Source: a virus. From it: 64,000 bases of DNA. Shown here piece by piece: positions 1-64,000 of this stretch. The notes below the pieces were generated by a model. That model ran no database searches, was not told where the DNA came from, and was given only the letters and a program-made list of their open reading frames with translations. Position numbers and translations under genes: made by a program. The DNA lies in IMG/VR virus record IMGVR_UViG_3300032268_001411, positions 1-64,000 of that record. One strand, given 5' to 3'. How positions within the stretch are numbered: position 1 is the first letter of the stretch; every line of letters starts with the position of its first letter.

Positions 1-243
1 CGTTGGACCGATTGGGCCATCATTACCCGTTGGACCGATTGGGCCATCATTACCCGTTGGACCGATTGGGCCATCATTACCCGTTGGACCGATTGGGCCA
101 TCATTACCCGTTGGACCGATTGGACCATCATTACCAGTAGCACCTGTCGGACCGTCATTACCAGTAGCACCTGTCGGACCGATTGGACCATCATTTCCAG
201 TAGCACCTGCTGGACCTGTTGCTCCCATTTCTCCTGCTGGACC
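1..243 (-). repeat. Coding Gly-X-Y repeat including a 27-nt tandem unit (GPTGNDGPI)n
   Basis: Tandem ccgttggaccgattgggccatcattac units from base 1 to about 130, degenerating afterwards. Confidence 0.9.
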
Positions 244-798
244 GACTGATGACGTTCCATTTATCAATAGATTACTACCATCAGTAGTTAATAGCACAGG
301 AGAAACTTCTGTGCCTAAATTTATACTACTTACAACGATTGAACCATCTGCACTTGACAGAGTTACACCTCCAACCACCAATGATTGTGAGCCGACATAT
401 AAAGTATGCCATTCATAGTCAAGTGAGCCTATATTGTAAGTAGATGTGGTTCCGGGCAATAAATCTCCGAAAATAGTTAGTACTTCATTTGTTGGACTTA
501 TGGTGTGTATGTCTTCTACCCAATTTTCTACTGCCTTATCAATAGTAAACGGTGTAATTGTCACTAAATCATCAATTATTCCTTGAAGTGTTAAGACAGA
601 TTCTAATGCTTCAGTAGAACTTTGAAAATCCAAAGTTATTAGTTTACCTGATTTTAAATTTATTTTTAATAAATTATTATTCTGAAGAATGTTCAAGATT
701 TGATAGGGATTAATAGAATACTTAGCAGTTCCACTATTATCTATAATTTGTAAATTTCTTTCACCTATTTTAACAAAATTATCTATATTATAAGCCAT
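1..798 (-). CDS. Collagen-repeat tail fibre/virion protein (3' end runs off window)
   Basis: Absent from the ORF track. Manual translation from ATG at 798 gives [19 protein letters not shown]...[25 protein letters not shown]..., open to base 1, with Gly-X-Y repeats. Confidence 0.8.
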
Positions 799-803
799 AT
801 CTT

Positions 804-1937
804 TTATGCAGTTATAGTAAGTGTTAATTTAACTCCACTTATTGAGTTTTCAGCCAAGTCTTTGATATTCGTAAATTCTACACTATAAGTTCCAGATGAA
901 GTTATAGAAGTATAAATGGCAGAATCTTTAGTAATAACAAGATTCGATCCTGTAATGGTAAATAAACCATCTCTGGCATCTGAAACAGAACCAACTAAGA
1001 CATCCACCAACAAATTATTAGAAATTGTACCAAATGTACCCAAACTCATAGATGTTGAGAAAGTATTTCCTGAAGATGTATTATAAGGACCTGCAGTTGC
1101 ACCATTGAATTCGATGTATGAAGATGTACCTACTACTTGATTGTAGAAATAAACTATTGGTGCAATATCATCAGTTAGTGGTGATAGCGTATTGGTATTT
1201 ACATTTGGATTTTCTAAAATATAATTTATTAATGAGAAACCTTGGTTTACTGAATAAGTATCGCCAAATTTTAGAAAGACTTCACCTCTACTTTGATCAT
1301 CAATTGTTAGTATTAAACCAGTTCTTTCGACAGAGTTGATATTAGCTAATTGTAAATATATTAGAGGTCTATTTTGAGAATCCACCACCTTTATTGAATC
1401 ATTGATAACATGCGTTTTGATAGATGAATAACTTAATCCAACAAATGAAGTTCCTGTTTGGTTAATTATATCAACAAATGGATTATATTGGTCACTTTTA
1501 CTCGCAACTAAAATATCTAACATTACCGGGTAATTACCATTAGGATTAGTTAAATAAATTTGAGGAATTAAATTTGTTGAATTTCCTGTTAGTACCATTA
1601 TTTCACAAAAAGAACGAAGTCTAGTCAAGTCATTATGAAAAGCATATTGCACATAGTTATCTGCTTCTATTTTAGATTTTGTGTCATAAGTTGCAACAAT
1701 TGAAATAAAAGAAATACCATCACCTAATCCACCATAGTTTAATAGATAATCAGCTTGTCCTGGTCTAAGTGTAACTCTTGCTCTACTTATCTGTGAGTAT
1801 TTGATAGCTAAGGAAGAAAGTAACTGAGTTTCCACAGTATTTGCACCTTCTATAGCTACAATACTAGAATTTGAAAATTTTATAATTTTATCGTTGTTGT
1901 TACCCCAGAGTGAGGTTTGATTTTGACAATAAGCCAT
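804..1937 (-). CDS. Putative virion structural protein (S/T/G/N-rich, beta-rich)
   Basis: 377-aa ORF directly upstream of the fibre gene, with a TAATATATA motif upstream; composition is typical of tail proteins. Confidence 0.55.
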
Positions 1938-2093
1938 CCTTTCGATTTATTTTATTTTATATATTAAATTCTGAAATATTAATTATTACAATAACTTTTC
2001 TTACATTAATTTATATAATTAATAACCGAATTTTTATAAAAAAATGAAAGAAAAACTCTTTTTTTATATATACAAAAAAATTACAATTAAAAC

Positions 2094-3032
2094 ATGTCTG
2101 AACAAAATAAACAAAACCTGTCCGAAGAAGAATATCTTAGAAGACACTTAGAAGATTTAGAAAATAAAACAACTTCGACTACACAACCTAAAATTCAAGT
2201 TCAGGTTGATAACTCAAGAATATCCGACTTACACTATTTTGCTTTTGATGTGAAAGAGTTCCCTGCTGGTATTTTCTATCCACCCGGTACTACTATACAA
2301 GTTAGACCAGCACAAGTTAAGGAAATACAAGCTTATTCTATGGTAGATGATAATAACTTCTATGATATCATCGAAAAAATGAATGATATGCTCTCTTCTT
2401 GTGTTAGAATAAAATATATTGATGGTAGAGTTGGTTCCTATTTAGAAATAAAAGACCCAGATAGATTTTATTTAATATTCTTGATTCGTGAGTTAACATT
2501 CCAACAAGGATCTTCTCTTACATCTGCAGCTAATTGTAGTTGTGGGGAACAAGTTTCAATAGAATTGAAGAGGGAAAATTTCAAAACATTTGAAGTTTCT
2601 GATAAAATCGCGAAATTTTTCGATCCACAAACACTTTCCTTTAGATTTTCAGTAAAAAATGGAAGAACCTTCAATTTAGCCCCACCTACAATTGGATTAC
2701 AAAAAAGTTTTACTGAGTATATTGTCAAAGAAAATAACGAAAAAAGAAAACCAAATCTTTCTTTCTTGAAAATTATACCTTTCATGTTGTATGATAGAAC
2801 ATCGATTACTCTCGATGGAATCAAAGCAAAATTGACAGAGTATGAAAAAATTGATGATATTTCATTCCAATTCCTAAATTCTGCAGTTGAGAAAATGAGT
2901 TTCGGCATTCAAAAACTAAAGAAACAATGTGCAACTTGTGGTTTGGAGGTTACCACAGATATGACATTTCCCGACGGACCGTCAGCTCTTTTCGTTGTTC
3001 ATGACGCATTTGAACAGTTTATTGAAGAATAA
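2094..3032 (+). CDS. T4 gp26-like baseplate hub subunit
   Basis: IQVRPAQVKE...DRFYLIFLIRELTF...CSCG...CATCG pattern typical of the gp26 family. Confidence 0.7.
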   Translation: MSEQNKQNLSEEEYLRRHLEDLENKTTSTTQPKIQVQVDNSRISDLHYFAFDVKEFPAGIFYPPGTTIQVRPAQVKEIQAYSMVDDNNFYDIIEKMNDMLSSCVRIKYIDGRVGSYLEIKDPDRFYLIFLIRELTFQQGSSLTSAANCSCGEQVSIELKRENFKTFEVSDKIAKFFDPQTLSFRFSVKNGRTFNLAPPTIGLQKSFTEYIVKENNEKRKPNLSFLKIIPFMLYDRTSITLDGIKAKLTEYEKIDDISFQFLNSAVEKMSFGIQKLKKQCATCGLEVTTDMTFPDGPSALFVVHDAFEQFIEE

Positions 3033-3252
3033 ACTCTTACTTCAAAAGAATTATCACTTACAAGAATGGGCAATCGACGAGTGGCCCTTCTGGATTTTTG
3101 AAGAAAATATAAAAATAGTGAATGATTTGACTGAAGAGGAAGAAAAACAACGTAAAAAACAAGAAGACCAACAACAAAAATCAACACCTAACTTCAATCC
3201 AAGTTCCTATATGAACTCAATGAACAGTATGGCAAGTAAATTTGGTAAATAA
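2995..3252 (+). CDS. T4 gp51-like baseplate hub assembly protein
   Basis: Small ORF overlapping the gp26-like gene; IDEWPFWIFEENIKIVNDLTEEEEKQRK resembles the gp51 motif. Confidence 0.55.
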   Translation: MFMTHLNSLLKNKLLLQKNYHLQEWAIDEWPFWIFEENIKIVNDLTEEEEKQRKKQEDQQQKSTPNFNPSSYMNSMNSMASKFGK

Positions 3253-3290
3253 TAAAAAAAAACTCAGATTTTTCTGAGTTTTTTTTTATT
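3251..3290. terminator. Bidirectional intrinsic terminator
   Basis: aataaaaaaaaactcaga-tttt-tctgagtttttttttatt inverted repeat between convergent genes. Confidence 0.85.
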
Positions 3291-4976
3291 TTAAGATTCA
3301 AATATCCATTTTTTCAAACCGCAATCCCAAACTCTAAAGGCACCAACATCCTCTAACATTATTTCACTTTCTGATTTTTCACTACTATATCCACTTTCAA
3401 CAAGTCTAGATTTTCTAAAATTGGATTTATGTAACCTCTTCCCAGTTATAACCCACTTATAGTTTACTGGTGATTCCCCTATAAACTTAAAACCAATCTT
3501 TTCATATACCTCTCCTGTGAACAAGGACGTATCTGAGTAAGATATTATTGTTTTTGGGCTATAATTAGTACAAAAATATTTAAATAATTTAGATGATGAT
3601 CCAATGACAGTTGTATTCATCTTGTTACAAAATCTGGATAATTCCCATCTATCTCTATTTTTAGTAAAACACATTAATGAAACTATCTTGTTATCTTGTA
3701 ATAAAGCTATTTTTATGTTAGATTTACAGTTTCCTAAGATGTGATTTTCGTCTAAAAACTTTTTAGATTCCTTATTATCAACTATCGATATTTTACAATT
3801 TCTTGCAAAAATTCTAGAATTGTTTTTACCTATCCTATTTAAAATAATTGATTTCACTATATCATTTTTGTATATCCAATCATCTCCCCAGATATGTATT
3901 AATTCAATTCCAATCTCTGCACATTTTTTACTTTTATTTTTATGATAGTGCTTCCCCTTTTGTTCTTCTGAATGCCACCATAATCCATTAAATTCAAATC
4001 CTAATTTCAAATCTGGTAAATAAATATCAATTTCTTGTGGATATATAATCTTTTTATTGTTTAATATTTCCCCATTGTAGTTTTCCCTTATGAATTTTGA
4101 TAATTCTTCTTGCTGACCCGATATATTCGAATTGTGTGGATTACAATTGGTACAAATAGTTGTTTTTTCTCTGTATCTTATATAAAAGTCTTCTCGATTA
4201 ATGTTAAAATTATTTAGACATAAACCACAGAAGATTATAATATTCCTTTTAAATTTATTAAATTCAATATCAATTAATTCATACTGATTGTAGGTTTTTA
4301 ACCTACTTTCTATTTTATCTTTTAATTTTTTATTTTTTATTTCAATTAATTTTTTTATTGAAATATCGTGTATTTTTTTTAACATCCAAGGATGTTCTAC
4401 CCCATATTTACTTAGAGATGTACTTTTAAAATTTTCTTTGAAACTACTTTTTTTAAAAGAATCAATTCTTTTTTCTAAAATTTCTTTGGACTTAGATGGA
4501 TTATCTACTCCAAAATTATTTATTAGTGTGGATTTTGATTTATGTTGTGTTTGTTTAAGGCACATCGCCGAATTAGCTCCATATTTCTTTTGATTTGTTT
4601 TTATTATTTTATCTTTTATTGTTTTTGATTCTGCAGGTGTTTTGGTTCCCCATTTTTTCAAAGACTTCTCTTCCTTTATTTTTTTAATTTCCGGGTCCGA
4701 AGAAATACATTTGTTTGAACAATAATCTCTAAATCCTAATGTAGAGTTTATAAATTTTACAACATTATGACAATTATTATTTTTACAAGATGGAACCGAA
4801 CATAAATTATTTATACACAAATAAACTTTTTCTTTGAATGATGTAGTGACATCTATTGAATTTTTATTACAGAATCCGATTATATAATCGTATACTTCTG
4901 TATAGTTTTTTTGTAGATAAGATTCTTTGTAGAACTTTCCTGAGGGATCTGGATTGTCAAATATATCTAAATTCAT
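3291..4976 (-). CDS. Hef-like homing endonuclease: Zn-finger/KYGVE repeats + PD-(D/E)xK (Vsr-like) nuclease + Mom-like GNAT domain
   Basis: KYGVEHP-type repeats; EIDIYLPDLKLGFEFNGLWWHS; C-terminal FARNC...NHILG...WELSRFC...IISYSD...VYEKIGF. Confidence 0.75.
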   Translation of the reverse strand: MNLDIFDNPDPSGKFYKESYLQKNYTEVYDYIIGFCNKNSIDVTTSFKEKVYLCINNLCSVPSCKNNNCHNVVKFINSTLGFRDYCSNKCISSDPEIKKIKEEKSLKKWGTKTPAESKTIKDKIIKTNQKKYGANSAMCLKQTQHKSKSTLINNFGVDNPSKSKEILEKRIDSFKKSSFKENFKSTSLSKYGVEHPWMLKKIHDISIKKLIEIKNKKLKDKIESRLKTYNQYELIDIEFNKFKRNIIIFCGLCLNNFNINREDFYIRYREKTTICTNCNPHNSNISGQQEELSKFIRENYNGEILNNKKIIYPQEIDIYLPDLKLGFEFNGLWWHSEEQKGKHYHKNKSKKCAEIGIELIHIWGDDWIYKNDIVKSIILNRIGKNNSRIFARNCKISIVDNKESKKFLDENHILGNCKSNIKIALLQDNKIVSLMCFTKNRDRWELSRFCNKMNTTVIGSSSKLFKYFCTNYSPKTIISYSDTSLFTGEVYEKIGFKFIGESPVNYKWVITGKRLHKSNFRKSRLVESGYSSEKSESEIMLEDVGAFRVWDCGLKKWIFES

Positions 4977-5025
4977 ACAACATTGTTTTTTACATATATA
5001 TTAAACACACCTATTTTTGTTCTAT

Positions 5026-5057
5026 AAAAAAACCCACATATCTCTATGTGGGTTTTG
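5026..5057 (-). terminator. Intrinsic terminator after tail sheath
   Basis: aaaacccacata-tctc-tatgtgggtttt hairpin with a U-tract on the minus strand. Confidence 0.75.
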
Positions 5058-5072
5058 ATATTTGAGGCTATT

Positions 5073-8000
5073 TTATGCGTTCTGGAAACCACCAGCTGCA
5101 ATAGCACCTGTTCTAAGAATTGTTATGTTGTTGACAATCACACCCATCGCGCGAATTGGTTCCACATAAGTATCTAAAACACCAATCTGATTATCGATTA
5201 TCTCAGTTGTATTATTTTCCTCATCACACTTATTGAAATAGTTAAATAAACCATTTTTATTTACATATTTCTCACAAATAGTGTCAGCTCTCAATTTGAT
5301 TTCTGCTCTTACATCTGAAGTATTGAATCTCCATTGGAATTCAAGTAACATTGCAGAAAGTTCTCTTTCAAGTTCAATTAGTACTTCTCTTACGTGGATG
5401 AATGATAAAGCAGAACGGTATAATGTTTGAGCTGTATTTTCAGTTTCAATGATATAACCTCTATTTCGTTTGAATACTAATGGATTCATCTGAGCTCCAT
5501 TCAAGTTTTCAATATCTTCTGGACTAAAGTTTATTTCAATTCCAGCTATATTTGTGACTCTACCATTAGTAACACCTGCTGCAATTGTCCAAGGAAGAAT
5601 TGCTGTTGTATTTGTGTTAATCTTTCTCAAGTAAGTAGACGCTACATATGGTGATGGAATTATATCAGCTGGTCTTCCATTGTCATTTACTGTTACATAA
5701 GGAAGGAAATAACCTACACTACTTACACCTCTACCATCACCGAATGAATAAAGAAACGCTGGTGATGATTCAGGATTACCACCCTGTGCTATGAATGATG
5801 TTTGTAATACTCCCTCTGAATCAACAAAACTTGGAGAAGTAGAGTTTTTAAACATTTTCATTGAAGGCATATTAATGAATCCAAAACAATCAAGTCTTTG
5901 ACCGCAAAGATCTACAAGTTGTTGCTTAGATCTTTCGACTAATCCTAAACCAAATGAATCAATCACGTATCTGAAATCAATTGCTTCTTTGTTAGTAAGT
6001 GCTTTAAATAATGGAGTGCCTTTGGCAATCAAATTTAAAATTGCAGATTGTCTAGACTCACTACCATCAGGCATAGATGCTTCTCTTACTCTAAATCCTT
6101 TTAGAGGTATAGATTGATAAGTTGTTACATAATCTTCAATAGTTGTATATCTAAGTGTTTGTAAATCTGTACCAAAAGCATATTTCTCAATTGGTGCATC
6201 ACAAGTAATTTCAACAAGTGTAGTGTCTGGAGCGTAAGCTCTTTTACTTACAATCTTAGTGATATTTCTTGTAACTTCACCTGGTTCGAGAGTGATAGAT
6301 GGATCTACATAGGCTTCTAAATAATCACCAATCTTGATTTCTGTATATCTAGAGCCTTTTACAAGTATTTTATTTGGTACTTGAGTATACCCAGTCGGTA
6401 CCTCAATTTCAACTGTTTGTTTATAATTTGTTTTATTACTATTGACAACAAATTTAGTATTTTCGTCAATGTTAATAGGAACAACAGTTGATAAGTCATC
6501 ATCAACAAAATCTACTGTTAGGTCACCAGACGATGTAGTAAACATTTTTAAATAAACTTTACCATCTTCATTTCTATTGAATACTAATTCCACATTTGAT
6601 AAATCCTCATTTACAACATCTTGAACAACTCTGTATGCTGTATATTGAGAAGAATATGTAGTACCTGTTGATGGATCTACTAAAGTATTATAGTAATTTG
6701 TATTGTCGTCTATTTGTAGTACACCCGTGTTCTCAACCGCACCATACACAGATATGTAGTCGTTGTAATTTACACTCCAAGACTGTATATCACTAAATAC
6801 AACATAGCTAAATGTACCCTCATTTTGGAATACAACTCTAATTGGACTTTCTGGATATCTAGTTTCAATAAGATTCTTGTAGAAGAAGTCGCCTGTATTG
6901 ATACTTCCGTTTTCAAAGTTTTGATAAAGTGTAGAATATTTAGCTACAACTCCCGAAGCAGTCGCCGAAGCTTCTGATGTCTTAGTTTGTAAACCATTTT
7001 GACCTAAAATCAACTCATTATCAATCTTATAGAAAACTAAATTTCCATTTAATACTGACTGTGGAACTGAAGTAGTTCCTAAGGTAAATTCAAATGATCT
7101 GTTAGATGTTGCCACATCTATTGGTGTTGTTAAATTAGCATTTTCCAAAGAGAATTTTTCATGAGTGTTAATATCACTTAACATTGTAGATTTGGTTACA
7201 TCACTTGAGTCTAAAACCTGTAGCATGTTTCTAAACAATCTAACTTTTCTCCATGTTTCATAAGCCGTTGTTGGTGCACTACCACTACTATTTAAAAACT
7301 CAAATTTAAATTTTCCTGATCCTAGATTTGTTATATCATAGTCACCTGAAGGACCGAAGTCTAGTGCATTATAACCTACACCCACACCACCACTAAATGA
7401 TTGACTTAGTGAGGTTACTACACTTATATTAGATCCTAAATCATTAGAGAATGTTAAACTTATTGGGAATCCGTTGTAAGTATCGTATGTACCTGGAAGT
7501 GCAGAGAAAATAATACTTTGTGAAGCTGAAAGAGTCACACCAAAAGATTGTGTCAATGAAACTATATCGGTAATTATTGCTTGCAAGTAATCAGCTAAAC
7601 TTGTTGTGGCACAAGTTACAGGTGTACTAACTAAAGTTCCATCATAGAAGAAACTAACTGTTGTACCTGATGCTGTAGGAGCACCATTGAATGTGAATGT
7701 TAAATCTGCTGGTTCTTCCGGTGAAAGTATACCAATATCGTTAACTGTAACTGTATTTGGTATAAATAATCCATTAGCCATACTAAATGTAAAGTAATTT
7801 AGAACAACATCATTATTTGGTAGAGTTGGTGGTAAATTCGATCCACCATTAGTCAATTTAATTTCACCAGTTGTAGAATCAATGTGAACTACTGATGTAT
7901 AAGAAGCTGTTGTTGCTGATGGAGTAAACGCAGATGCCGCAATTGACAATGTTCCAAGACCGAAGGTAGCACCATTTAAAGTGATATCTAATTTTGTACC

Positions 8001-9299
8001 ACTTACAACTGTATAAGGTGTAACTTGGTCAGAGTATACACCCAAGTTGATATTACCATTCAGAGTATATCCAATTGTAATAGATTGTGAACTACCGAAA
8101 ACTTCTGAACCCAAATCATATTCTACACCCTCAATAAAGTCTTCTGCGTACCAAGATGTTCTTGTTGTATCACCCCAAGAAGTTAGTTTACCTAATGATC
8201 CTGATGTTGCGGCTGAAGGTCCAAATGCAAATACCTGTTGTGTACCATCAGCTTGGTCTAAAGGTGTTTGAGCATAATCTACTAAATCTAAAATATTTGT
8301 TCTATAAGAAAGAAACTCCAAATCGAATTGACCGTTGTTGAGAATTCCATTAGCTTGTACTAAATTATTACCGATTAAGTCAACCATTCCAGTTGTATAA
8401 TCCTTTTCGAATTTGTCCATATCAAATGCACAGAAAAGTCCAGTTCTATCTGTATCGTTATTAATTATAGTTTCGATAAAGATATTTCTTCCATTATTAT
8501 CTCTAAAGAAAGGTATCAATGATAGACCTTCATAGTAACCTAATAGGTTAACATTTCTATCATTAGCGAAATCTCTAATTTTTGTTTTATCTAAACCATC
8601 TGGTGAGAAGTATTGTGCCCATTTGCTATCAACACTAAGTTCTGTATAATTTGACCAATCACCACCAACAACTACAACATCTACCATAAAGTCAGATGCG
8701 TAATCAGCTGGGTTTAAATATGATGGAACTTTGTCTGCAGATCCATAATATTCAACTATTTGTCTATCGAAACCGGTTAATTTAGTTTTGAAAACAAAAA
8801 TTGTAATATATTTATCTGACATATTAGTAAATGAGAGAAGTCTATCATCTGCCCCGAGATCATCACTAACTAAGTTGATGAAGGCGTCTGTATCTCTTTT
8901 CCAGAAACCAGTTGTATCAAAGAATCTTCTATAAGCACCTTCTCTGATTATGTCATTGAATTTATCTGATCTTGTAGAGACTGATTTATACTCTAAAGTA
9001 TCTAAAGTATCTGATGTGATAAGAAGATTCATTGCAAAAACTGGATTTGATTCCAGAAGTTTACCAACTGTTCTATGGAAGAAAGAACCTTTTCTTTCCA
9101 AGTTTCTGTCAATTGTACCGAAAATTCTCTCAAGGTCTTGGGCAGTCTGTAATAATACTGGTGTATTTACAGGACCCTTTCTTGAAAAACCAGCCACAAA
9201 TGTTGTTGTACCTGTTACTGTTGGTGTAACAATAATCGAGTTGTCGAATTCTTCTATAAAGATACCTGGTCTTTTGTATTTACCAATTTGAATCGCCAT
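5073..9299 (-). CDS. Tail sheath protein (gp18-like), enlarged by inserted domains
   Basis: N-terminal RPGIFIEEFD...GFSRKGPVNTP; C-terminal sheath domain (AAGVTNG...MNPL...SALSFIHVREVL...CDEENNT). Confidence 0.92.
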   Translation of the reverse strand: MAIQIGKYKRPGIFIEEFDNSIIVTPTVTGTTTFVAGFSRKGPVNTPVLLQTAQDLERIFGTIDRNLERKGSFFHRTVGKLLESNPVFAMNLLITSDTLDTLEYKSVSTRSDKFNDIIREGAYRRFFDTTGFWKRDTDAFINLVSDDLGADDRLLSFTNMSDKYITIFVFKTKLTGFDRQIVEYYGSADKVPSYLNPADYASDFMVDVVVVGGDWSNYTELSVDSKWAQYFSPDGLDKTKIRDFANDRNVNLLGYYEGLSLIPFFRDNNGRNIFIETIINNDTDRTGLFCAFDMDKFEKDYTTGMVDLIGNNLVQANGILNNGQFDLEFLSYRTNILDLVDYAQTPLDQADGTQQVFAFGPSAATSGSLGKLTSWGDTTRTSWYAEDFIEGVEYDLGSEVFGSSQSITIGYTLNGNINLGVYSDQVTPYTVVSGTKLDITLNGATFGLGTLSIAASAFTPSATTASYTSVVHIDSTTGEIKLTNGGSNLPPTLPNNDVVLNYFTFSMANGLFIPNTVTVNDIGILSPEEPADLTFTFNGAPTASGTTVSFFYDGTLVSTPVTCATTSLADYLQAIITDIVSLTQSFGVTLSASQSIIFSALPGTYDTYNGFPISLTFSNDLGSNISVVTSLSQSFSGGVGVGYNALDFGPSGDYDITNLGSGKFKFEFLNSSGSAPTTAYETWRKVRLFRNMLQVLDSSDVTKSTMLSDINTHEKFSLENANLTTPIDVATSNRSFEFTLGTTSVPQSVLNGNLVFYKIDNELILGQNGLQTKTSEASATASGVVAKYSTLYQNFENGSINTGDFFYKNLIETRYPESPIRVVFQNEGTFSYVVFSDIQSWSVNYNDYISVYGAVENTGVLQIDDNTNYYNTLVDPSTGTTYSSQYTAYRVVQDVVNEDLSNVELVFNRNEDGKVYLKMFTTSSGDLTVDFVDDDLSTVVPINIDENTKFVVNSNKTNYKQTVEIEVPTGYTQVPNKILVKGSRYTEIKIGDYLEAYVDPSITLEPGEVTRNITKIVSKRAYAPDTTLVEITCDAPIEKYAFGTDLQTLRYTTIEDYVTTYQSIPLKGFRVREASMPDGSESRQSAILNLIAKGTPLFKALTNKEAIDFRYVIDSFGLGLVERSKQQLVDLCGQRLDCFGFINMPSMKMFKNSTSPSFVDSEGVLQTSFIAQGGNPESSPAFLYSFGDGRGVSSVGYFLPYVTVNDNGRPADIIPSPYVASTYLRKINTNTTAILPWTIAAGVTNGRVTNIAGIEINFSPEDIENLNGAQMNPLVFKRNRGYIIETENTAQTLYRSALSFIHVREVLIELERELSAMLLEFQWRFNTSDVRAEIKLRADTICEKYVNKNGLFNYFNKCDEENNTTEIIDNQIGVLDTYVEPIRAMGVIVNNITILRTGAIAAGGFQNA

Positions 9300-9375
9300 A
9301 ATATATCATTAATTTTTTATTTTAAGTATATATAAAAAGTAAAAAACATATTTTTTCTACTTTTTGAATAACTTA

Positions 9376-10011
9376 TTACTTTTTTTGTGCTTCTTCCTCA
9401 GTTTTTGTTGATTCATCCTCACTAACTGGATTAGACCTTTTTATCATTTCTTCTTTTCGAAGCCTCATTTCATTTTCTTTATGTTTTCTTTTCATCAATT
9501 CAAACTCTTTTTTGAGTTCTCTATCTAAATCAAAAATTTCTTTTTCTATTTCTTTAAATTTTTGAGAATTTTTTTCTATTCTATCATTGGTATTTCCCAT
9601 TTTGTCACCGGTGTAATCGAGAATACTCTGATTACCCTTGTTATCAGATATTGTTTTTTTATAATTCTCAATATCATCTTGATTTCCCTTGATAATCTCT
9701 TCCAAATCTTCTAATTGTCTTTTTAAGCTACAAATTTTTGCCCATTTTCCTAAATATTTATTTTTGAAATTTTTCTTTTTTGGATCAGCTGATTTATTCA
9801 CAATGAAACCTTTATTGAATAGTTTATTTTGTAAATCCTTTTCATTGAAATATGATTTATAGATGTTTTCTATATCAACTTTATAGCTATTAAACTTAGC
9901 GATGAGTTGCTCTTCATCATTTGCAAAGTTTTTATCCGATGCTGCTACTATAGAATCATCAGGTTGTGGAATAAACTTTTCACTTATAAACTGTTCGAAA
10001 GTTAGTATCAT
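9376..10011 (-). CDS. Coiled-coil protein with capsid-targeting-like leader (MILTFEQFISE)
   Basis: 211-aa charged helical ORF; leader resembles T4 internal-protein leader MKTYQEFIAE. Confidence 0.55.
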   Translation of the reverse strand: MILTFEQFISEKFIPQPDDSIVAASDKNFANDEEQLIAKFNSYKVDIENIYKSYFNEKDLQNKLFNKGFIVNKSADPKKKNFKNKYLGKWAKICSLKRQLEDLEEIIKGNQDDIENYKKTISDNKGNQSILDYTGDKMGNTNDRIEKNSQKFKEIEKEIFDLDRELKKEFELMKRKHKENEMRLRKEEMIKRSNPVSEDESTKTEEEAQKK

Positions 10012-12905
10012 TATAAGAAGTCTTTTAATTTTCCTGATAATCTTTTAGCACTGTCAATATCTTCTTTAAAAGGTACAGTTTGAGTGATTTTCATAGCTTC
10101 CCATTTGATTCCATCCGTATTTTTTGCCAATGCAGATATTTCGGTAATCGTCAAATTCAATTCACTTATTTGACCCCATTGATTTTTACCTATCAATTCT
10201 GCGTATTTGAATTTTAAATTTTTCCCAGTTGAAATGTTTTTCTCATCCAAATTCAATACACCTACTTGAATTTCTTGTTTAATATTTTCTATCGAAGATT
10301 CAACTTTGATTTCGTTAGCTACAATTTTATCCTTTAAATAATTATACACAAGGGGTGTCTTTTTACCAGTTTTGGTAAAGTGAAATCTAAAAACTAATCC
10401 TTTCTTACCGGAATCTGAAAGTATTCCCAAGAAATACATAATCATATGATTTACCTCACCAGCATTTTCCTTAAACTTAATTCTAATAAGTTCGTTATCG
10501 AAAATTCCACCATTAGCAAAATCTTTTAATTCTATTCTTGATCCCCTCTTTAGACTTCCACTCCAAAGTTCGAATGAAACCGTATCCTTTTCCCCTTTTT
10601 CGCTGTTATTCGTATTAAGAAATGATGATCTGTCTGCTTCACTTGCTGTCTCCTTATCTATATCTACAGCATCTGCTCCTCCAAAATATTCTTTAATAAT
10701 CTTCTTTCGTTGTTTTCTGAAATCGCCCTCACCGGCTAATAAGTCATTCATAAAATCTAATAGTGATCTACCAGCTCTTATCTTCTTGATTATTTCATCG
10801 CCTCCTTCAGCACCGTAACCTCTATCAGAATCTCTACCTTTAGTTTCACCAGAACCAAATTGACCTACACCTGGTGGCAAGAATCTTGCATTTGCTAATA
10901 TTTTTCTATATTTTGGTTTCTCTAACAGTCCCATTATTCCGTCTTGCCATTTATCAAATACAGCTATTGCTGCCCAAGGTCCTGGACCAGGAGTTTTATC
11001 AGCACCCCAATCCGGTACATTACTAGCACCCCCTATATAAGTATATTCTCTAAATGTCTTCAATGAAATCCTTCCTTCTGGTCTTCCAGAAGGTATGTAG
11101 TCTGTTGCATACATCCTATATGCTTTACCAAAAAGATTTACTATACGAATTATTCTATCTCTTGCCCCGGTACTACCTATTGGAAAAACATCTTCTACTT
11201 TTTCATCCACACTATCTTTTAATTCATTAATTTCTTTTACATCAACTTTCCATTCTTTTTCCTCACCCTCTTCAAAGTATTCATACCATAACTCTAATAT
11301 TTCATTTTCTACATCATCAGTATCCGCTTCTTCAAATAACCTGAATCTACGATAATCAAGAACTTTAGAATAATTTTCTTTCTTTTGACCTTCTTTATCT
11401 TTTTCTACAACTTTTTCTTTTTTAGGTAAATTAGGATAGATTTCTTTTAATTGACTATAGGACTCAATGATTTTTTTGATGGATTTCCCAGCTTCACCGA
11501 ATGTATTTACCAAACCTAAATCTTCTTTTAGACCTACCATTACTCTCAAAAGTAATGAAATATTTTTTGGTACTTCGCTATATCTACTTGAGATAGCTCC
11601 GTATTTTTCTTTTATTAGTGCTTCAAATGGTAGGGGCTTACCAACATTTTCACTATTTTGAACAATTTGTTTACCTATTGCGATTTGAACATTTTTATTT
11701 AGTTTTTCTCCTTCTTTTGACATATCAATCAATTCTTGAAGTAACTTTACTAAATTCGGCAAATTCACAGTTTTTGCTGCATTCAATATTTTCCTCCAAG
11801 ATGCTTTTGAATGAATCTCTGTCAATCTTATCACTTCCACATTCTCATAAATCGGGAGTGATTCGTTTTCAAAATAGAAACTCTCCTTTTTGGATAAATT
11901 TTTTGTATATACTGATTTTTGGGGAGAAGCAGATGTGTAATTATCATTCCGATCTTTAAAGGCAACAAATGTACTATCTTTACCTATTTGATTCCCTTTG
12001 ATATCATCTTTAGTTAACCATTTTTTATCCAGACCAGCAGATATAACATTGGTTGTTGAGATTGCTAAGGTAGGGAGTTTTTTACCATTTTTACTGGTAT
12101 GAATGTATTCTTTACCAGGTTGGATATTATCTTTTTTTGTTTGGGTATCACCCTCTATCAAGACTCTTTTATTCTGAATTATAGCATTAATAGATATAAG
12201 TGATTTAAAAATTTGAGTTACTTGCCAGAAAAAATTAAGTTCAGGATTCTTCTTTAAATCACCACCACTCATCTTTGATGGGTCTATATTTGAACTTTCA
12301 CCATCACCTCCCTCACTATCTCCTCCTTCACTATCTCCCTCTTCATCTTCCCCTCCTTCTTCCTCTTCACCCTCCTTTGGTTCAAATTCAACTTCCTTTA
12401 GAGCATCTCTAAATGCAATCAATTTTTTTAGGAGCTCGTCCTTTTCTGGTAAATATTCTTCTTTGATTTGTTCGACAGATTTGATACAATCGTTCAATAA
12501 CCCATCTTCATCATCTTTACCATCTCCTATTAAAGTTGTACACTTTTCATTAGTGCTAGCGTCACTTGATACAACGTTGAAAACTTCTGTTAGAAGACTG
12601 ATTACTTTTAATTTTTCAATTTTTCTCTTATTGTTTTCCCCCTCGATTACCAAATCACCAATTAATTGATTAAGTTCATTTTCCACTTGAGATACTACAC
12701 TATTAATTCGTAAACTTTTTGCATAAATCTTAGACTTTCTAATAAAAGAGTTTATAAGCCTACCCAACAAAGATCCACCCCAAGTGATTTGATTTTCTAA
12801 CGTTTCTCTTACTAATTGAGAACCACTATAATATTCTTGTATATTAGAGCTTTCTAACTTTATTTCTTTGTTTAGAAAATCATTTCTATTTTTTAAATAT
12901 CTCAT
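10011..12905 (-). CDS. Large hypothetical protein, candidate internal head protein
   Basis: 964 aa; leader MRYLKNRNDFL; internal leader-like segment KVLDYRRFRLFEE; acidic Gly-rich linker. Confidence 0.5.
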   Translation of the reverse strand: MRYLKNRNDFLNKEIKLESSNIQEYYSGSQLVRETLENQITWGGSLLGRLINSFIRKSKIYAKSLRINSVVSQVENELNQLIGDLVIEGENNKRKIEKLKVISLLTEVFNVVSSDASTNEKCTTLIGDGKDDEDGLLNDCIKSVEQIKEEYLPEKDELLKKLIAFRDALKEVEFEPKEGEEEEGGEDEEGDSEGGDSEGGDGESSNIDPSKMSGGDLKKNPELNFFWQVTQIFKSLISINAIIQNKRVLIEGDTQTKKDNIQPGKEYIHTSKNGKKLPTLAISTTNVISAGLDKKWLTKDDIKGNQIGKDSTFVAFKDRNDNYTSASPQKSVYTKNLSKKESFYFENESLPIYENVEVIRLTEIHSKASWRKILNAAKTVNLPNLVKLLQELIDMSKEGEKLNKNVQIAIGKQIVQNSENVGKPLPFEALIKEKYGAISSRYSEVPKNISLLLRVMVGLKEDLGLVNTFGEAGKSIKKIIESYSQLKEIYPNLPKKEKVVEKDKEGQKKENYSKVLDYRRFRLFEEADTDDVENEILELWYEYFEEGEEKEWKVDVKEINELKDSVDEKVEDVFPIGSTGARDRIIRIVNLFGKAYRMYATDYIPSGRPEGRISLKTFREYTYIGGASNVPDWGADKTPGPGPWAAIAVFDKWQDGIMGLLEKPKYRKILANARFLPPGVGQFGSGETKGRDSDRGYGAEGGDEIIKKIRAGRSLLDFMNDLLAGEGDFRKQRKKIIKEYFGGADAVDIDKETASEADRSSFLNTNNSEKGEKDTVSFELWSGSLKRGSRIELKDFANGGIFDNELIRIKFKENAGEVNHMIMYFLGILSDSGKKGLVFRFHFTKTGKKTPLVYNYLKDKIVANEIKVESSIENIKQEIQVGVLNLDEKNISTGKNLKFKYAELIGKNQWGQISELNLTITEISALAKNTDGIKWEAMKITQTVPFKEDIDSAKRLSGKLKDFL

Positions 12906-13110
12906 TAATTTTTTGATTAAATTTTTAGTATATATTATTTTTGATTTCTTTAAAAAATAAAAATTTTGATTTAATTGAATAATTTCAGTTCAAACACATA
13001 TTTTTTATTTTTAATTTTGAATTCCGGTAAATTTTGAAAATTTTCTAATATTAGTTTTTTAATCCCAAATTATCTTGATATATAAGATTATAATATTAAA
13101 CTTTAGTGAT

Positions 13111-13395
13111 ATGAGATTCTCAGAGCTTATTTACAATGACGAAAAAATTTATAGTGACTATAAAATCAATAGAATCCTCGAGAAGGAAAAGATGCAATGG
13201 TTAATCGATTCAGAAATCGAGTGTGCAAAAATCGAAATCAAAAACAAAACTCTGGTATGGCATGATGGTTACTTTTTCGGTGACTGGTATTATGGTATTT
13301 TCAAGAGTGGAGAATTTCACGGCAATTTTGAAAATGGAATCTTAGAAGGCGGTAATTTTTATGGAAATTTTGTTAGTGGAATAAAATTGATTTAG
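13111..13395 (+). CDS. Small protein with aromatic-x-x-Gly repeats (beta-solenoid-like)
   Basis: WHDGYFFGDWYYGIFKSGEFHGNFENGILEGGNFYGNFVSG; ATG at 13111 preferred over the track's TTG. Confidence 0.55.
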   Translation: MRFSELIYNDEKIYSDYKINRILEKEKMQWLIDSEIECAKIEIKNKTLVWHDGYFFGDWYYGIFKSGEFHGNFENGILEGGNFYGNFVSGIKLI

Positions 13396-13418
13396 ATATA
13401 AAAAACAATTTTCATCCT

Positions 13419-13874
13419 ATGAAAAGGAAAAACCAGTTCAGAGAGAGTAGTATAAAGCTACAAAACAATCCAAAAGATTTTAAAATTACCAAAATGAACT
13501 CTCAAGAAACTTTATTCGAATTTGGTGAAGTAATCACAAGTGATTTAGCCGAAGCAATTTCAATAATGCTAAGAGAACCTGATATGGCAAATGATAAAAT
13601 TTGGAAAAATATTATTACAGAAAATATTGAACAGGTAGAACCCAGAAGAGCTCTATATTGGTTGACTGGAGGTGACTTAGAATGGACAACACTCAAAAAC
13701 TTCAATAAAAATTGGATAGAATGTGAGTGGGACTTTCAAGAAGAATTTGGATTCACTATCATAGAAATATTAAAAAAATCTAAAACTTATGATGATGTAA
13801 GAAGAGGATTTACAAAAAAATTAAATTTACCAATTCTATACGAATTTGCACTAAGAAAAAACTTTGTAAGATAA
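13419..13874 (+). CDS. Hypothetical protein
   Basis: 151-aa ORF followed by a terminator. Confidence 0.6.
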   Translation: MKRKNQFRESSIKLQNNPKDFKITKMNSQETLFEFGEVITSDLAEAISIMLREPDMANDKIWKNIITENIEQVEPRRALYWLTGGDLEWTTLKNFNKNWIECEWDFQEEFGFTIIEILKKSKTYDDVRRGFTKKLNLPILYEFALRKNFVR

Positions 13875-13878
13875 AATT

Positions 13879-13909
13879 AAAACCCACCAAAAAATATGGT
13901 GGGTTTTTT
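13879..13909 (+). terminator. Intrinsic terminator
   Basis: aaaacccacca...tggtgggtttttt hairpin. Confidence 0.75.
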
Positions 13910-13923
13910 AATATATAGAAAAT

Positions 13924-14793
13924 ATGGAAGCACATTTTTTTGACATCGATACCCTAGTTAAAGTAGAAGGCAATGCATGGATTGTAGATAAACGTAATCC
14001 GAAAGTACCAATTATGAAGATTTCCAAGTCTGATTTACATCTTTTGGAAAATGGTATTTATAAAAAACAAGGAAATAAAATAGAATTTAACGGTAGAACC
14101 TTTTGGTTACCAACCGATTTATATAATCAAATCAAAATTAAAGCTAAATTATTCAAAACAGATTTAGCTAATTTAGCAATCTCTTTACAGGAATTTTATA
14201 ATAAATCAGTTGTAGAAGAACTGAAATTTGAATTCAATTTAGAAACTTTATTGACTCTTAAAAATACACAACCTGAAATTTTCATAATCTGCTCAAAGCA
14301 AACTAAAAAAAACTACCAGGTAATTGTAGAAAAATTAAAGGAGGAACTATTAAAGAGCGGTATGAAAGTAAAATCTTTCTACTATATCAGTGATACATTC
14401 TATAACATTGACGATGACACTATTAGATTCAAAAAATTGAGACTTTTTCTACAACATTTAGTGGGTTTCAAAACTTCTGGACAATCCTTCTCAACAGAAG
14501 AAATTACACAATATAATAAACTATATTATTATGACGAACAGATTGACACACTTCAATTAGAAATGGAAGTAAATCCAATGCTTAATTTACTTTATTCAAA
14601 TACCAGAAATGGTATAAAGGATTTAATAAAGGAAAATATTAAAGAGCTAGAACCAGTAATAATAATTAATAAAATTAACGATAACATTTATAATAGATTA
14701 GAAACCACAAAAGTTATTTTAGAACTATCAAGTTTTATTGAGAAATTTGAAGGTTACTCAATTACAAATAAAATTAAAAATAAATTGTTTTAG
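13924..14793 (+). CDS. Hypothetical protein, possible degenerate HAD fold
   Basis: N-terminal AHFFDIDT (DxD) and YYYDE; TAATATATA motif upstream. Confidence 0.4.
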   Translation: MEAHFFDIDTLVKVEGNAWIVDKRNPKVPIMKISKSDLHLLENGIYKKQGNKIEFNGRTFWLPTDLYNQIKIKAKLFKTDLANLAISLQEFYNKSVVEELKFEFNLETLLTLKNTQPEIFIICSKQTKKNYQVIVEKLKEELLKSGMKVKSFYYISDTFYNIDDDTIRFKKLRLFLQHLVGFKTSGQSFSTEEITQYNKLYYYDEQIDTLQLEMEVNPMLNLLYSNTRNGIKDLIKENIKELEPVIIINKINDNIYNRLETTKVILELSSFIEKFEGYSITNKIKNKLF

Positions 14794-15407
14794 TCCTTAT
14801 TCTTCAAATAGGTATCGATCATATTATTAAGACTACGACTATCAAAAATTTGACCATCCTTTTTATCTTCAGTTTCCTCAGTTTGAGTATTTTTGACTTC
14901 GTTTGATTCCGCTATCTCATTCATACCAAAATCTCTTCTCATATCTTTATAGAATTTTTCTAAATCAGTTCTTTGATTTTGTGAGAATTTAATATTTTCA
15001 CGAATTTGTGATATCGATTGATTTACTACTTCGTGCATTCTCGCAGAACTATCACCATTATCTACCTGTCTTAACTGAGTTAAAAAGTTTTTACGAGTCA
15101 TTTTTTGTAAGAATATTGTGTCAGCATAAACTTGCGCATCCTCTTTCATCTTATTCTGTATGTAAGGATGTTTTATTACACCCGGGTTATCACCCAGATA
15201 TAAATCCACTAGAGACTCCAAAACTTCACCCGCTTGTGTTTTAGAATCCTCAATATCAGCATCATAATCATAGATTTGAATCTCACCTAAATCAGGTAAA
15301 TCCTCTCTTTTAGCTAAATATTTAGATACATCCAAGTCTTTATTTTCTTCCTGAATTCTGTTAAACTCAGATTGTAAGTCGTTTATTTTCTCTTCCTTTT
15401 TATTCAT
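14790..15407 (-). CDS. Putative terminase small subunit (gp16-like)
   Basis: Divergent from terL with a shared TATATATA; SSARMHEVVNQ resembles the gp16 'PRAYEV' motif; helical; ATG at 15407. Confidence 0.5.
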   Translation of the reverse strand: MNKKEEKINDLQSEFNRIQEENKDLDVSKYLAKREDLPDLGEIQIYDYDADIEDSKTQAGEVLESLVDLYLGDNPGVIKHPYIQNKMKEDAQVYADTIFLQKMTRKNFLTQLRQVDNGDSSARMHEVVNQSISQIRENIKFSQNQRTDLEKFYKDMRRDFGMNEIAESNEVKNTQTEETEDKKDGQIFDSRSLNNMIDTYLKNKD

Positions 15408-15430
15408 ATCTGTAAGAAAATTGAAATTTC

Positions 15431-15440
15431 TTATATATAT
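15431..15440. promoter_or_regulatory. Putative bidirectional late promoter core (TTATATATAT)
   Basis: Lies between the divergent terS-like and terL-N starts; the same motif precedes most structural genes. Confidence 0.55.
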
Positions 15441-15459
15441 CAAAAAAATAAGGTTTTAT

Positions 15460-15984
15460 ATGGCAAAAGTTGCTCAAAAACAAGAAGAAGAAAGAAAAAT
15501 AATTTTTGATACTCAATTAGTCGAAGAAGTGACTAATAAGATTAACGATGGTGTGATTGTTAAAAGATTTCAAAATCCATGGTTTCAAAATGAAATCGGG
15601 GTTAGAAGATCAGGTATAACATTTAGATTAAGCGAAGATGAAATTCAAGAGTATATAAAATGTAAATTAGATATTAAATATTTTGCTGAAAAATATTGTA
15701 GAGTCAAAACCGAAGATGGATCTGTTAGTAATATAAAACTAAGAGACTACCAAAAAGGAATATTAGATTTATATACAAAAAACAGATTTTCAATACTATG
15801 CGCAAGCCGGCAAGTGGGTAAATGCTTTAATTTCAACACTTTGTGTAAAATGGAAGATGGTAAATTAGAAAGAATTGGTAAAATATATTATGATTTATTG
15901 AGAAAAGAAAGAAAATTAACGATTCTCGAAAAAATTAAAATATTTTTGTACAATTCCCTTTTCTCATTAGGCAGGAAGCCATAA
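15460..15984 (+). CDS. terL: Terminase large subunit N-fragment fused to N-intein
   Basis: EYIKCKLDIKYFAEKY...LRDYQ...CASRQVGK (Walker A up to the Lys), then CFNFNT (intein block A, Cys1 at 15823). Confidence 0.9.
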   Translation: MAKVAQKQEEERKIIFDTQLVEEVTNKINDGVIVKRFQNPWFQNEIGVRRSGITFRLSEDEIQEYIKCKLDIKYFAEKYCRVKTEDGSVSNIKLRDYQKGILDLYTKNRFSILCASRQVGKCFNFNTLCKMEDGKLERIGKIYYDLLRKERKLTILEKIKIFLYNSLFSLGRKP

Positions 15985-16012
15985 AATTTTAATATATAAA
16001 AATAAAATTTTT

Positions 16013-17029
16013 ATGGAAAAAATTCTAATTGAAGATAATGATGATTTGGTGACTTGTAGAATTTGTGGTGGTCGACATAAAAGATTGTACGGTAAACATT
16101 TTACTGTTAATCACAAAATCACTTCTAAACAGTATAAAGAAATGTTTCCTGGTGCTCCAATTATGTGTAAAAATGATATGAAAAAAACTACTTTGAATTC
16201 AGGTAAGCACATGAAAGAGGATAGATACAAACAAATGTTCCGTGAGAAGGTATTGGGTGAGAAAAATCCAAATCATAGAAGCAGAACAACAGAACAGGAA
16301 AGAAAGTCGAGAAGTCCATTTTCAAAACAGTTTATTGGATATTTTGATATTGAGAATAAAGAGGATCACATTAGTAAATTTGTTAAAGAAAGTTTAAAAG
16401 ATAGAATAACTTCAACACAAAAAGAATATTACATCAAGAAGGGTTTTAGTGAGGAAGATGCAACTAAGCTATTATCCGATAGACAAAAAACATTCAGTCT
16501 CGAAAAGTGTATTGAAAAGTATGGTGAGGAACAAGGTCATAAAAGATGGTCAGAAAGACAAAGTAAATGGCAAAAAAATCTATTGGAAAATGGAAATTTA
16601 AAATGTGGATACTCGAGTATAAGTCAAGAATTATTTTATGAAATAATTACCTATTATAAAAATAAATCTGATTTAATGGAAGTTTACTTTGCTACCAAGA
16701 ATAAAGAATATTTTATCAATACATCTGATTCTTTTTTTTCTTATGATTTCGTTGACATAAATAGGAAGAAGATTATAGAATATAATGGTGATAATTATCA
16801 TGCAAATCCGAATAGATTTTCTGAGAATGATTATCCACACCCGTTTAATAAAAAACTTGGTTTTTCCTCCAAAGAAATTTGGAACAGAGATAATCAAAAA
16901 AAATTGGTTGCTGAATCGAAGGGTTTTGAAATTTTGGTGATTTGGGATAGTGAATTTAAAAAAAATAAAAGTGAAATAATACACAAATGCTTACATTTCT
17001 TGGAAATAGAGACTATTGAAAATATTTGA
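16013..17029 (+). CDS. Free-standing Vsr-like/PD-(D/E)xK homing endonuclease inside the fractured terL locus
   Basis: N-terminal CRICG Zn-finger and GEKNPN motif; C-terminal YDFVD...IIEYNGDNYHANP...GFEILVIWDSE. Confidence 0.8.
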   Translation: MEKILIEDNDDLVTCRICGGRHKRLYGKHFTVNHKITSKQYKEMFPGAPIMCKNDMKKTTLNSGKHMKEDRYKQMFREKVLGEKNPNHRSRTTEQERKSRSPFSKQFIGYFDIENKEDHISKFVKESLKDRITSTQKEYYIKKGFSEEDATKLLSDRQKTFSLEKCIEKYGEEQGHKRWSERQSKWQKNLLENGNLKCGYSSISQELFYEIITYYKNKSDLMEVYFATKNKEYFINTSDSFFSYDFVDINRKKIIEYNGDNYHANPNRFSENDYPHPFNKKLGFSSKEIWNRDNQKKLVAESKGFEILVIWDSEFKKNKSEIIHKCLHFLEIETIENI

Positions 17030-17107
17030 AATTAAGCAATATTTAATGAAAATGAATACTTCCTTTATAAAAGAGATAAGTAATTTAAAAAAAATAATCT
17101 ACTCACA

Positions 17108-19351
17108 GTGAAAGAATTTATAAGACGTATATTAATAAAATTTATTTACTTTCTGATTGAAATCATAGAAAAAATTGAGTTTAGAGAGAGAGATTTGGAC
17201 GAAGAAGATGTTTCGAAAAAAATTCTAAATACAATATCCAATTTGAATTTTAAGGTCCTGTCTGATAGTGGATTTGTGGATTGTACTGATATTCATATTA
17301 CGCAACCTTATAGAGTTTATTTTGTTAGTCTTGAGAATGGTTATTTTTTAGAGGCAGCGGATAATCATATTTTATTTGACAAAGATTTTGAAGAAATTTT
17401 TGTCAAAGATTTGAAAATAGGCGATTTTGTTCATACCGATTGTGGGTTGATAGCTGTTAAGACTGTGAAGAGGATGAATAGAAAACAATCCATGTTTGAC
17501 CTGAGTATCGATCATCCGGAACACAGATTTTTCACAAATGGTATATTGAGTCACAATACAATCAATGCTGCCATTACTATGTTACACTTCATTACATTCA
17601 ATAATGATAAGAATATTATGATTGTAGCGAATATCAGGGGTACTACAATTGAAATTATTGATAAAATAAAAAATATTTATGTTCAATTACCATTTTTTCT
17701 AAAATCCGGTATTAAAAATTGGAATCAACAATCTATCATTTTTGAAAATGGATGTCGAATAAAATCTTCAGCAAGAAGTAAAACTCCAGCAATCGGTTTT
17801 ACCATTGACTTTCTTTACCTTGATGAATTTGCACATATTCCATCTAATATTATTGAGCCTTATTATACTGCTGCCTTTCCAACCGTATCTGCAATTGAAA
17901 ATTCAAAGATTATTATCACTTCAACACCAAATGGAATGAATTTATTCTATAAGTTATTGACTAATGCTGAGAGACCTGAGGGTGATCCTTTGAAGAATAA
18001 CTATAAGGCAATGAGGGTTTATTGGTACCAAGTCCCGGGTAGATTTGTTACATATTTTAGATTAAATAATCATAGACTTTATGAAAACGGATTGACAAAA
18101 GAAGAAGTTTTTAATCAAGTTATTGAAGAATTTTCTGAAATTACCAAGGTTGAAATGAAATTCATACCAGATTTAACAAAGGATGTTATTTACATTTATA
18201 ATAATGAAAATTGCTCGGATATAGATGTTAAAAAATTTATTGTCCGAAAAGAAGATAGAGAAATTTCTATACATTCTATAGCTGAAGTTACGACTTGGAA
18301 AGAAGAAGCTATTAAAGATATTGGTGGTGAGGATGCTTTCAATCAAGAATATGGATTAAGATTTATAAACGCTACAAGATCTTTACTTAATGAGAATATT
18401 ATAGAACATCTATTAAATAATAAAAAACCTTTTATTTATAGGGACATTGAGGAGTTAGATAAAAAGTTAAAATTCTCTTATGGTGATTTGAAATGGATTG
18501 ATGACGAGGATGTCTTTTTACCTGAACAAAGAAAATCTGTAAAGGGTACAATCTCTATCGATATTTCTGAAGGGTTAGGTCAAGATTATTCGATAATTAA
18601 TATTTTCAAAATTAGGGAAAAATCAGATGATGTTATTGAATCACAGAAATTTAAGTATACACATTTAGCAGACTTTTTCTGCTTAGAACAAATTGGAATT
18701 TATAGATGTAATTACGCTTCTGTTAAACAATTAGCAGAGATTTTTTATCTTTTAGCTTTTGAATACTTTGATTATGAGAATTTCAAAGTTGTTTTAGAAT
18801 TAAATAATTATGGTAATGAATTCTTAGCACATTTACCTCACGTCTTTGAAGGAAAAAATAATTATGGTTCTAGTATATTTTTTAGGTATAAACATCGAGC
18901 AGATTCACCTGAAGAAAAAGTTGGATTAAAAGTTGGTGAGAATAAAAATATGTTAGTAAAGGATTATCAAGAAGCAATGGAAAAGAAAAATTTCATTGTT
19001 ACCAATGAAGATAATATTCGAGAAATTACGACTTTTGTTAAACATATCACTTCTGCTGGTAATATTAGATATGCTGCAGATATAGGGCACGATGATACAG
19101 TTATGTCTTTAGTAAATGCTGCTTCAGTATTTTCAAAGTTTGATTTTAGAGAAATGGTAGACGATTACGCAAACTCTATTGTAAGTAAAGAGAAGTTAAC
19201 CTACTGGAATCAAATTTTAAAACAAGTTGAATACACTGAGATCACTGATTATCAGAGTATATTGGATGTGAATAGAAAAAGAAGAATGGCAGAACAACTT
19301 AGAAATATGAATACTAAGATTCTTGGAAACAATAATTATGGTAGGTGGTAG
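17108..19351 (+). CDS. terL: C-intein (150 aa) fused to terminase large subunit C-fragment
   Basis: ADNH (block B), MFDLSI (block F), FFTNGILSHN|T (block G, +1 Thr at 17558); then Walker B LYLDEFAH, ITSTPNG, nuclease IDISEG and HDDTVM. Confidence 0.92.
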   Translation: MKEFIRRILIKFIYFLIEIIEKIEFRERDLDEEDVSKKILNTISNLNFKVLSDSGFVDCTDIHITQPYRVYFVSLENGYFLEAADNHILFDKDFEEIFVKDLKIGDFVHTDCGLIAVKTVKRMNRKQSMFDLSIDHPEHRFFTNGILSHNTINAAITMLHFITFNNDKNIMIVANIRGTTIEIIDKIKNIYVQLPFFLKSGIKNWNQQSIIFENGCRIKSSARSKTPAIGFTIDFLYLDEFAHIPSNIIEPYYTAAFPTVSAIENSKIIITSTPNGMNLFYKLLTNAERPEGDPLKNNYKAMRVYWYQVPGRFVTYFRLNNHRLYENGLTKEEVFNQVIEEFSEITKVEMKFIPDLTKDVIYIYNNENCSDIDVKKFIVRKEDREISIHSIAEVTTWKEEAIKDIGGEDAFNQEYGLRFINATRSLLNENIIEHLLNNKKPFIYRDIEELDKKLKFSYGDLKWIDDEDVFLPEQRKSVKGTISIDISEGLGQDYSIINIFKIREKSDDVIESQKFKYTHLADFFCLEQIGIYRCNYASVKQLAEIFYLLAFEYFDYENFKVVLELNNYGNEFLAHLPHVFEGKNNYGSSIFFRYKHRADSPEEKVGLKVGENKNMLVKDYQEAMEKKNFIVTNEDNIREITTFVKHITSAGNIRYAADIGHDDTVMSLVNAASVFSKFDFREMVDDYANSIVSKEKLTYWNQILKQVEYTEITDYQSILDVNRKRRMAEQLRNMNTKILGNNNYGRW

Positions 19352-19465
19352 CACTTCAACAACTTTATGGAAGTATAAAGGCATGAATCTACCTTCTTTT
19401 TGTTGACACAATGTGCTGATTCATGCCTTTATTTGAAAAGTATTCTATTATTACTCAAGATTTTT

Positions 19466-19747
19466 TTAAGCTAATTCCATAGTCACTGTCAATCCAGCAC
19501 TTTTAAGTAAATTATACATTTTTTTGATTGTTTCTTGATCACCTCTTTTCACATCACATTTTCCAGTATAATGCACTAGAATAGCACATTGATTTGCTTG
19601 TTCTACTTCGTGTTTGCAATATTTAACAAGACATTCAATGACAAACTCAAAGGTATTAAAGTCATCGTTGTGAAGCATTAAAATGTAGGGTTTAGATAAA
19701 ATTTCGTCTAATTTTTCTTCTGTTTTTGATCTTGTAATTGTACTCAT
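19466..19747 (-). CDS. clpS: ATP-dependent Clp protease adaptor ClpS
   Basis: LMLHNDDFNTFEFVIECL...ANQCAILVHYTGKCDVKRG...GLT is the ClpS signature. Confidence 0.9.
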   Translation of the reverse strand: MSTITRSKTEEKLDEILSKPYILMLHNDDFNTFEFVIECLVKYCKHEVEQANQCAILVHYTGKCDVKRGDQETIKKMYNLLKSAGLTVTMELA

Positions 19748-19848
19748 AGTTTTATTTTTATTTATTATGTATATATTTTTTTAAAGAAGTTTAAAATTTG
19801 AATATATAGAAACAAAATTACACATTAATTTTTAAAAAACAAATTTTT

Positions 19849-20268
19849 ATGAAAATAGATTTAAAATTAATAATTATTATACTTCTTTCTCTACTTTCAG
19901 TTTTCTTTTTTTTCTTATACATCAATTCTAATGATGATATTTTAGCAGCAGAAAATAGAAGATTAATGAAAGAAGTAAAATTGATCGAAAAACAGAGAGA
20001 TTCTTTGGCAAAAGAACGCAATTATCTAAGAGTTGAATTTGACAAAATTGAAAACCAAATCAAAGAAAGAGATAATAAAATTTCTGCTTTAGGTCAGAGG
20101 CTAATAGATTCGAAAAAAGAATTGGATTCAGTTAAAAACCAATTGAAAGATTTTTTAGATCAAATGGATAAAATAAATAAGGAAATAGAAAGAATTAAAA
20201 AATTTCCACCAAAAAGAGAGGGAGAAGACTTGATTAATTCTTTAACAAAAAAAATGGAAGAAAAATGA
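19849..20268 (+). CDS. N-terminal TM + coiled-coil protein (i-spanin-like candidate)
   Basis: Hydrophobic N-terminus followed by a long heptad coiled coil. Confidence 0.45.
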   Translation: MKIDLKLIIIILLSLLSVFFFFLYINSNDDILAAENRRLMKEVKLIEKQRDSLAKERNYLRVEFDKIENQIKERDNKISALGQRLIDSKKELDSVKNQLKDFLDQMDKINKEIERIKKFPPKREGEDLINSLTKKMEEK

Positions 20269-20807
20269 AATATTTATTAGCTATACTTTTCTCTATCTCT
20301 ATTGGAGGGACATTATTTTCACAAAGAAGTTTAGAAATTGACACTATACCGGAAAAAATAGAACAATACCCGGCATGGTTCATACACAAAGGTGATACGG
20401 TTGGCTTAATTTTCACTGTAGAACAGGTTCAAAAGATAGATTCGGATATGGAACTACTTTCTTGGCTTGAAAAAAAAGGATTTACCTGCGACTCCACAAT
20501 ATCTGTTTATATCAAGGTTATTGATGAGTATAAAAAACAGGTAACAATTTTTGAGACAACTATTTCTGAGCTAAAAAATCAAATATCAGACAAGAATAGT
20601 CAAATCAACAATCTGAAAAAGACGGTTCAAAATTGGGAGAACGATTTTAAATTAGCCGAGGAAGAGATTTTAAAACTCAAAAGTGTAATCACGAATTCTA
20701 ATATAAGAATACTGAATCTAAAAACACAAAGAAATTTATCTATTGGTGGTGGAGTTTTAGTTGCTACTGCAGCTACATTAATTACATATTTTATATTAAT
20801 TAAGTAA
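20265..20807 (+). CDS. Signal peptide + coiled coil + C-terminal TM protein (possible lysis/spanin partner)
   Basis: MKYLLAILFSISIGGTLFS|Q signal-like start; C-terminal GGGVLVATAATLITYFILIK; ATGA overlap with the previous gene. Confidence 0.4.
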   Translation: MKYLLAILFSISIGGTLFSQRSLEIDTIPEKIEQYPAWFIHKGDTVGLIFTVEQVQKIDSDMELLSWLEKKGFTCDSTISVYIKVIDEYKKQVTIFETTISELKNQISDKNSQINNLKKTVQNWENDFKLAEEEILKLKSVITNSNIRILNLKTQRNLSIGGGVLVATAATLITYFILIK

Positions 20808-20859
20808 TTTTGAGTTTTAGAATATAATATATAGTATATAAAAATAAAAATTTTAGAAA

Positions 20860-21525
20860 ATGAAACACATTAGAAATTTCGAAGGTTATAAAAACAAAAG
20901 AAGAAGAGACGATATTATTAAAGAATCTGTTCTACAAGTTAATGATATTTACAAAGTTAGAACTATGATTGATATTCCTCAATCACTTATTAACTCTTAT
21001 GTTAAAAAAGTAAAAGAAACATCTGGAAAAAATTTACGTCAATATTTTGGTGATGTGGATATCGCTGAAGAAATTGTAAAATTCATTGCTATGACTCAGC
21101 TTGATTCAGAAAAGATACCCGCTAACGCACTATTAGGCGGACAATCTCAGGCACAATCACAATCTCAAGTACAAGTACAAACATCACAAACTCAGGGTCA
21201 AGCACAAACACAGACACAGGAAGAGGATGATTTCGAAGATGTACAATCTCAAGGACAAGGTCAAGGACAGGGTCAAGGACAAGGTCAAGGACAGGGTCAA
21301 GGACAAGGTCAAGGACAAGGTCAAGGACAGGGTCAAGGACAAGGTCAAGGACAAGGTCAAGGACAGGGTCAAGGACAGGGTCAAGGACAGGGTCAAGGAC
21401 AGGGTCAAGGACAGGGTCAAGGACAGGGTCAAGGACAGGGTCAAGGACAAGGTCAAGGACAGGGTCAAGGACAAGGTCAAGGACAAGCACAATCACAGGA
21501 ACTTCCAGAGGAAGAAGAAGATTAG
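20860..21525 (+). CDS. Leader-bearing protein with a long Gly-Gln tail
   Basis: MKHIRNFEGY...IIKES; about 39 GQ dipeptides. Confidence 0.75.
   Translation: MKHIRNFEGYKNKRRRDDIIKESVLQVNDIYKVRTMIDIPQSLINSYVKKVKETSGKNLRQYFGDVDIAEEIVKFIAMTQLDSEKIPANALLGGQSQAQSQSQVQVQTSQTQGQAQTQTQEEDDFEDVQSQGQGQGQGQGQGQGQGQGQGQGQGQGQGQGQGQGQGQGQGQGQGQGQGQGQGQGQGQGQGQGQGQGQGQGQGQGQGQGQAQSQELPEEEED
21253..21486 (+). repeat. 12-nt tandem repeat GGACARGGTCAA encoding (GQ)n
   Basis: Directly visible tandem array. Confidence 0.95.
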
Positions 21526-21545
21526 TAAAAAAAATTATAACATAT

Positions 21546-21577
21546 AAAAAAACACCGAATTTTCTCGGTGTTTTTTT
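21546..21577 (+). terminator. Intrinsic terminator
   Basis: aaaaaaacaccga...tcggtgttttttt. Confidence 0.8.
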
Positions 21578-21609
21578 ATTTTCAATATATTAAATTAATA
21601 TATAGACAT

Positions 21610-22227
21610 ATGAAATACCTAAGTCAATATAAAGATTTTGATAACGAGTCTATATTACTAATAATAGATGTTCAAAAAAGTTTTAGTGAATTCTTCACAG
21701 ATAATTACGTAAAGCAATTAAAAGAATATTGTAGGGATTTTGACAAAGTTTATCAGGTTTATGATAACCATGTAGAGGGTAAAAATCCAGATAAAGATTA
21801 TCTTTATAAAAAAAATCCCCCTTCTCCAGTAAATGGTGATATATATAAGTTCCCAAAACAAGTCGATATTATTGAAAAAAGATATCGATATGATGTCGAG
21901 ATAGATTTTTTCAAAAAAGAATTAAGTTCCTCTATGTATAAGGAGATTAAATCTCGTGAAGAAAAAAACGATATAAAAGTTGGTGAATTTTTTGAAACCA
22001 AGAATGGTACGATATTGGTTTTTATAAACAATAATCATAATTGGTTTGAATGTCCAGTTAAACTTTTTAACTTACTTCAAGAATGGAAAGGAAAACAAGT
22101 TGTTATTGTTGGTGGTGCTGATAGAGAATGCCTTACAGATGTTGAGGTTACAGCAAAATCTTTAGGAGTAAAAGTTAGAAGAAACGATAACTACATCTAT
22201 TCTGCTCAACATTGTCCTATTAAGTAA
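21610..22227 (+). CDS. Isochorismatase/nicotinamidase-like cysteine hydrolase with leader
   Basis: LLIIDVQKSF, DNH and VVIVGGADRECLTD (catalytic Asp...Cys pattern); leader MKYLSQYKDFDNES. Confidence 0.65.
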   Translation: MKYLSQYKDFDNESILLIIDVQKSFSEFFTDNYVKQLKEYCRDFDKVYQVYDNHVEGKNPDKDYLYKKNPPSPVNGDIYKFPKQVDIIEKRYRYDVEIDFFKKELSSSMYKEIKSREEKNDIKVGEFFETKNGTILVFINNNHNWFECPVKLFNLLQEWKGKQVVIVGGADRECLTDVEVTAKSLGVKVRRNDNYIYSAQHCPIK

Positions 22228-22606
22228 GTCTACCAAACTGAGAATAAACATCTACATCAGCAAATTTTAGATTGACAAACATAATATCTTGAAATCGCTC
22301 AGGATCCTGCACAAAAACAACATTTAAATTATAATTTATTTGAAAAAGTTCTGGGATGTATTGTTGAATTTGTTCGTTTATTTTTTCTTTAACAAATTCA
22401 GCAGATACTTTTGTTTGATATAGTAAATCTAAGAGGTTGGCGCCAAAGTTTGGATCACCAAGAACTTCGCCTTGGTTTGTAAAAAGCATTACCTCGTATT
22501 TTTGTATTATTACATTGATTAACTCACTCTCATTTATTTCACCAATTGTATACCTTGGATGTCCTCTATATAGTATATAAAAATCTGTAAAATCGAAAGC
22601 TGCCAT
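22220..22606 (-). CDS. gp25-like baseplate wedge protein
   Basis: MLFTNQGEVLGDPNFGANLLDLLY is the gp25/GPW motif. Confidence 0.8.
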   Translation of the reverse strand: MAAFDFTDFYILYRGHPRYTIGEINESELINVIIQKYEVMLFTNQGEVLGDPNFGANLLDLLYQTKVSAEFVKEKINEQIQQYIPELFQINYNLNVVFVQDPERFQDIMFVNLKFADVDVYSQFGRLT

Positions 22607-22652
22607 TTTAGGAAAATAAATAATTTAGTCTATATATTAAATTACTATCCTA

Positions 22653-23630
22653 TTAGATAAATAATTCTCTAATTTTTCCGATAAGTGAAATCGATAGCAC
22701 AGTTGGGTCTAAACAAGTAGATAACATATTACCATAATTTGTTACTATATGTGTAACTTCGAATAATCTTTCGATTTTTACTTTTCTATTTTCTATACAA
22801 TCTTCTACTAGTGGTTTACCCAAAAGAAAAAATATTTCATCGATTTTTTCAGCACCTAAATTATTTACAAAATGGTAAATATCCTCAAAAGTCTTAGAAT
22901 TTGTGAAAATCAAATCATATAGATCATTTTTCGTTTTTAAATTTATCGTATTGCTAGTCTCTAATAATTTACCAGTTAATCTGAAGTTATCTAATTCAAC
23001 TAGAATCGATCTAAAATCTGGAAATTTCTTATTAACTATCTTTACTACTTCTTCTTTATTAATTTCAATTGACTCTTTCGGTGCAATTTCCTTTATAATT
23101 TTTTTAGCTATTTCAGTTTTTAAATATTTTTCCTCTTCTAAGTTTTGACAATCGAAATTGACTTCAACTAATCTTGAGCGAATTCCTTGAGAAACCTTGT
23201 TTATATGATTTGTAGTGAAAATAAATCTGACATTTTTTGACGAATATTCTTCAATGTAGGCTTTGAGAGCATCTTGATATTGAATGGAAGTTCTTTCGAA
23301 CTCATCTAAGAAGACATATTTTATACTGTCTACATTAATTTGTTCTGTCAAATCAAACCCCATATAAACCTTGGAACAAAAATCATCAATTTTTGAACGC
23401 AAAGTATCTATTGAGGTGTAAAAAGAAGAGTTTATTTCGATATGTGGACAATTTTTTAAATATTTACCAATCAAAATTCTAGCCAGTGTAGTTTTTCCCG
23501 TACCAAAATGTCCATAAAGAATAACGTTTTGATTCAAACCTGATTTGAACACATCTTTTATTCTGGGTAATAAAATTATGTCATCTAAATTCTTTGGGCG
23601 CCATCTCTCTGATAGTAAAAGTTGTTTCAT
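22653..23630 (-). CDS. Sliding clamp loader AAA+ subunit (gp44/RFC-like)
   Basis: ERWRPKNLDDIIL, Walker A GHFGTGKTT, Walker B FLDEFE, RSR, FPDFR. Confidence 0.9.
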   Translation of the reverse strand: MKQLLLSERWRPKNLDDIILLPRIKDVFKSGLNQNVILYGHFGTGKTTLARILIGKYLKNCPHIEINSSFYTSIDTLRSKIDDFCSKVYMGFDLTEQINVDSIKYVFLDEFERTSIQYQDALKAYIEEYSSKNVRFIFTTNHINKVSQGIRSRLVEVNFDCQNLEEEKYLKTEIAKKIIKEIAPKESIEINKEEVVKIVNKKFPDFRSILVELDNFRLTGKLLETSNTINLKTKNDLYDLIFTNSKTFEDIYHFVNNLGAEKIDEIFFLLGKPLVEDCIENRKVKIERLFEVTHIVTNYGNMLSTCLDPTVLSISLIGKIRELFI

Positions 23631-23727
23631 GATAATTTTTTAGTTTATAATTAAATTATTGAAGGAAGTTCTTGAATAATTATATATACAAAAAGATTAA
23701 AAAATCTAAATTATTTTAAAAAAATTT

Positions 23728-24657
23728 ATGATAGGAGAAAAATTTAATTACCAAGATACCTTTTTTAGAGATTTAACTCTCTGCGTTTTAGACACTTTAG
23801 AGGGCGAAATTAGATGGGTGAATAGATTTTCTTCAGGTGATAGAGAAGTTAATGTTCCTTTTTATTATTCACTAACCGGTGACGAAAGATTTTTAATGGA
23901 CTCTTTCAATGACGACATAGTGAATAGCAACAGATTTGTTGATGTTAACACAGATCAGATACCAAGAGCTCACTTAACTATGACCGGATTCGACATTCGT
24001 TCCGATGAATTTTCTAATCCAAATGTTTGGTTAAGAATGGTTGTAGAAAATAACGACGAAATTAGAAGAGTTTTAGCCAAGATTAGAGCAGTTCCAGTAA
24101 CAGTAAAATATGATATGTCAATATTACTCTCTTCTGAGATTGATATCTTCAAATGTAATCAAGCTATAATGGATACACTTTGGTTATATAGGTTTATGTA
24201 TTTCGAATATAATTTCATGAATATTGATGCTGTTATGTTGATACCTGATGGGTCACAAGTAGAAATACAAAGAGAAAAAAGTCTAACATCTGATAACACT
24301 TTGAAGATAACTCTAAGCTTTGAAGTTCAAACTTACTATCCTGCTTTTAGAAAACCAAATTTGAGAGATTTACAATCTGGTCAATTTTTTGGTAACTACC
24401 CTTGGTCAAATGTAAATTCTTCTTTATCAAATAGATATAATGATAATGGAACACCAGGAACTAATGGTCCCAGTTCAACAGTGACAGGTCCGAATGGACA
24501 GCCACTAAGTAGTACATCAAATAATGATGGTAGAACAGACCTTATATTTTCACCTAAACGAACAAGATGGTATTTAAATTTACTTGAAGTTACCGGGAGA
24601 GGTACTGCAAGAGAAACTAACGAAAATAATGATAATGATATAAATTCACAAAATTGA
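23728..24657 (+). CDS. gp15-like tail terminator/sheath stabiliser
   Basis: VNVPFYY...ERFL...IPRAHL...AVPVTVKYDMSI pattern. Confidence 0.65.
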   Translation: MIGEKFNYQDTFFRDLTLCVLDTLEGEIRWVNRFSSGDREVNVPFYYSLTGDERFLMDSFNDDIVNSNRFVDVNTDQIPRAHLTMTGFDIRSDEFSNPNVWLRMVVENNDEIRRVLAKIRAVPVTVKYDMSILLSSEIDIFKCNQAIMDTLWLYRFMYFEYNFMNIDAVMLIPDGSQVEIQREKSLTSDNTLKITLSFEVQTYYPAFRKPNLRDLQSGQFFGNYPWSNVNSSLSNRYNDNGTPGTNGPSSTVTGPNGQPLSSTSNNDGRTDLIFSPKRTRWYLNLLEVTGRGTARETNENNDNDINSQN

Positions 24658-24744
24658 ATTTAATATATAGTAATAATAAATACAAAAAGTGAAAAAAATG
24701 ACTTTTTGTATATAATATATACATTAAAAATAATGATAGTTAAT

Positions 24745-26028
24745 ATGAAGAATCTCAAATTAGAGTTATTCAACTTTAGAAAAGGTTTATCGGTAGATCA
24801 AGAAGATATATCTGTTATTTTAGAAAGTCACTTACATGCTTGTAAAGATTACTCTGAAAAAACAATTATCGATTCACTTAATGAAAAGTTGAAAATTTAT
24901 ACTTTTGATAGAAGTATCAAGAAATTTTTAGAAAGTTTGAATAATGATGTATCAGAATATCAACTTATATATGAGCTAAAACATCTTTATAATGTTTTAA
25001 ATTCTAAAAATCAAGGTGAGGTTCTCAGACAACCAATCAATGTACTTTTACAAACAATAAATCTTGAATCAGATCAAGATAAAATGTCTAAAATCTTGAA
25101 TGAACTTGCGGTTTATGATTGGGTACCTGAAATCAAACTTTTTGTTTATAACTTAACAAAGTCACCACAACAAAAACAGAATCTACTCTCTGGTGGTAAA
25201 GCAGAAGCAGTTTACACAATTGTTGAAAGAGTAGAAAATGGTTATCTTTGTCATATCAAAGATTCTTGGTTCCTTTTAGCTGACAATACAATCGAAAAAA
25301 CTTTATTAGAAGCACACGTACCAGATGATCAAAAACTCAGAACACTAAGAACTTTAGAAACTGCTATGAAGTTTGCTTCTATTAACGAAGATAGAGTTAA
25401 TTTCAGAATTTCAGAAAATTTAACTATCGGACTTTCAGTAAATAAAAAAGGAGTTCTCTTCATCAATGATGACGAGATGAACAAAGAAACTACATTAGAA
25501 AGCCTTTTCGCTTCCCCAATTATTCCTATCGTTAACAAGAATTTTTATCCTGTTCTACTTGAAACATCAAACAATTTAAATAAAATCGTAGAACTAGACG
25601 TAGTAAAAAGAGTATCAAATTTAATCAATCCTTTCTTAGAAGCATTTGCATTTAATTATAAGAATAATTGTTATATGTATAGATGTGATTCAAGATATGG
25701 AAACAGCTTCTATAAATATGAGTCGGCGATACAATTGGTGAATGAAGCTAAAAATGAATTGAATTATGACCTTACTTATTTTTATGAAAATAAATTATCA
25801 AAAGAAGTAGTAACTAAAAGAAAATTAGAAGACAAAGAAAGAGAAATAACTATTAAATTAGAAGATGTAAATTTCAACATCGAAAAAGTAGAATCGTCAA
25901 TTAAATATATCGGTGAATCAAAAGCTTTATCAGTTGCTTTAGATAATCTTAAAAAGAGAAAGAAACATTTAGACAGTGAGATTATGGCAATCAAAGAATT
26001 ACAATATAAAGAAAGAACAAGACATTAA
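24745..26028 (+). CDS. Hypothetical late protein with C-terminal coiled coil
   Basis: Long ORF preceded by two TAATATATA motifs; ATG at 24745 chosen (alternative at 24733). Confidence 0.55.
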   Translation: MKNLKLELFNFRKGLSVDQEDISVILESHLHACKDYSEKTIIDSLNEKLKIYTFDRSIKKFLESLNNDVSEYQLIYELKHLYNVLNSKNQGEVLRQPINVLLQTINLESDQDKMSKILNELAVYDWVPEIKLFVYNLTKSPQQKQNLLSGGKAEAVYTIVERVENGYLCHIKDSWFLLADNTIEKTLLEAHVPDDQKLRTLRTLETAMKFASINEDRVNFRISENLTIGLSVNKKGVLFINDDEMNKETTLESLFASPIIPIVNKNFYPVLLETSNNLNKIVELDVVKRVSNLINPFLEAFAFNYKNNCYMYRCDSRYGNSFYKYESAIQLVNEAKNELNYDLTYFYENKLSKEVVTKRKLEDKEREITIKLEDVNFNIEKVESSIKYIGESKALSVALDNLKKRKKHLDSEIMAIKELQYKERTRH

Positions 26029-26031
26029 AAT

Positions 26032-26061
26032 AAAAGTCCTCAACTTAAGTTGAGGACTTTT
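26032..26061. terminator. Bidirectional terminator
   Basis: Perfect palindrome aaaagtcctcaacttaagttgaggactttt. Confidence 0.85.
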
Positions 26062-26701
26062 TTATAAATCCAATTTTTCTAAATTTCTTTCCCTAATTAG
26101 AAGTTTAAACTCAGAAATTAAATTATTTTTACTTGATGCTGCACCTATAGTTCTGAAATTCTCACCATCAAAAGTAACAAAGTATTTGATAGCTCTGAAG
26201 AAACCGAATTTAATAATATTTCTCTCGAATGGAATAACACAATCATCTATATTAATTTCTTCAATTGAAATAATTCTATCAGTATCTATATGAACTACTT
26301 TGTCTTTATATTGTAATAATAATCTATCATATAGAATTGAACAATATTCATAAATCAGAGCTACTACTGAATGATGTGATTTATTTGATGCAAATCTTCC
26401 ATATAATGAATTTATCTGAGTTCTTCTAATATCATACTCAGACTTATTAGTTTCTTTCAATCGCTCTCTATCCTCAAGAAAATATTTAATTATACTATAT
26501 TCATCTTCTACATCGATTAGACCTTCTTCATGTAATAAACAAATAATTCTTGGATATAATAAAGAAAAATCTAATTGATGTAAATTTTCTAATAATTTGT
26601 CTTGATGCTCAGAATTTATCCATTTATATCCACCAATGTAATAATGACCTTCTTTCAGAAAGTTCTGATAATCTTTCTCTTATTTCATTAGTTATTCTCA
26701 T
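26062..26701 (-). pseudogene. Minimal family-B DNA polymerase palm-like gene interrupted near its 5' end (+1 frameshift or early stop)
   Basis: Frame open from 26679 to 26062 encodes LDFSLLYPRII (motif A), RTQINSLYGRF (B) and HIDTDRII (C). The in-frame ATG at 26688 is followed by AAA TAA; ATG 26701 is out of frame by +1. Confidence 0.65.
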
Positions 26702-27059
26702 TGAAAACCTCAATTTTAGTATTTACTTCAATTAATTCCGACCAAGTTCCTTTATAAGTTGTTGCTTTTACTGGTCTATTATCTATCCAATGATAGACTT
26801 GTCCGTCTTTACATCTTGGTTTATCCATAACTAAGCCATGATATTTGAACCCCTTTTCTGATAGCCATTTCTCAGTAACTTCTCTATCTTTTGATTCACG
26901 AGCGGTAAAAAAAGTAATAACATTACCCTCATCATACCACTTATTCAATATAAGTCTACTTTCTTCAAAGTGATTTGCTGTTGCATATAAATGACTATCT
27001 TCATTTCTTATATCGTCACAAATCGTACCATCACAATCAATCAAAAATATTTTATTCAT
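26688..27059 (-). CDS. HAD-superfamily phosphatase
   Basis: FLIDCDGTIC, FFTAR, MDKPR, WIDN. Confidence 0.85.
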   Translation of the reverse strand: MNKIFLIDCDGTICDDIRNEDSHLYATANHFEESRLILNKWYDEGNVITFFTARESKDREVTEKWLSEKGFKYHGLVMDKPRCKDGQVYHWIDNRPVKATTYKGTWSELIEVNTKIEVFNENN

Positions 27060-27100
27060 TAATTTATTTTTTCAATTATATAATTTAGATTGAATCAGGT

Positions 27101-28888
27101 TTATCTTTTGAATACCCATTTTTCTTGACCACAAGAATAAACTCTGTAATAACCAATCTCTTGTAAAATTTGCGATTCTGATTTATTTTTATCATATCCC
27201 ATTTTAATCAATCTTTTCTTATTAAAATTGAATCTATGTTTTCTTATACCATCAACTATCCAAAAATAATTAGGTTTAGAAAGACTCACTTTTTTGAAAC
27301 CCAATTTCTGATATAAGTTACCACTGAATAATGATATGTCAGAATAAGAAATTATCTCATTCACTTCATAGTTTTTAAGAAAGTGTGAAAATAATTTAGA
27401 GGCAGCACCAATTACATTATAATTTATCCTATTGCAAAATCTAATTAGCTCATATTCCCTTTTAGAGTTTGTAAACCTCCAACCAAATGTCATTAGACTA
27501 ACTAATTCATTATTAAAGTATAACCCAAGTTTAAGTTGAGAAGGACTTGAGCCTTGTATATGATTACTATTTAGAAATTGTGAAGAATCATTAGAATCTA
27601 CTAACTTTATCTCACATTTCCTAGCATAAATTTTATTATCTAGGAGATTTAATTTGTTTAAGATTATTGATTTAGTTATATCCCTTTTATATTTCCAATC
27701 GTCTTCCCAAATATGCAGAAGATGTATATCTTTTTCTTTACATTTAAATGTCTTATCTCTATGATAATATTTATCTAAATAAATTTCTGAGTGCCAATAA
27801 ACACCATTCATTTCAATAGCCAATTTATAATCAGGTAAATAAATGTCTAATTCTTTACCTTCTAAAATACTCCTATCTTTTTTATTGTAGCTTAAATTCA
27901 ATGAATTTAAAAAATCTTGTATCTCTAATTCCATATTTGAGTGTCCAAGGTTAATGTCTAAACATTTTGTACATATACAAATTTTCAAATTGTGTCTTGA
28001 ATATAGTAAATCTCTATTAATTTTGAAATTACGGCTACACTCTTTATGGAATATTTCAAAATTTGAGTTCCGATAATCAATAATCTCAAAACCTTCACCT
28101 ATCAAGTTTTCATATCTTAACTTGGTAAGATTCTCTCTATTATTTCTTAGTTTATTCTTAAATTCTTCTGTTTTTGAATAGTGTTCTACACCCCAATTTT
28201 CGATAGAAGTTTCCTTGACTTTCTCTCTATATTCTAATGACTGAGAGTAATTATCTACACCCCATCTACTTTGAGATATTTCTTTGATTTTAGATTTGAA
28301 TTCTGTTGTTTGTGAATATCTTTTCACACCATAGTTATCCAAAAAAGACTTAGTAGTCTTTTCTTTTATGTCTATATTTTGTTGTGGATACTCTACACCA
28401 AACTTTTCTAAATTTGATTTTTTAATTTTTTCTTTGTGTGTTGTAGATTTGAAAGTATTATCTACACCGAAGTTTTTTAGACATGTATTCTTATATTTCT
28501 CTTTGAATTCTTCAGTTTTTGAAAAATGATCGACACCATAGGTATCCAACAGACTATTTTTAAGTTTATCTTTTATTTCTTCTGATTGCATTGGGTTTTC
28601 AACACCCCATTTTTCTAAACAGGTTTCCTTACGTTTGATATTATTACATTTGTTACAAAAGTATTTTTCTTTTAAACCCTCTGTATATTCATAGTAGAAT
28701 CTGAATTCATTGCTCTTTTCCACACCGCAATTATCACATATTGATGTGATAATTGTGGTAGATCCGGGCATTAAATCTTCAATTTTTACCTGTATTGGTT
28801 TTTTGAATTGTATATCATATCCCTTTCTTTTGAAATGTTCAAAATTAGTCCTATGACCCCTAATTTCTATATAGATTTCTTTTATCAT
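27101..28888 (-). CDS. Hef-like endonuclease + Mom-like GNAT fusion
   Basis: Multiple KWGVENP/KFGVEYP repeats; ELDIYLPDYKLAIEMNGVYWHSE; YARKCE...ELIRFC...IISYSD. Confidence 0.75.
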   Translation of the reverse strand: MIKEIYIEIRGHRTNFEHFKRKGYDIQFKKPIQVKIEDLMPGSTTIITSICDNCGVEKSNEFRFYYEYTEGLKEKYFCNKCNNIKRKETCLEKWGVENPMQSEEIKDKLKNSLLDTYGVDHFSKTEEFKEKYKNTCLKNFGVDNTFKSTTHKEKIKKSNLEKFGVEYPQQNIDIKEKTTKSFLDNYGVKRYSQTTEFKSKIKEISQSRWGVDNYSQSLEYREKVKETSIENWGVEHYSKTEEFKNKLRNNRENLTKLRYENLIGEGFEIIDYRNSNFEIFHKECSRNFKINRDLLYSRHNLKICICTKCLDINLGHSNMELEIQDFLNSLNLSYNKKDRSILEGKELDIYLPDYKLAIEMNGVYWHSEIYLDKYYHRDKTFKCKEKDIHLLHIWEDDWKYKRDITKSIILNKLNLLDNKIYARKCEIKLVDSNDSSQFLNSNHIQGSSPSQLKLGLYFNNELVSLMTFGWRFTNSKREYELIRFCNRINYNVIGAASKLFSHFLKNYEVNEIISYSDISLFSGNLYQKLGFKKVSLSKPNYFWIVDGIRKHRFNFNKKRLIKMGYDKNKSESQILQEIGYYRVYSCGQEKWVFKR

Positions 28889-28927
28889 ATAATCTATATA
28901 TTAGAATTTCAAACGAAGTTTTGCCAA

Positions 28928-29293
28928 TTAAATAGAATGTAAACCCTGTCCATCATTCGAACTCTCAATAGAAATAAGGCGAATAAGATGTTCAGCATCG
29001 CCTTTTTTCTTATATAAGTCGTTGTAACCCTTTGCTAATCCCCTCTTGAATATCTCTGTGAAGTAAGCGAAAGCGTTGTCAGATTTTTCTTCATTAAAGT
29101 TGTACCAGCTTGAGAACATATGTAAGAGACCGGTTTGATAGCAATCCATTCTATCATCGTTATTATAGTATCTCATTTTCTTGATTGTTCTTTTGGCTAA
29201 AATTTCAAGCATCAATTTTGATTTATTGGTAAGTTTACCTTGAGCTTTACTGATTATTATTTCGACATATAAGTCTTTATTATGTAAGTAGAT
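28928..29293 (-). CDS. gp55-like late-transcription sigma factor (start uncertain)
   Basis: YLHNKDLYVEII...DDRMDC...YNFNEEKSDNAFAYFTEI matches gp55 motifs. The conserved N-terminus lies upstream of the track's TTG and begins at ATC 29293. Confidence 0.75.
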   Translation of the reverse strand: MYLHNKDLYVEIIISKAQGKLTNKSKLMLEILAKRTIKKMRYYNNDDRMDCYQTGLLHMFSSWYNFNEEKSDNAFAYFTEIFKRGLAKGYNDLYKKKGDAEHLIRLISIESSNDGQGLHSI

Positions 29294-29389
29294 AAGGTTA
29301 AAATTATTTTTTATAGGAAAATTTAAATCCTTTTTCTTTCATGTTATATCGTACATTTTTTATTTGTTTATCTTTGTTTTAAAAATTTA

Positions 29390-29397
29390 TATATTTG
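29390..29397 (+). promoter_or_regulatory. Bacteroidota-type -7 promoter element (TAnnTTTG)
   Basis: TATATTTG upstream of ORF 29467, with TTTG boxes further upstream. Confidence 0.45.
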
Positions 29398-29466
29398 TAA
29401 AAATATCTTTTTAAGATTACAACCTTTCGTTGATTTATAAATATTACTTTTACTAAATTTAAATAT

Positions 29467-29784
29467 ATGAAAAAAGTTTTTGCACAAATTTGGGAAGAAT
29501 CTGAACTAGGGCAGGGCACAAAAGAAGATGGGATATCACTACATTTAACATTCGATAATGCTAAAAATTACATTAAATCTGTTTACAAAGATAGAGATTC
29601 TGTAGAAGTACCCAATTCATACGAAAGAGTTGTTGGTGAAATAATTGAAATCAAGATTTCGAATTCACTATACAAAGAATTAAATAAAACTAAATTGGGA
29701 ATTAGGATTCCACAGCATTCCTTAACGAATCTTAAAAATTTGGGAGAGATAAAATTTATTTATGATGACAATCTTTACTACTAG
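29467..29784 (+). CDS. Hypothetical protein
   Basis: 105-aa ORF containing WEESELGQGTKEDGISLH. Confidence 0.6.
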   Translation: MKKVFAQIWEESELGQGTKEDGISLHLTFDNAKNYIKSVYKDRDSVEVPNSYERVVGEIIEIKISNSLYKELNKTKLGIRIPQHSLTNLKNLGEIKFIYDDNLYY

Positions 29785-30127
29785 TCTTTTTAATCTATTA
29801 ATCCTACTTTTTATTTGGGTTGAAATATTTGGATTCCTTAATAGGGGTAGAGTTTATAGAAAATTTGATTTTCAAGAAATTGAAAATTATAATCCAAAAC
29901 TCTACCTGTTTTTTTACGCTTCAAAAATTACATATTTAATTTTTATACTAATAGGGTTCTTCACAAACTATTACATCTATTCTATTATACTTTTCTCTTT
30001 AGGATTTTTCAGATATTTTGCCATTAGGACAAAAAAGAATATCCTTATAAATCTTTATGATTTTTTGAATCCATTTATCAGTAGTATAATACTGATTATT
30101 ATTTTGTGCCAAGAATTTTTTCGGTAA
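29762..30127 (+). CDS. Small multi-pass membrane protein
   Basis: Three to four hydrophobic segments. Confidence 0.55.
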   Translation: MMTIFTTSLFNLLILLFIWVEIFGFLNRGRVYRKFDFQEIENYNPKLYLFFYASKITYLIFILIGFFTNYYIYSIILFSLGFFRYFAIRTKKNILINLYDFLNPFISSIILIIILCQEFFR

Positions 30128-30608
30128 TTATTATAAACTCAAATCCCTTTCTTTGGCAATAGTCAATCATATAACTCCATTTACTTAAATTTTTGTTATA
30201 CATTTTCAGTGCATATTCAAAGTTCTTCAACTGTTTAGCACTTGGATTCGGTTTTAATACTGGCTCAACTGTTTCTGAGTATGGCTTTACCTCAGCTACA
30301 ACTTTTGAGATAGATCCATCCTCTCTTTTTAATTCATAATAAAAATCTGGATAGTATGTGTGATCAGTTGTTTTATATTCTTGTGATTCTGAAACCCATT
30401 CAGTTTTAGAGTAGGGTATTTTAAGATGTTCCGCTGCCCAATTTATAATCTTAGAATTGTTATCTAAGTAAATCATCATTTTCTGTTCCAAACCAGAACG
30501 ATAATATAGACCACCTTGAGAATTTAGTTTTATTACTTTATCTTTATTTACTGGTGTAAATAAACCCTGGTGGTACCTGTTTGATTGTTTCGGAGCGCTA
30601 TTCAACAT
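30099..30608 (-). CDS. gp4-like head completion nuclease (TnsA-type PD-(D/E)xK)
   Basis: YRSGLE...WAAEHLKIPY...YYPDFY...EVKP...KW...FIIITE. Confidence 0.85.
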   Translation of the reverse strand: MLNSAPKQSNRYHQGLFTPVNKDKVIKLNSQGGLYYRSGLEQKMMIYLDNNSKIINWAAEHLKIPYSKTEWVSESQEYKTTDHTYYPDFYYELKREDGSISKVVAEVKPYSETVEPVLKPNPSAKQLKNFEYALKMYNKNLSKWSYMIDYCQRKGFEFIIITEKILGTK

Positions 30609-30654
30609 ATTTCAGTATCTATTTTTAAATATATATCTAAAAAATAGGTTTCGA

Positions 30655-31344
30655 ATGGGAGAATTATTAGAAAGATCAAAACTTGGTGAATTGGTATATG
30701 GTGCTGGACTATTGGAAAACTACAAAAATAATTCACTATATTTTTTTAGCAAGTTCAAGGAGTCCGATAAATTTGTGACTAGTATCAATCCGAAGAATAT
30801 TCAACCAGGCGGGTTTTATTTCTTTCATTACAAGGATGACTCGAATTGGATGAAGTACTCACCATTATTTGTAATTGATTTTAAGAAATTTAGCAATATA
30901 CTTCTGGTATATGCCATAAATCTAAACTTCTTACCAATTGAGCTAAGATTTACTATATTTGATAAATTCATAACCGAAGACGATTTAGATAAAGATAGAC
31001 TTCTTGATGTTGATTTTGACGGTGTTTATAAGGAACTAAGAAGTTTGGGATTTGAATACGCAATAGTGGAGTACAATTTTGCACAAATCAAACTCTGTCA
31101 TAAAATAAATATGGAACTTAGTCCAAGATTCCTATACTCCGGACATCCAATCAATAAATATGATCCAAAAAAACTATATTCAATTTGGCAAGCTAAACTC
31201 GAACACAGGACTGAGAGAGATAGCGAGATGTCCACATTGCTTGTCAATGATTTTCTAAAAATGAAAGACGAAGCCTATCAGGAGTTATCAGCACTCAAAG
31301 GACACGTAGAAAGATTGAGAAGATCAATTAGTAAATATGGATAA
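30655..31344 (+). CDS. gp2-like DNA end protector
   Basis: PGGFYFFHY...SPLF...AINLNFLP resembles the gp2 family; divergent from the gp4-like gene. Confidence 0.6.
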   Translation: MGELLERSKLGELVYGAGLLENYKNNSLYFFSKFKESDKFVTSINPKNIQPGGFYFFHYKDDSNWMKYSPLFVIDFKKFSNILLVYAINLNFLPIELRFTIFDKFITEDDLDKDRLLDVDFDGVYKELRSLGFEYAIVEYNFAQIKLCHKINMELSPRFLYSGHPINKYDPKKLYSIWQAKLEHRTERDSEMSTLLVNDFLKMKDEAYQELSALKGHVERLRRSISKYG

Positions 31345-31396
31345 AAATAGTGAAAAATATAGAAATGGGACAGGTATATTTTATATATAGTCAAGT

Positions 31397-31552
31397 ATGA
31401 AAGCTAAAGAAGTTTTAGAAAAATATAAAATTACCAGAAGAACCCTTACAAATTGGGTTAAAAGAGGTGTAATTAAAGTCGAGAAAACACCATCTGGTAG
31501 ATATATCTACTTTGATGGAGTAGATAATATTGGAAAAATTGAATCAGAATAA
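31397..31552 (+). CDS. Small MerR/Xis-type HTH protein (51 aa)
   Basis: Manual translation: MKAKEVLEKYKITRRTLTNWVKRGVIKVEKTPSGRYIYFDGVDNIGKIESE. Confidence 0.7.
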   Translation: MKAKEVLEKYKITRRTLTNWVKRGVIKVEKTPSGRYIYFDGVDNIGKIESE

Positions 31553-31555
31553 AAT

Positions 31556-33307
31556 ATGGCAGGAAGTTATAACCCACTAAATAATAGAAGTGAGATTGGA
31601 TATGTATCCTCAGCAGTAGAAAACAAGGGATTGTTTAATAGGCTTCTTAGAAGTCTATCGAATTTTGGGATGAAATATGATGATATGTTGATGCGTAATA
31701 CAGTCGGGGTCGGGATAAATGAGGATCCTTATTCGCAAAAGGGCAATTCAATGCTGGATTTTTTCTCACAACGCGCAGTTGCTTCAGTTTTGAATAGAAA
31801 ATCAATACCTTACTTAGATAGATCCTATGCAGACAAGAGAAGAATTCTTAGAGAATACTCTATAAAAGATGAGTTAAGAGATTTTGTTTCGAGAATATCG
31901 GATGAATCTATTATTTATAGCGAAGGTGATTTTTGCTCAGTCAAGCCACTATCAAATGATTACTCACAAGATATTCGTGATAAATATTCAGAATATTTTG
32001 AGATAATTTATAATCGTTATGGATTTGGAGATAATATTACTGCTTGGAATATGATGAAAGATTTTCTCATTGATGGATATGTGGCGATTGAAATAGTTTG
32101 GGATGATAAAAAGAAAAATATAATTGGTTTTAATAGATTAAGACCAGAAACTTTAGTGCCTGGGGGTGAACCAGCTATCGGTACAATTTGGATACAATAT
32201 CCAGAAGATCCACAATTGAGAAGAATTTTCTTAGACTCTCAAATAGTATTCATTTCATATTCTACTCAAAATGATTATTCCGAGACATCATATCTTGAGG
32301 GATTGATAAAGCCTTATAATCAATTAAAGATTATGGAGCAAACAAGAATAATGTTTAATATTGTAAATGCATCAGTTTATCAGAAGTTCACTGTGCCCAT
32401 TAAAGGTTTACCAAGACAGAGAGCTGAAGAACAGGTTGCTCAATTGATTGCTGATTATTCTGAAGAAATCGAATGGGATGACACACTTGGAACAGTTACT
32501 GTCAATGGTAGAAAACATCTACCCTATAATAAACAAATATGGTTTCCAGAAGGTGATGCTGGTACACCAAATATGACACTAGAATCACCTCAGGGTCATA
32601 ATTTAAATGAAAATGATATGTTGACTTGGTTCTTCAACATCTTAAAAAGAGCATCAAAAATACCAATGCAAAGATTTGATAAAGACGGATCTACAGGCGG
32701 TGGAACCGTTTTTGACGATGCCGCTTCTATGACAAGAGATGAGGTCACATTTGCAAATTTTGTAAATCGTTTAAGAGCTAACTACAAAGAATTAATAGTT
32801 AAACCCCTTAAACTTCAGATGTTGATGGAATTCCCTGAGTTAAGAGAGGATGAAATATTTCTTAACCAAGTTGATGTTTTATTTTATTCACATCAGTTAT
32901 TCGAAGAATGGAAAAAAACAGGTATTATGGAAAAAAGAGCTGGTATACTAAGTACACTTTTAGGTATTCAAACCGCAGATGGGCAACCATATTTTCACAT
33001 TGATTACCTTATCGATAAAATTATGAAATTAACACCAGAAGAGAAAGAAGAAAACCAATCTTATTGGCTTAAATCTAAGGCAGGAGGTGGATCGGCTGAG
33101 GGTGCAGAAGGTGGTGATATGGGAGCAGAAGGTGGTGATATGGGTGGTGGCGATATGGGTGCTGGTGATATGGGTGCTGAATCTGGAGCAGCACAAGGCG
33201 GTGCACAAGCCGGTGGAGCTCAGGCAGGGGCTCAGGCAGGCGGAGCACAGGCAGGTGGTGCTCAAGCAGGTGGTGAATCCGGTGGTGGGGGAGAATTTGA
33301 ATTTTAA
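31556..33307 (+). CDS. Portal protein (gp20-like)
   Basis: FLIDGY, SYLEGLIKPYNQLKIME, LPRQRAEE, IWFP, ASKIPMQRF, TRDEVTFANFVNRLR; Gly-rich C-tail. Confidence 0.92.
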   Translation: MAGSYNPLNNRSEIGYVSSAVENKGLFNRLLRSLSNFGMKYDDMLMRNTVGVGINEDPYSQKGNSMLDFFSQRAVASVLNRKSIPYLDRSYADKRRILREYSIKDELRDFVSRISDESIIYSEGDFCSVKPLSNDYSQDIRDKYSEYFEIIYNRYGFGDNITAWNMMKDFLIDGYVAIEIVWDDKKKNIIGFNRLRPETLVPGGEPAIGTIWIQYPEDPQLRRIFLDSQIVFISYSTQNDYSETSYLEGLIKPYNQLKIMEQTRIMFNIVNASVYQKFTVPIKGLPRQRAEEQVAQLIADYSEEIEWDDTLGTVTVNGRKHLPYNKQIWFPEGDAGTPNMTLESPQGHNLNENDMLTWFFNILKRASKIPMQRFDKDGSTGGGTVFDDAASMTRDEVTFANFVNRLRANYKELIVKPLKLQMLMEFPELREDEIFLNQVDVLFYSHQLFEEWKKTGIMEKRAGILSTLLGIQTADGQPYFHIDYLIDKIMKLTPEEKEENQSYWLKSKAGGGSAEGAEGGDMGAEGGDMGGGDMGAGDMGAESGAAQGGAQAGGAQAGAQAGGAQAGGAQAGGESGGGGEFEF

Positions 33308-33313
33308 TCAAAA

Positions 33314-33347
33314 TAAAAAAGGGAAAAATTAATTTTTTTCCCTTTTT
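33314..33347. terminator. Bidirectional terminator
   Basis: aaaaagggaaaaa...tttttcccttttt. Confidence 0.65.
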
Positions 33348-33739
33348 CTTTTTTCTATTATTTCCTTTGATTTTGAAGGGTTATCAACACCCCACTTTTC
33401 AATCATGGTTTCTTTTATTTTATTTTTTATTTTTTTACTTTGTATTGGATATTCAACTCCATGATTTTCTACCAAAGTTTCTTTTCTTTTCTTCTCGGAA
33501 CATTTTCTACAAAAGTAATCACCCCAACGATTTCCATATTTGACATAGTTTTTGAAAATAACTTCTTTAACTACACCACATTTATCACATTTACAATTTA
33601 TTTTATAATGACTACCCGAAGTTAATAATTCTATTGGTATAACTAAATTTTCACCAAGAGTTACATCGTAACCAAGTTCTTCATAATATCCGAAATTTGA
33701 TTCGGTTATTTTTACCAATATTTCTCTCGTTAGTATCAT
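33329..33739 (-). CDS. Nuclease-less fragment of the Hef-like family (Zn finger + KxGV repeats only)
   Basis: Similar to the N-terminus of 27101..28888 (GYD...LTSGS...CDKCG...CRKC...HGVEYP, WGVDNP). Confidence 0.65.
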   Translation of the reverse strand: MILTREILVKITESNFGYYEELGYDVTLGENLVIPIELLTSGSHYKINCKCDKCGVVKEVIFKNYVKYGNRWGDYFCRKCSEKKRKETLVENHGVEYPIQSKKIKNKIKETMIEKWGVDNPSKSKEIIEKRKREKN

Positions 33740-34215
33740 TTTTTTAATGAGTAGTGATAGGATTCTGTCCCACTTATAAACTTTACATTTAGATCTATAT
33801 CAAATGTAATGATTTTTTCTTCTGAGTTATATATGGGAACAAGCTCTAGCTCTAACTCATCCTTTTTCAAATTTTGTAGTGGTCTCCCAATTGCAGTATT
33901 CAATATTTTTATACCTGCCCAAAATTCACCATCCTCAAAAGATATTTCAGTTATAACGTGAGAAGCATAATATTGACTTATATCATTTCTTGTACCAGAA
34001 CCTTGATAAGTTGAACCATAACGTGTATTATCTATTGAAATCGAACCGAGTCTTTGAAATTTATCTTCACCACTTACATTTTCTTCTAAAGAAAAAATTT
34101 CATTTATAAACTCATCTCTCCTTAACATTATAGCAACTTCATTAGAATAATTTCTAATGAATTCCCACATATCTGATTCGAAATTTTCTCCGGTTTGTCT
34201 AATTTTTATTTTCAT
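33736..34215 (-). CDS. Degenerate prohead-protease paralogue lacking catalytic His/Ser
   Basis: ASHVITEI...IKILNTAIG...ITFDID aligns by eye to ASHIIRG...IKLLNTYWG...FTYDIV of 35999..38179; GEFDHP and VSSR motifs are absent. Confidence 0.55.
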   Translation of the reverse strand: MKIKIRQTGENFESDMWEFIRNYSNEVAIMLRRDEFINEIFSLEENVSGEDKFQRLGSISIDNTRYGSTYQGSGTRNDISQYYASHVITEISFEDGEFWAGIKILNTAIGRPLQNLKKDELELELVPIYNSEEKIITFDIDLNVKFISGTESYHYSLKK

Positions 34216-34216
34216 T

Positions 34217-35845
34217 TTATAAATTTAATTCCCACTTAATTTTACCACAGTCCCAAATTTTTGGTATCTCTAATTTCGATTCTGATATTCCAGTTACAGA
34301 TTTCTTAAAATTAGATTTGTGTACTCTCCTTTCACCTACTACATATTTATAATCCGGTTCACTTTCACTCACTTTCTCAAAATTTAACTTCTGATATAAA
34401 TTTCCTCTACTCCAATCTTTGTCTGCATAACTAATTATTCGTTTTGGTTTCAAATTATCTAAAAAAAATTTCAAAAGTTTAGAAGCCCCACCAATTATAT
34501 TATGTTCCAATTTATTACAAAATCTATTCAGATTCCACTCGTACTGAGACATTTTCTTACGACCTTCCCATTTATCAAATGTCATCAAAGAAACTAATTC
34601 TTCATTGTAAAATAAACCTAATTTGATATTTGAATTAACATGACCTTGAATGTGATTATTATTCAAAAATTCTCTAACTAATGTAATATCCTTTATTTCA
34701 ACAACCTTACACTTTCTAGCGAATATTTTTTTGTTGATTCCAATCAAACTTTTTATTTGACTTTTGATAATTTCACCCTTTTGTTTCCAATCATCCTCCC
34801 AAATATGAATCAATCTTATTCCATTTTTTTCAAAAAAATTTGATTTATTAAGATGAAAACTTTTATCTTTATATCTATCTGAATGCCAATAAATACCATT
34901 CATTTCGAACCCTAATTTTAATTCTGGTAAATAAATGTCTATTTCTGCCCTATCTATTTTAAAATTTTGAATTATTTCACCATTGTAAATTGATTTGATA
35001 TAATTAAAGAGTTTGATTTCTTGTCCAGATTGATTCTTACCTATTGGGTTACAAACGGTACATATTTCAGTGTTAGTTTCTCTTCTTTTATAGAAGAGAA
35101 CTCTATTAATCGAATATTTTGAATTGCAACTATTGCAAAAAATATTATAAAATTCATTTTCTATTGATATCAATTTATCAATTTTTTCAAAGGATTTTTT
35201 TGATAGTGTATTTTTTAATGAGGTTTTTATTTTATCAATTACAAATTCATTTTTTGACGGTGCTTCACTCCCCCATTTTTCTATATTTTTTTTGATACTT
35301 TTTTCTTTGAAATAAACTGATTGAAATAAATAATCACATCCATATTTTACTCTATTGGAGTTAATTTGATTTTTTTTGAAATCATCTGACCTGAATATAT
35401 AATCTACACCATTATTTCTTATTGATGTTTTAACCTTTTTAATCTCAATTGAATTTAATTGTGACACATTTTCAACACCCCATTTTATTTTATTAGTTTC
35501 AATTCTTTTTCTATTTACTTCTTCTTTATCTAATTTAGAAAAACTCTCTTTTATTTTTTCTTTTACTTTTTCTGACTGTGAAATAAATTCAACGCCAAAC
35601 TTTTCTAAATTAGTCTTTTTAGTTTTTTCTTTGGTAGATTCTAACTGAAAAACATTTTCGACTCCATACTTCTCTAAGTTATTCTTTTTTAGTTTACATT
35701 TTCTACATAAATATTCACCATCTATATATCCATAAGAAGTATAGAGTTTGAACTCTAAGCTCTTTTCTATCTCACAAATATCACACTTCACCTCAATTTC
35801 TTTTTTACTCCACTTTCCTAAACCACCTATATCACTTAGAATCAT
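34217..35845 (-). CDS. Hef-like endonuclease + Mom-like GNAT fusion
   Basis: KYGVENV repeats; EIDIYLPELKLGFEMNGIYWHS; FARKC...NRFC...IISYADKDWSRG. Confidence 0.75.
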   Translation of the reverse strand: MILSDIGGLGKWSKKEIEVKCDICEIEKSLEFKLYTSYGYIDGEYLCRKCKLKKNNLEKYGVENVFQLESTKEKTKKTNLEKFGVEFISQSEKVKEKIKESFSKLDKEEVNRKRIETNKIKWGVENVSQLNSIEIKKVKTSIRNNGVDYIFRSDDFKKNQINSNRVKYGCDYLFQSVYFKEKSIKKNIEKWGSEAPSKNEFVIDKIKTSLKNTLSKKSFEKIDKLISIENEFYNIFCNSCNSKYSINRVLFYKRRETNTEICTVCNPIGKNQSGQEIKLFNYIKSIYNGEIIQNFKIDRAEIDIYLPELKLGFEMNGIYWHSDRYKDKSFHLNKSNFFEKNGIRLIHIWEDDWKQKGEIIKSQIKSLIGINKKIFARKCKVVEIKDITLVREFLNNNHIQGHVNSNIKLGLFYNEELVSLMTFDKWEGRKKMSQYEWNLNRFCNKLEHNIIGGASKLLKFFLDNLKPKRIISYADKDWSRGNLYQKLNFEKVSESEPDYKYVVGERRVHKSNFKKSVTGISESKLEIPKIWDCGKIKWELNL

Positions 35846-35998
35846 AAGACTGAATTATTTTTATCAAATTAACCATACACTATATATAAAAATAAATCAT
35901 TTGTTTCATTGGTATTTTATTTATCCATAAAAAATCCACCTTTATTTTTTTTCGGTTTTTTACATTATATATACAAATATAAAAATAATTATGCCTTA

Positions 35999-38179
35999 AT
36001 GAAACCAATATTAATTGTTGAAAACAACGCAAATCCCTTAAAGGAAAACGTTAGAATTTCAGGTGGTAAGAAAGATTATGTTTTGGGTGGTATTTTCACT
36101 GAATTTGATGTAAAAAATCGAAATGAGAGAATTTATACTGCTTCAAAATTTCTTCCATGCCTAAATGAATTGAATGAACGTATTCAGACTATGGGTGTGG
36201 TTTATGGTGAATTCGATCATCCCGACGTCTTCGACACATCACTATCACGTGCTTCTCACATTATTAGAGGAGCAAAATACATCAAAGAATCTAACCGTGT
36301 TGAAGGTGAGATTAAATTATTGAATACTTACTGGGGTAAAGAAGCCAAATCACTAGTTGATGATGGTTGTCCAGTATTTGTATCTTCAAGAGCTGCTGGT
36401 GTAACGGAATCAGATGGAACAGTAACACTTAAGAAGTTATTTACCTATGATATTGTTGCTGATCCTGGATTTGGATCTGCTAGAATGAAATCTATTAATG
36501 AATCCTTTGGATTTTCTAATAAATCTAACTTTAGGATATATGAAATGTCCGACGAGTCTAAAATCAATGATCTTTTCAATATGAATAACAAAGACTATGT
36601 TACTAAGCAACAGTTGTCTGACTATTCTAAGTATTTAGTGAATGAAATCGCTTCTACGAAGAAAGCTGCACAATCAGCTCTAAAGACTGGTAACTTAAAT
36701 CCAAGAAAATTAGAGCAATTACTTGAGTACTATGAAGAACTCAATAAAACTAATTCTCAAATGGTCAAATATCTTGACTACCTAGCAGAAAAAGTACAAG
36801 TAGTTGTAAATGAAAACAAATCACTTAAGACTACAACTAAAAAACTAATTTCTCACAACGACTATTTAGCTGAGAACCTCGAAAAGGCTATTAATTATTC
36901 TGAATATGTTGCTGAAAATGTAGATAAGAATATTTCTTACACTAAATATTTGGCTGAAAACCTTGATAAGAATATTTCTTACTCTGAATATGTAGCTGAG
37001 AATGTTGATAAAAACATTGAATATTCTAACTACTTGGCAGAAAATCTTGACAAGAACATTGCTTACTCTGAATACGTAGCTGAAAACTTAGATAAGAACA
37101 TTGCTTACTCTGAATATATTGCAGAAAATCTCGACAAAAACATTGCTTACTCTGAGTATATCGCAGAAAACTTGGATAAGAACATTGCTTACTCTGAGTA
37201 CATCGCAGAAAATCTTGACAAGAACATTGCTTACTCTGAATATATTGCAGAAAACTTAGATTCATCAATTGCTTACTCTGAATACTTGGCTGAGCATGTT
37301 GAAGGTAACATTGCTTACTCTGAATACATCGCTGAGCACCTTGATGATAACATCGCTTATTCTGAATACCTAGCTGAGAACTTGGATAAAACAGTTTCTT
37401 ATGCTGGAATGATTACTGAAAAAATGAATAGAGGTGGTAGACTATTTGAGAGTAACGCTTATGGTAGCGATATGATGCCAACTTTATCTGAAGTAGGTTT
37501 CGAGGAAATCGAAGATGAAAAATACGAAGAGGAAGAAGAGGGTGATGATGATACATATATGATGATGCAACATCCTAAGAAATCTATGTATATGGGAATG
37601 GAAAATTCTATGGACATGGAAGCTGAAGAAAGCGAAGAAGACAAAGAAGCCTATGTAGGCGAATCTGATACTGAACTATCAAAACAAATAGATAAACTTA
37701 TTGAAGAAGCTAGAAAACGTAAAGTTTCTGAAACAAATGATTTAAATTTTTTGAAGTTTTTGAATAAGTCTCAAGTGAATAGTTATTATAACTTAACAAA
37801 TGAGGAACAAGAACAAGTAAAGCTTTACATAAACGAAAGAAGTTATTTTACTGGTAAAGAAGTTCTAAATTTAATTCAAGAGTCTCTTTCAGTAAAGAAC
37901 GAATCACTAGAAGAAAAAATGATTAGATTGATGCCTGATAACGTTAAGACAGTTTGGTCAGAATTGAGTGATTCAAGTAAAAAATCAATCCTTTCACAAG
38001 CAAGACTCTACCCAGATTTAACAAATGAGAGCAAAATTGAGAATTTCTGGATGACAAGAAGTTTGCTTAAAAAACAAACACCTACTAAGAAATTAGTAAG
38101 CCATACTTCCCTAATTCAAGAAGATAAATTATCTGATAATGAAATGAAAGGAATTTTGGAAAGATTTAAAAATCTCTAA
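35999..38179 (+). CDS. Prohead protease (gp21-like) fused to a repetitive scaffold region
   Basis: KNRNERIY, GEFDHP, VSSRAAG, TYDIVADPG; then 13 x 14-aa repeats and an acidic linker; ATG at 35999. Confidence 0.9.
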   Translation: MKPILIVENNANPLKENVRISGGKKDYVLGGIFTEFDVKNRNERIYTASKFLPCLNELNERIQTMGVVYGEFDHPDVFDTSLSRASHIIRGAKYIKESNRVEGEIKLLNTYWGKEAKSLVDDGCPVFVSSRAAGVTESDGTVTLKKLFTYDIVADPGFGSARMKSINESFGFSNKSNFRIYEMSDESKINDLFNMNNKDYVTKQQLSDYSKYLVNEIASTKKAAQSALKTGNLNPRKLEQLLEYYEELNKTNSQMVKYLDYLAEKVQVVVNENKSLKTTTKKLISHNDYLAENLEKAINYSEYVAENVDKNISYTKYLAENLDKNISYSEYVAENVDKNIEYSNYLAENLDKNIAYSEYVAENLDKNIAYSEYIAENLDKNIAYSEYIAENLDKNIAYSEYIAENLDKNIAYSEYIAENLDSSIAYSEYLAEHVEGNIAYSEYIAEHLDDNIAYSEYLAENLDKTVSYAGMITEKMNRGGRLFESNAYGSDMMPTLSEVGFEEIEDEKYEEEEEGDDDTYMMMQHPKKSMYMGMENSMDMEAEESEEDKEAYVGESDTELSKQIDKLIEEARKRKVSETNDLNFLKFLNKSQVNSYYNLTNEEQEQVKLYINERSYFTGKEVLNLIQESLSVKNESLEEKMIRLMPDNVKTVWSELSDSSKKSILSQARLYPDLTNESKIENFWMTRSLLKKQTPTKKLVSHTSLIQEDKLSDNEMKGILERFKNL
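36869..37414 (+). repeat. 13 x 42-nt coding repeat (AENLDKNIAYSEYI)
   Basis: Counted directly in protein and DNA. Confidence 0.95.
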
Positions 38180-38257
38180 TCTATAAAAAATCCACGTTTA
38201 AAATTTATTAAATTTTTGGGGTTATATATAGATAAAATAAAAAAAAACAAATTAATT

Positions 38258-40024
38258 ATGTCACACATTAGAATAGACAAACAAAAAGCACTTAAAAAAT
38301 GGGCTCCTGTATTGGAGAACATGGGTGTTGTAAGCGAAGACAGACTTGACTGGATGTCTGAGTATGCTGAATTCCACACAATCAACGAAAACGCATACGT
38401 AAATGCAGCTAATGCTGGTATGGGTGCTGTAAGTTCACCACAACCATCTCTTTATGCTGGTTCAAACAACTACGCTGGTGGTAGTATCGCTGCTGGTAAT
38501 GCATTAAATAACTTTGGTAATATTGGATCTGGTGATTTGGGTCAAAACCTACTTCCAGTAGCAATGAAGATCGCAGCTCAAACAATTGGTTTGGATCTAG
38601 TATCTGTAAAACCATCTCCGGGTCCGAAATTAGACCTTCTTTATATTGACTTCCAATATGATGATGTTGATACAAATCAAGGCCGTCCATTAGTTTTTAA
38701 AGTTAACTCTGGTGTTAATAACACTGCAGTAAATGCCGCTATTAGAGCGTTGAGTGGATATAGCACTAACATTTTAGAATCAGTTGGTGGTATTCAATCA
38801 GCATTGAGTTCAGGTTCTCCTTACCATGTTTATGTTTCTTTAAATGCAACTGGAAATAGTGGACTCGGTGCTATCGGTGTAGTTCAACTTTCAACTACTA
38901 CAGGTTTGTCTGATAAAGAGGGTATTGCTGAATTTCTTGGTTTCTCTCGTATTGACGGTTATCCAATCTTCAGAGCGTTCAGACAAGCAAATGCTGTTGG
39001 AAATATGACACTAACTTCGCCATACGCTGCACCTTATCAATACGAACCAAGTCTTAACACTTTCAATCCAACTGGATCAATTGCTGGTCAAATTAACTTG
39101 ATTGCTGGTGTAACAGTTTCAGCTGTTGTTGAATTAGTATCAGCTTTAGAAGATCAACTTCCAGCTTTCTCTACTAACTTCACAGACAACTCTCAGAATG
39201 GTAGATATCCAATGAGCCGTTCTGAAGATGATTTAACTTACGCTGGTGTAATCGGACCAAAGATTTCTTCGAAATCAATTGCTGTTGGTACTATCGAAGT
39301 TTCTTCAGTATTGAGAAGAACTGAAATCGAAGACATTAAAGCTAACACAGGTATGGACATCGTTCAAAAAATGGAATCTATCCTTGTAAACGAATTGTCT
39401 CAGACAATCTCTAAACAAATCGTAGGTAAAGTATTTGAAATGGGTGATTTGAACAGAAATACTGCTCCACTTGGTGGAACTGGTTCTGGTGTTATTGCAA
39501 ATCAAACAGTTTTCGACTTAGATACTATTTACGCAGTAACTGGACCTGGTGGTGAAACTACTCACGCAGTACAACGTAAACTTATCACTAAGATGGTTCA
39601 CGCTTCTAACTATATCGCAACTGAAGGTCGTGTAGGTCCTGCTCAGTACGCTGTAACAAACGGAGCTTTGGCTGCATCACTTATGGACATCGCTGGTTAC
39701 ACTGTTAACCCAGTTAAATCTAAAATCAACGGTTCAGGTCAACTTTACCCTGTTGGACAGATTGGTGATATCCAAGTATATGTAGACCCATATATGAAGT
39801 ATAACGATAACAGAATCGTTTTAGGTAGAAAGAACAATCCTGATCAACCAGGTATTATCTTCGTACCTTACTTGATGGCTCAGTCAATCAGCCTTATTTC
39901 TGAAGCTACATTCGCACCAAGAATGTTGTTAAGAAGCCGTTATGCAGTCGCGGAAGTTGGTTGGTTCCCACAAAAACAGTATATGACTATTAAAGTGCAA
40001 GATGCTAATGGTTTCCTTAACTAA
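38258..40024 (+). CDS. Major capsid protein (gp23-like)
   Basis: KKWAPVLE, AAQTIGLDLVSVKP, VYVDPY, PGIIFVPY, TFAPRMLLRSRYA; follows the protease; strong terminator. Confidence 0.93.
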   Translation: MSHIRIDKQKALKKWAPVLENMGVVSEDRLDWMSEYAEFHTINENAYVNAANAGMGAVSSPQPSLYAGSNNYAGGSIAAGNALNNFGNIGSGDLGQNLLPVAMKIAAQTIGLDLVSVKPSPGPKLDLLYIDFQYDDVDTNQGRPLVFKVNSGVNNTAVNAAIRALSGYSTNILESVGGIQSALSSGSPYHVYVSLNATGNSGLGAIGVVQLSTTTGLSDKEGIAEFLGFSRIDGYPIFRAFRQANAVGNMTLTSPYAAPYQYEPSLNTFNPTGSIAGQINLIAGVTVSAVVELVSALEDQLPAFSTNFTDNSQNGRYPMSRSEDDLTYAGVIGPKISSKSIAVGTIEVSSVLRRTEIEDIKANTGMDIVQKMESILVNELSQTISKQIVGKVFEMGDLNRNTAPLGGTGSGVIANQTVFDLDTIYAVTGPGGETTHAVQRKLITKMVHASNYIATEGRVGPAQYAVTNGALAASLMDIAGYTVNPVKSKINGSGQLYPVGQIGDIQVYVDPYMKYNDNRIVLGRKNNPDQPGIIFVPYLMAQSISLISEATFAPRMLLRSRYAVAEVGWFPQKQYMTIKVQDANGFLN

Positions 40025-40045
40025 TCAGTTATATCCTATTCATAT

Positions 40046-40078
40046 AAAAGAGAGAACTTCGGTTCTCTCTTTTTTTTT
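40046..40078 (+). terminator. Intrinsic terminator with cUUCGg tetraloop
   Basis: aaaagagagaac-ttcg-gttctctcttttttttt. Confidence 0.9.
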
Positions 40079-40122
40079 ATTCAAAGGAGCAAACATTACT
40101 TTGACATATAAATATAATATAA

Positions 40123-42099
40123 ATGAATAAGTTAGAAATAATTGACAAAATCTTACAAGATGAAGGAAACCGATTAAGAGAATCATATTTCATCAAAAAT
40201 AGTCCCCATATTCTGGATGAAATATTGCAATATTGCACTAATATTACTCACATACCTTTCAAACAGAAAATTTGGCACTGGGTGAATGATAATCCAAATG
40301 AATACCTTTGTAAATGTGGTAACACAACAACTTTCAATAGAAACTGGAAAGATGGTTATAGAAAATATTGTTCGGCTAAATGCTCAGCAACTGACACTTC
40401 TACAAAAGAAAAACGTAAAAACACAAATGTTCAAAAATATGGGGTTGATAATGTTGCTAAAGCAGATAGCATTAAAAATAAACAAATGGAAACTAATTTA
40501 GATAGATATGGTACTAAATCATCTGCTCAAAACGAAGAAGTTAAAAAGAAATATAAAAATACTATTAAGAAGAAATATGGAACTGAATATTATTTTCAAT
40601 CAGATGATTTTAAATTGAAATCAATGGATTCCAATTTAGAAAAGTATGGAACTCATTTTACCAAAACAGAAGAATATAAAGAAAAAACTAAGAAAACTAA
40701 TTTAGAAAAATTTAATAATGAGTGGTACACACAAACAGAAGAGTATAAAGAGAGATATAAAAAAACTTCTTTAGAAAAATGGGGTGTTGAAAGCTTTCTA
40801 CAATCAGAAGAACTTAGAAACATTTTAAAAAATAATAAGCCCGAAATAATAGAGAAAATTAAAAAAACATCACTACATAAATGGGGTGTTGAATGGTATA
40901 ACAAAACCGATGATTTTAGGAATAAAATAAAGGAAAAGTGGGAAAGTGGTGTCTATTCGAATATAAAATCAAAATCGATAATTACAAATAATCTTTTATA
41001 TGGATTTGATTGGTTTACTCAAACAGAAGAATGGAGGAATTATTTAAAGTCTGATGAATTTAGGAATAAAATAAAATACTCACTTATTGAAAAATCTAGC
41101 GAACATTATAAAAATATAGGATATGTTCTATTGGATATTGAAAATGACTTTGTTACATTAAAGGGTAACTGTGGACACACATTCAAAATAAAAATCTACA
41201 ATGCGAGTAGAAGGAACATCAATGGATTAATTGTATGTACAGAATGTAATCCAATTAATATAAGCCAATCTGGTTCTGAAATAAACCTCGTGAGTTGGCT
41301 AAATCAACATATAGAATTAGAAACAAAAAACAGAAGTCAAATTTCACCACTTGAGCTAGATATATACATTTCTTCTAAAAGTGTTGCAATTGAATATAAT
41401 GGACTATATTGGCATTCAGAACTTTACAAAAACAAGAAATATCATTTAGAAAAACTTCTAAGATGTAATGAAGTCGGTATAGACTTAATTCAAGTTTGGG
41501 AAGATGATTGGTTAGAAAGACAAGAAATAGTTAAGTCTATAATCCTCTCTAGACTTGGATTGATTCAAAATAAAATTGGTGCGAGAAAGTGCCATATCGA
41601 ATTTATCCAGGATAGAAATTTAGTGAATAATTTTTTTGATAACAATCATATACAAGGAAAGACTAATTATAAGTTTGCTGTTGGGTTGTTTTATAATGAA
41701 GAATTAGTTTCTTGTATGTTATTCAATAAACCAAAAAAGGATTTTGAATTAGTAAGATTCGCTAATAAAATAAATTTAACTGTGAGTGGGGCAGCATCAA
41801 GACTATTTAAATATTTCAACGATAATCAAGATGTTTCTGAGATAGTTTCATTTGCCGATAGGGCAACTTTTAATGGTAATTTATATAGGGAATTAGGTTT
41901 TGAATTTGTCCATAGGACGGAACCAAATTTTTGGTGGATAGTAGACGGCAGAAGAAAACATAGATTTACTTATAATAAACAGAAATTAATAAAGGCTGGT
42001 GGTGATCCGAATAAAACTGAAGTCCAAATAATGAATGAAATGGGATATCAAAGAATATTTGGATGTGGACAAGATAAATATGTTTATAAAAAACACTAA
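40123..42099 (+). CDS. Hef-like endonuclease + Mom-like GNAT fusion
   Basis: KYGVDN/KWGVE repeats; ELDIYISSKSVAIEYNGLYWHSE; GARKC...ELVRFA...IVSFADR. Confidence 0.75.
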   Translation: MNKLEIIDKILQDEGNRLRESYFIKNSPHILDEILQYCTNITHIPFKQKIWHWVNDNPNEYLCKCGNTTTFNRNWKDGYRKYCSAKCSATDTSTKEKRKNTNVQKYGVDNVAKADSIKNKQMETNLDRYGTKSSAQNEEVKKKYKNTIKKKYGTEYYFQSDDFKLKSMDSNLEKYGTHFTKTEEYKEKTKKTNLEKFNNEWYTQTEEYKERYKKTSLEKWGVESFLQSEELRNILKNNKPEIIEKIKKTSLHKWGVEWYNKTDDFRNKIKEKWESGVYSNIKSKSIITNNLLYGFDWFTQTEEWRNYLKSDEFRNKIKYSLIEKSSEHYKNIGYVLLDIENDFVTLKGNCGHTFKIKIYNASRRNINGLIVCTECNPINISQSGSEINLVSWLNQHIELETKNRSQISPLELDIYISSKSVAIEYNGLYWHSELYKNKKYHLEKLLRCNEVGIDLIQVWEDDWLERQEIVKSIILSRLGLIQNKIGARKCHIEFIQDRNLVNNFFDNNHIQGKTNYKFAVGLFYNEELVSCMLFNKPKKDFELVRFANKINLTVSGAASRLFKYFNDNQDVSEIVSFADRATFNGNLYRELGFEFVHRTEPNFWWIVDGRRKHRFTYNKQKLIKAGGDPNKTEVQIMNEMGYQRIFGCGQDKYVYKKH

Positions 42100-42184
42100 A
42101 AGTCTTCTTTTTATTAATAATTTACTTTATTGAATTTTTTTCTTTTTTTTCTTTAATATATACTATTAAAAATAATTTAAAACT

Positions 42185-42862
42185 ATGTCAAAACCCTATT
42201 TCAAAATCAATTCTGCTACTTATTCGAGTTCTCTTCTAACTATTAATTATACTTTTTGGAGAAACAGAGGTAGTGTTCTAGGTGGATCCGACTTAACAGT
42301 AACAGGTATTTCATCTACTTCTTCATTATCTTTCTATGAACCAGATATTTACAACTTGGGAGGTAAAACAAAATCTATTCAAGTAGTAAACCTACAAGGT
42401 GGTTCAGGTACTACATATGTCGATCCAGCTGCAATTGTATGGACATTCAGTGGTACGCCATCTACAACTACCAATGCTAAGCTTACAATAGATAATACAA
42501 TCTTAGGTTCTACCCAATTGTCTTCAGTAACAGCATCTAATAGTAATTTAGCGACGTTCTTAAGCTCAATTGCTAGTTCTATCGTTGGTAATAGCTCTGG
42601 GGTTTCTGCTGTTTCAACTTCAACAACCTTAACAGTTAGTGTACCAAATACCGGTAATAAATACAATAATAAAGCCTTAACGATTAATTTGACTCAAGGT
42701 AGTGGTGGTTCAACAATTGTTGGTACATCAAATCAAGGCTTGACTAATTCTGGCACGTTCTCAGGTGGTGTTACTAATTTCAGTATTGGATTATCTACCT
42801 TTAGAGGTGGATACGATCAAGAATATACTGTTTCTTCTTCAACATTCTCACTTATCCCATAA
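42185..42862 (+). CDS. S/T/G-rich virion decoration-like protein
   Basis: Beta-rich composition; shares a domain with an insertion in the tail sheath; late motif upstream. Confidence 0.55.
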   Translation: MSKPYFKINSATYSSSLLTINYTFWRNRGSVLGGSDLTVTGISSTSSLSFYEPDIYNLGGKTKSIQVVNLQGGSGTTYVDPAAIVWTFSGTPSTTTNAKLTIDNTILGSTQLSSVTASNSNLATFLSSIASSIVGNSSGVSAVSTSTTLTVSVPNTGNKYNNKALTINLTQGSGGSTIVGTSNQGLTNSGTFSGGVTNFSIGLSTFRGGYDQEYTVSSSTFSLIP

Positions 42863-42868
42863 GAAACT

Positions 42869-42903
42869 AAAAACCTCTTCTTAATTTGGGAAGAGGTTTT
42901 TTT
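42869..42903. terminator. Bidirectional terminator
   Basis: aaaacctcttc...gaagaggtttt. Confidence 0.75.
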
Positions 42904-42943
42904 AATTTAGTTAGAGAGTTCCAGTTTTATTGAAGGTGCTGAT

Positions 42944-44008
42944 TTAATTTGATAACTCACCTTTTATAGCTGGTCCAGATTTATACCCAAGTAATTTTAT
43001 ATCATCATATTCAATATCAAAAATAGATTTTTTACTAATTTGTATAGTTGGTAGTTTAAATGTAGGTAAATTAATTTGAAGCTTTGCTTGTTCTATGTGA
43101 TTTAAATATATATGCGCATCACCAATAGTAACTATCAATTCATCGGGTATCATATTAACTTCGTCAGATAATAAGTGAAGTAATAGACCATATGAGGAAA
43201 TATTAAAAGGACACCCTAAAAAAACATCGTTTGATCTGATATTGATTTTCAAACTTAATTTTCTTTTTGGAAAATTCAATTCATCTAATTTTTCCCACGT
43301 CATATCATCTCCAAATGAAATATGTTTACCTAAACTATGGCACCATTCTTCAACTCTTTCCACTTCTGTCATTTCATAAGTATAACATTGAAAGAAGTTA
43401 TGACACGGCCTCAACGCCATGCTTTTCAGATCAGCCACATTCCAGGCAGATACAATTAAGCCTCTATCATCTGGATTTGTCCTTAGGTCGTTGATTAGGT
43501 TTGCGATTTGGTCTATTTTTTTAAACTCCATGTAAGTATCGGACTCCATTGATGTATCTTTTCTATTAGATTTCCAACTTCTCCATTGCTGCCCATACAC
43601 CGGGCCGAGTTCACCCCACTTATGAGCAAATGCACCATTTGATTGTATTAAAGCAATAAACTCTTCTTTGGTGAAAGGTATTCCATTATCTAATCCCGCT
43701 GTCTCATTTGGATTTTTACTATGTTCTTTCAAGTACCTTTGATAAGCATCGCCATCCCAGATATGCACACTCCTATCAACTAAATATTTAATATTTGTTT
43801 CTCCTCTTAAAAACCAAATAAGTTCATGAATTACACCTTTGAAAAAGACTTTTTTTGAAGTTAAAATTGGGAATCCTTCCTGCATATTGAATCTCATTGT
43901 ATAGTCGAATACTGAAATGGTGCCTGTACCAGTTCTATCTTTTTTAACTCCACCCTTTGTAAGAATATGTTGAATCAATTCTTTATATTGTTTATCTACT
44001 GAATTCAT
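42944..44008 (-). CDS. thyA: Thymidylate synthase
   Basis: DRTGTGT, ELIWFLRG, LGPVYGQQWR, ALRPCH, RSNDVFLGCPFN, GDAHIY. Confidence 0.97.
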   Translation of the reverse strand: MNSVDKQYKELIQHILTKGGVKKDRTGTGTISVFDYTMRFNMQEGFPILTSKKVFFKGVIHELIWFLRGETNIKYLVDRSVHIWDGDAYQRYLKEHSKNPNETAGLDNGIPFTKEEFIALIQSNGAFAHKWGELGPVYGQQWRSWKSNRKDTSMESDTYMEFKKIDQIANLINDLRTNPDDRGLIVSAWNVADLKSMALRPCHNFFQCYTYEMTEVERVEEWCHSLGKHISFGDDMTWEKLDELNFPKRKLSLKINIRSNDVFLGCPFNISSYGLLLHLLSDEVNMIPDELIVTIGDAHIYLNHIEQAKLQINLPTFKLPTIQISKKSIFDIEYDDIKLLGYKSGPAIKGELSN

Positions 44009-44020
44009 ATAAAAACTTTT

Positions 44021-44833
44021 TTATATTTTATTCGCTTTCTTGGGTTTGTTTATTGAGTAAGGACATTCTTTTTCCCATTTTAGATTGAACCAGAATGTCC
44101 TACCTAGTTTATCCTTACAGGATAAACCTTTTTGATAATAAACCCAACTATCAAATTTTTCTGAATTCGTGTCAATTGGATTGTGCCACGTCATTAGTTG
44201 ACCCCCGTTGAATGAATATGCTGTCTCTGGGACACTTTTACATAAATCTAATATCTGAGGGTGGTTTTGAATTGCTACTCTCCCAGATAGAAAAGGATTG
44301 ATATCAGCGTAGTATAGTATGGTACTTCTGATATAGTTACCCACGCCATTAAAGTATTCTTGATTTAAGAGAACTTCACAGATTGGTTTATCAAATAACT
44401 TTTTATCTAAATTATCTATGATATTTTGTTTAAATTTGTCAAAGTCTAAGGTTGGGTCTGCTCCTCTTTTTGTTCCTTTGAAAGGTCCACCTACAGAATA
44501 TTTCGGACCCATCCATCCACCGTATAAAATTAAGGAGTGTCCAGTTTCATCATCGAATCTAAGTCGAATATATTTTGTTAAATCCCAATCTTTTGTAGTG
44601 ACATATTTCCAATTACCCATCATTCCCATAAATACGTGTATAGGGAATTTAGAATCTATATCTAAGATTAAGTCTTTTCCATAAGAACGAGCTTTAATAG
44701 TGACATTTTCTAATTGTGTTTGGAATGGTATTGGTATATTTCCCCTTTGCACGTGAAAGGCTCTAATAAATTTATTTTTTGAATTTAGATTTATAAAATC
44801 TGCGGATATTTTATATTCAGCAATTTCTGGCAT
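44021..44833 (-). CDS. Fpg/Nei-family DNA glycosylase
   Basis: Starts MPEIAE (catalytic Pro2/Glu3; ATG at 44833); GK; H2TH LLNQEYFNGVGNY; GRTFWF. Confidence 0.88.
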   Translation of the reverse strand: MPEIAEYKISADFINLNSKNKFIRAFHVQRGNIPIPFQTQLENVTIKARSYGKDLILDIDSKFPIHVFMGMMGNWKYVTTKDWDLTKYIRLRFDDETGHSLILYGGWMGPKYSVGGPFKGTKRGADPTLDFDKFKQNIIDNLDKKLFDKPICEVLLNQEYFNGVGNYIRSTILYYADINPFLSGRVAIQNHPQILDLCKSVPETAYSFNGGQLMTWHNPIDTNSEKFDSWVYYQKGLSCKDKLGRTFWFNLKWEKECPYSINKPKKANKI

Positions 44834-44891
44834 AAAAATTTTGATTAAAGATTGATTTTCTAAATATATACAATAAAATAAAAAAGAAGTT

Positions 44892-45083
44892 ATGAAACAA
44901 GAAGGAGATTTAATTAAAAGCACTACAAATATTTCCAAAGAAGAACTTAATCTTCTAAGAGAAAAATTTGTAGTAGAGTATTCTAAAAAGAAAGGTTGGG
45001 ATAAAAATAACCTATCAACAAATCAAATGATGGAGATTGTTGAACAAAAGCAATACCGGAATCCTGGTATTATCCTAAGTTAA
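44892..45083 (+). CDS. Small hypothetical protein (63 aa)
   Basis: AATATATA motif upstream; plausible helical ORF. Confidence 0.6.
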   Translation: MKQEGDLIKSTTNISKEELNLLREKFVVEYSKKKGWDKNNLSTNQMMEIVEQKQYRNPGIILS

Positions 45084-46036
45084 AGTTCATCAATATAAAT
45101 TTTGAGTTCATCTCTTGAACCAATGTATATGTTCCGACCTTCACCTAAATCACAATAACAATCTTGACCATCCCATTCGATTTCAAATGGGTTATAATCA
45201 CAAGAGCTCTTTATGAAATTGTGAATTAAGACTTTTTCAGACTCAATTTTATCATCAGGGAAATCTTCGAGTTCTAAATCAAAGTCTAAATCTATATCCA
45301 AATCTTCAAAATCCTCAGGTGTATTTCTAATAATTGGTAATGATTCCCAATCAACTTTTACACATGCTTTACAAAGTTTAACAAGATATTGAATATCTTG
45401 TTTTTCATTTGTAGTGTGTTCACCATAATAACCTACTGAGATATTAGTACACTCATTTACAATATCTATAAATTGAGCAGAATCTGTTAAAACACCAGTA
45501 TCATCTGGTACTAATTGCAAAGTCTCATCCGCCTTACTAAATTCCTCTGAGAGTGCAAGTGCAAATTGATTAGAACAACATCTTCCCATCCATTGTTCGG
45601 TGATAATTGAATGTGTACCCCTTCTATCAAATGAAACTACTTTAGTGATCATCTTTTCTCTAAAATCACTGGACAAGGCACGGCTTCCGATACATCCTAC
45701 TTCTTCACCTTTGAAGAAATAATAAAGCCCTGGTACTTTTTGATTTATCATATAGAGTAGTACAGTCATTCCGGCTTTATCGTCTGCTCCTAAAATAGTT
45801 GTACCATCTGATTGGATATAATTATCTTTAAAAGTATGTTTGATATTGACGAATTCTCTTGAGGCTGTATCTAAGTGACAAGTAAACATGGTTGAATACC
45901 CTTCACCGATGCTTATGAAGTAGTTACCAAATTTGTCCTTTTTACATCCGTTTGGTAGAAATCTTTCTAAGAGGTGTTCCATACCGTAGGGAATGGTTGT
46001 TTTGGTTAGTTGTAAAAACTTTTTCTTAATTCTCAT
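45080..46036 (-). CDS. M28/M20-family zinc peptidase
   Basis: CHLDT, LGADDKAG, GEEVG, SFDRRG, TDS, NISVGYYGEHT. Confidence 0.88.
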   Translation of the reverse strand: MRIKKKFLQLTKTTIPYGMEHLLERFLPNGCKKDKFGNYFISIGEGYSTMFTCHLDTASREFVNIKHTFKDNYIQSDGTTILGADDKAGMTVLLYMINQKVPGLYYFFKGEEVGCIGSRALSSDFREKMITKVVSFDRRGTHSIITEQWMGRCCSNQFALALSEEFSKADETLQLVPDDTGVLTDSAQFIDIVNECTNISVGYYGEHTTNEKQDIQYLVKLCKACVKVDWESLPIIRNTPEDFEDLDIDLDFDLELEDFPDDKIESEKVLIHNFIKSSCDYNPFEIEWDGQDCYCDLGEGRNIYIGSRDELKIYIDEL

Positions 46037-46058
46037 TTAACATTATTTAAAATATGTC

Positions 46059-46068
46059 TGCAAATATA
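46059..46068 (-). promoter_or_regulatory. Bacteroidota-type -7 promoter element (TATATTTGCA)
   Basis: Matches TAnnTTTG(CA) just upstream of the peptidase start. Confidence 0.55.
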
Positions 46069-46141
46069 TTAATTATTTTCTATTTGTCCTAATTTTCAAA
46101 CAAAAAAATTAAAATAAACTATAATAAAAAAAATCTTTTTA

Positions 46142-46894
46142 ATGAACAATACTCATGTACCAAAATTCACCTATGTCATACCTTTCAGATATAGAGCTGA
46201 TAGAATTATTCCACTAAGAAGAGTTGTCGATTTAATAAACGGATTTCAAGGTTCTGAAATCATGATTATTGAACAAGATAAACACTCTAAAATCTCACAC
46301 TTAAATTTAAAAGCTAAACATATTTTCATCGAAAGTGATTTACCTTTCAATAAGTCTTGGGCTTACAATGTTGCTCTTAAAAGAGTTATTTCTCCAGTAA
46401 TTATTTTTGCTGATGCTGACTTTATTATGAATCCAAATGAGCTTATAGAATCTTTAAAGGCTTTAGAGGATTGTGATTGTGTTATACCTACTTCTAATAT
46501 TGTAAATTTAACACCGGCTGAAAGTGCTGGTGACTTGAATCAAATATTTTCTATCAAGAAACCTGGTTATAAATCTGCCCTTACAAATGGCGCAGTTTTA
46601 TTTAAAAAGGAAGCTATTCAAAAAATTGGTGGTTGGAATGAGGATTTTATAGGAATAAGTCAAGAGAATCAATTCCAGGACATAAAAATAAAAGCTTTAT
46701 TGAACTTTAAGGAACTCCATTATACGGGTTATCATTTGTTTCACAGACAAGATCCACCTGATTCTACATTTTTTCAGCGTAATAATCAAATAATGGATAC
46801 TTATAGAAATGCTACATCTGATATTTTAAATCAACATATTTCTCAAACTGTTTATAAGATGGGATTTAAGAATAAATTTTCCGGTTTATATTAA
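46142..46894 (+). CDS. GT-A fold glycosyltransferase (GT2/GT7-like)
   Basis: YVIPFR, IIEQ, FNKSWAYN, FADAD, IGGWNEDFIG, HLFH. Confidence 0.8.
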   Translation: MNNTHVPKFTYVIPFRYRADRIIPLRRVVDLINGFQGSEIMIIEQDKHSKISHLNLKAKHIFIESDLPFNKSWAYNVALKRVISPVIIFADADFIMNPNELIESLKALEDCDCVIPTSNIVNLTPAESAGDLNQIFSIKKPGYKSALTNGAVLFKKEAIQKIGGWNEDFIGISQENQFQDIKIKALLNFKELHYTGYHLFHRQDPPDSTFFQRNNQIMDTYRNATSDILNQHISQTVYKMGFKNKFSGLY

Positions 46895-46897
46895 TCA

Positions 46898-46929
46898 AAA
46901 AAGGATATATTTCAAAAATATATCCTTTT
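46898..46929. terminator. Bidirectional terminator
   Basis: aaaaggatatatt...aatatatcctttt. Confidence 0.7.
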
Positions 46930-47500
46930 ATTTTGTTTCTACTCTAAGTTTTTCATACTTCATTAATAACTTGTAGAGTTTATCCCATTCTATTTCAATA
47001 TTACCAACTTCCTTTTTAACCCAATTGTTGTTATTATAGTATTCGACTACCATTCCCTTTCTGAGTTCTTCTTTTTTCTTTGGAAAATAGTATTTCTTAT
47101 TTTCTAAAAAAGTAAATGACATACCATTATAAAGATAAGTTCTATCTTTCATTTCTGAATCATATAGCACTAAACTTAGATTCTTTTCAGAACCATCAGA
47201 CATAATTTTATTTACAAAATCATAATCACGATATTTAACTATTACAGATTCTTGCTCGAATTTGTCCATAAGATAAATAGCATCAAATCTTAGATTATCA
47301 TTAGTATCTTCTGTGAAGGCTAGAAATGCCTTTTCATGCCTATTTTTGTAATATCCTTGTACTTGTAAGATAGTATAGTCTTTTGAGTAAAGAATACTGC
47401 AAATTCTTTCACAATTGACATCATTCTCTAATTTTGAGTTATAGGATTTTTCTGGAGAGATGAGTATATAGCTTAATTTCTTATCTAATAGATTTAACAT
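46928..47500 (-). CDS. Hypothetical protein
   Basis: 190-aa ORF with TAATATATA upstream. Confidence 0.6.
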   Translation of the reverse strand: MLNLLDKKLSYILISPEKSYNSKLENDVNCERICSILYSKDYTILQVQGYYKNRHEKAFLAFTEDTNDNLRFDAIYLMDKFEQESVIVKYRDYDFVNKIMSDGSEKNLSLVLYDSEMKDRTYLYNGMSFTFLENKKYYFPKKKEELRKGMVVEYYNNNNWVKKEVGNIEIEWDKLYKLLMKYEKLRVETK

Positions 47501-47532
47501 AGCTTATATATTAAATAAGTCAAGTATAAAAA

Positions 47533-48780
47533 TCAAAAATTAAATTCTTCTTTAATTTTTTGATTAAAAATTTGTTCTATTTTCAATTTATGTTTTTTCG
47601 CACAGATTATACTATCGTGTACAGTAATCAATTTTACTTCTGGATAGATATCCATTACTTCCTTAATAATTTTATTAAAGATTAAATTTGATTCCAAGTG
47701 TTGTAGCTTGTGCGCTAAGATTTTATAGTTTTTATTTTTGGTTTTAAAGTCTTTAATAAAATCATAAATTGTTGGAAAAAATTTAGAGAATAATTTGGTT
47801 GACTTCGAATTATTATTTTTGCCAAAAAGTACTTTATAGATATGTTCTTTTATAACCCCCTTTTCCTTAATCTCGGAATTATCAATAAAGAAGTCGTAGA
47901 AAAGTCCATTTATTGTAAGATATCTAAATAGATTCAATTCTGATAGGGATATTCTATTATCATCTACACTATTTATAATTAGGTTAAGAAAAAGTGGCTG
48001 ACTATTTTTAATGTCAAATTCGATAGTCTCATCCCCTTCTATTTTTAGACAATTTTTTCTGATAAATGATTTAAGAATAGTAAAATTGGTATGAAATCTA
48101 CCAAAGTCATCAAAATGATAAAAGAGTTGATTCACATTAATACATTCAACACTATATTTATTTCTATTGTAGATATCGACATCTTGTAAAGTAGAATCTA
48201 AAAAGAAAATTGATTTTTCATATTCGATTTCCACTGAATACAAATCATTAATTAATTTGATTTTAACTTCTGGTAAAATTTTATTACTAAGATTCTTCTC
48301 TACTTCTATTTCAGATATAGAATTTTTGTGTTTTTTTAATAAAACTTTATCATAGTTTCTATAACGATTGATTTTACCACCAATTATATCATCACTCAAT
48401 TTATAAATTCTGGAGTTTTTTCCTTGTAGATAATTTTGAACTAAAATTAAATGGTTTACATTTACCAAATAGTCAATATAGTAGTTATATAAGTATCCAT
48501 ATTTATCTTTTAGTACAATTGAAGATAAATTAAACAGATTTTCTTTTTTGAAATAGTATTTTAGGATTAAGGTGTGTACTAAATCTATGATGTAGGCGGA
48601 TTTTAGCTTCTTTTCTTTCCATTCAAAAAATTCCGAATTGGATAAACTGGATAATGATTGTGGTAAAAATTGAACACTGAATTTCTTTTCAGTTTTTTTG
48701 ATTTCGAATTTTACCTTAGGTTTATATTCTATGACTTCACACATATCAATTATAAATTGATATGTGTGAAGTGTTTTCAC
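47533..48780 (-). CDS. Compact family-A polymerase-like protein with putative N-terminal wHTH
   Basis: GRFHTNF, EFDIKNSQP (motif A), K...KVLFG (B), LQHLES, TVHDSI (C); no exonuclease domain. Confidence 0.65.
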   Translation of the reverse strand: MKTLHTYQFIIDMCEVIEYKPKVKFEIKKTEKKFSVQFLPQSLSSLSNSEFFEWKEKKLKSAYIIDLVHTLILKYYFKKENLFNLSSIVLKDKYGYLYNYYIDYLVNVNHLILVQNYLQGKNSRIYKLSDDIIGGKINRYRNYDKVLLKKHKNSISEIEVEKNLSNKILPEVKIKLINDLYSVEIEYEKSIFFLDSTLQDVDIYNRNKYSVECINVNQLFYHFDDFGRFHTNFTILKSFIRKNCLKIEGDETIEFDIKNSQPLFLNLIINSVDDNRISLSELNLFRYLTINGLFYDFFIDNSEIKEKGVIKEHIYKVLFGKNNNSKSTKLFSKFFPTIYDFIKDFKTKNKNYKILAHKLQHLESNLIFNKIIKEVMDIYPEVKLITVHDSIICAKKHKLKIEQIFNQKIKEEFNF

Positions 48781-48831
48781 CTTTCAAAAGTTTAGTTAAT
48801 ATTTTATTAAAATTAAAAAAACTGGAATTTT

Positions 48832-50160
48832 TTAAATTCCAGCTTTCATATCTTTACCTTTATCCGGTACTCCACCTAACTTACCTTTTTTCTTTTTAGT
48901 TTCTTCACCTTCCTTTTCAATTTCATTGTAAACATCTGGATATACCTGTTCGGCACCATCAACGTCATATTTTACGTCAAACCATTTTGAAAAATCAACT
49001 AAACCTGTTCTCATTAATTCCGTTTCACCTTTTCTTTTATAGAACTCATCTATTTTAGATTGAATTTTATCAACAAAGGTATTGAAAATTACTAAAGTTG
49101 CATCAGTAAATAAACCAACTGGTTTTTTCCTTTTTTTATTGAATGAACCTAAAATCACTTTGAAAATATATTCGAACTTTTTATTTTCACTAATGATTTC
49201 TTTAGTCATTTTATTTGGAATTAGTTCTGTGTTGATTCTGAATTTATCTTTATCGAAAAATTGAGGTACAACAAAGTCAAAATTCATAAGGTCTTCTTTA
49301 ACTTCAGTTAAATAGATGTTAAAAATTTTACATATTAGGTAGATATAAATTTCTTCTCTTTTAGAACCTTTCAATTTAATCTCATTCATGTTTATCGACC
49401 CACAGAAGTTTAAAAAATTAATTAAGATTAAACTATAGATTTCAACGAAATCGGTTGAATTTGATTCTGAAAATCTAGTATATAGTGGATTCAATATTTC
49501 GAATGATACATCTAATCCATCAACATTAATTACAATTTTCTCAAGGTTCTTTTGAAAATCATCATTCATTAAAAATGAATTTTTGATTTGAGGATTCAGT
49601 AATTTATAGAAGAAGTAGGCAAACGATTTTTCACCGAACACATATTCCAAATCCCCCTCACTTGTATTTAAGAAGTATTTGATAGCTTCTTTTGAGTGAC
49701 TATTTAATGTGCCTTTAAAGATATAAGGAATTACATCTACTTCAAATAGTCTTGAATATTCGTCTAATTCTTCTGGTGTATAGTTAAATTTGCCGTTTTT
49801 GCAAATAGAAGTAAGTACGAGATTATTTTTTGGTATTCTGTTGTATTCAATGTTGGCTGGCTGTGGATCTGGAAAAAATTCAAAACAAAACCACCATTTT
49901 TTATCCATTAGACCCTTTACTCGGTCGCTAAAACTAAGAAAATAGTTTATAGCTTTATTATAGTAATTTTGTAGAGTTAGATCTATTAGATTGAGTGGAT
50001 CGTTAGAAATAGATTTGGCTTTTATTTGAAATTCTTGACCATTCCAGTTAACGAATATTTTAGAACCTTGTATGTCTTCGAATACGGTGATTTCTGAATT
50101 AAGAATTTTATCGATTAATTCGTCATCTTTAATTTGATTTAAAGTTATTAATTTACCCAT
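48832..50160 (-). CDS. RNA-ligase-fold protein, probably inactive
   Basis: VFEDIQGSK in place of EKxDG; FCFEFF, LVLTSI, IPYIFKG and EKIVI occur in ligase motif order. Confidence 0.45.
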   Translation of the reverse strand: MGKLITLNQIKDDELIDKILNSEITVFEDIQGSKIFVNWNGQEFQIKAKSISNDPLNLIDLTLQNYYNKAINYFLSFSDRVKGLMDKKWWFCFEFFPDPQPANIEYNRIPKNNLVLTSICKNGKFNYTPEELDEYSRLFEVDVIPYIFKGTLNSHSKEAIKYFLNTSEGDLEYVFGEKSFAYFFYKLLNPQIKNSFLMNDDFQKNLEKIVINVDGLDVSFEILNPLYTRFSESNSTDFVEIYSLILINFLNFCGSINMNEIKLKGSKREEIYIYLICKIFNIYLTEVKEDLMNFDFVVPQFFDKDKFRINTELIPNKMTKEIISENKKFEYIFKVILGSFNKKRKKPVGLFTDATLVIFNTFVDKIQSKIDEFYKRKGETELMRTGLVDFSKWFDVKYDVDGAEQVYPDVYNEIEKEGEETKKKKGKLGGVPDKGKDMKAGI

Positions 50161-50225
50161 ATAGATTAATTTTTTGTTTTTAATTTTCTATTATTTAATA
50201 TATATAAAAAAAAGTAAGTTTAATT

Positions 50226-50858
50226 TTGAAATACTTAAAAAAATATGGACTATTTGAATCTAATACAGAGATTGATTCAATTTGCCAAAAATATGGTATA
50301 CAAAACTACACTATTAATGGAGATGGAACGGTTGATGTTGATGGAGATGTTGATCTGTATAATAGAGGATTAACTAAACTTCCACTAAAATTTGGAAAGG
50401 TAAGTGGTAATTTTTATTGTTCTTATAATAAATTTACTACATTAGAGGGTTGTCCAAGGGAAGTAGTTGGTGATTTTTATTGTCACAGGAATCAATTAAC
50501 TACATTAGAGGGTTGTCCAAAGGAAGTAGGTGGTAGTTTTGATTGTTCCCATAATCAATTAACTACATTAGAGGGTTGTCCAGGGGAAGTAGGTGGGTAT
50601 TTTGATTGTGTAAATAATCAATTAACTATTATTAAAGGGGAATTGGAGTTTGTTAATATCAAAGTACCTCCCAATATTGAAAATAATCCTATACAAGAAG
50701 TTTATCAATTATTTCCCACTTTCAAATCATTTCAATATAGTCTAGATTATAATTACTTTAGATCTCCAAATCAAATTGTTAAACATAGATTTGAGGAAGC
50801 TTGCCAAGAAGCAGGTATAAAAATCCCGAAAAAAATAAAAGGATACCAATACATATGA
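50226..50858 (+). CDS. 22-aa LRR-like solenoid protein A with leader
   Basis: GxFxCxxNxLTTLEGCPxEV repeats (66 nt). Confidence 0.85.
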   Translation: MKYLKKYGLFESNTEIDSICQKYGIQNYTINGDGTVDVDGDVDLYNRGLTKLPLKFGKVSGNFYCSYNKFTTLEGCPREVVGDFYCHRNQLTTLEGCPKEVGGSFDCSHNQLTTLEGCPGEVGGYFDCVNNQLTIIKGELEFVNIKVPPNIENNPIQEVYQLFPTFKSFQYSLDYNYFRSPNQIVKHRFEEACQEAGIKIPKKIKGYQYI

Positions 50859-50889
50859 AATACTTAAAAAAATATGGACTATTTGAATC
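50227..50889 (+). repeat. 34-bp direct repeats (50227-50260 and 50856-50889) flanking LRR gene A
   Basis: tgaaatacttaaaaaaatatggactatttgaatc occurs twice identically. Confidence 0.95.
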
Positions 50890-51244
50890 AAACAAGCCAA
50901 ACTACCAAACGCTTCAAATAGGAGATTTTAAAGCTTATCGTGGAAGAGACGCCTCAGCAAATGAATATGTTACATTTCAATTAGCTGATGAAAATGACTT
51001 ATGGTTTCACGCAAAAGGAGTACCAGGTAGTCACTTAGTTATTAAAGTAGATGATAAATTAGTCACACCGGAAATAATTCAAAGTGCATCAGAAATCGTT
51101 GCTAAAAATTCTAAAACAAAAGAAAAAGAAGTTCAAGTAGTGTATTGCCAAAAGAAATTCGTGACTAAAGTTCAAGGAACTAATTTAGGACAAGTTAATG
51201 TTGATAAAATCAATGCTTATGAAATAACCGTTTCAATAAATTAA
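50855..51244 (+). CDS. Stand-alone NFACT-R (DUF814) RNA-binding domain protein with leader
   Basis: GRDASANEYVT...DLWFHAKGVPGSHLVIK...VVYCQKKFV; ATG at 50855 overlaps the LRR stop (ATGA). Confidence 0.85.
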   Translation: MKYLKKYGLFESNKPNYQTLQIGDFKAYRGRDASANEYVTFQLADENDLWFHAKGVPGSHLVIKVDDKLVTPEIIQSASEIVAKNSKTKEKEVQVVYCQKKFVTKVQGTNLGQVNVDKINAYEITVSIN

Positions 51245-51273
51245 TATATACAAATAAATATTATCTAAATCTA

Positions 51274-52659
51274 ATGGGATTTTGGAAAGACCAACAACAA
51301 AAACAATTCGAAGGAGGTAGAGTCATAAAATTTACTGATGATTTTTGGCAAATGCTCGATAGAATTGCCATCGGCGCTCGAGGCAAAGGACACGAAAAAT
51401 TAATTTGGGATATATCAGGATTAGACTCAAATTCAACTATAAAAAACCCCATGGGAGTTGAACAAGTAGATATGTCAGATAACCAGTGGCACTTCGACCT
51501 AATAGTAAATGGTAAAAAAACAAAAATAAAAGTCTCTCAATTTATTAGAAACTTCTTCGGCGATGAATTCGATAGAAACGAAATCTATGACTTCACTCTT
51601 GAATACAACAAAATCATAGACAACCTAACAGAGTCTGATACATCTAATAGAATTACACCAAGACAATTTAAGTTTGAACCACTCAATGTAAGAGATACCT
51701 TTATTTCCCTTGTCACAGAAACCTATCCAATGGGTCACGAAGATGAACTACTACCATATATTACACCAGGACTTAAAAGAGATAAATTCGGTAACTATTA
51801 TTATATAATTGGTGATAGTGATACAGCTTTTACTTGCCACTTAGATACAGCATCAAGAAATAAAACTAATGTCAATTTAGTTTCACACCAAAAAGATGGA
51901 CAAGATTTTATTATAACTGATAAAACATCCATTTTAGGGGCAGATGATAAGGCTGGTGTTACAATCCTAATGTATATGATTGCTAAAAAAATACCAGGTG
52001 TTTATTGGTTTTTCTATGGTGAAGAAAGAGGTGGTCAGGGTTCGGCTAAAGTAGCAAATAACTTTGAAAACTATAAATTTATGAAAGGTATCAAAAAAAT
52101 GATATCCTTTGATAGAAGAAATTACTACTCAGTAATCACTCAGCAAATGAATTTACAATGTTGCTCAAATGAATTTGCTGATAATCTTTGTAAAGAACTA
52201 AATAAAAGTGGATTAAAATTAAACTTAGATCCAACCGGTGTATTTACTGATTCAGCTAATTTTATTGATTTAATTCCTGAATGTACTAATGTATCTGTGG
52301 GTTATTTTAACGAACATACACACGATGAAATGCAAAACATAACTTACTTAGAGAAATTATGTAAAGCTTGTGTAAATGTAAATTGGAAAGGATTGAAATC
52401 TTATAGAAAGATTGGTTTAGATGATGATGTATTCTTAAAATATAGTAGACTAATTAAAGTCTTAAAAAGAAATACTTTTTATAATAGTGATAGTACCAAG
52501 GGTTCTGCTGGAAAACTCTTGATACAATTAGAGATTGTTGATTCAGATCCAGATCACCTTTATCAGGATTTGGTAGACCTACAAAAAATATTTGCAACAC
52601 ACAGATTGGATCCAGATATTACATTTGATGAACAATTTATAAAAATTGAATTAAGTTAA
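51274..52659 (+). CDS. M28/M20-family zinc peptidase with extra N-terminal domain
   Basis: CHLDTAS, LGADDKAG, GEERG, SFDRR, TDS, NVSVGYFNEHT; paralogue of 45080..46036. Confidence 0.88.
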   Translation: MGFWKDQQQKQFEGGRVIKFTDDFWQMLDRIAIGARGKGHEKLIWDISGLDSNSTIKNPMGVEQVDMSDNQWHFDLIVNGKKTKIKVSQFIRNFFGDEFDRNEIYDFTLEYNKIIDNLTESDTSNRITPRQFKFEPLNVRDTFISLVTETYPMGHEDELLPYITPGLKRDKFGNYYYIIGDSDTAFTCHLDTASRNKTNVNLVSHQKDGQDFIITDKTSILGADDKAGVTILMYMIAKKIPGVYWFFYGEERGGQGSAKVANNFENYKFMKGIKKMISFDRRNYYSVITQQMNLQCCSNEFADNLCKELNKSGLKLNLDPTGVFTDSANFIDLIPECTNVSVGYFNEHTHDEMQNITYLEKLCKACVNVNWKGLKSYRKIGLDDDVFLKYSRLIKVLKRNTFYNSDSTKGSAGKLLIQLEIVDSDPDHLYQDLVDLQKIFATHRLDPDITFDEQFIKIELS

Positions 52660-52661
52660 AA

Positions 52662-53318
52662 ATGAGACTAAAGAAATATTTAGAATTAATTAAGGAATCT
52701 AAAAGTATAGATGGTTCAATTTTACAAAAATTACAAATCTATCTTACTGATTCAATCGGAAGTAGCGTTCGTTCATTAGGACTAACTGCTACTGATATGC
52801 AACAAATCTGTACTGATTTAGATATTGAAACTGTAGAAGAGTTTTTAGAATTTTATCCATTCCCGAATCAAAGAATTAGGGGATACGTAGAAGAGTTTTT
52901 CTCTGGTAAAGGGGAAGAATTATTCTACGGACAAGATGAAGAAGACTATTATAGTTTCGATGATGATGATGATGACGATGATGACGATGATGAGGAATAT
53001 GTAGAAGAGGATGAAGAGGATTTGGGTGGGGTGGCAGCATTAGCACACAGGATGTTAGAAGAAAGTGGTCTTGAGAATTTTTATGTTTCGAATAAGGGTA
53101 ATAATATTTCGATTCAATTTGTCTTAAACAAAAAGGAGAAGTTCTCTAAACTAACAAAGATACTCGGACTTATAAAGAAATTAGGTTCTGATATTCTAAT
53201 CCAATATGATTCTGAAATGGATTTATGGGAAACAAAAAGAGAAGATCCACTTTTAACTTTTGATTTCTATTATAATAAGGACACAAAAGGAAAATTTAAA
53301 GAAGATTTGCCTTTTTAG
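52662..53318 (+). CDS. Acidic hypothetical protein with leader and poly-Asp tract
   Basis: MRLKKYLELIKES; DDDDDDDDDDDEE. Confidence 0.65.
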   Translation: MRLKKYLELIKESKSIDGSILQKLQIYLTDSIGSSVRSLGLTATDMQQICTDLDIETVEEFLEFYPFPNQRIRGYVEEFFSGKGEELFYGQDEEDYYSFDDDDDDDDDDDEEYVEEDEEDLGGVAALAHRMLEESGLENFYVSNKGNNISIQFVLNKKEKFSKLTKILGLIKKLGSDILIQYDSEMDLWETKREDPLLTFDFYYNKDTKGKFKEDLPF

Positions 53319-53367
53319 ACTAAACTTTACCTTTTAAAAATTATATATAGTTTAATAATTCTAAAAT

Positions 53368-53718
53368 GTGGGTGAAATTGGCAATCGATTCGCGAGGTGG
53401 AGTTAGTTCTGCAAACATCGGTGGATATTATCCGATTAACAAATAGATATCAAAACGCTTTAAACGGCAACACAAACGAAGTAGGAAGCAAAGAAGATTT
53501 AGTATTTGCCCTACGCAACAACATCCTTACGGTCAACGAGGTAGCTGCTTAAGCTGAACAGTTCCAAACAGTCCAGACACTGAAAAGTCTCGTTGAAAGT
53601 CAGAATAAAACGTTAAACTTAACTGAATATTTTGTCCATTTAGAAAAATTGACTAAGTTTGTAAATGAAGAATTAAAAACAATCGAAGAAGACCAGGGTT
53701 CAAATCCCTGCACCTACA
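53368..53718 (+). ncRNA. ssrA: tmRNA
   Basis: Acceptor stem GTGGGTG/CACCTAC with G3:U70 and discriminator A; T-arm CAGGG-TTCAAAT-CCCTG; tag frame 53466-53552 after TAAAC reads GNTNEVGSKEDLVFALRNNILTVNEVAA*. Confidence 0.9.
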
Positions 53719-53723
53719 CAATC

Positions 53724-53752
53724 AAAAGTCTCAAATAAATTTGAGACTTTTT
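53724..53752 (+). terminator. Terminator after tmRNA
   Basis: aaaagtctcaaat-aa-atttgagactttt. Confidence 0.8.
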
Positions 53753-53774
53753 CCTCTTAAAAAGTTAAACAATA

Positions 53775-54734
53775 ATGAAATATATTATTAAATGGGAAAA
53801 CTTCAATGAGTCCAAGGGTATATCAGATTCTTGTGAAAAAATATTAAATACAATATGGAGTGACATAGAAATCAATATTAATAATTCGAATTCATTTTAT
53901 TCACATTTCAATATAGATGAGTCAGATTTTAAGTGCAAAAATATTAGCTTAAATTTTACAATAGTCGAGGGGAATGAAAATTTATGTAACGCACAAACTA
54001 TACTAAATGATTCAAAAATAGAAAACGGTTATTTAACTAATTTGGAAATAAAAGTCAGTATTCTTTATAAAGAAATTGATGATGAATTTTTGTATTATAT
54101 AAAATCAGTTTTATTTCATGAGCTATTACACATATTTCAACATTATAATATTTTACTTGGTAATAAATTTAGACCAGAATCGTTTTCTATTGGCAGTGTA
54201 ATACCACAACTAAGGAATATCGTAAAAACAAAATTTGGTGAGTATATCTTGGATATTTTATACTATTCCCTAACACACGAGTTATCCGCTCAAATTCATC
54301 AATACTATTTATACAGAATAAATAATAGAGAATATAAAAGAATTTTTGATATAAGAAAACTTCTTGATAGATTTAAGATTAGCAATATTTCTCCAGATGA
54401 AGAAAATGATGTAAAATTTATAAAAAAACATATCATTGGATCTATTAAACATTTTACTAAAAATTCAAATTATTTGAAAGATAGCAATAAATCAATTTGG
54501 AGTGAAGATGATTTAAATAAATTTTTATTGAAATTCAAAAACTTATTGGACTTTAAAGTAAAATGGATAGACAAGAAAATGAAACTTATTGATGATAAGA
54601 TTAATCAAAGTAGAATTATAAAATATGATGAGAACATTACATTACCACAAGATTGGAACTTTTATGATATTTACAATGTTTATGATTTTATAAAAGAAAA
54701 TCTCAACGACGCAAAAAATAAAGATTTTGTCTAA
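53775..54734 (+). CDS. HEXXH zinc-metallopeptidase-like protein with leader
   Basis: LFHELLHIFQ with downstream HELSA; leader MKYIIKWENFNES. Confidence 0.6.
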   Translation: MKYIIKWENFNESKGISDSCEKILNTIWSDIEININNSNSFYSHFNIDESDFKCKNISLNFTIVEGNENLCNAQTILNDSKIENGYLTNLEIKVSILYKEIDDEFLYYIKSVLFHELLHIFQHYNILLGNKFRPESFSIGSVIPQLRNIVKTKFGEYILDILYYSLTHELSAQIHQYYLYRINNREYKRIFDIRKLLDRFKISNISPDEENDVKFIKKHIIGSIKHFTKNSNYLKDSNKSIWSEDDLNKFLLKFKNLLDFKVKWIDKKMKLIDDKINQSRIIKYDENITLPQDWNFYDIYNVYDFIKENLNDAKNKDFV

Positions 54735-54757
54735 ATAATAAAATAAAAATAATAAAT

Positions 54758-54913
54758 ATGAAAGAATTACTTTTACACCCAGTTACATCTATTATCATCA
54801 AAACTTTGGCAGTTTTATGGATAGTCTACAATTTCACTTTTATGAGCGTGATTACCCTACTAATACTAATCTGTGCTTATGATGCAATTAGTGATTTCTA
54901 TAAAGAAAATTAG
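54758..54913 (+). CDS. Small membrane protein (51 aa)
   Basis: Manual translation: MKELLLHPVTSIIIKTLAVLWIVYNFTFMSVITLLILICAYDAISDFYKEN. Confidence 0.5.
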   Translation: MKELLLHPVTSIIIKTLAVLWIVYNFTFMSVITLLILICAYDAISDFYKEN

Positions 54914-54987
54914 TAGAATTATCCCAAAATCAAAAGTTTCAAATTTATTTGAGACTTTTTTAATATATAGAAATAAAAACGTCTTCA

Positions 54988-55656
54988 ATGAGAATATTAA
55001 AATATTTCGAGAATTTTTTGAATCAAAGTCACGAGGAAAAAGCTTATACAAAAATGTTTTCATTTCGTCAAGGTGAAGGTGGTTGTATAAATTGTAATAC
55101 AAATTCCATCAGTATAATACAAAAAGAAACAAATATATTATATGATTTCAAGAAGTATATAAATTTTGAGGGTAATATATTCAATTCAAAAGTTCGTAAT
55201 ATATCAACTATAAGCATAACTTCTCAAAAAACTAAAAATGATTTAGCTAAATTAGGAATAGTTTCAAACAAAACAAAAATAGTTAAATATCCGGATATAC
55301 CTGAAAATCTACAAAATCACTTTATGAGAGGAGTTTTTGATGGTGATGGATGTATTTCACTAAGATGTGATAAAAGAGATGGTAATCAAAGAGGACAAGT
55401 AAATATATGTTCTGGTAGTTATGATTTCATCAAAGAATATTACGACAAATTAGTCAAATTTTGTAGTCTTTCCGGAAAAAATAAAATCAGAAATCCAAAA
55501 GGAACTTACTATGTTGTAGATTGGGGAGGATTTTCAGATGTAGAGAATATCTATGAATTTTTTTATAAAGACGCTACAGTCTATTTGAGCAGAAAAAAAG
55601 AAACTTTTGAGAAAGTAATCTCTATAACAAAAGAAAAAATTAAATATAGAAAATAA
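54988..55656 (+). CDS. LAGLIDADG-family endonuclease-like protein with leader
   Basis: HFMRGVFDGDGCI, LGIVSNKT, YLSRK. Confidence 0.8.
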   Translation: MRILKYFENFLNQSHEEKAYTKMFSFRQGEGGCINCNTNSISIIQKETNILYDFKKYINFEGNIFNSKVRNISTISITSQKTKNDLAKLGIVSNKTKIVKYPDIPENLQNHFMRGVFDGDGCISLRCDKRDGNQRGQVNICSGSYDFIKEYYDKLVKFCSLSGKNKIRNPKGTYYVVDWGGFSDVENIYEFFYKDATVYLSRKKETFEKVISITKEKIKYRK

Positions 55657-55657
55657 T

Positions 55658-56608
55658 ATGTGTGCTGCGATGGTTTCTTATTTTGGAGGCAAGAGTTCCT
55701 CTGTATTCCTTGATTTTATTAATAAAAAGATTCCAAAGACAGGTATCAAAACCTACCTAGAGCCCTTTGCTGGAAGTTACGCTACGTACCTCGATGATGA
55801 TACTCTTAACTTCGAAAAAGTCATTTATAATGACAAAAACAGACATCAAGTTAATCTTTATAGATGTTGTGCTGAGCCAGAAAAATTCTTACCGGTTTTA
55901 GAAAAACTAAAACAAACACTCTTACACACAACTGAAACTGATCCACTTAAAAAATGGGATTTCTATAAAGCACTTTACAGAAAGTATGTAGATAATGATT
56001 TCTTAGATAATAATGATTTTGAGATTGGTGACTTTAAGAGAGCCGCTATCTATGCTTTCCTTATTACATCAAGCTTCTCTAGTGTGTTCCCCAAAAATGC
56101 AGGCTTCAGTGGTTATAAAAAAGATAAAGATAGACTCAAATTAGAAGTACTTATCGATAAATTGAAGAAGAATAAATATACACAGAAGCTACAATCTATC
56201 ACAGAGTTCAATAATATTGATTTTCAAGAATTAATTCTTAAATATGATAGTCCAGAAACCTACATTTACCTTGATCCCCCGTACTGTCGCTTCGATGAAG
56301 AAAAAGGAGATGATGATGCGAAAAGATTATCTTGGTATGGTGCAGCTGATGACTCTGTCTTTGGTATAGCTTCGCACAGAAGACTTTTAGAATTGATTAA
56401 AGGCATAGAAAGTAGATGGTCACTATCATACTATTACTTCCCTCTCTTAGAAGAATTATTACCAAAAGATAAATATTTCTGGTTTGAAAAAGAAGTTAAT
56501 AGAAGTTCTGCAAATGGTGGAAACAATCACGAATCAAAAGGTAAAGCAGCCAAAGGCACCGAACTCTTAATTCTTAACTATAATCTAGAAACAGGTGAAA
56601 AGGTATGA
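55658..56608 (+). CDS. Dam-like (D12 class) N6-adenine DNA methyltransferase
   Basis: SYFGGKS, YLEPFAGS, IYND, YLDPPY, LSY, ELLILNY. Confidence 0.9.
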   Translation: MCAAMVSYFGGKSSSVFLDFINKKIPKTGIKTYLEPFAGSYATYLDDDTLNFEKVIYNDKNRHQVNLYRCCAEPEKFLPVLEKLKQTLLHTTETDPLKKWDFYKALYRKYVDNDFLDNNDFEIGDFKRAAIYAFLITSSFSSVFPKNAGFSGYKKDKDRLKLEVLIDKLKKNKYTQKLQSITEFNNIDFQELILKYDSPETYIYLDPPYCRFDEEKGDDDAKRLSWYGAADDSVFGIASHRRLLELIKGIESRWSLSYYYFPLLEELLPKDKYFWFEKEVNRSSANGGNNHESKGKAAKGTELLILNYNLETGEKV

Positions 56609-57306
56609 AAGTAAAAGATTTGAAGGGTGAGATTAAGATAGACTCAGATTTTTCAAGAATACTTAAAAGAGATGATAGGATTAATCTCTATAAACCTATT
56701 GATTTTAGGTTAAGTTATACAAAGGAATACTTCTCACTTGTAGATGATAATTATATAGATAATAATCTAATTTCCGCTGTTAAAAATGAAATCGAACAAA
56801 AAATTGATGAATCTTTACTTCTTAAATATGAGAATTTTAGTGAAGAACATTTAGATGTCAGTGATTTAACTTATGAATATACTATTATTAGATTAAGAGA
56901 TTTTTTGAGTGAATGTAATACTGATTTTATGGTTGCTGATTATAAAATTGCCACTCATTTCTTTTCTTCTGATTTTTTTGTTCCATCAAAACCGACTACT
57001 GGTATTTCAAGATCTATTTTTCATTATGGTACACTTTACGATAAAATAGATTACTTTATTAATCATTCTATTGGTGATAATAATAACATAATCTTATGTG
57101 GTAAGAGAGGGAGTTTTTCTTATAATTTTTATTTGGAGTGGGTTCGTGTTGTTGAAGATGAATTGAATATTAATTTAGATGTTAGATATTATTTACAAAC
57201 TAATATAAATGAGAGTGACTTCTTTAGACTCCACTTCCATATTGATAAAGATACTATTCCGAAATCATTTACTAGAGATAAAACTATTGATAATCTACTA
57301 AATTAA
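56605..57306 (+). CDS. Truncated, diverged major-capsid-like paralogue
   Basis: DFMVADYKIATHF...IFHYGTLYDKIDYFINHSIGDNNNIILCGKR aligns by eye with capsid QYAVTNGALAASL...LYPVGQIGDIQVYVDPYMKYNDNRIVLGRK. Confidence 0.5.
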   Translation: MKVKDLKGEIKIDSDFSRILKRDDRINLYKPIDFRLSYTKEYFSLVDDNYIDNNLISAVKNEIEQKIDESLLLKYENFSEEHLDVSDLTYEYTIIRLRDFLSECNTDFMVADYKIATHFFSSDFFVPSKPTTGISRSIFHYGTLYDKIDYFINHSIGDNNNIILCGKRGSFSYNFYLEWVRVVEDELNINLDVRYYLQTNINESDFFRLHFHIDKDTIPKSFTRDKTIDNLLN

Positions 57307-57332
57307 AAAAGAGTTGAAAATTCAACTCTTTT
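57305..57332. terminator. Bidirectional terminator
   Basis: aaaaagagttgaa-aa-ttcaactcttttt. Confidence 0.8.
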
Positions 57333-57377
57333 TATTTTTTACATATCTCCCCAATTTGGAATTGGTGCCCAAGTATC

Positions 57378-57488
57378 TTATTCTTCATCTGTCCAATCAT
57401 CGTCATATTGTAATGGTGTCAATCCTAAAAAATCAGCGATATAATCACAATCTGCATCTTGTAGGTAATCGTGTTTTAACTTTTTCAT
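57378..57488 (-). CDS. Acidic micropeptide (36 aa)
   Basis: MKKLKHDYLQDADCDYIADFLGLTPLQYDDDWTDEE with AATATATA upstream and a terminator downstream. Confidence 0.4.
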   Translation of the reverse strand: MKKLKHDYLQDADCDYIADFLGLTPLQYDDDWTDEE

Positions 57489-57559
57489 ATTCTATTTTTT
57501 TTTTTGTGATTTTCACTATAAAGATATATATTTATTTTTAAAAATCAAATTTATTTTTT

Positions 57560-59218
57560 TTAACCACATTCTGGACAACTAACCTCACCATGTCCATAAC
57601 AGTAATCACACTGTAAAGCACCATTCCCCTCACATTCACCACAATCTATACATCCTTCACCAGAACAATCCTCACATTTGAATGTACCTTCACCTGAACA
57701 ATCTTCACATTTGATAGTTCCTTCACTATCACATTCTCCACACTCTAATTTTCCTTTACCTTCACAACTGGAACACTCTTCCCCTTCTTCCCCTTCACCA
57801 CTTCCTTCACAATCAATACACTCTATATCTCCGTGACCAGAACAAGATTCACATTCTATCGTTCCGTCACCTGAACATTCACCACATTCAAAACTACCAT
57901 CGCCATCACAATTACTGCACTCTACTGTACCATTACCACCACAATAATCACACTCAACTTCACAGTTACCACCACATTCAGGACACTCAACTTCATTACC
58001 ACCACAATAATCACACTCACTACCTGCATATCCTCCACCAGTATCTGTAAGTTCCAAAGCATCACCATATTTTTTAGTAGAAAGAGTTCCATCATTAACA
58101 GAATAATATTTAAGTGTATCTACATATGGATAATAATCATAATGCTTTGCTTTTATCTCGACAACTATGGATCCGAAGTCAACTTCTTTACCCTCTGGAC
58201 TTATCATTTCAGAAGTTGACCAATGATCGTTATTGACTTTTCTATACCAGCCGTTTGCTTTTGCATATTGTCTAAAAAGTTCAAAGTCAGAATCTTCATG
58301 GACATAAGTTCTATCCATATAGATAATACCTTCTTTAGGTTCACTTAAAGTCCAAACTAACGCTCTACCTCTAATTTTTTTACCATCTTCTGTTTTTAAG
58401 ATTAATAGGCTACAAACATCTGGATTTTGAATATAAATCTGAAAGTATCTTTGACAATTATCATATCTCATACAAGAAGTAGAAAGTGTGCCTTTTGTCG
58501 TTCCTAATTGATAGTTATCCACGTGATACCAATATTTAATTTTATCACCTTTCACCAATTCAAAATGTCTAAAAACATCATTCTTTTGTTCAATCGCAGA
58601 TCTATATTTAGAAACAAAATCTTCAATCACTGTATCCGAAAAGTTTTGTTTAGCCGCACTCAATATAGCTCTAATTCCTCTACCAACACGAATTGGTTGA
58701 CGATTCATCAAGAAGGGTAAATTTGATATTTCTTCGTATCTAACCTTAGTTTCGTTGATTACAGTTGTACCACCGGGAAATTTAATTTTCAAGTAAATGG
58801 TACCACTGCTTGGTGATACAATTCTTTTTAGGACTTCCCCCTTTTCATCAATTTGTGGTTTATAAGCTTTCTCACCAACTGGTTCATACTCAAGAAGTTC
58901 AAATAGTTCAGAATTGGCTTCTGAGTGAGTTGGAATACCACCTCCACCCATATAATAGACAACTTTTTGAGCGTTTTCTGGCTTTAATATTTGTTGAGCC
59001 TTTTTATCGGTGATAAAAGAAATTTCTTCTTTGTTTTTTGTAATATCGATGTAATTATTAGTTAGGGTTAAATCATCACCTTTAGATTCGATATCGATTA
59101 AGGCTGTTGCTACTGGAGATTCAATTCCCCTAAGAATATTCTTGAAATCATCAGAATAAACTAAAACTGATTCTAAAAGTAGTGATTCAAGTAAAAAATC
59201 TTTGTATCTATTAATCAT
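57560..59218 (-). CDS. Leader-bearing multidomain protein with 14 DnaJ-type CxxCxGxG motifs
   Basis: MINRYKDFLLES; central SCMRY...GRALVW...YMDRTY domain; C-terminal Cys repeats. Confidence 0.75.
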   Translation of the reverse strand: MINRYKDFLLESLLLESVLVYSDDFKNILRGIESPVATALIDIESKGDDLTLTNNYIDITKNKEEISFITDKKAQQILKPENAQKVVYYMGGGGIPTHSEANSELFELLEYEPVGEKAYKPQIDEKGEVLKRIVSPSSGTIYLKIKFPGGTTVINETKVRYEEISNLPFLMNRQPIRVGRGIRAILSAAKQNFSDTVIEDFVSKYRSAIEQKNDVFRHFELVKGDKIKYWYHVDNYQLGTTKGTLSTSCMRYDNCQRYFQIYIQNPDVCSLLILKTEDGKKIRGRALVWTLSEPKEGIIYMDRTYVHEDSDFELFRQYAKANGWYRKVNNDHWSTSEMISPEGKEVDFGSIVVEIKAKHYDYYPYVDTLKYYSVNDGTLSTKKYGDALELTDTGGGYAGSECDYCGGNEVECPECGGNCEVECDYCGGNGTVECSNCDGDGSFECGECSGDGTIECESCSGHGDIECIDCEGSGEGEEGEECSSCEGKGKLECGECDSEGTIKCEDCSGEGTFKCEDCSGEGCIDCGECEGNGALQCDYCYGHGEVSCPECG

Positions 59219-59230
59219 ATTTAATTTTTT

Positions 59231-60289
59231 TTAATTTGCTTCTGTATATAACCAATCATATACTTGTTGAACATTCTCAAGTGCTGCTGCCACGTGATCT
59301 TCTGCCCAATCGTGTCCATTATTCAATAATTTATCTACTTCTTCTTCATCCATATCAAGTATATCTTCACAGAATCTAACCATATTCTCCAGGTTAGCAA
59401 AAAACATATAGTTATTATGTTTTTTTGATTCCTTAACTTTTTCTTCATAATCAGATTTATTCGTTAAGAAGTTATAAACGTGAGAAAGTGATTCTTTAGC
59501 TGTAGAAATATGTGTTTCAGCCCAATTGTGCCCATTAGAAAGTAAATCATCTACTTCATCTAAATCACAATCTAAGATTGCCTCTGCATATCTGTGAATT
59601 GTTTCAATGTTTCCGAAAAACATATAAGAAGAAGATCCTTCGTGAGAATACTCTTCTTCATCATCACACCCACAGTCGTCATCATCACATCCACAATCGT
59701 CCTCATCTTCTTCATAATCACCACCATCTAACATATCCATAATTGTTTCCATTTCATCTTCCATCTCACCACATTCACAATCATCACAACAATGGCAATC
59801 GGACTCACCTGTGCAATCATCACAACAACCACATCCCTGATAATCATCCTTCTCCTGTGGAGATGAACTATCATTTAGATTACGATTGGTTTGAGGAACT
59901 TGTGGATCGTTTACCAAAAATGAAACGAATGATTCAAAATTTTTAAGCTTTGTTGGCTCTACAACATCAGTATTGTTTTTGAAGAAATGATTTGGATTAA
60001 TGGCATCATCTACTACTTTGAGTGGTACCCCTTTATCTTGGGGAAAATCTTGTTGAATTTGTTTTTTTCTACCCCTTGTTTCATCTTCTGTTGAAGAGTC
60101 GTATTTGTGAGATACTTTATTATATTTTGATTTAAATTTATGTGGTAAATCATAGTTTGGTTCATCGATATAAGAACGTTCAATTTCTCCTAATTCATCT
60201 TTTTCCGCCCTTTCTTTGTTTACAAAATCTTTGAAATGTTGAATTCGAGAATAGGGTGTTTGATAGTTATTTGTGTTATCTTTTCTCAC
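59231..60289 (-). CDS. Acidic Cys-rich protein with a duplicated helical His-containing domain
   Basis: GCGCCDDCTGESDCHCCDDCECG; two copies of YMFFxNxE...LLxNGHxWAExH...VY. Confidence 0.65.
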   Translation of the reverse strand: MRKDNTNNYQTPYSRIQHFKDFVNKERAEKDELGEIERSYIDEPNYDLPHKFKSKYNKVSHKYDSSTEDETRGRKKQIQQDFPQDKGVPLKVVDDAINPNHFFKNNTDVVEPTKLKNFESFVSFLVNDPQVPQTNRNLNDSSSPQEKDDYQGCGCCDDCTGESDCHCCDDCECGEMEDEMETIMDMLDGGDYEEDEDDCGCDDDDCGCDDEEEYSHEGSSSYMFFGNIETIHRYAEAILDCDLDEVDDLLSNGHNWAETHISTAKESLSHVYNFLTNKSDYEEKVKESKKHNNYMFFANLENMVRFCEDILDMDEEEVDKLLNNGHDWAEDHVAAALENVQQVYDWLYTEAN

Positions 60290-60329
60290 TTTTTTAAGTT
60301 AATTTTTTGATTATTTATATATTAAAATA

Positions 60330-61019
60330 TTATTTTAGCTTTTCGTCCAAAATTTTAGCAATGTTACTTCCTATCATAAAGTGGATATTTTGTAGTGTAT
60401 CGGATTCTATTGTTTGATAATCATCTAAAAATCTAAATTGAAATTTATAGGTATCAAAATCATCTTTTTCTTTGCCTTCCCTTTTAGATATTGAGAGGAA
60501 AATCCTATAATTATTATTGATATTGATTTCAAAATCAAATGTAATTTTATCACAAGGTACAGTTTTGAATTTGGGATTGTAAAGTACTTCAAATATAGAA
60601 TAGTCGGTAATTTTTGCCCTTTTCATATAATAGTTTAAGAACATTGCTGGTGCTTCGATAAAATCTGATAAGATTTGAATATCTTGTCCGAAGTCATTTG
60701 ATTCTATAATATCTCCTACTTTATTTTTTAGTTCTACCACATTCCTAAATTCAACTTTTCGATAAACACAATTAATATCATAAAGATAAATAAATGAATT
60801 ATCAATTAAATTTATTTTATCTAAATCAGTTTTGAATACAAATTTTGTATGTATGATTAAGGTATCAACAGTTGATAAATTATGTACAGATATGACTAAT
60901 TTATAGAACTCTTTATTGTCTGATAATTCATAAACTGATTCTACAGAAGATACTTTACCTTCTTCTTCTTCAAAGATTTCTTTGAAAGCGCTTTCTATTT
61001 CAGATATTTTTGTTTTCAT
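60330..61019 (-). CDS. Hypothetical protein
   Basis: 229-aa ORF in the minus-strand operon. Confidence 0.6.
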   Translation of the reverse strand: MKTKISEIESAFKEIFEEEEGKVSSVESVYELSDNKEFYKLVISVHNLSTVDTLIIHTKFVFKTDLDKINLIDNSFIYLYDINCVYRKVEFRNVVELKNKVGDIIESNDFGQDIQILSDFIEAPAMFLNYYMKRAKITDYSIFEVLYNPKFKTVPCDKITFDFEININNNYRIFLSISKREGKEKDDFDTYKFQFRFLDDYQTIESDTLQNIHFMIGSNIAKILDEKLK

Positions 61020-61035
61020 TTTGTTTTCTTTTTTT

Positions 61036-61914
61036 TTAAATGTATTGATATCCTTTTATTTTTTCTGGTACAGTAATACCTGCTTCCCCACAAGCTTCTT
61101 CAAATCTATGTTTGACTATTTGATTTGGAGCTCTAAAGTAATTGTAGTCTAAACTATATTGAAATGATTTAAAATTGGGAAATAATTTATAGACATTATG
61201 TATAGGGTTATCTTCTATATCAAAATTTCTCCCAATTTTAACAAATTCTAATTCATCATTTATAATAGTTAATTGATTATTTGAACAATAAAAATCACCA
61301 CCTACTCCTTTAGGACAACCCTCTAATGTAGTTAATTTATTGTTATAACACCAAAAACTATCAACTACTTCCTTAGGGCAACCCTCTAATGTAGTTAATT
61401 TATTGTTATGACACCAAAAATTACCACCTACTTCCCCCGGGCAGCCCTCCAATGTAGTTAATTTATTATTATGACAATTAAAATTACCACCTACTTTCCC
61501 CGGACATCCCTCTAATGTAGTTAATTTATTGTTATCGCAATTAAAATTACCACCCACTTTCCCCGGGCATCCCTCTAATGTAGTTAATTTATTATTATGA
61601 CAATGAAAACTACCACCTACTTCCCCTGGACACCCCTCTAATGTAGTTAATTTATTATTGTGACAATAAAAATTACCACCTACTTCCTTAGGACACATAT
61701 TTAAATTATCTAAGTTATTGTATTCGCAAAAAAAGCTACCCGTAACTCTACCAAATTTTAGAGGAAGTTTAGATAGGTTTTTTTCGGATACTCTAACATT
61801 CCCATCAACATCAACCGTTCCATCTTCATTTATAGTATAATTTTGTATACCATATTTTTTGCAAATAGAGTCAATATCTTCAACTGATTCATTAAACTTT
61901 TTTAAGTATTTCAT
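61036..61914 (-). CDS. 22-aa LRR-like solenoid protein B with leader
   Basis: About 8 repeats GGxFxCxNNKLTTLEGCPxxV; caps closely similar to 50226..50858. Confidence 0.85.
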   Translation of the reverse strand: MKYLKKFNESVEDIDSICKKYGIQNYTINEDGTVDVDGNVRVSEKNLSKLPLKFGRVTGSFFCEYNNLDNLNMCPKEVGGNFYCHNNKLTTLEGCPGEVGGSFHCHNNKLTTLEGCPGKVGGNFNCDNNKLTTLEGCPGKVGGNFNCHNNKLTTLEGCPGEVGGNFWCHNNKLTTLEGCPKEVVDSFWCYNNKLTTLEGCPKGVGGDFYCSNNQLTIINDELEFVKIGRNFDIEDNPIHNVYKLFPNFKSFQYSLDYNYFRAPNQIVKHRFEEACGEAGITVPEKIKGYQYI

Positions 61915-62903
61915 ATGTATTCGTAACCCCTTATTTTTTGTGGGAATACTTTCCTTTTTTTCTTAATATTAGGATTGTCACTATAATATTCTTCCCATAA
62001 CACTTCATATACTTCTTGAAATCTACTTCTGAATATTTTATTACCCCCAGCAAAATAATTCCATTCCATACTTTTTCGGAAATTTTCAAAGCCTGGCGCT
62101 AAAGTTCTATAGATTTCATATATAGGATTATCCTTGAAATTGAATTCAGCAACTCCGGTTCTTGTTTTTGTTCCAACACGAATACGACTGAAATTTTGAC
62201 CTACCAATGTAATCAGATTATTATTACAATATAAACCAACTCCGATTTCTTTAGGACAATAATCGATTGATGTCAATTGATTAAATGAACAATCAAAAGT
62301 ACCAGCAACTACATCCGGGCAACCTTTGAGCGATGCTAATTTGTTGTGTTTACAACTAAAATCCCCACCTATTACTTTAGGACATCCTTCAAGTGATGTT
62401 ATTTTGTTATAGGAAAAAAGTAATGATTTACCAATTTCTGGTAAATGTTCCAGTGATGTCAATTGATTGTAGGAACATACAAAATTACCATCAATCTTTT
62501 TTGGTGCACCTTTTAATGATGTTAGGTTACTGTGTGCACAAACAAAATCACCAGTAACTTCATCTGGACAATTTTCCAATGTTGAAAGTGGGTTGCTATA
62601 GAACAAAAAATCACCATTAACTTTACCAAGTTTTATAGGTAATTTTTCCATTGGTTTTACTATGATAACATCACCATCAACATCGATAAATCCATTTTCA
62701 TTAATTGTGTAATTTTTAATCTCCAATTGTTCACAAACGAATCCTTTAACTTTATTTTCAATTTCTGGATGTCCAGACGCTATTAATAAAGCTAAATCTA
62801 TATCGTCCATATTTCCAGTTGAAATTAACTTCTTTAGATTTTCAATCTCTTCAGGATTTAAATTTTCCTTAATATAATTTTTATATTTTTTCAAATATTT
62901 CAT
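61911..62903 (-). CDS. 22-aa LRR-like solenoid protein C with leader (more diverged)
   Basis: GDFxCxxNxLTSLxGCP repeats; ends GYEYI with ATGA overlap into LRR B. Confidence 0.8.
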   Translation of the reverse strand: MKYLKKYKNYIKENLNPEEIENLKKLISTGNMDDIDLALLIASGHPEIENKVKGFVCEQLEIKNYTINENGFIDVDGDVIIVKPMEKLPIKLGKVNGDFLFYSNPLSTLENCPDEVTGDFVCAHSNLTSLKGAPKKIDGNFVCSYNQLTSLEHLPEIGKSLLFSYNKITSLEGCPKVIGGDFSCKHNKLASLKGCPDVVAGTFDCSFNQLTSIDYCPKEIGVGLYCNNNLITLVGQNFSRIRVGTKTRTGVAEFNFKDNPIYEIYRTLAPGFENFRKSMEWNYFAGGNKIFRSRFQEVYEVLWEEYYSDNPNIKKKRKVFPQKIRGYEYI

Positions 62904-62906
62904 ATT

Positions 62907-63659
62907 TTATTTATACCTCCTATCATAAGCTAATCTTCTAGCTTTAATTATTCTTTCTATATATCCATTCCTTCTTAACAATTTGAAAACCAAATTCTCA
63001 ACCGAGAATTCACCATCTTTTTGAAGTCCAGCCTTTCTCGAATCTTTAATCTTCTTCCAAAGTTTTTTTATCTTCTCAGCCACATCTTCTAAATCACCAC
63101 TGGACTCAATATCCTCTTCAATATCTTTAACTCCTGACATAAATTTTTCTGCCTTACTACGAATTAATTCTTCATCCGGCACAAAATCTGCCCTAGTTGG
63201 TTTTACTACCCATTCATCATTCATTAGAGAATAAACACCAGTAGATATTCTATCGTGACCTAAATCTTCACAAAATAGTTCAACTTCAAAACCTAAGATT
63301 CTAATATCGTGTTGAAGTTTCCATACCTTCTCTTTAGCATCTAAATACTTTTGTACTAATTCCCTATTATCATCTACTTTAGAAAAATCAAAGATTAAAT
63401 GAACATCGAAATCAGAATAATCACTCCAATTATAATTGGCTAGGGAACCCGTAAAAACAACATCCCTTAATTCTACATCACCCAATTCTAAATAATCAAA
63501 ATAATCGTTTGCTAATTGAAGTAAATTTTCTTTGATACTCTCATCTAATTCAAAATTATCCCAAATTTTAGGATTTAATTCATCTTTTAAGTGAAATGAT
63601 TTGATTGGTGCAAATTGTGCCTGGGCAAAATTCTGAAATTCTAAAATCTTTCTGAACAT
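62907..63659 (-). CDS. Pol-beta superfamily nucleotidyltransferase
   Basis: TGSLANYNWSDYSDFDVH (GS...DxD) plus a third acidic residue in EVELF. Confidence 0.8.
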   Translation of the reverse strand: MFRKILEFQNFAQAQFAPIKSFHLKDELNPKIWDNFELDESIKENLLQLANDYFDYLELGDVELRDVVFTGSLANYNWSDYSDFDVHLIFDFSKVDDNRELVQKYLDAKEKVWKLQHDIRILGFEVELFCEDLGHDRISTGVYSLMNDEWVVKPTRADFVPDEELIRSKAEKFMSGVKDIEEDIESSGDLEDVAEKIKKLWKKIKDSRKAGLQKDGEFSVENLVFKLLRRNGYIERIIKARRLAYDRRYK

Positions 63660-63678
63660 GATATTTTAGTAATCTTAT

Positions 63679-63700
63679 TTTAATATATATATATATTAAA
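63679..63700. promoter_or_regulatory. Perfect 22-bp palindrome containing back-to-back TAATATATA late-promoter motifs
   Basis: tttaatatatatatatattaaa between divergent genes. Confidence 0.6.
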
Positions 63701-63720
63701 CTAAGACATACAATTTTTAT

Positions 63721-64000
63721 ATGATTAAATCTTATTACCAATTTATAATAGAATCCGTGCTATTTACCTCAAATCAATTCAAAGATATCTTGAAGTCTAT
63801 TGATGATGTAATCGCAAAAGACTTTCTCGAACTAATCGACCAGGATATAAAAACTACTTTTAATGCACTTAATGTCACTGATAAGAATGACACTATATCT
63901 TTTATTCCTGATAACCAATTTCAAAATAAAATCAAATCATCTAATTTAGAAAATTTATTAAAAGATGATAAAAATAAAACATCTGTAGGTCGCCTTATAC
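63721..64000 (+). CDS. Leader-bearing protein (partial), N-terminal domain paralogous to 57560..59218
   Basis: Manual translation MIKSYYQFIIESVLFTSNQFKDILKSI...ISFIPD...TSVGRLI, open to the window end. Confidence 0.75.
   Translation, partial: MIKSYYQFIIESVLFTSNQFKDILKSIDDVIAKDFLELIDQDIKTTFNALNVTDKNDTISFIPDNQFQNKIKSSNLENLLKDDKNKTSVGRLI

Follow-up and report, generated by a model that had tools for sequence, protein, structure and literature searches.

The 64,000-nt window analyzed here, the start of a 75.6-kb contig (IMGVR_UViG_3300032268_001411; CheckV completeness, 16%) from a huge freshwater phage, encodes an N-terminal leader shared by otherwise diverse proteins, and the best reading of this leader would be a T4-type signal for capsid targeting and cleavage in a greatly expanded form. 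We put the probability that the leader is a capsid-targeting sequence (CTS) of the T4 type, and at the same time a propeptide removed by the prohead protease, at roughly 0.6. A literature search turned up no paper on leader systems of this kind in uncultured T4-like jumbo phages. Because the leader closely resembles the T4 signal for loading and then clipping, it may mark proteins that are packed into the capsid and injected; if so, the tag may list the proteins that this uncultured phage packs and injects. The contig shares synteny with the 642-kb Mahaphage LR756502, in which leaders were counted over 350 kb (494 ORFs), and the N-terminal tests on the contig used 74 N-termini.

In the window 14 ORFs have the leader, and the whole contig has 17 such ORFs; they belong to about 14 unrelated families. 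The leaders take two forms: class 1, M-K/R-[YH]-[LI]-K-x-[YFW]..F-E-S, and a T4-like, register-shifted class 2, M-I-x-K-Y-x-x-F-[IL]-x-E-S. The initial annotation had quoted 13 such N-termini and a weaker fourteenth, and all of them were found at their ORFs; it cited minus-strand genes by the low coordinate, the start codon being at the high end. In the list, an arrow marks the putative cut after Glu, and bits are scores of the PSSM discussed afterwards.

9376..10011, minus strand: 211-aa ORF; class-2 leader MILTFEQFISE↓K, encoded at 9979-10011.
10011..12905, minus strand: 964-aa ORF; leader MRYLKNRNDFLNKEIKLE↓S, encoded at 12852-12905; 12.5 bits.
20860..21525, plus strand: 221-aa ORF; leader MKHIRNFEGY...IIKE↓S; 12.6 bits; orthologue begins MKHIRQFESY.
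21610..22227, plus strand: 205-aa ORF; leader MKYLSQYKDFDNE↓S; 18.0 bits; orthologue begins MKYIKTYENH.
50226..50858, plus strand: LRR-like 210-aa ORF with a TTG, not ATG, start codon; leader (M)KYLKKYGLFE↓S; 22.7 bits.
50855..51244, plus strand: 129-aa NFACT-R domain protein (NFACT-R_1, Pfam 2e-11); leader MKYLKKYGLFE↓S, identical to that of 50226.
52662..53318, plus strand: 218-aa ORF; variant leader MRLKKYLELIKE↓S; orthologue begins MKLKKYKDIFEK.
53775..54734, plus strand: 319-aa ORF with an HExxH motif; leader MKYIIKWENFNE↓S; 13.7 bits.
54988..55656, plus strand: endonuclease-like 222-aa ORF; borderline leader MRILKYFENFLNQS, without the Glu-Ser end; 7.5 bits.
57560..59218, minus strand: 552-aa ORF; class-2 leader MINRYKDFLLE↓S, then a second LLLE↓S.
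61036..61914, minus strand: LRR-like 292-aa ORF, paralogue of 50226 and 61911; leader MKYLKKFNE↓S; 21.7 bits.
61911..62903, minus strand: LRR-like 330-aa ORF; leader MKYLKKYKNYIKE↓N; 16.7 bits.
62907..63659, minus strand: 250-aa ORF (phrog_36119); weak diverged leader MFRKILEFQNF, by itself not significant.
63721..64000, continuing to 65760 on the contig, plus strand: 5' part of a 679-aa ORF; class-2 leader MIKSYYQFIIE↓S.

Three further leaders lie outside the window, at 69252-69749 (minus strand), 69754-70413 (minus strand) and 71657-72325 (plus strand).

The claim of a shared N-terminal leader on diverse proteins was borne out by regular-expression, mixture and PSSM tests. A strict regular expression matched 5 of the 74 N-termini, compared with a mean of 0.04 in composition-preserving shuffles (n=2000), and matched none of 320 internal Met positions; an anchored two-component mixture gave an LLR z-score of 4-5, equalled by none of 200 shuffles. 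An anchored class-1 PSSM trained on LR756502 alone, and so independent of the contig, scored ten of the 74 N-termini at 7.5-22.7 bits (50226, 50855, 61036, 21610, 61911, 53775, 20860, 10011, 54988 and 69252, the only one of the ten beyond the window); the next best N-terminus reached -2.6, and the best of 21,244 internal windows scored 9.5. The anchored PSSM overlooked the class-2 leaders of 9376 (MILTFEQFISE), 57560 (MINRYKDFLLES) and 63721 (MIKSYYQFIIES), which are retained in orthologues and fit a T4-type core, [YFW]xx[F..][ILV]xE, that is 15- to 33-fold enriched in the first 9 residues. It did not pick up 52662 either; this ORF and 62907 are weaker cases, in which the LR756502 orthologues alone point to a leader, that of 62907 (MIMLSKFYEFKE) fitting the strict regular expression. 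As claimed, the leader was missing from ThyA, Fpg, the gp44-like clamp loader, Dam and the sheath, and among the contig ORFs it was also missing from TerL, the portal, the major capsid protein (MCP) and homing endonucleases.

The three LRR genes are mutually paralogous, as are 57560 and 63721. The bodies of the other leader ORFs had no detectable mutual similarity after leader removal, and paralogy accounts for only part of the set. The cargo labels proposed earlier fared unevenly: NFACT-R was confirmed by the Pfam match and the HEXXH protease in 53775 at the motif level, family searches of this ORF (Pfam and PHROG among them) giving no match. The LRR binders do have LRR matches, but these are weak and lie under the Pfam cut-offs (LRR_4 for 50226), and the "cysteine hydrolase" and "NTase" labels found no support in Pfam or PHROG. 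Almost all of 95 homologue clusters of the NFACT-R protein begin MKYLKxF..ES, with M1 and E11 invariant despite indels, and the LR756502 orthologue has no leader. Similarly, almost all of 120 homologues of 57560 begin M[LI]xKYxDF[LI]FES; its body is weakly GNAT-like with C-terminal CxxCxGxG zinc-finger repeats and weak Foldseek matches, and the LR756502 homologue of 63721 begins MKINNYIDFISES. ORF 54988 looks like a LAGLIDADG/HNH-type endonuclease (phrog_4645 endonuclease, 1e-29; LAGLIDADG_3, weak). ORF 9376, with the 964-aa ORF 10011 on one side and the tail sheath gene on the other, gave a weak PHROG "adhesin" match (E=0.0012) and none in a Pfam search, and 10011 had no match in searches of PDB, Atlas and Pfam; the LR756502 orthologue of the latter begins MRYLKQREEF, its body being just 26% identical over a 260-aa aligned segment.

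About 97 of the 494 LR756502 ORFs (20%) carry the leader, forming 72 BLAST clusters, and the class-1 leaders number 81 compared with 0.05 expected by chance. Domains found under the leader include NFACT-R, SET, methyltransferase, HNH and RNase T, and one tagged LR756502 protein has a PQ-loop match. TM-like segments occur in 3% of tagged proteins versus 17% of untagged ones, and we read the tagged set as probably soluble cargo. The leader is modular and a clade-wide hallmark. Many tagged LR756502 genes are in arrays of small genes, like hypervariable accessory regions and unlike head modules.

Selection acts on the leader as a peptide. Strong purifying selection has retained it in orthologue families at 38-89% identity, its Glu is invariant although the leader has indels, and its length varies while the end motif is fixed. 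These properties argue against descent of the tagged genes from one fast-evolving family or a recombining 5' cassette, in which the helix would be baggage or a generic oligomerization or stability element rather than an address; we regard this explanation as unlikely. Several observations favour it: an exact copy of the 34 nt directly 3' of the 50226 start codon (50229-50262) is present at 50858-50891 in the following gene, a duplication of leader DNA flanking an LRR gene; LR756502 has tandem arrays of tagged genes, with one 18-member and one 7-member cluster surviving leader removal; and Ile9 is ATA in 19 of 19 cases, which suggests recent common ancestry of some leaders. However, when the leader is left out, BLAST finds 68 of the 97 tagged LR756502 proteins to be singletons, and the domains named above are of independent origin. 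A DNA or mRNA expression signal with the peptide as a by-product, such as a promoter-plus-start cassette or a 5' coding sequence tuned to the SD-less or leaderless translation of Bacteroidota, is very improbable. A promoter-like TAATATATA box, found ahead of the genes for the MCP, protease, sheath, portal and TerL and also ahead of the leader-gene transcription units, supports the capsid-targeting reading. In favour of an expression signal, the genome has no Shine-Dalgarno-like sites, and in 46 of the 97 tagged LR756502 genes the box is just 5-6 nt from the ATG (5 nt for 21610 on the contig), so that the mRNAs of these 46 genes may be leaderless. Codon 2 is AAA in 88% compared with 61% genome-wide, and His3/Tyr3 prefer C-ending codons; the Ile9 and His3/Tyr3 skews point to some constraint on the nucleotides or to a recent shared origin. 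Nevertheless, synonymous sites are free at Lys5 (AAA/AAG, 48/52), Glu11 (GAA/GAG, 54/46) and Ser12 (TCN and AGT), substitutions are conservative in amino acids (H/Y, L/I, Y/F/W and F/Y), and conservation of the upstream DNA is at most 0.4 bits per position. The box of the contig's tagged genes is mostly at -27 to -40, the same as for structural genes, so the leader is independent of a leaderless layout. In the first 50 kb of PTm1, an AT-rich Bacteroidota jumbo phage, none of 53 ORFs has such an N-terminus.

In AlphaFold models from two families, the leader forms a helix of low confidence that is detached from the body. The NFACT-R protein model has a mean pLDDT of 90.6 (domain, >93; residues 1-10, mean 53), and that of 57560 a mean of 83.9, falling below 50 in residues 1-15 only. 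The leader is accordingly predicted not to be part of the protein-body fold.

The capsid-targeting reading draws on the head genes, which are listed below; by their profile matches, the head module is T4-type.

31556..33307, plus strand: gp20-type portal protein (Pfam Portal_T4, 1.6e-53).
35999..38179, plus strand: prohead protease fused to a scaffold-like domain, 726 aa (phrog_207, 1.7e-29).
38258..40024, plus strand: gp23-type MCP (Pfam Gp23, 4e-26).

The protease domain occupies approximately residues 1-165 (Peptidase_S77, 2e-5, under the Pfam cut-off) and is followed by SINE↓S (36491-36505), a repeat region, RLFE↓SN (37439-37453) and an acidic tail. The repeats are 12 tandem 14-aa units, NIAYSEY[ILV]AENLDK (36887-37390), and an extra match, YLDYLAEK (36770-36793), brings the total to 13; YSEY[ILV]AEN repeats are kept in all 54 complete homologues (80 IMG/VR loci; 35-86% identity). 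The end motif of the leader is the same as the I-N-E↓S and L-F-E↓S sites inside this protein. The MCP has a candidate site T-I-N-E↓N (38375-38392) in an N-terminus homologous to the T4 gp23 propeptide (KKWAPVLEN, NKWKPLLEG in T4; the LR756502 MCP was also aligned), and the hydrophobic-x-E sites SINES, RLFES and HTINE reported earlier are thus all present. A PSSM from the scaffold repeats alone enriched N-termini weakly (6 versus 2.5 expected; 2 versus 0.4), 52662 having its second-highest score, and mimicry of a scaffold unit by the leader is therefore a pattern-level likeness.

Under the capsid-targeting reading, tagged proteins would be made late in infection, alongside the head proteins. 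The 9-20-residue amphipathic leader would dock on a scaffolding core built by the repeat domain of the gp21-like protease fusion, through an aromatic or aliphatic residue 4, an aromatic at about 7 and then hydrophobic-x-Glu, and the capsid shell would close round this core. The protease would then cut after the Glu of the leader, at E↓S or E↓N, and likewise at Y-S-E-Y-I-A-E↓N in the scaffold repeats, at I-N-E↓S and L-F-E↓S where its own domains meet, and at I-N-E↓N in the capsid propeptide. Mature cargo would presumably be kept in the head with the DNA and enter the host at infection, giving a broad packaged and injected payload. The initial annotation had proposed such a payload, and its interpretation is partly supported: the leader, its CTS likeness and the T4-type head fit it, and the cargo labels are mixed.

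A tag recognized or processed by another phage or host enzyme, on cytoplasmic, unpackaged proteins, is unlikely, even though a detached conserved N-terminal peptide is compatible with any linear-motif function. Candidates would be regulated proteolysis by phage ClpS/Clp, trimming by an M28-like peptidase or a modifying enzyme of the RiPP/radical-SAM kind. ClpS is encoded by the phage (Pfam 8e-18), as are two M28-like peptidases, one of which lies next to tagged genes in the head module. However, ClpS recognizes N-terminal Phe, Leu, Trp or Tyr rather than Met-Lys, M28 enzymes are exopeptidases, and neither Cys nor another typical modification site is among the conserved leader residues (Lys, His/Tyr, Leu, Tyr, Phe, Glu and Ser). 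The contig has no radical-SAM gene, and the one in LR756502, at 148 kb, is off the main leader-gene arrays. Such a tag also leaves unexplained the 13-fold recurrence of the motif in the protease-scaffold protein and the match with the T4 CTS.

Against the capsid-targeting reading stand the extreme scale in LR756502, with about a fifth of the ORFs tagged and many of these in the accessory-like arrays, and the position of two tagged genes directly upstream of the tail sheath gene. Some of the cargo is also odd: 54988 resembles an endonuclease, another ORF has a DxDxT (HAD-like) motif, and others have an NFACT-R RNA-binding domain or, in LR756502, a PQ-loop match.

In T4 (AF158101), the corresponding N-termini are MKTYQEFIAE↓A in IPII and IPIII, MAKINELLRE↓S in gp24 and MELITELFDE↓D in Alt. 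Residues 4 and 7 of the T4 CTS serve targeting, and 8 and 10 processing (PMC9026906). The leaders here keep positions 4 and 7 and the hydrophobic-x-Glu, and the scaffold repeats read Y-S-E-Y-I-A-E-N where the T4 CTS reads Y-Q-E-F-I-A-E. Counting against the capsid-targeting reading, the tagged proteins are mostly acidic, unlike the basic internal proteins of T4. In a related lineage, the gene adjoining the MCP begins with a leader of its own, MKRVKSYNEFIAE↓S. In Lak phages an LRR homologue and some unrelated proteins bear a different tag, MNKxIKxL[LI]E[SN]LFDD; the tag follows the phage lineage, not the cargo.

The N-termini quoted in the initial annotation were all present at their ORFs (named by low coordinate), and the enrichment over shuffled controls by which the shared leader was to be checked was borne out by a regular expression, an anchored mixture model, and a cross-genome position matrix (PSSM). 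The strict expression matched 5 of 74 N-termini and 0 of 320 internal Met positions, with a mean of 0.04 in shuffles. Unanchored ZOOPS EM, run on residues 1-22, overfitted (z only ~2) and was replaced by the anchored mixture and the cross-genome PSSM; the anchored mixture scored N-termini above all 200 shuffles (z 4-5). The cleanest test was a position matrix trained on LR756502 alone, a 642-kb syntenic Mahaphage genome, and then applied to the contig. Ten contig N-termini scored 7.5-22.7 bits and the next -2.6, while internal windows reached at most 9.5. A chance origin of the leader was excluded by these three approaches.

Examples of leader peptides on the contig are MKYLKKYGLFES and MINRYKDFLLES. 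A second class (9376, 57560, 63721) has the T4-like form M-I-x-x-[YF]-x-x-F-[IL]-x-E-[SK], with a core enriched 15-33x within the first nine residues. The leaders of 52662 and 62907 draw support only from their orthologues, and that of the endonuclease-like ORF 54988 is borderline. With three further tagged ORFs beyond the window, the contig total is 17 ORFs in ~14 families, which are counted as independent because, with the leader removed, similarity was left only among three LRR genes (50226, 61036, 61911) and in the 57560/63721 pair. Of the 17 leaders, 13 end in hydrophobic-x-Glu before a small residue (slash after the Glu: FISE/K, KLE/S, IKE/S, LFE/S, FNE/S, LLE/S, IIE/S, IKE/N), and the motif is missing from those of 54988, 62907, 69252, and 71657. 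In the PSSM, Leu/Ile at position 4 carries 3.2 bits and Tyr/Phe at position 7 carries 3.8 bits; class-2 leaders are offset by one residue from this pattern. Some tagged proteins would be odd cargo, notably the endonuclease-like one and one whose ORF has a HAD-like motif, and two tagged genes adjoin the sheath gene. An LRR gene is bracketed by two identical 34-nt copies of leader-coding DNA, at window 50229-50262 after a TTG start and at 50858-50891 after an ATG, an arrangement that resembles the trace of a cassette insertion by recombination within the leader.

The IMG/VR record is a single linear contig of 75,593 bp (estimated completeness 16%), of which the window is the first 64 kb. Its GC is ~30%, and Shine-Dalgarno-like sites are absent. 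It encodes a gp20 portal (Pfam Portal_T4 1.6e-53), a gp21-like prohead protease (phrog_207 1.7e-29; Peptidase_S77 24.5 bits, just under the cut-off of 27), a gp23 capsid protein (Pfam Gp23 4e-26), a large terminase, a 1408-aa tail sheath, and several large homing endonucleases. The sole matches to the protease and major capsid protein (MCP) DNA, at ~70% identity, were uncultured phages described by Al-Shayeb et al. (634-735 kb), which are part of the Mahaphage clade with Bacteroidetes as predicted hosts (PMC7162821). LR756502 has homologues for 52 of the 74 contig proteins in mostly conserved order, at ~191-257 kb of that genome. On the basis of these DNA matches and the conserved gene order, we take the contig to be a fragment of a megaphage. 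Freshwater and lake metagenomes hold DNA near-identical to it, and one metatranscriptome contains ~5% of its sampled words.

Several other features of the contig were recorded. Its start (window 1-798, -) lies inside a 27-bp tandem repeat encoding a collagen-like Gly-x-y protein, which probably explains the assembly break there. The large terminase occupies two ORFs, at 15460-15984 (+) and 17108-19351 (+), with a 338-aa ORF at 16013-17029 (+) between them; LR756502 has one 712-aa TerL, to whose residues 3-121 and 121-709 the two ORFs correspond. The segment 42944-50160, which holds ThyA, Fpg, and an M28-like peptidase among others, runs in the opposite orientation to its counterpart at 237,686-250,401 in LR756502. 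There are two phrog_4191 (M28-like) peptidase genes, at 45080-46036 (-) and 51274-52659 (+), the latter placed within the head module, with the NFACT-R gene (50855) on one side and a tagged gene on the other, a position kept in LR756502 and in IMG/VR relatives. A ClpS adaptor gene at 19466-19747 (-) (Pfam ClpS 8e-18) is conserved in LR756502 at 60% identity and may redirect host ClpAP N-degron proteolysis. The structural region is broken up by four large homing-endonuclease genes (542-658 aa), and the protease and MCP genes are flanked by two of these:

3291-4976 (-), homing-endonuclease gene, phrog_3339/phrog_559
27101-28888 (-), homing-endonuclease gene, phrog_3339/phrog_559
34217-35845 (-), homing-endonuclease gene, phrog_3339/phrog_559
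40123-42099 (+), homing-endonuclease gene, phrog_3339/phrog_559

Tagged genes make up a very high proportion of the gene set. Among 494 ORFs in the first 350 kb of LR756502, 81 begin with MK[HY]LKxYK[IL]FES (class 1), compared with a chance expectation of 0.05, and 16 more carry the T4-like form, compared with 4.3±2.1 in shuffles. Stripped of the leader, these 97 proteins fell into 72 BLAST clusters, 68 of them singletons. They are mostly acidic, and Pfam domains (SET, methyltransferase, HNH, RNase T, DUF6576) were found in a few. Across 80 IMG/VR loci with protease homologues (35-86% identity), the leader was present on 85 of 1228 neighbouring ORFs, and in the most distant lineage the gene adjoining the MCP starts with MKRVKSYNEFIAE/S, practically the capsid targeting sequence (CTS) of phage T4. 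The class-1 matrix had no match in 79 T4 ORFs, 53 PTm1 ORFs, or 40 Lak-A1 ORFs. Tenacibaculum phage PTm1, an AT-rich Bacteroidota jumbo phage and the nearest cultured one examined, has a related MCP; the leader was not found in its first 50 kb, so PTm1 is unsuitable as a cultured proxy. We regard the tag as a hallmark of the Mahaphage clade.

Lak phages, whose MCP is 30% identical, have a tag of their own, MNKxIKxL[LI]E[SN]LFDD (5 of 40, compared with 0.24 in shuffles), on both an LRR homologue and unrelated proteins. In the Prevotella Lak megaphages (Lak-A1 25,001-75,000 read), this tagged LRR protein is a homologue of the window's LRR genes, and a Lak protein contains RINE/SL and YLNE/SV after its protease domain. 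Because the LRR homologue and unrelated proteins of Lak carry a different tag, the tag tracks phage lineage rather than cargo.

Orthologues kept the leader even where protein bodies were down to 26-45% identity. In the 552-aa family (57560), nearly all of 120 homologues begin M[LI]xKYxDF[LI]FES, with Tyr5, Phe8, and Glu11 nearly invariant and a second LLES directly after the leader. In the NFACT-R family, the leader was found in ~95 clusters with variable length (F-ES, FN-ES, FKIF-ES, FEKFL-ES) and invariant Met1 and Glu; the LR756502 orthologue has an unrelated 117-residue N-terminus in its place. AlphaFold models of these two families had mean pLDDT values of 83.9 and 90.6, and the leader formed a short detached helix with pLDDT ~50. 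Conservation without a modelled structure, as in this leader, is what linear motifs recognised by a second protein typically show. Searches on the function of the putative cargo gave little: phmmer against PDB gave no match for 10011 (964 aa), 21610, or 53775 (an HExxH ORF), ESM Atlas gave no usable match for the 964-aa protein, Foldseek on the 552-aa model returned only weak GNAT and zinc-finger matches, and PHROGs was mostly empty for tagged cargo.

The MCP, protease, sheath, portal, and TerL genes are preceded at 26-36 nt by a promoter-like box, (T)TAATATATA, which also lies upstream of transcription units with tagged genes and of many other units; ThyA, Dam, and the clamp loader are without it. 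It was located 5 nt before 21610 and ~35 nt before 38258 (MCP), 35999 (protease), and 9299(-). In LR756502 it stands just 5-6 nt before the ATG in 46 of 97 tagged genes, a spacing which suggests that their mRNAs may be leaderless. Most tagged genes on the contig have a longer spacing, so the peptide is independent of this layout. The T4 late promoter TATAAATA was not enriched upstream of tagged genes.

The protease gene is a fusion with a scaffold-like domain:

35999-38179 (+), protease-scaffold fusion, 726 aa: protease domain, S-I-N-E/S, repeats, R-L-F-E/S-N, acidic tail

The scaffold-like domain consists of 13 tandem 14-residue units NIAYSEY[ILV]AENLDK (NIAYSEYIAENLDK), encoded at window 36887-37390, and all 54 complete protease homologues from the 80 IMG/VR loci retained 8-14 Y[SA]EY[ILV]AEN units. 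Even taken alone, a protease-scaffold fusion with a periodic, predicted cleavable repeat is unusual. The boundary sites of the fusion are identical to leader ends (FNES, LFESN), and alignment showed homology between the N-terminus of the MCP, which includes a conserved I-N-E/N, and the gp23 propeptide of T4. The hydrophobic-x-Glu sites noticed earlier in the protease (SINES, RLFES) and capsid propeptide (HTINE) were recovered.

The CTS of T4 was reportedly described by Mullaney and Black in 1996. Found on IPI, IPII, IPIII, Alt, and the gp24 propeptide, it is removed by the prohead protease gp21 (reviewed in PMC9026906 and PMC5694885); residues 4 and 7 serve targeting, as mapped in IPIII, and residues 8 and 10 processing (PMC9026906). 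These targeting and processing positions are the conserved positions of the leader. T4 N-termini read from AF158101 were MKTYQEFIAE/A for IPII and IPIII, MAKINELLRE/S for gp24, and MELITELFDE/D for Alt; gp22 starts MLKEQLIAEA and also contains ...SIFES. The repeat core is Y-S-E-Y-I-A-E, compared with Y-Q-E-F-I-A-E in T4. A matrix built from the scaffold repeats alone gave weak enrichment at N-termini, and docking of the leader by imitation of the scaffold unit is therefore something we infer only. The DNA-end protector gp2 of T4 (gene 2, 12062-12886 (-) of the T4 piece) starts MAIFQIINES, which fits the loose class-2 pattern; gp2 is a virion component that accompanies the DNA into the cell.

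Tagged genes could share a leader by descent from one family, and the LRR trio and the 57560/63721 pair are indeed related. Such descent is contradicted by the range of tagged proteins, which includes many unrelated bodies and known domains: similarity past ~16 residues was confined to those two groups on the contig, and 68 of the 97 tagged LR756502 proteins were singletons. A purely nucleotide-level signal is likewise contradicted, by synonymous variation and conservative amino-acid replacements. Synonymous codons are free at Lys5 (AAA/AAG 48/52), Glu11 (GAA/GAG 54/46), and Ser12 (both TCN and AGT), and conservation upstream of tagged genes is <=0.4 bits per position. Ile9 is always ATA and codon 3 prefers C-ending codons, skews indicating that some leaders share ancestry or that translation imposes a minor constraint; selection on the leader nevertheless acts at the peptide level. 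A Sec, Tat, or lipoprotein signal peptide was rejected, since the leaders are amphipathic and charged throughout (e.g., MKYLKKYGLFES) and TM-like segments occur in 3% of tagged versus 17% of other LR756502 proteins. A genuine signal peptide, by contrast, seems to be present on the neighbouring ORF 20265 (MKYLLAILFSISIGG).

It is possible that the leader is a tag for a different enzyme, such as ClpS/Clp, the M28 peptidases, or a maturase. However, no radical-SAM gene is linked to tagged genes, and such a tag leaves the motif in the protease-scaffold protein unexplained. A RiPP-like maturase tag, assessed through radical SAM (PF04055) only, was not supported: PF04055 had no match on the contig and one in LR756502 at 148 kb, outside the leader arrays at 10-95 kb. 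The leader has the sequence features of a T4-type CTS, namely a place at the extreme N-terminus of unrelated proteins, a hydrophobic-x-Glu end, the position 4/7 pattern, and an accompanying set of T4-type prohead genes. We tentatively propose, with a probability of roughly 0.3, that Mahaphages (634-735 kb) load at least 100 different proteins, about one-fifth of their coding repertoire, into the capsid by a T4-derived tag, and that infection would start with an injected takeover and anti-defence proteome. The cargo would range over methyltransferases, nucleases, LRR binders, and RNA-binding domains. The tag may act as a mimic of the repeat in the protease-fused scaffold, and new cargo genes may be recruited via recombination in leader DNA.

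Should the tag prove to be a capsid address, the proteins that uncultured megaphages package and inject could be predicted by a simple rule on sequence, and candidate effectors of host takeover and anti-defence could be listed directly. Part of the enormous gene content of these phages would be accounted for as well, including why many small ORFs lack known relatives, and the T4 CTS principle would grow from a handful of internal proteins to genome-scale sorting. The ~12-residue leader is a candidate tag for loading foreign proteins into large capsids, and its link to the scaffold repeat offers a concrete, testable model of CTS recognition. The CTS as a loader of varied proteins in T4-like phages is an established idea (PMC9026906), as are the long head propeptides of giant phages (PMC5694885); the leader system would be a greatly expanded form of the CTS. 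What is new is the clade, with the largest known phage genomes, the scale, and a motif that is also the repeat unit of a protease-fused scaffold. We found no paper with these motif strings and none tying Mahaphages or huge phages to capsid targeting.

Among the closest known systems is the T4 CTS. Like it, the leader is N-terminal, ~10-20 residues long, and carried by otherwise unrelated proteins of a phage with a gp20/gp21/gp23-type head module; both begin with Met-Lys, place hydrophobic or aromatic residues at positions 4 and 7, and close with hydrophobic-x-Glu before a small residue. The class-2 leaders (Y-x-x-F-[IL]-x-E/S) and the Y-N-E-F-I-A-E/S of a related lineage almost equal the Y-Q-E-F-I-A-E/A of T4. 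T4 has ~5-8 tagged proteins, compared with 17 tagged ORFs on a 75-kb fragment here and ~20% of ORFs in the 642-kb relative. Unlike in T4, a second form, MK[HY]LKxYK[IL]FES with Phe at P2, dominates, the scaffold is fused to the protease and built of 14-residue motif-bearing repeats, the cargo is mostly acidic, and the tag is known from sequence alone.

The giant myophages phiKZ, 201phi2-1, and SPN3US similarly have a gp21-related protease cutting after Glu and many processed internal head proteins. Their head and ejection propeptides are cut by gp175/gp245 at S/A/G-x-Glu, and the SPN3US paralogues gp53 and gp54 have identical N-termini with a proposed CTS-like role (PMC5694885, PMC7411985, PMC10052503). 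However, phiKZ-type propeptides are mostly 80-130 residues long with no single shared short tag, P3 is small (Ala, Ser, Gly) rather than hydrophobic, and only 8-19 proteins are processed, whereas the leader here is short and shared. Encapsulin cargo-loading peptides resemble the leader as short, detached, conserved terminal peptides on unrelated proteins, recognisable by sequence alone, and they direct unrelated enzymes into an HK97-fold shell. Unlike the proposed leader, they are mostly C-terminal, bind the shell protein instead of a scaffold, and are not removed by a protease, and encapsulins involve neither DNA nor injection.

Follow-up and report, generated by a model that had tools for sequence, protein, structure and literature searches.

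The window analysed here, a stretch of 64,000 nucleotides (IMG/VR record IMGVR_UViG_3300032268_001411, positions 1 to 64,000), represents a section of a huge freshwater phage of the T4 type with a low GC content. The phage belongs to a large uncultured clade with the 634-642-kb phages LR745206 and LR756502 as kin. Huge phages are known mainly via metagenomes, and only a minority of their genes could be given a function. Four genes of the window, termed (a) to (d), are real and conserved, and represent small or catalytically dead relatives of the prohead protease, the major capsid protein (MCP), a polymerase and an RNA ligase, respectively (Table 1). The sequence-only reading, which drew attention to these genes, regarded them as possible decoys or dominant-negative antagonists directed at phage-sensing defences or at co-infecting related phages.

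Table 1. Location of genes (a) to (d) and of the features discussed together with them.
Feature	Position	Strand	Remarks
Hairpin then T run, directly 3' of the (c) stop	26027..26057	-	Resembles a terminator; closes the string of endonuclease, phosphatase and (c) genes
(c), mini polymerase-B	26062..26701	-	212 aa in relatives; motifs pre-A, A, B, C, KxY
C-terminal tag of (c), RERNLEKLDL	26065..26094	-	
Partner gene of (a), 136 aa	33329..33739	-	Overlaps the (a) end; like the endonuclease N-terminal DNA-binding part (DUF7487)
(a), catalytically dead prohead-protease paralogue, 159 aa	33736..34215	-	Assemblin/gp21 fold; Gln replaces the catalytic His
True prohead protease, parent of (a), 756 aa	35909..38179	+	His104 in GEFDHP; Ser in VSSRAAG
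MCP, gp23-type, parent of (b), 602 aa	38216..40024	+	Residues ~340-570 align to (b)
(d), RNA-ligase-like, 442 aa	48832..50160	-	Motif I Lys missing (EDIQGS); clade core gene
D12-class Dam-like methyltransferase	55658..56608	+	Upstream neighbour of (b), conserved in G001, G005 and G011
(b), miniature HK97-core MCP paralogue, 233 aa	56605..57306	+	MCP residues 1 to ~340 missing
C-terminal tag of (b), RDKTIDNLLN	57274..57303	+	

The prohead-protease paralogue and the lysine-less RNA-ligase-like protein

Gene (a) is an old, fast-evolving and dead paralogue of the prohead protease. The resemblance to this enzyme had been noticed by eye and was substantiated at the levels of fold and profile. For its AlphaFold model (pLDDT 70), the best match among 48,161 PDB representatives was the T4 gp21 protease (5jbl; Z 8.3, rmsd 2.8, 105 residues), the second-best one reached only Z 3.9, and herpesvirus proteases were also among the matches. 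The comparison of the (a) family (34 sequences) with the clade's own protease family by hhalign aligned residues 64-119 of (a) to protease residues 97-152 with an E value of 1.7e-5, albeit at a probability of only 79% and over 54 columns. In the alignment, the catalytic His of the protease (GEFDHP, equivalent to T4 H85) pairs with Q71 of (a). This column is occupied by Gln (20), Asp (6), Glu (3), Thr, Ile or Lys and by His in none of the 34 sequences, so that the earlier statement about a missing catalytic His was correct. The presumed Ser column is not conserved; by eye, S131 is a possible counterpart (column S10/N7/D3/A3/C2), a residue situated outside the hhalign match. The gene is transcribed divergently from that of the true protease, and this head-to-head arrangement was found in at least 31 relatives, the (a) orthologue being syntenic, on the opposite strand and upstream of the protease in 31/80 of the relatives' loci. 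The 136-aa partner protein resembles the N-terminal DUF7487 part of the window's own homing endonucleases, and the pair is retained in the relative G001.

Cryptic prohead-protease paralogues were reported for phiKZ-like giant phages, i.e. SPN3US gp117, 201phi2-1 gp206 and PhiPA3 gp143 (Front Microbiol 2017, PMC5694885). Similar to the gp117 type, (a) is a short (136-160 aa), diverged gp21-type paralogue that lacks His at the catalytic position and is presumed to be inactive. In contrast to this type, (a) belongs to a T4-type lineage, i.e. to a Bacteroidota-like huge phage with a T4-type MCP, lies head-to-head with the protease gene and has the endonuclease-N-terminal-like partner. The dead protease carries a little-noticed observation on phiKZ-like phages over to the T4-type lineage. 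We infer that (a) most likely binds the partners of the protease, i.e. the protease itself, the head core or substrates, without cleaving them. Such binding would make it a regulator or an assembly partner, like the SPN3US-type paralogues, and it may also act as a substrate trap.

The protein (d) itself did not match any Pfam model. Among its 434 homologues, PF09414 (RNA_ligase) was matched by 11 of the 42 that were sampled (best E 2.7e-8), and (d) aligns to the family over residues 1-430. The family resembles Rnl2/DRB0094-type ATP-dependent RNA ligases in that distant members match this model and show EKxDGS as motif I, whereas (d) and its close subfamily have ED/N/QxQGS. At the position of the motif I Lys, (d) carries D29 and 18 subfamily members have D/Q/N/E/M, compared to Lys in 24 distant ones. 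Furthermore, K29, R61 and K221 (the motif V Lys position) were lost jointly in the close subfamily, which distinguishes it from the Rnl2/DRB0094 ligases; the initial description of a ligase fold without the adenylated Lys is well founded. The gene is present in 16 of 19 relatives with 52-71% identity and sits among nucleotide-metabolism genes. An active paralogue of the family was not found in the near-complete relative G003 (464 kb). These features are consistent with the assumption that (d) is a pseudo-ligase, i.e. a core gene under strong purifying selection with presumably an RNA- or nucleotide-binding, or a structural job.

The mini-capsid and the mini polymerase-B protein

Gene (b) encodes only the HK97 core of the shell protein of this phage, the N-terminal third being absent. 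It evolves fast and has a Dam-like methyltransferase gene linked to it. BLASTP of (b) against the MCP of the phage gave no match. By hhalign, the (b) family could be aligned with 61 clade MCPs (probability 95%, E 3.9e-8), with residues 16-201 of (b) corresponding to MCP residues 340-570, and the (b) profile matches the MCP ORFs of nine relatives at two collinear segments. The AlphaFold model of (b) is poor (pLDDT 48), and with this model the top 50 VIA matches (Z 4.5-6.5) and all listed Foldseek matches are HK97-fold capsid or encapsulin proteins. Both lines of evidence agree with the original view that (b) resembles only part of the MCP. Just 15 residues precede the aligned segment; hence, (b) lacks the N-terminal shell-building part, namely the propeptide, N-arm and insertion domain of gp23-type MCPs. 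The orthologues in G001, G005 and G011 have 225-249 aa and are all located beside the same methyltransferase gene. They share only 22-25% identity, compared to 70-74% for the neighbouring methyltransferase, and the C-terminal tag is the best-conserved part of the protein.

As an HK97-fold paralogue of the MCP, (b) can be compared to the T4 vertex protein gp24, a paralogue of gp23, and PDB 1yue was indeed matched with Z 5.6. However, T4 gp24 is nearly full length and its gene adjoins gp23, whereas (b) comprises the C-terminal core only (233 vs 602 aa), is encoded 17 kb away from the MCP gene, evolves fast and bears a tag common to non-structural proteins. This length and distance do not agree with a gp24-type vertex protein, for which a nearly full-length protein encoded next to the MCP was expected. 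We found no description of a tagged mini-capsid protein of this type in the literature searched.

The polymerase B motifs of (c) can be read directly (YxGG, DFSLLYP, NSLYG, DTD and IKYF). In the window, the frame is broken by a +1 frameshift, one extra T at 26659, which is specific for this strain and does not occur in contigs from three other runs. Ten intact homologues of 212 aa show 75-97% identity. The orthologue in LR745206 (216 aa) keeps the motif A Asp, with DAD in motif C and KKRY, and in some homologues Glu replaces the Asp of motif A, and motif C reads ETD. The gene is sporadic and was detected in only one of the 19 relatives searched. A profile built from 11 homologues matches the phi29 polymerase (E 0.0085), the Pfam model PF03175 is matched with 19.8 bits, i.e. 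below the cut-off of 25.8, and the search with PF00136 found the main polymerase only, not (c). The protein (c) is nearer to the polymerases of the phi29 type than to the split polymerase of the phage itself, from which it is not derived. The pre-motif A YxGG..W.N, motif A, NSLYGKFA and DTD align with phi29-type polymerases (PF03175; PDB 1xhx), but (c) has 212 instead of 575 aa and lacks the exonuclease, TPR1, TPR2 and thumb domains. The earlier designation as a palm-only PolB applies with regard to the motifs but not to the extent, since the range spans the frameshift and a short fingers segment (motif B) is present as well as the palm. Gene (c) encodes a minimal phi29-type polymerase palm retaining the metal-binding carboxylates, which is accessory and dispensable in this strain.

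The C-terminal tag

The similar endings of (b) and (c), which had been seen by eye, were confirmed: the pattern R[DE]xx[IL]xxL is present at four sites in the 77 ORFs of the contig, two of which form the C-terminal ends of (b) and (c) (shuffle P ~0.002). Among the four genes it is restricted to these two, but it also appears on many unrelated small proteins and is kept in orthologues with identities as low as 22-27%. A scan for further carriers with the same strict pattern, fixed before by the sequence-only reading, gave 2, 5 and 7 C-terminal occurrences in three other genomes, compared to expected numbers of 0.03, 0.015 and 0.26 (Poisson P 4.5e-4, 6e-12 and 1e-8). The near-complete 464-kb relative contains 7 to 13 carriers, the number of 13 being obtained with a relaxed pattern that was set after inspection of the data. 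The wider consensus, Phi-x-R-[DE]-x-[KN]-[IL]-[DE]-x-L-L, is found on otherwise unrelated proteins including (b) and (c). In G001, a P-loop protein of 211 aa, which represents a third domain reduced in this way, terminates in LREKKLDILLK. The three tagged miniature core domains (capsid, polymerase and P-loop) hint at a closer connection than expected for four unrelated genes.

In T4, sliding-clamp-binding motifs are common to gp43, gp55, gp33 and the DNA ligase (PMC2988020, PMC7892883). The tag is similar in being a short C-terminal peptide on unrelated proteins, which in T4 is read by one hub. However, the C-terminal half of the replicative polymerase in G003, G006 and LR745206 ends with VVLDIFSGF or VVMDIFGGFK and not with the R[DE]xK tag, and other proteins end in aromatic-acidic tails; therefore, the clamp motif of the clade is probably of that type. 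With the polymerase's own C-terminus being different, the tag does not conform to a T4-type clamp-binding tail. Judged from the sequences, the R[DE]xK[IL]DxLL tag is probably an address other than the clamp motif. We infer that it may form a short amphipathic helix, via which all carriers would dock on one common partner. If the reader of the tag were found, a whole class of uncharacterised phage proteins could be sorted by destination.

Possible roles of the four genes

The four genes do not form one unit, since the rate of evolution is low for the core gene (d) but high for (a) and (b), and (c) is of sporadic occurrence. Neutral evolution was considered as well. Intact orthologues of equal length across wide divergence exist for all four, and dN/dS amounts to 0.08-0.15 for (d) and 0.1-0.5 for (a), figures that are rough because dS is close to saturation; for (b) and (c) no value could be computed. 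One large freshwater clade maintains a cut-down or inactivated protease, MCP, polymerase and RNA ligase under selection. The best explanation, which we regard as probable with some reservation, is that (a) to (d) represent separate, selected outcomes of gene duplication or capture, which were trimmed to a core domain or lost catalysis and do not act as one system, with the tagged proteins as a group of their own.

The genes could alternatively be decaying fragments left by homing endonucleases and gene splits. There are five paralogous endonuclease genes, one adjoining (a) and another one upstream of (c), the polymerase is split, and (c) is frameshifted here. The same-length orthologues, the dN/dS values well under 1 for (a) and (d), and a conserved tag as the best-preserved part of (b) largely refute decay, which retains next to no probability. 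Ordinary minor structural or assembly parts, i.e. (a) as a head-core or scaffold component, (b) in a special vertex or minor shell position like T4 gp24 and (d) as an assembly factor, are also an unlikely explanation. T4 RNA ligase 1 (gp63) promotes tail-fibre attachment too, and the conservation of (d) is roughly at the level of the MCP, but (d) is found among genes for nucleotide metabolism. The position of (a) between the portal and protease genes is the site of head-core genes in T4; however, both (a) and the partner gene are located on the strand opposite to the head operon. Giant phages often encode paralogous head proteins (PMC5694885). On the other hand, (b) without the first ~340 MCP residues, 17 kb off and beside a methyltransferase gene, is conserved far below any shell protein.

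The initial proposal of a decoy or dominant-negative set assumes that the copies titrate or jam host sensors that respond to capsid, protease and polymerase, or disrupt the assembly of related phages that infect the same cell. It withstands the refuting conditions stated at the outset, as the folds correspond to those of the parents and the genes do not evolve neutrally, and several observations are in line with it. The folds agree with the proposed parents, gp21 for (a) and HK97 for (b), both genes evolve at least three times faster than their neighbours and are placed outside or against the late operon, and defences sensing MCP, polymerase and prohead-protease activity do exist. In the case of CBASS, an activation loop is cleaved by phage proteases (PMC12991175), and this loop could in principle be shielded by a dead protease. 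However, Avs sensors are switched on when they bind MCP, portal or polymerase, for which the bare core fold is sufficient (bioRxiv 10.64898/2026.01.04.697583), and catalysis is irrelevant for this activation; therefore, a plain fold mimic is expected to trigger rather than to blunt such a sensor. Moreover, (d) is a slow core gene without an active twin of its family, (c) was not copied from the phage's own polymerase and was lost through the frameshift in this strain, (b) is too diverged for BLAST to recognise the MCP it must mimic, and neither a common regulation nor a motif spanning all four genes was found. Altogether, we consider a decoy set of all four genes very improbable.

Compared to such a set, separate roles are the reading we prefer. 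In evolving fast, (a) and (b) resemble arms-race proteins, hence a role of these two in conflict is conceivable. A dominant-negative action on co-infecting phages is likewise conceivable. A more far-reaching scheme, to which we give a low probability, would see the tag as an address read by one hub, recruiting a dozen small proteins together with the mini-capsid, mini-polymerase and mini P-loop ATPase as soluble mimics against host sensors or rival phages; independently of this, the dead protease would trap substrates and conceal protease-sensing immune loops.

Setting of the four genes

The source contig, whose first 64 kb make up the window, is 75.6 kb long and has a G+C content of about 30% and a completeness of 16% according to CheckV. 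A major capsid protein (MCP) related to its own is encoded in at least 236 viral contigs, the best 80 of them at 61-76% identity and including records of 464 kb and 195 kb, and the nearest phage records by DNA are the uncultured LR745206 and LR756502 (634 and 642 kb). The sequence occurs in sequencing runs of freshwater and lake metagenomes, and no RNA is listed among them. Five homing endonuclease genes with 36-40% mutual identity are scattered among the head genes. For the four candidate genes (a)-(d) themselves, Pfam and PHROGs gave no direct match, and the PDB sequence search gave none for (a), (d) or the (d) profile.

Coordinates of the four candidate genes and of other features discussed in the text
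Feature	Position (strand)	Record	Remark
(a), dead protease paralogue	33736-34215 (-)	window	
(b), mini-capsid protein	56605-57306 (+)	window	
(c), mini polymerase B	26062-26701 (-)	window	open frame 26062-26679
(d), Lys-less RNA-ligase-like protein	48832-50160 (-)	window	
Portal gene	31556-33307	window	
gp21-type prohead protease	35909-38179	window	756 aa
Repeats of prohead protease	36860-37400	window	residues ~320-500
gp23-type MCP	38216-40024	window	602 aa
DUF7487/Vsr-type homing endonuclease genes, n=5, paralogous	3291-4976, 27101-28888, 33329-33739, 34217-35845, 40123-42099	window	third: 136-aa gene (-), overlaps end of (a)
LAGLIDADG-like gene	54988-55656	window	paralogue at contig 70496-71491
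552-aa protein	57560-59218 (-)	window	convergent on (b)
174-aa protein	65772-66296	contig	upstream of polymerase N-half; in G001 28001-28525
Replicative polymerase, N-half	66379-68046	contig, beyond window	whole region 66379-69097
211-aa P-loop protein	L004 2004-2639	G001	missing from window's contig
291-aa protein	31857-32732	G003	
Near-end ORFs, 71-127 aa	427-453 kb; 1968-2231	G003	

Two paralogues of head proteins

The sequence-only reading had taken (a) for a prohead protease without the catalytic His and Ser motifs, and this stands for the fold and for the His, whereas the candidate catalytic-Ser column is not conserved in the family. Among 48,161 PDB representatives, the top fold match of the AlphaFold model (pLDDT 70, pTM 0.68) is the T4 gp21 protease (5jbl; Z 8.3, rmsd 2.8, 105 residues), the second-best reaching only Z 3.9 and herpesvirus proteases coming after; the top matches in Foldseek are weak and are again the gp21 protease and herpesvirus proteases. 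When the families are compared by hhalign (probability 79%, E 1.7e-5), residues 64-119 of (a) align with 97-152 of the clade's protease, and the protease motif GEFDHP, at the position of T4 His85, falls on YGSTYQG in (a), where the family has Q, D, E, T, I or K but never H in the catalytic column.

Nine homologues of (a) were found (150-168 aa, 36-91% identity), and in an iterated HMM search covering the loci around the relatives' MCP genes, 31 relatives had orthologous ORFs (33 in total), each of them upstream of the protease gene and on the strand opposite to it. Among relatives, dN/dS of (a) is 0.1-0.5 with dS near saturation, and between the window and the relative G001 identity amounts to 36% for (a) and 70% for the MCP. 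G001 also has the overlapping pair of (a) and the 136-aa gene, and is without the endonuclease between (a) and the protease. [quoted passage not shown] Truncated and presumably inactive protease paralogues have been described as SPN3US gp117, 201phi2-1 gp206 and PhiPA3 gp143 (PMC5694885), hence (a) resembles a kind already in print. Because CBASS enzymes sense prohead-protease activity via a cleavable loop (preprint, PMC12991175), a role of (a) as substrate trap would be a concrete idea. The true prohead protease itself bears a C-terminal extension of about 12 tandem 14-residue NIAYSEYIAENLDK-like repeats, after which an acidic run comes.

The likeness of (b) to part of the MCP was borne out: (b) amounts to the phage's own MCP reduced to its HK97 core, with the first ~340 residues missing. 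By hhalign, the (b) family matches 61 clade MCPs with a probability of 95% (E 3.9e-8, 181 columns), residues 16-201 corresponding to MCP 340-570, and the (b) profile also matches the MCP ORFs (566-603 aa) of nine relatives in two collinear segments. Although AlphaFold gave only a poor model (pLDDT 48), all 50 VIA fold matches are HK97-fold capsids or encapsulins (Z 4.5-6.5, 148-179 residues aligned), as is every match listed by Foldseek (best E 1.8e-3). BLASTP of (b) against the MCP gave no match, the ESM Atlas nothing usable, the search for related loci in viral and metagenome contigs none, and the protein collection only two close homologues. Profile searches of the relatives' genomes, by comparison, recovered orthologues in G001 (232 aa), G005 (225 aa) and G011 (249 aa), each preceded by the same D12-class methyltransferase, which is 70-74% identical across these genomes, compared to 22-25% for (b). 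In the window, the LAGLIDADG-like gene lies immediately upstream of the Dam-like methyltransferase, and the 552-aa protein, which has CxxCxGxG-like zinc-finger repeats at its C-terminus, is kept beside (b) in three relatives.

Mini polymerase B and the Lys-less ligase-like protein

The assignment of (c) as a palm-only family B polymerase was supported, apart from a short fingers segment (motif B) beside the palm, but the range proposed for it spans a frameshift. The open frame contains pre-motif A (YIGGY..W.N), motif A (DFSLLYP), motif B (NSLYGRFA), motif C (IDTD) and IKYF, and the ten homologues (75-97% identity) each have 212 aa with the start MRITKE. The window's copy has one extra T at position 26659 (CTTTCTG vs CTTCTG). 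Since this letter is absent from contigs of three other freshwater runs and present in the probable source run at a depth of 15.7, the frameshift is limited to this strain. Genetic code 4 was ruled out for the broken frame, as the blocking stop is TAA and the relatives' frame is uninterrupted. In the contig of another freshwater run, 26000-26686 is the same as the window bar the missing T, and the HAD-like phosphatase gene upstream of (c) (26688-27059) differs at about 30 sites, most of them third codon positions; a sharp, putative recombination boundary marks the start of (c).

The (c) family profile matches the phi29 polymerase (E 0.0085) and, more weakly, archaeal family B polymerases, and the PF03175 score of (c) is under its cut-off. 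Among 19 relatives an orthologue occurs in LR745206 only (216 aa, 27% identity), with the Asp of motif A, a motif C that reads DAD, and KKRY all retained; a search for related loci in viral and metagenome contigs gave none, and the ESM Atlas leads to short phage clusters, nothing more. The replicative family B polymerase of the phage is split. Its N-half comprises the exonuclease domain and its own motif A and breaks off within the fingers; a GIY-YIG/NUMOD endonuclease gene comes next. In relatives (G003, LR745206) the C-half is encoded separately, by a gene of 345-474 aa that lies 100-130 kb away. Because hhalign of (c) to both halves was insignificant, (c) is not a worn copy of the replicase; it is instead a predicted palm of a protein-primed polymerase B. 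That (c) is the missing C-half was likewise ruled out, given also its own motif A and the true C-half elsewhere in relatives.

The full HMMER scan found 434 homologues of (d). In a sample of 42 family members, PF09414 (RNA_ligase) was matched by 11, the DNA-ligase adenylation domain by three, and a C-terminal cytidylyltransferase-like domain is present in 11. Motif I reads EKxDGS in 24 distant members, whereas its K is replaced by D, Q, N, E or M in the 18 close ones including (d), which are also without Arg61 and the Lys at 221, in agreement with the proposed ligase fold lacking the adenylated Lys. (d) is found in 16 of the 19 relatives (52-71% identity, dN/dS 0.08-0.15), and its neighbours are genes for thymidylate synthase, an Fpg-like glycosylase, a glycosyltransferase and LRR proteins.

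The C-terminal tag and the question of decoys

The pattern R[DE]xx[IL]xxL, noticed at the similar ends of (b) and (c), has four occurrences among the 77 ORFs of the contig, the C-termini of (b) and (c) accounting for two of them (shuffling P ~0.002). It is kept in divergent orthologues: those of (b), at 22-25% identity, end in NRDRKLDELL, NRDKKIDELL and LRDKKIDSLLD, the only 13 invariant columns of the family include R224, D225, D229, L231 and L232, and the (c) orthologue of LR745206 ends in HIREDKLIELGI. The proposed scan for further carriers was productive: applied unaltered to three whole relatives, the pattern had 2, 5 and 7 C-terminal matches, compared to 0.03, 0.015 and 0.26 expected from its internal frequency (Poisson P 4.5e-4, 6e-12 and 1e-8). 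A relaxed pattern has 13 carriers in the 464-kb relative G003, mostly ORFs of 71-127 aa clustered at 427-453 kb. Furthermore, the minimal P-loop protein of G001 (GEGKT, ILFIDD; weak AAA/DnaA match) ends in LREKKLDILLK and would be a third protein made of a core domain plus tag. Given the C-terminal excess in three relatives and the varied carriers, the tag is a C-terminal signature that unrelated domains bear throughout the clade.

Whether (a)-(d) form one set of decoys or dominant-negative antagonists, as the sequence-only reading proposed, appears doubtful to us, and we consider this improbable. The outcomes named as speaking against it (folds unlike the proposed parents, neutral evolution, ordinary minor structural components) leave it standing: AlphaFold and Foldseek lead to the gp21 protease for (a) and to the HK97 fold for (b), and the dN/dS values of (a) and (d) depart from neutrality; the fast evolution of (a) and (b) is also compatible with a role in conflict. 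However, what activates Avs sensors is the binding of bare core folds, with no need for catalysis (bioRxiv 10.64898/2026.01.04.697583), and a link among the four genes was sought and none found. Moreover, the view of (c) and (d) as copies of co-resident essential genes failed, given the insignificant alignments of (c) and the fact that (d) is the sole member of its family in G003 (98% complete). Hence, as distribution, rate and context vary among the four genes and the tag is confined to two of them, we rather favour independent cut-down or inactivated paralogues that belong to no single decoy system. None of (b), (c), (d) and the tag turned up in the literature, which was searched for capsid decoys, paralogues in huge phages and mini polymerase B proteins.

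In T4, a single C-terminal clamp-binding peptide is common to polymerase, ligase, gp55 and gp33 (PMC2988020, PMC7892883), which resembles the present case in that one C-terminal peptide occurs on unrelated proteins. In contrast to T4, the clade's polymerase C-half ends in VVLDIFSGF, without the tag. The tag as the phage's clamp-binding motif is thereby weakened, because this half and some other proteins carry a differing aromatic-acidic tail, and its reader is probably other than the clamp. Nearly all of the near-end ORFs of G003 terminate in R[DE]xK[IL][DE]x[IL]L. The 174-aa protein has the tail FYDIDF (LDFFDIDF in G001) and the 291-aa protein of G003 ends in YLDIF; by likeness to VVLDIFSGF, these may be the clade's true clamp-binding tails.
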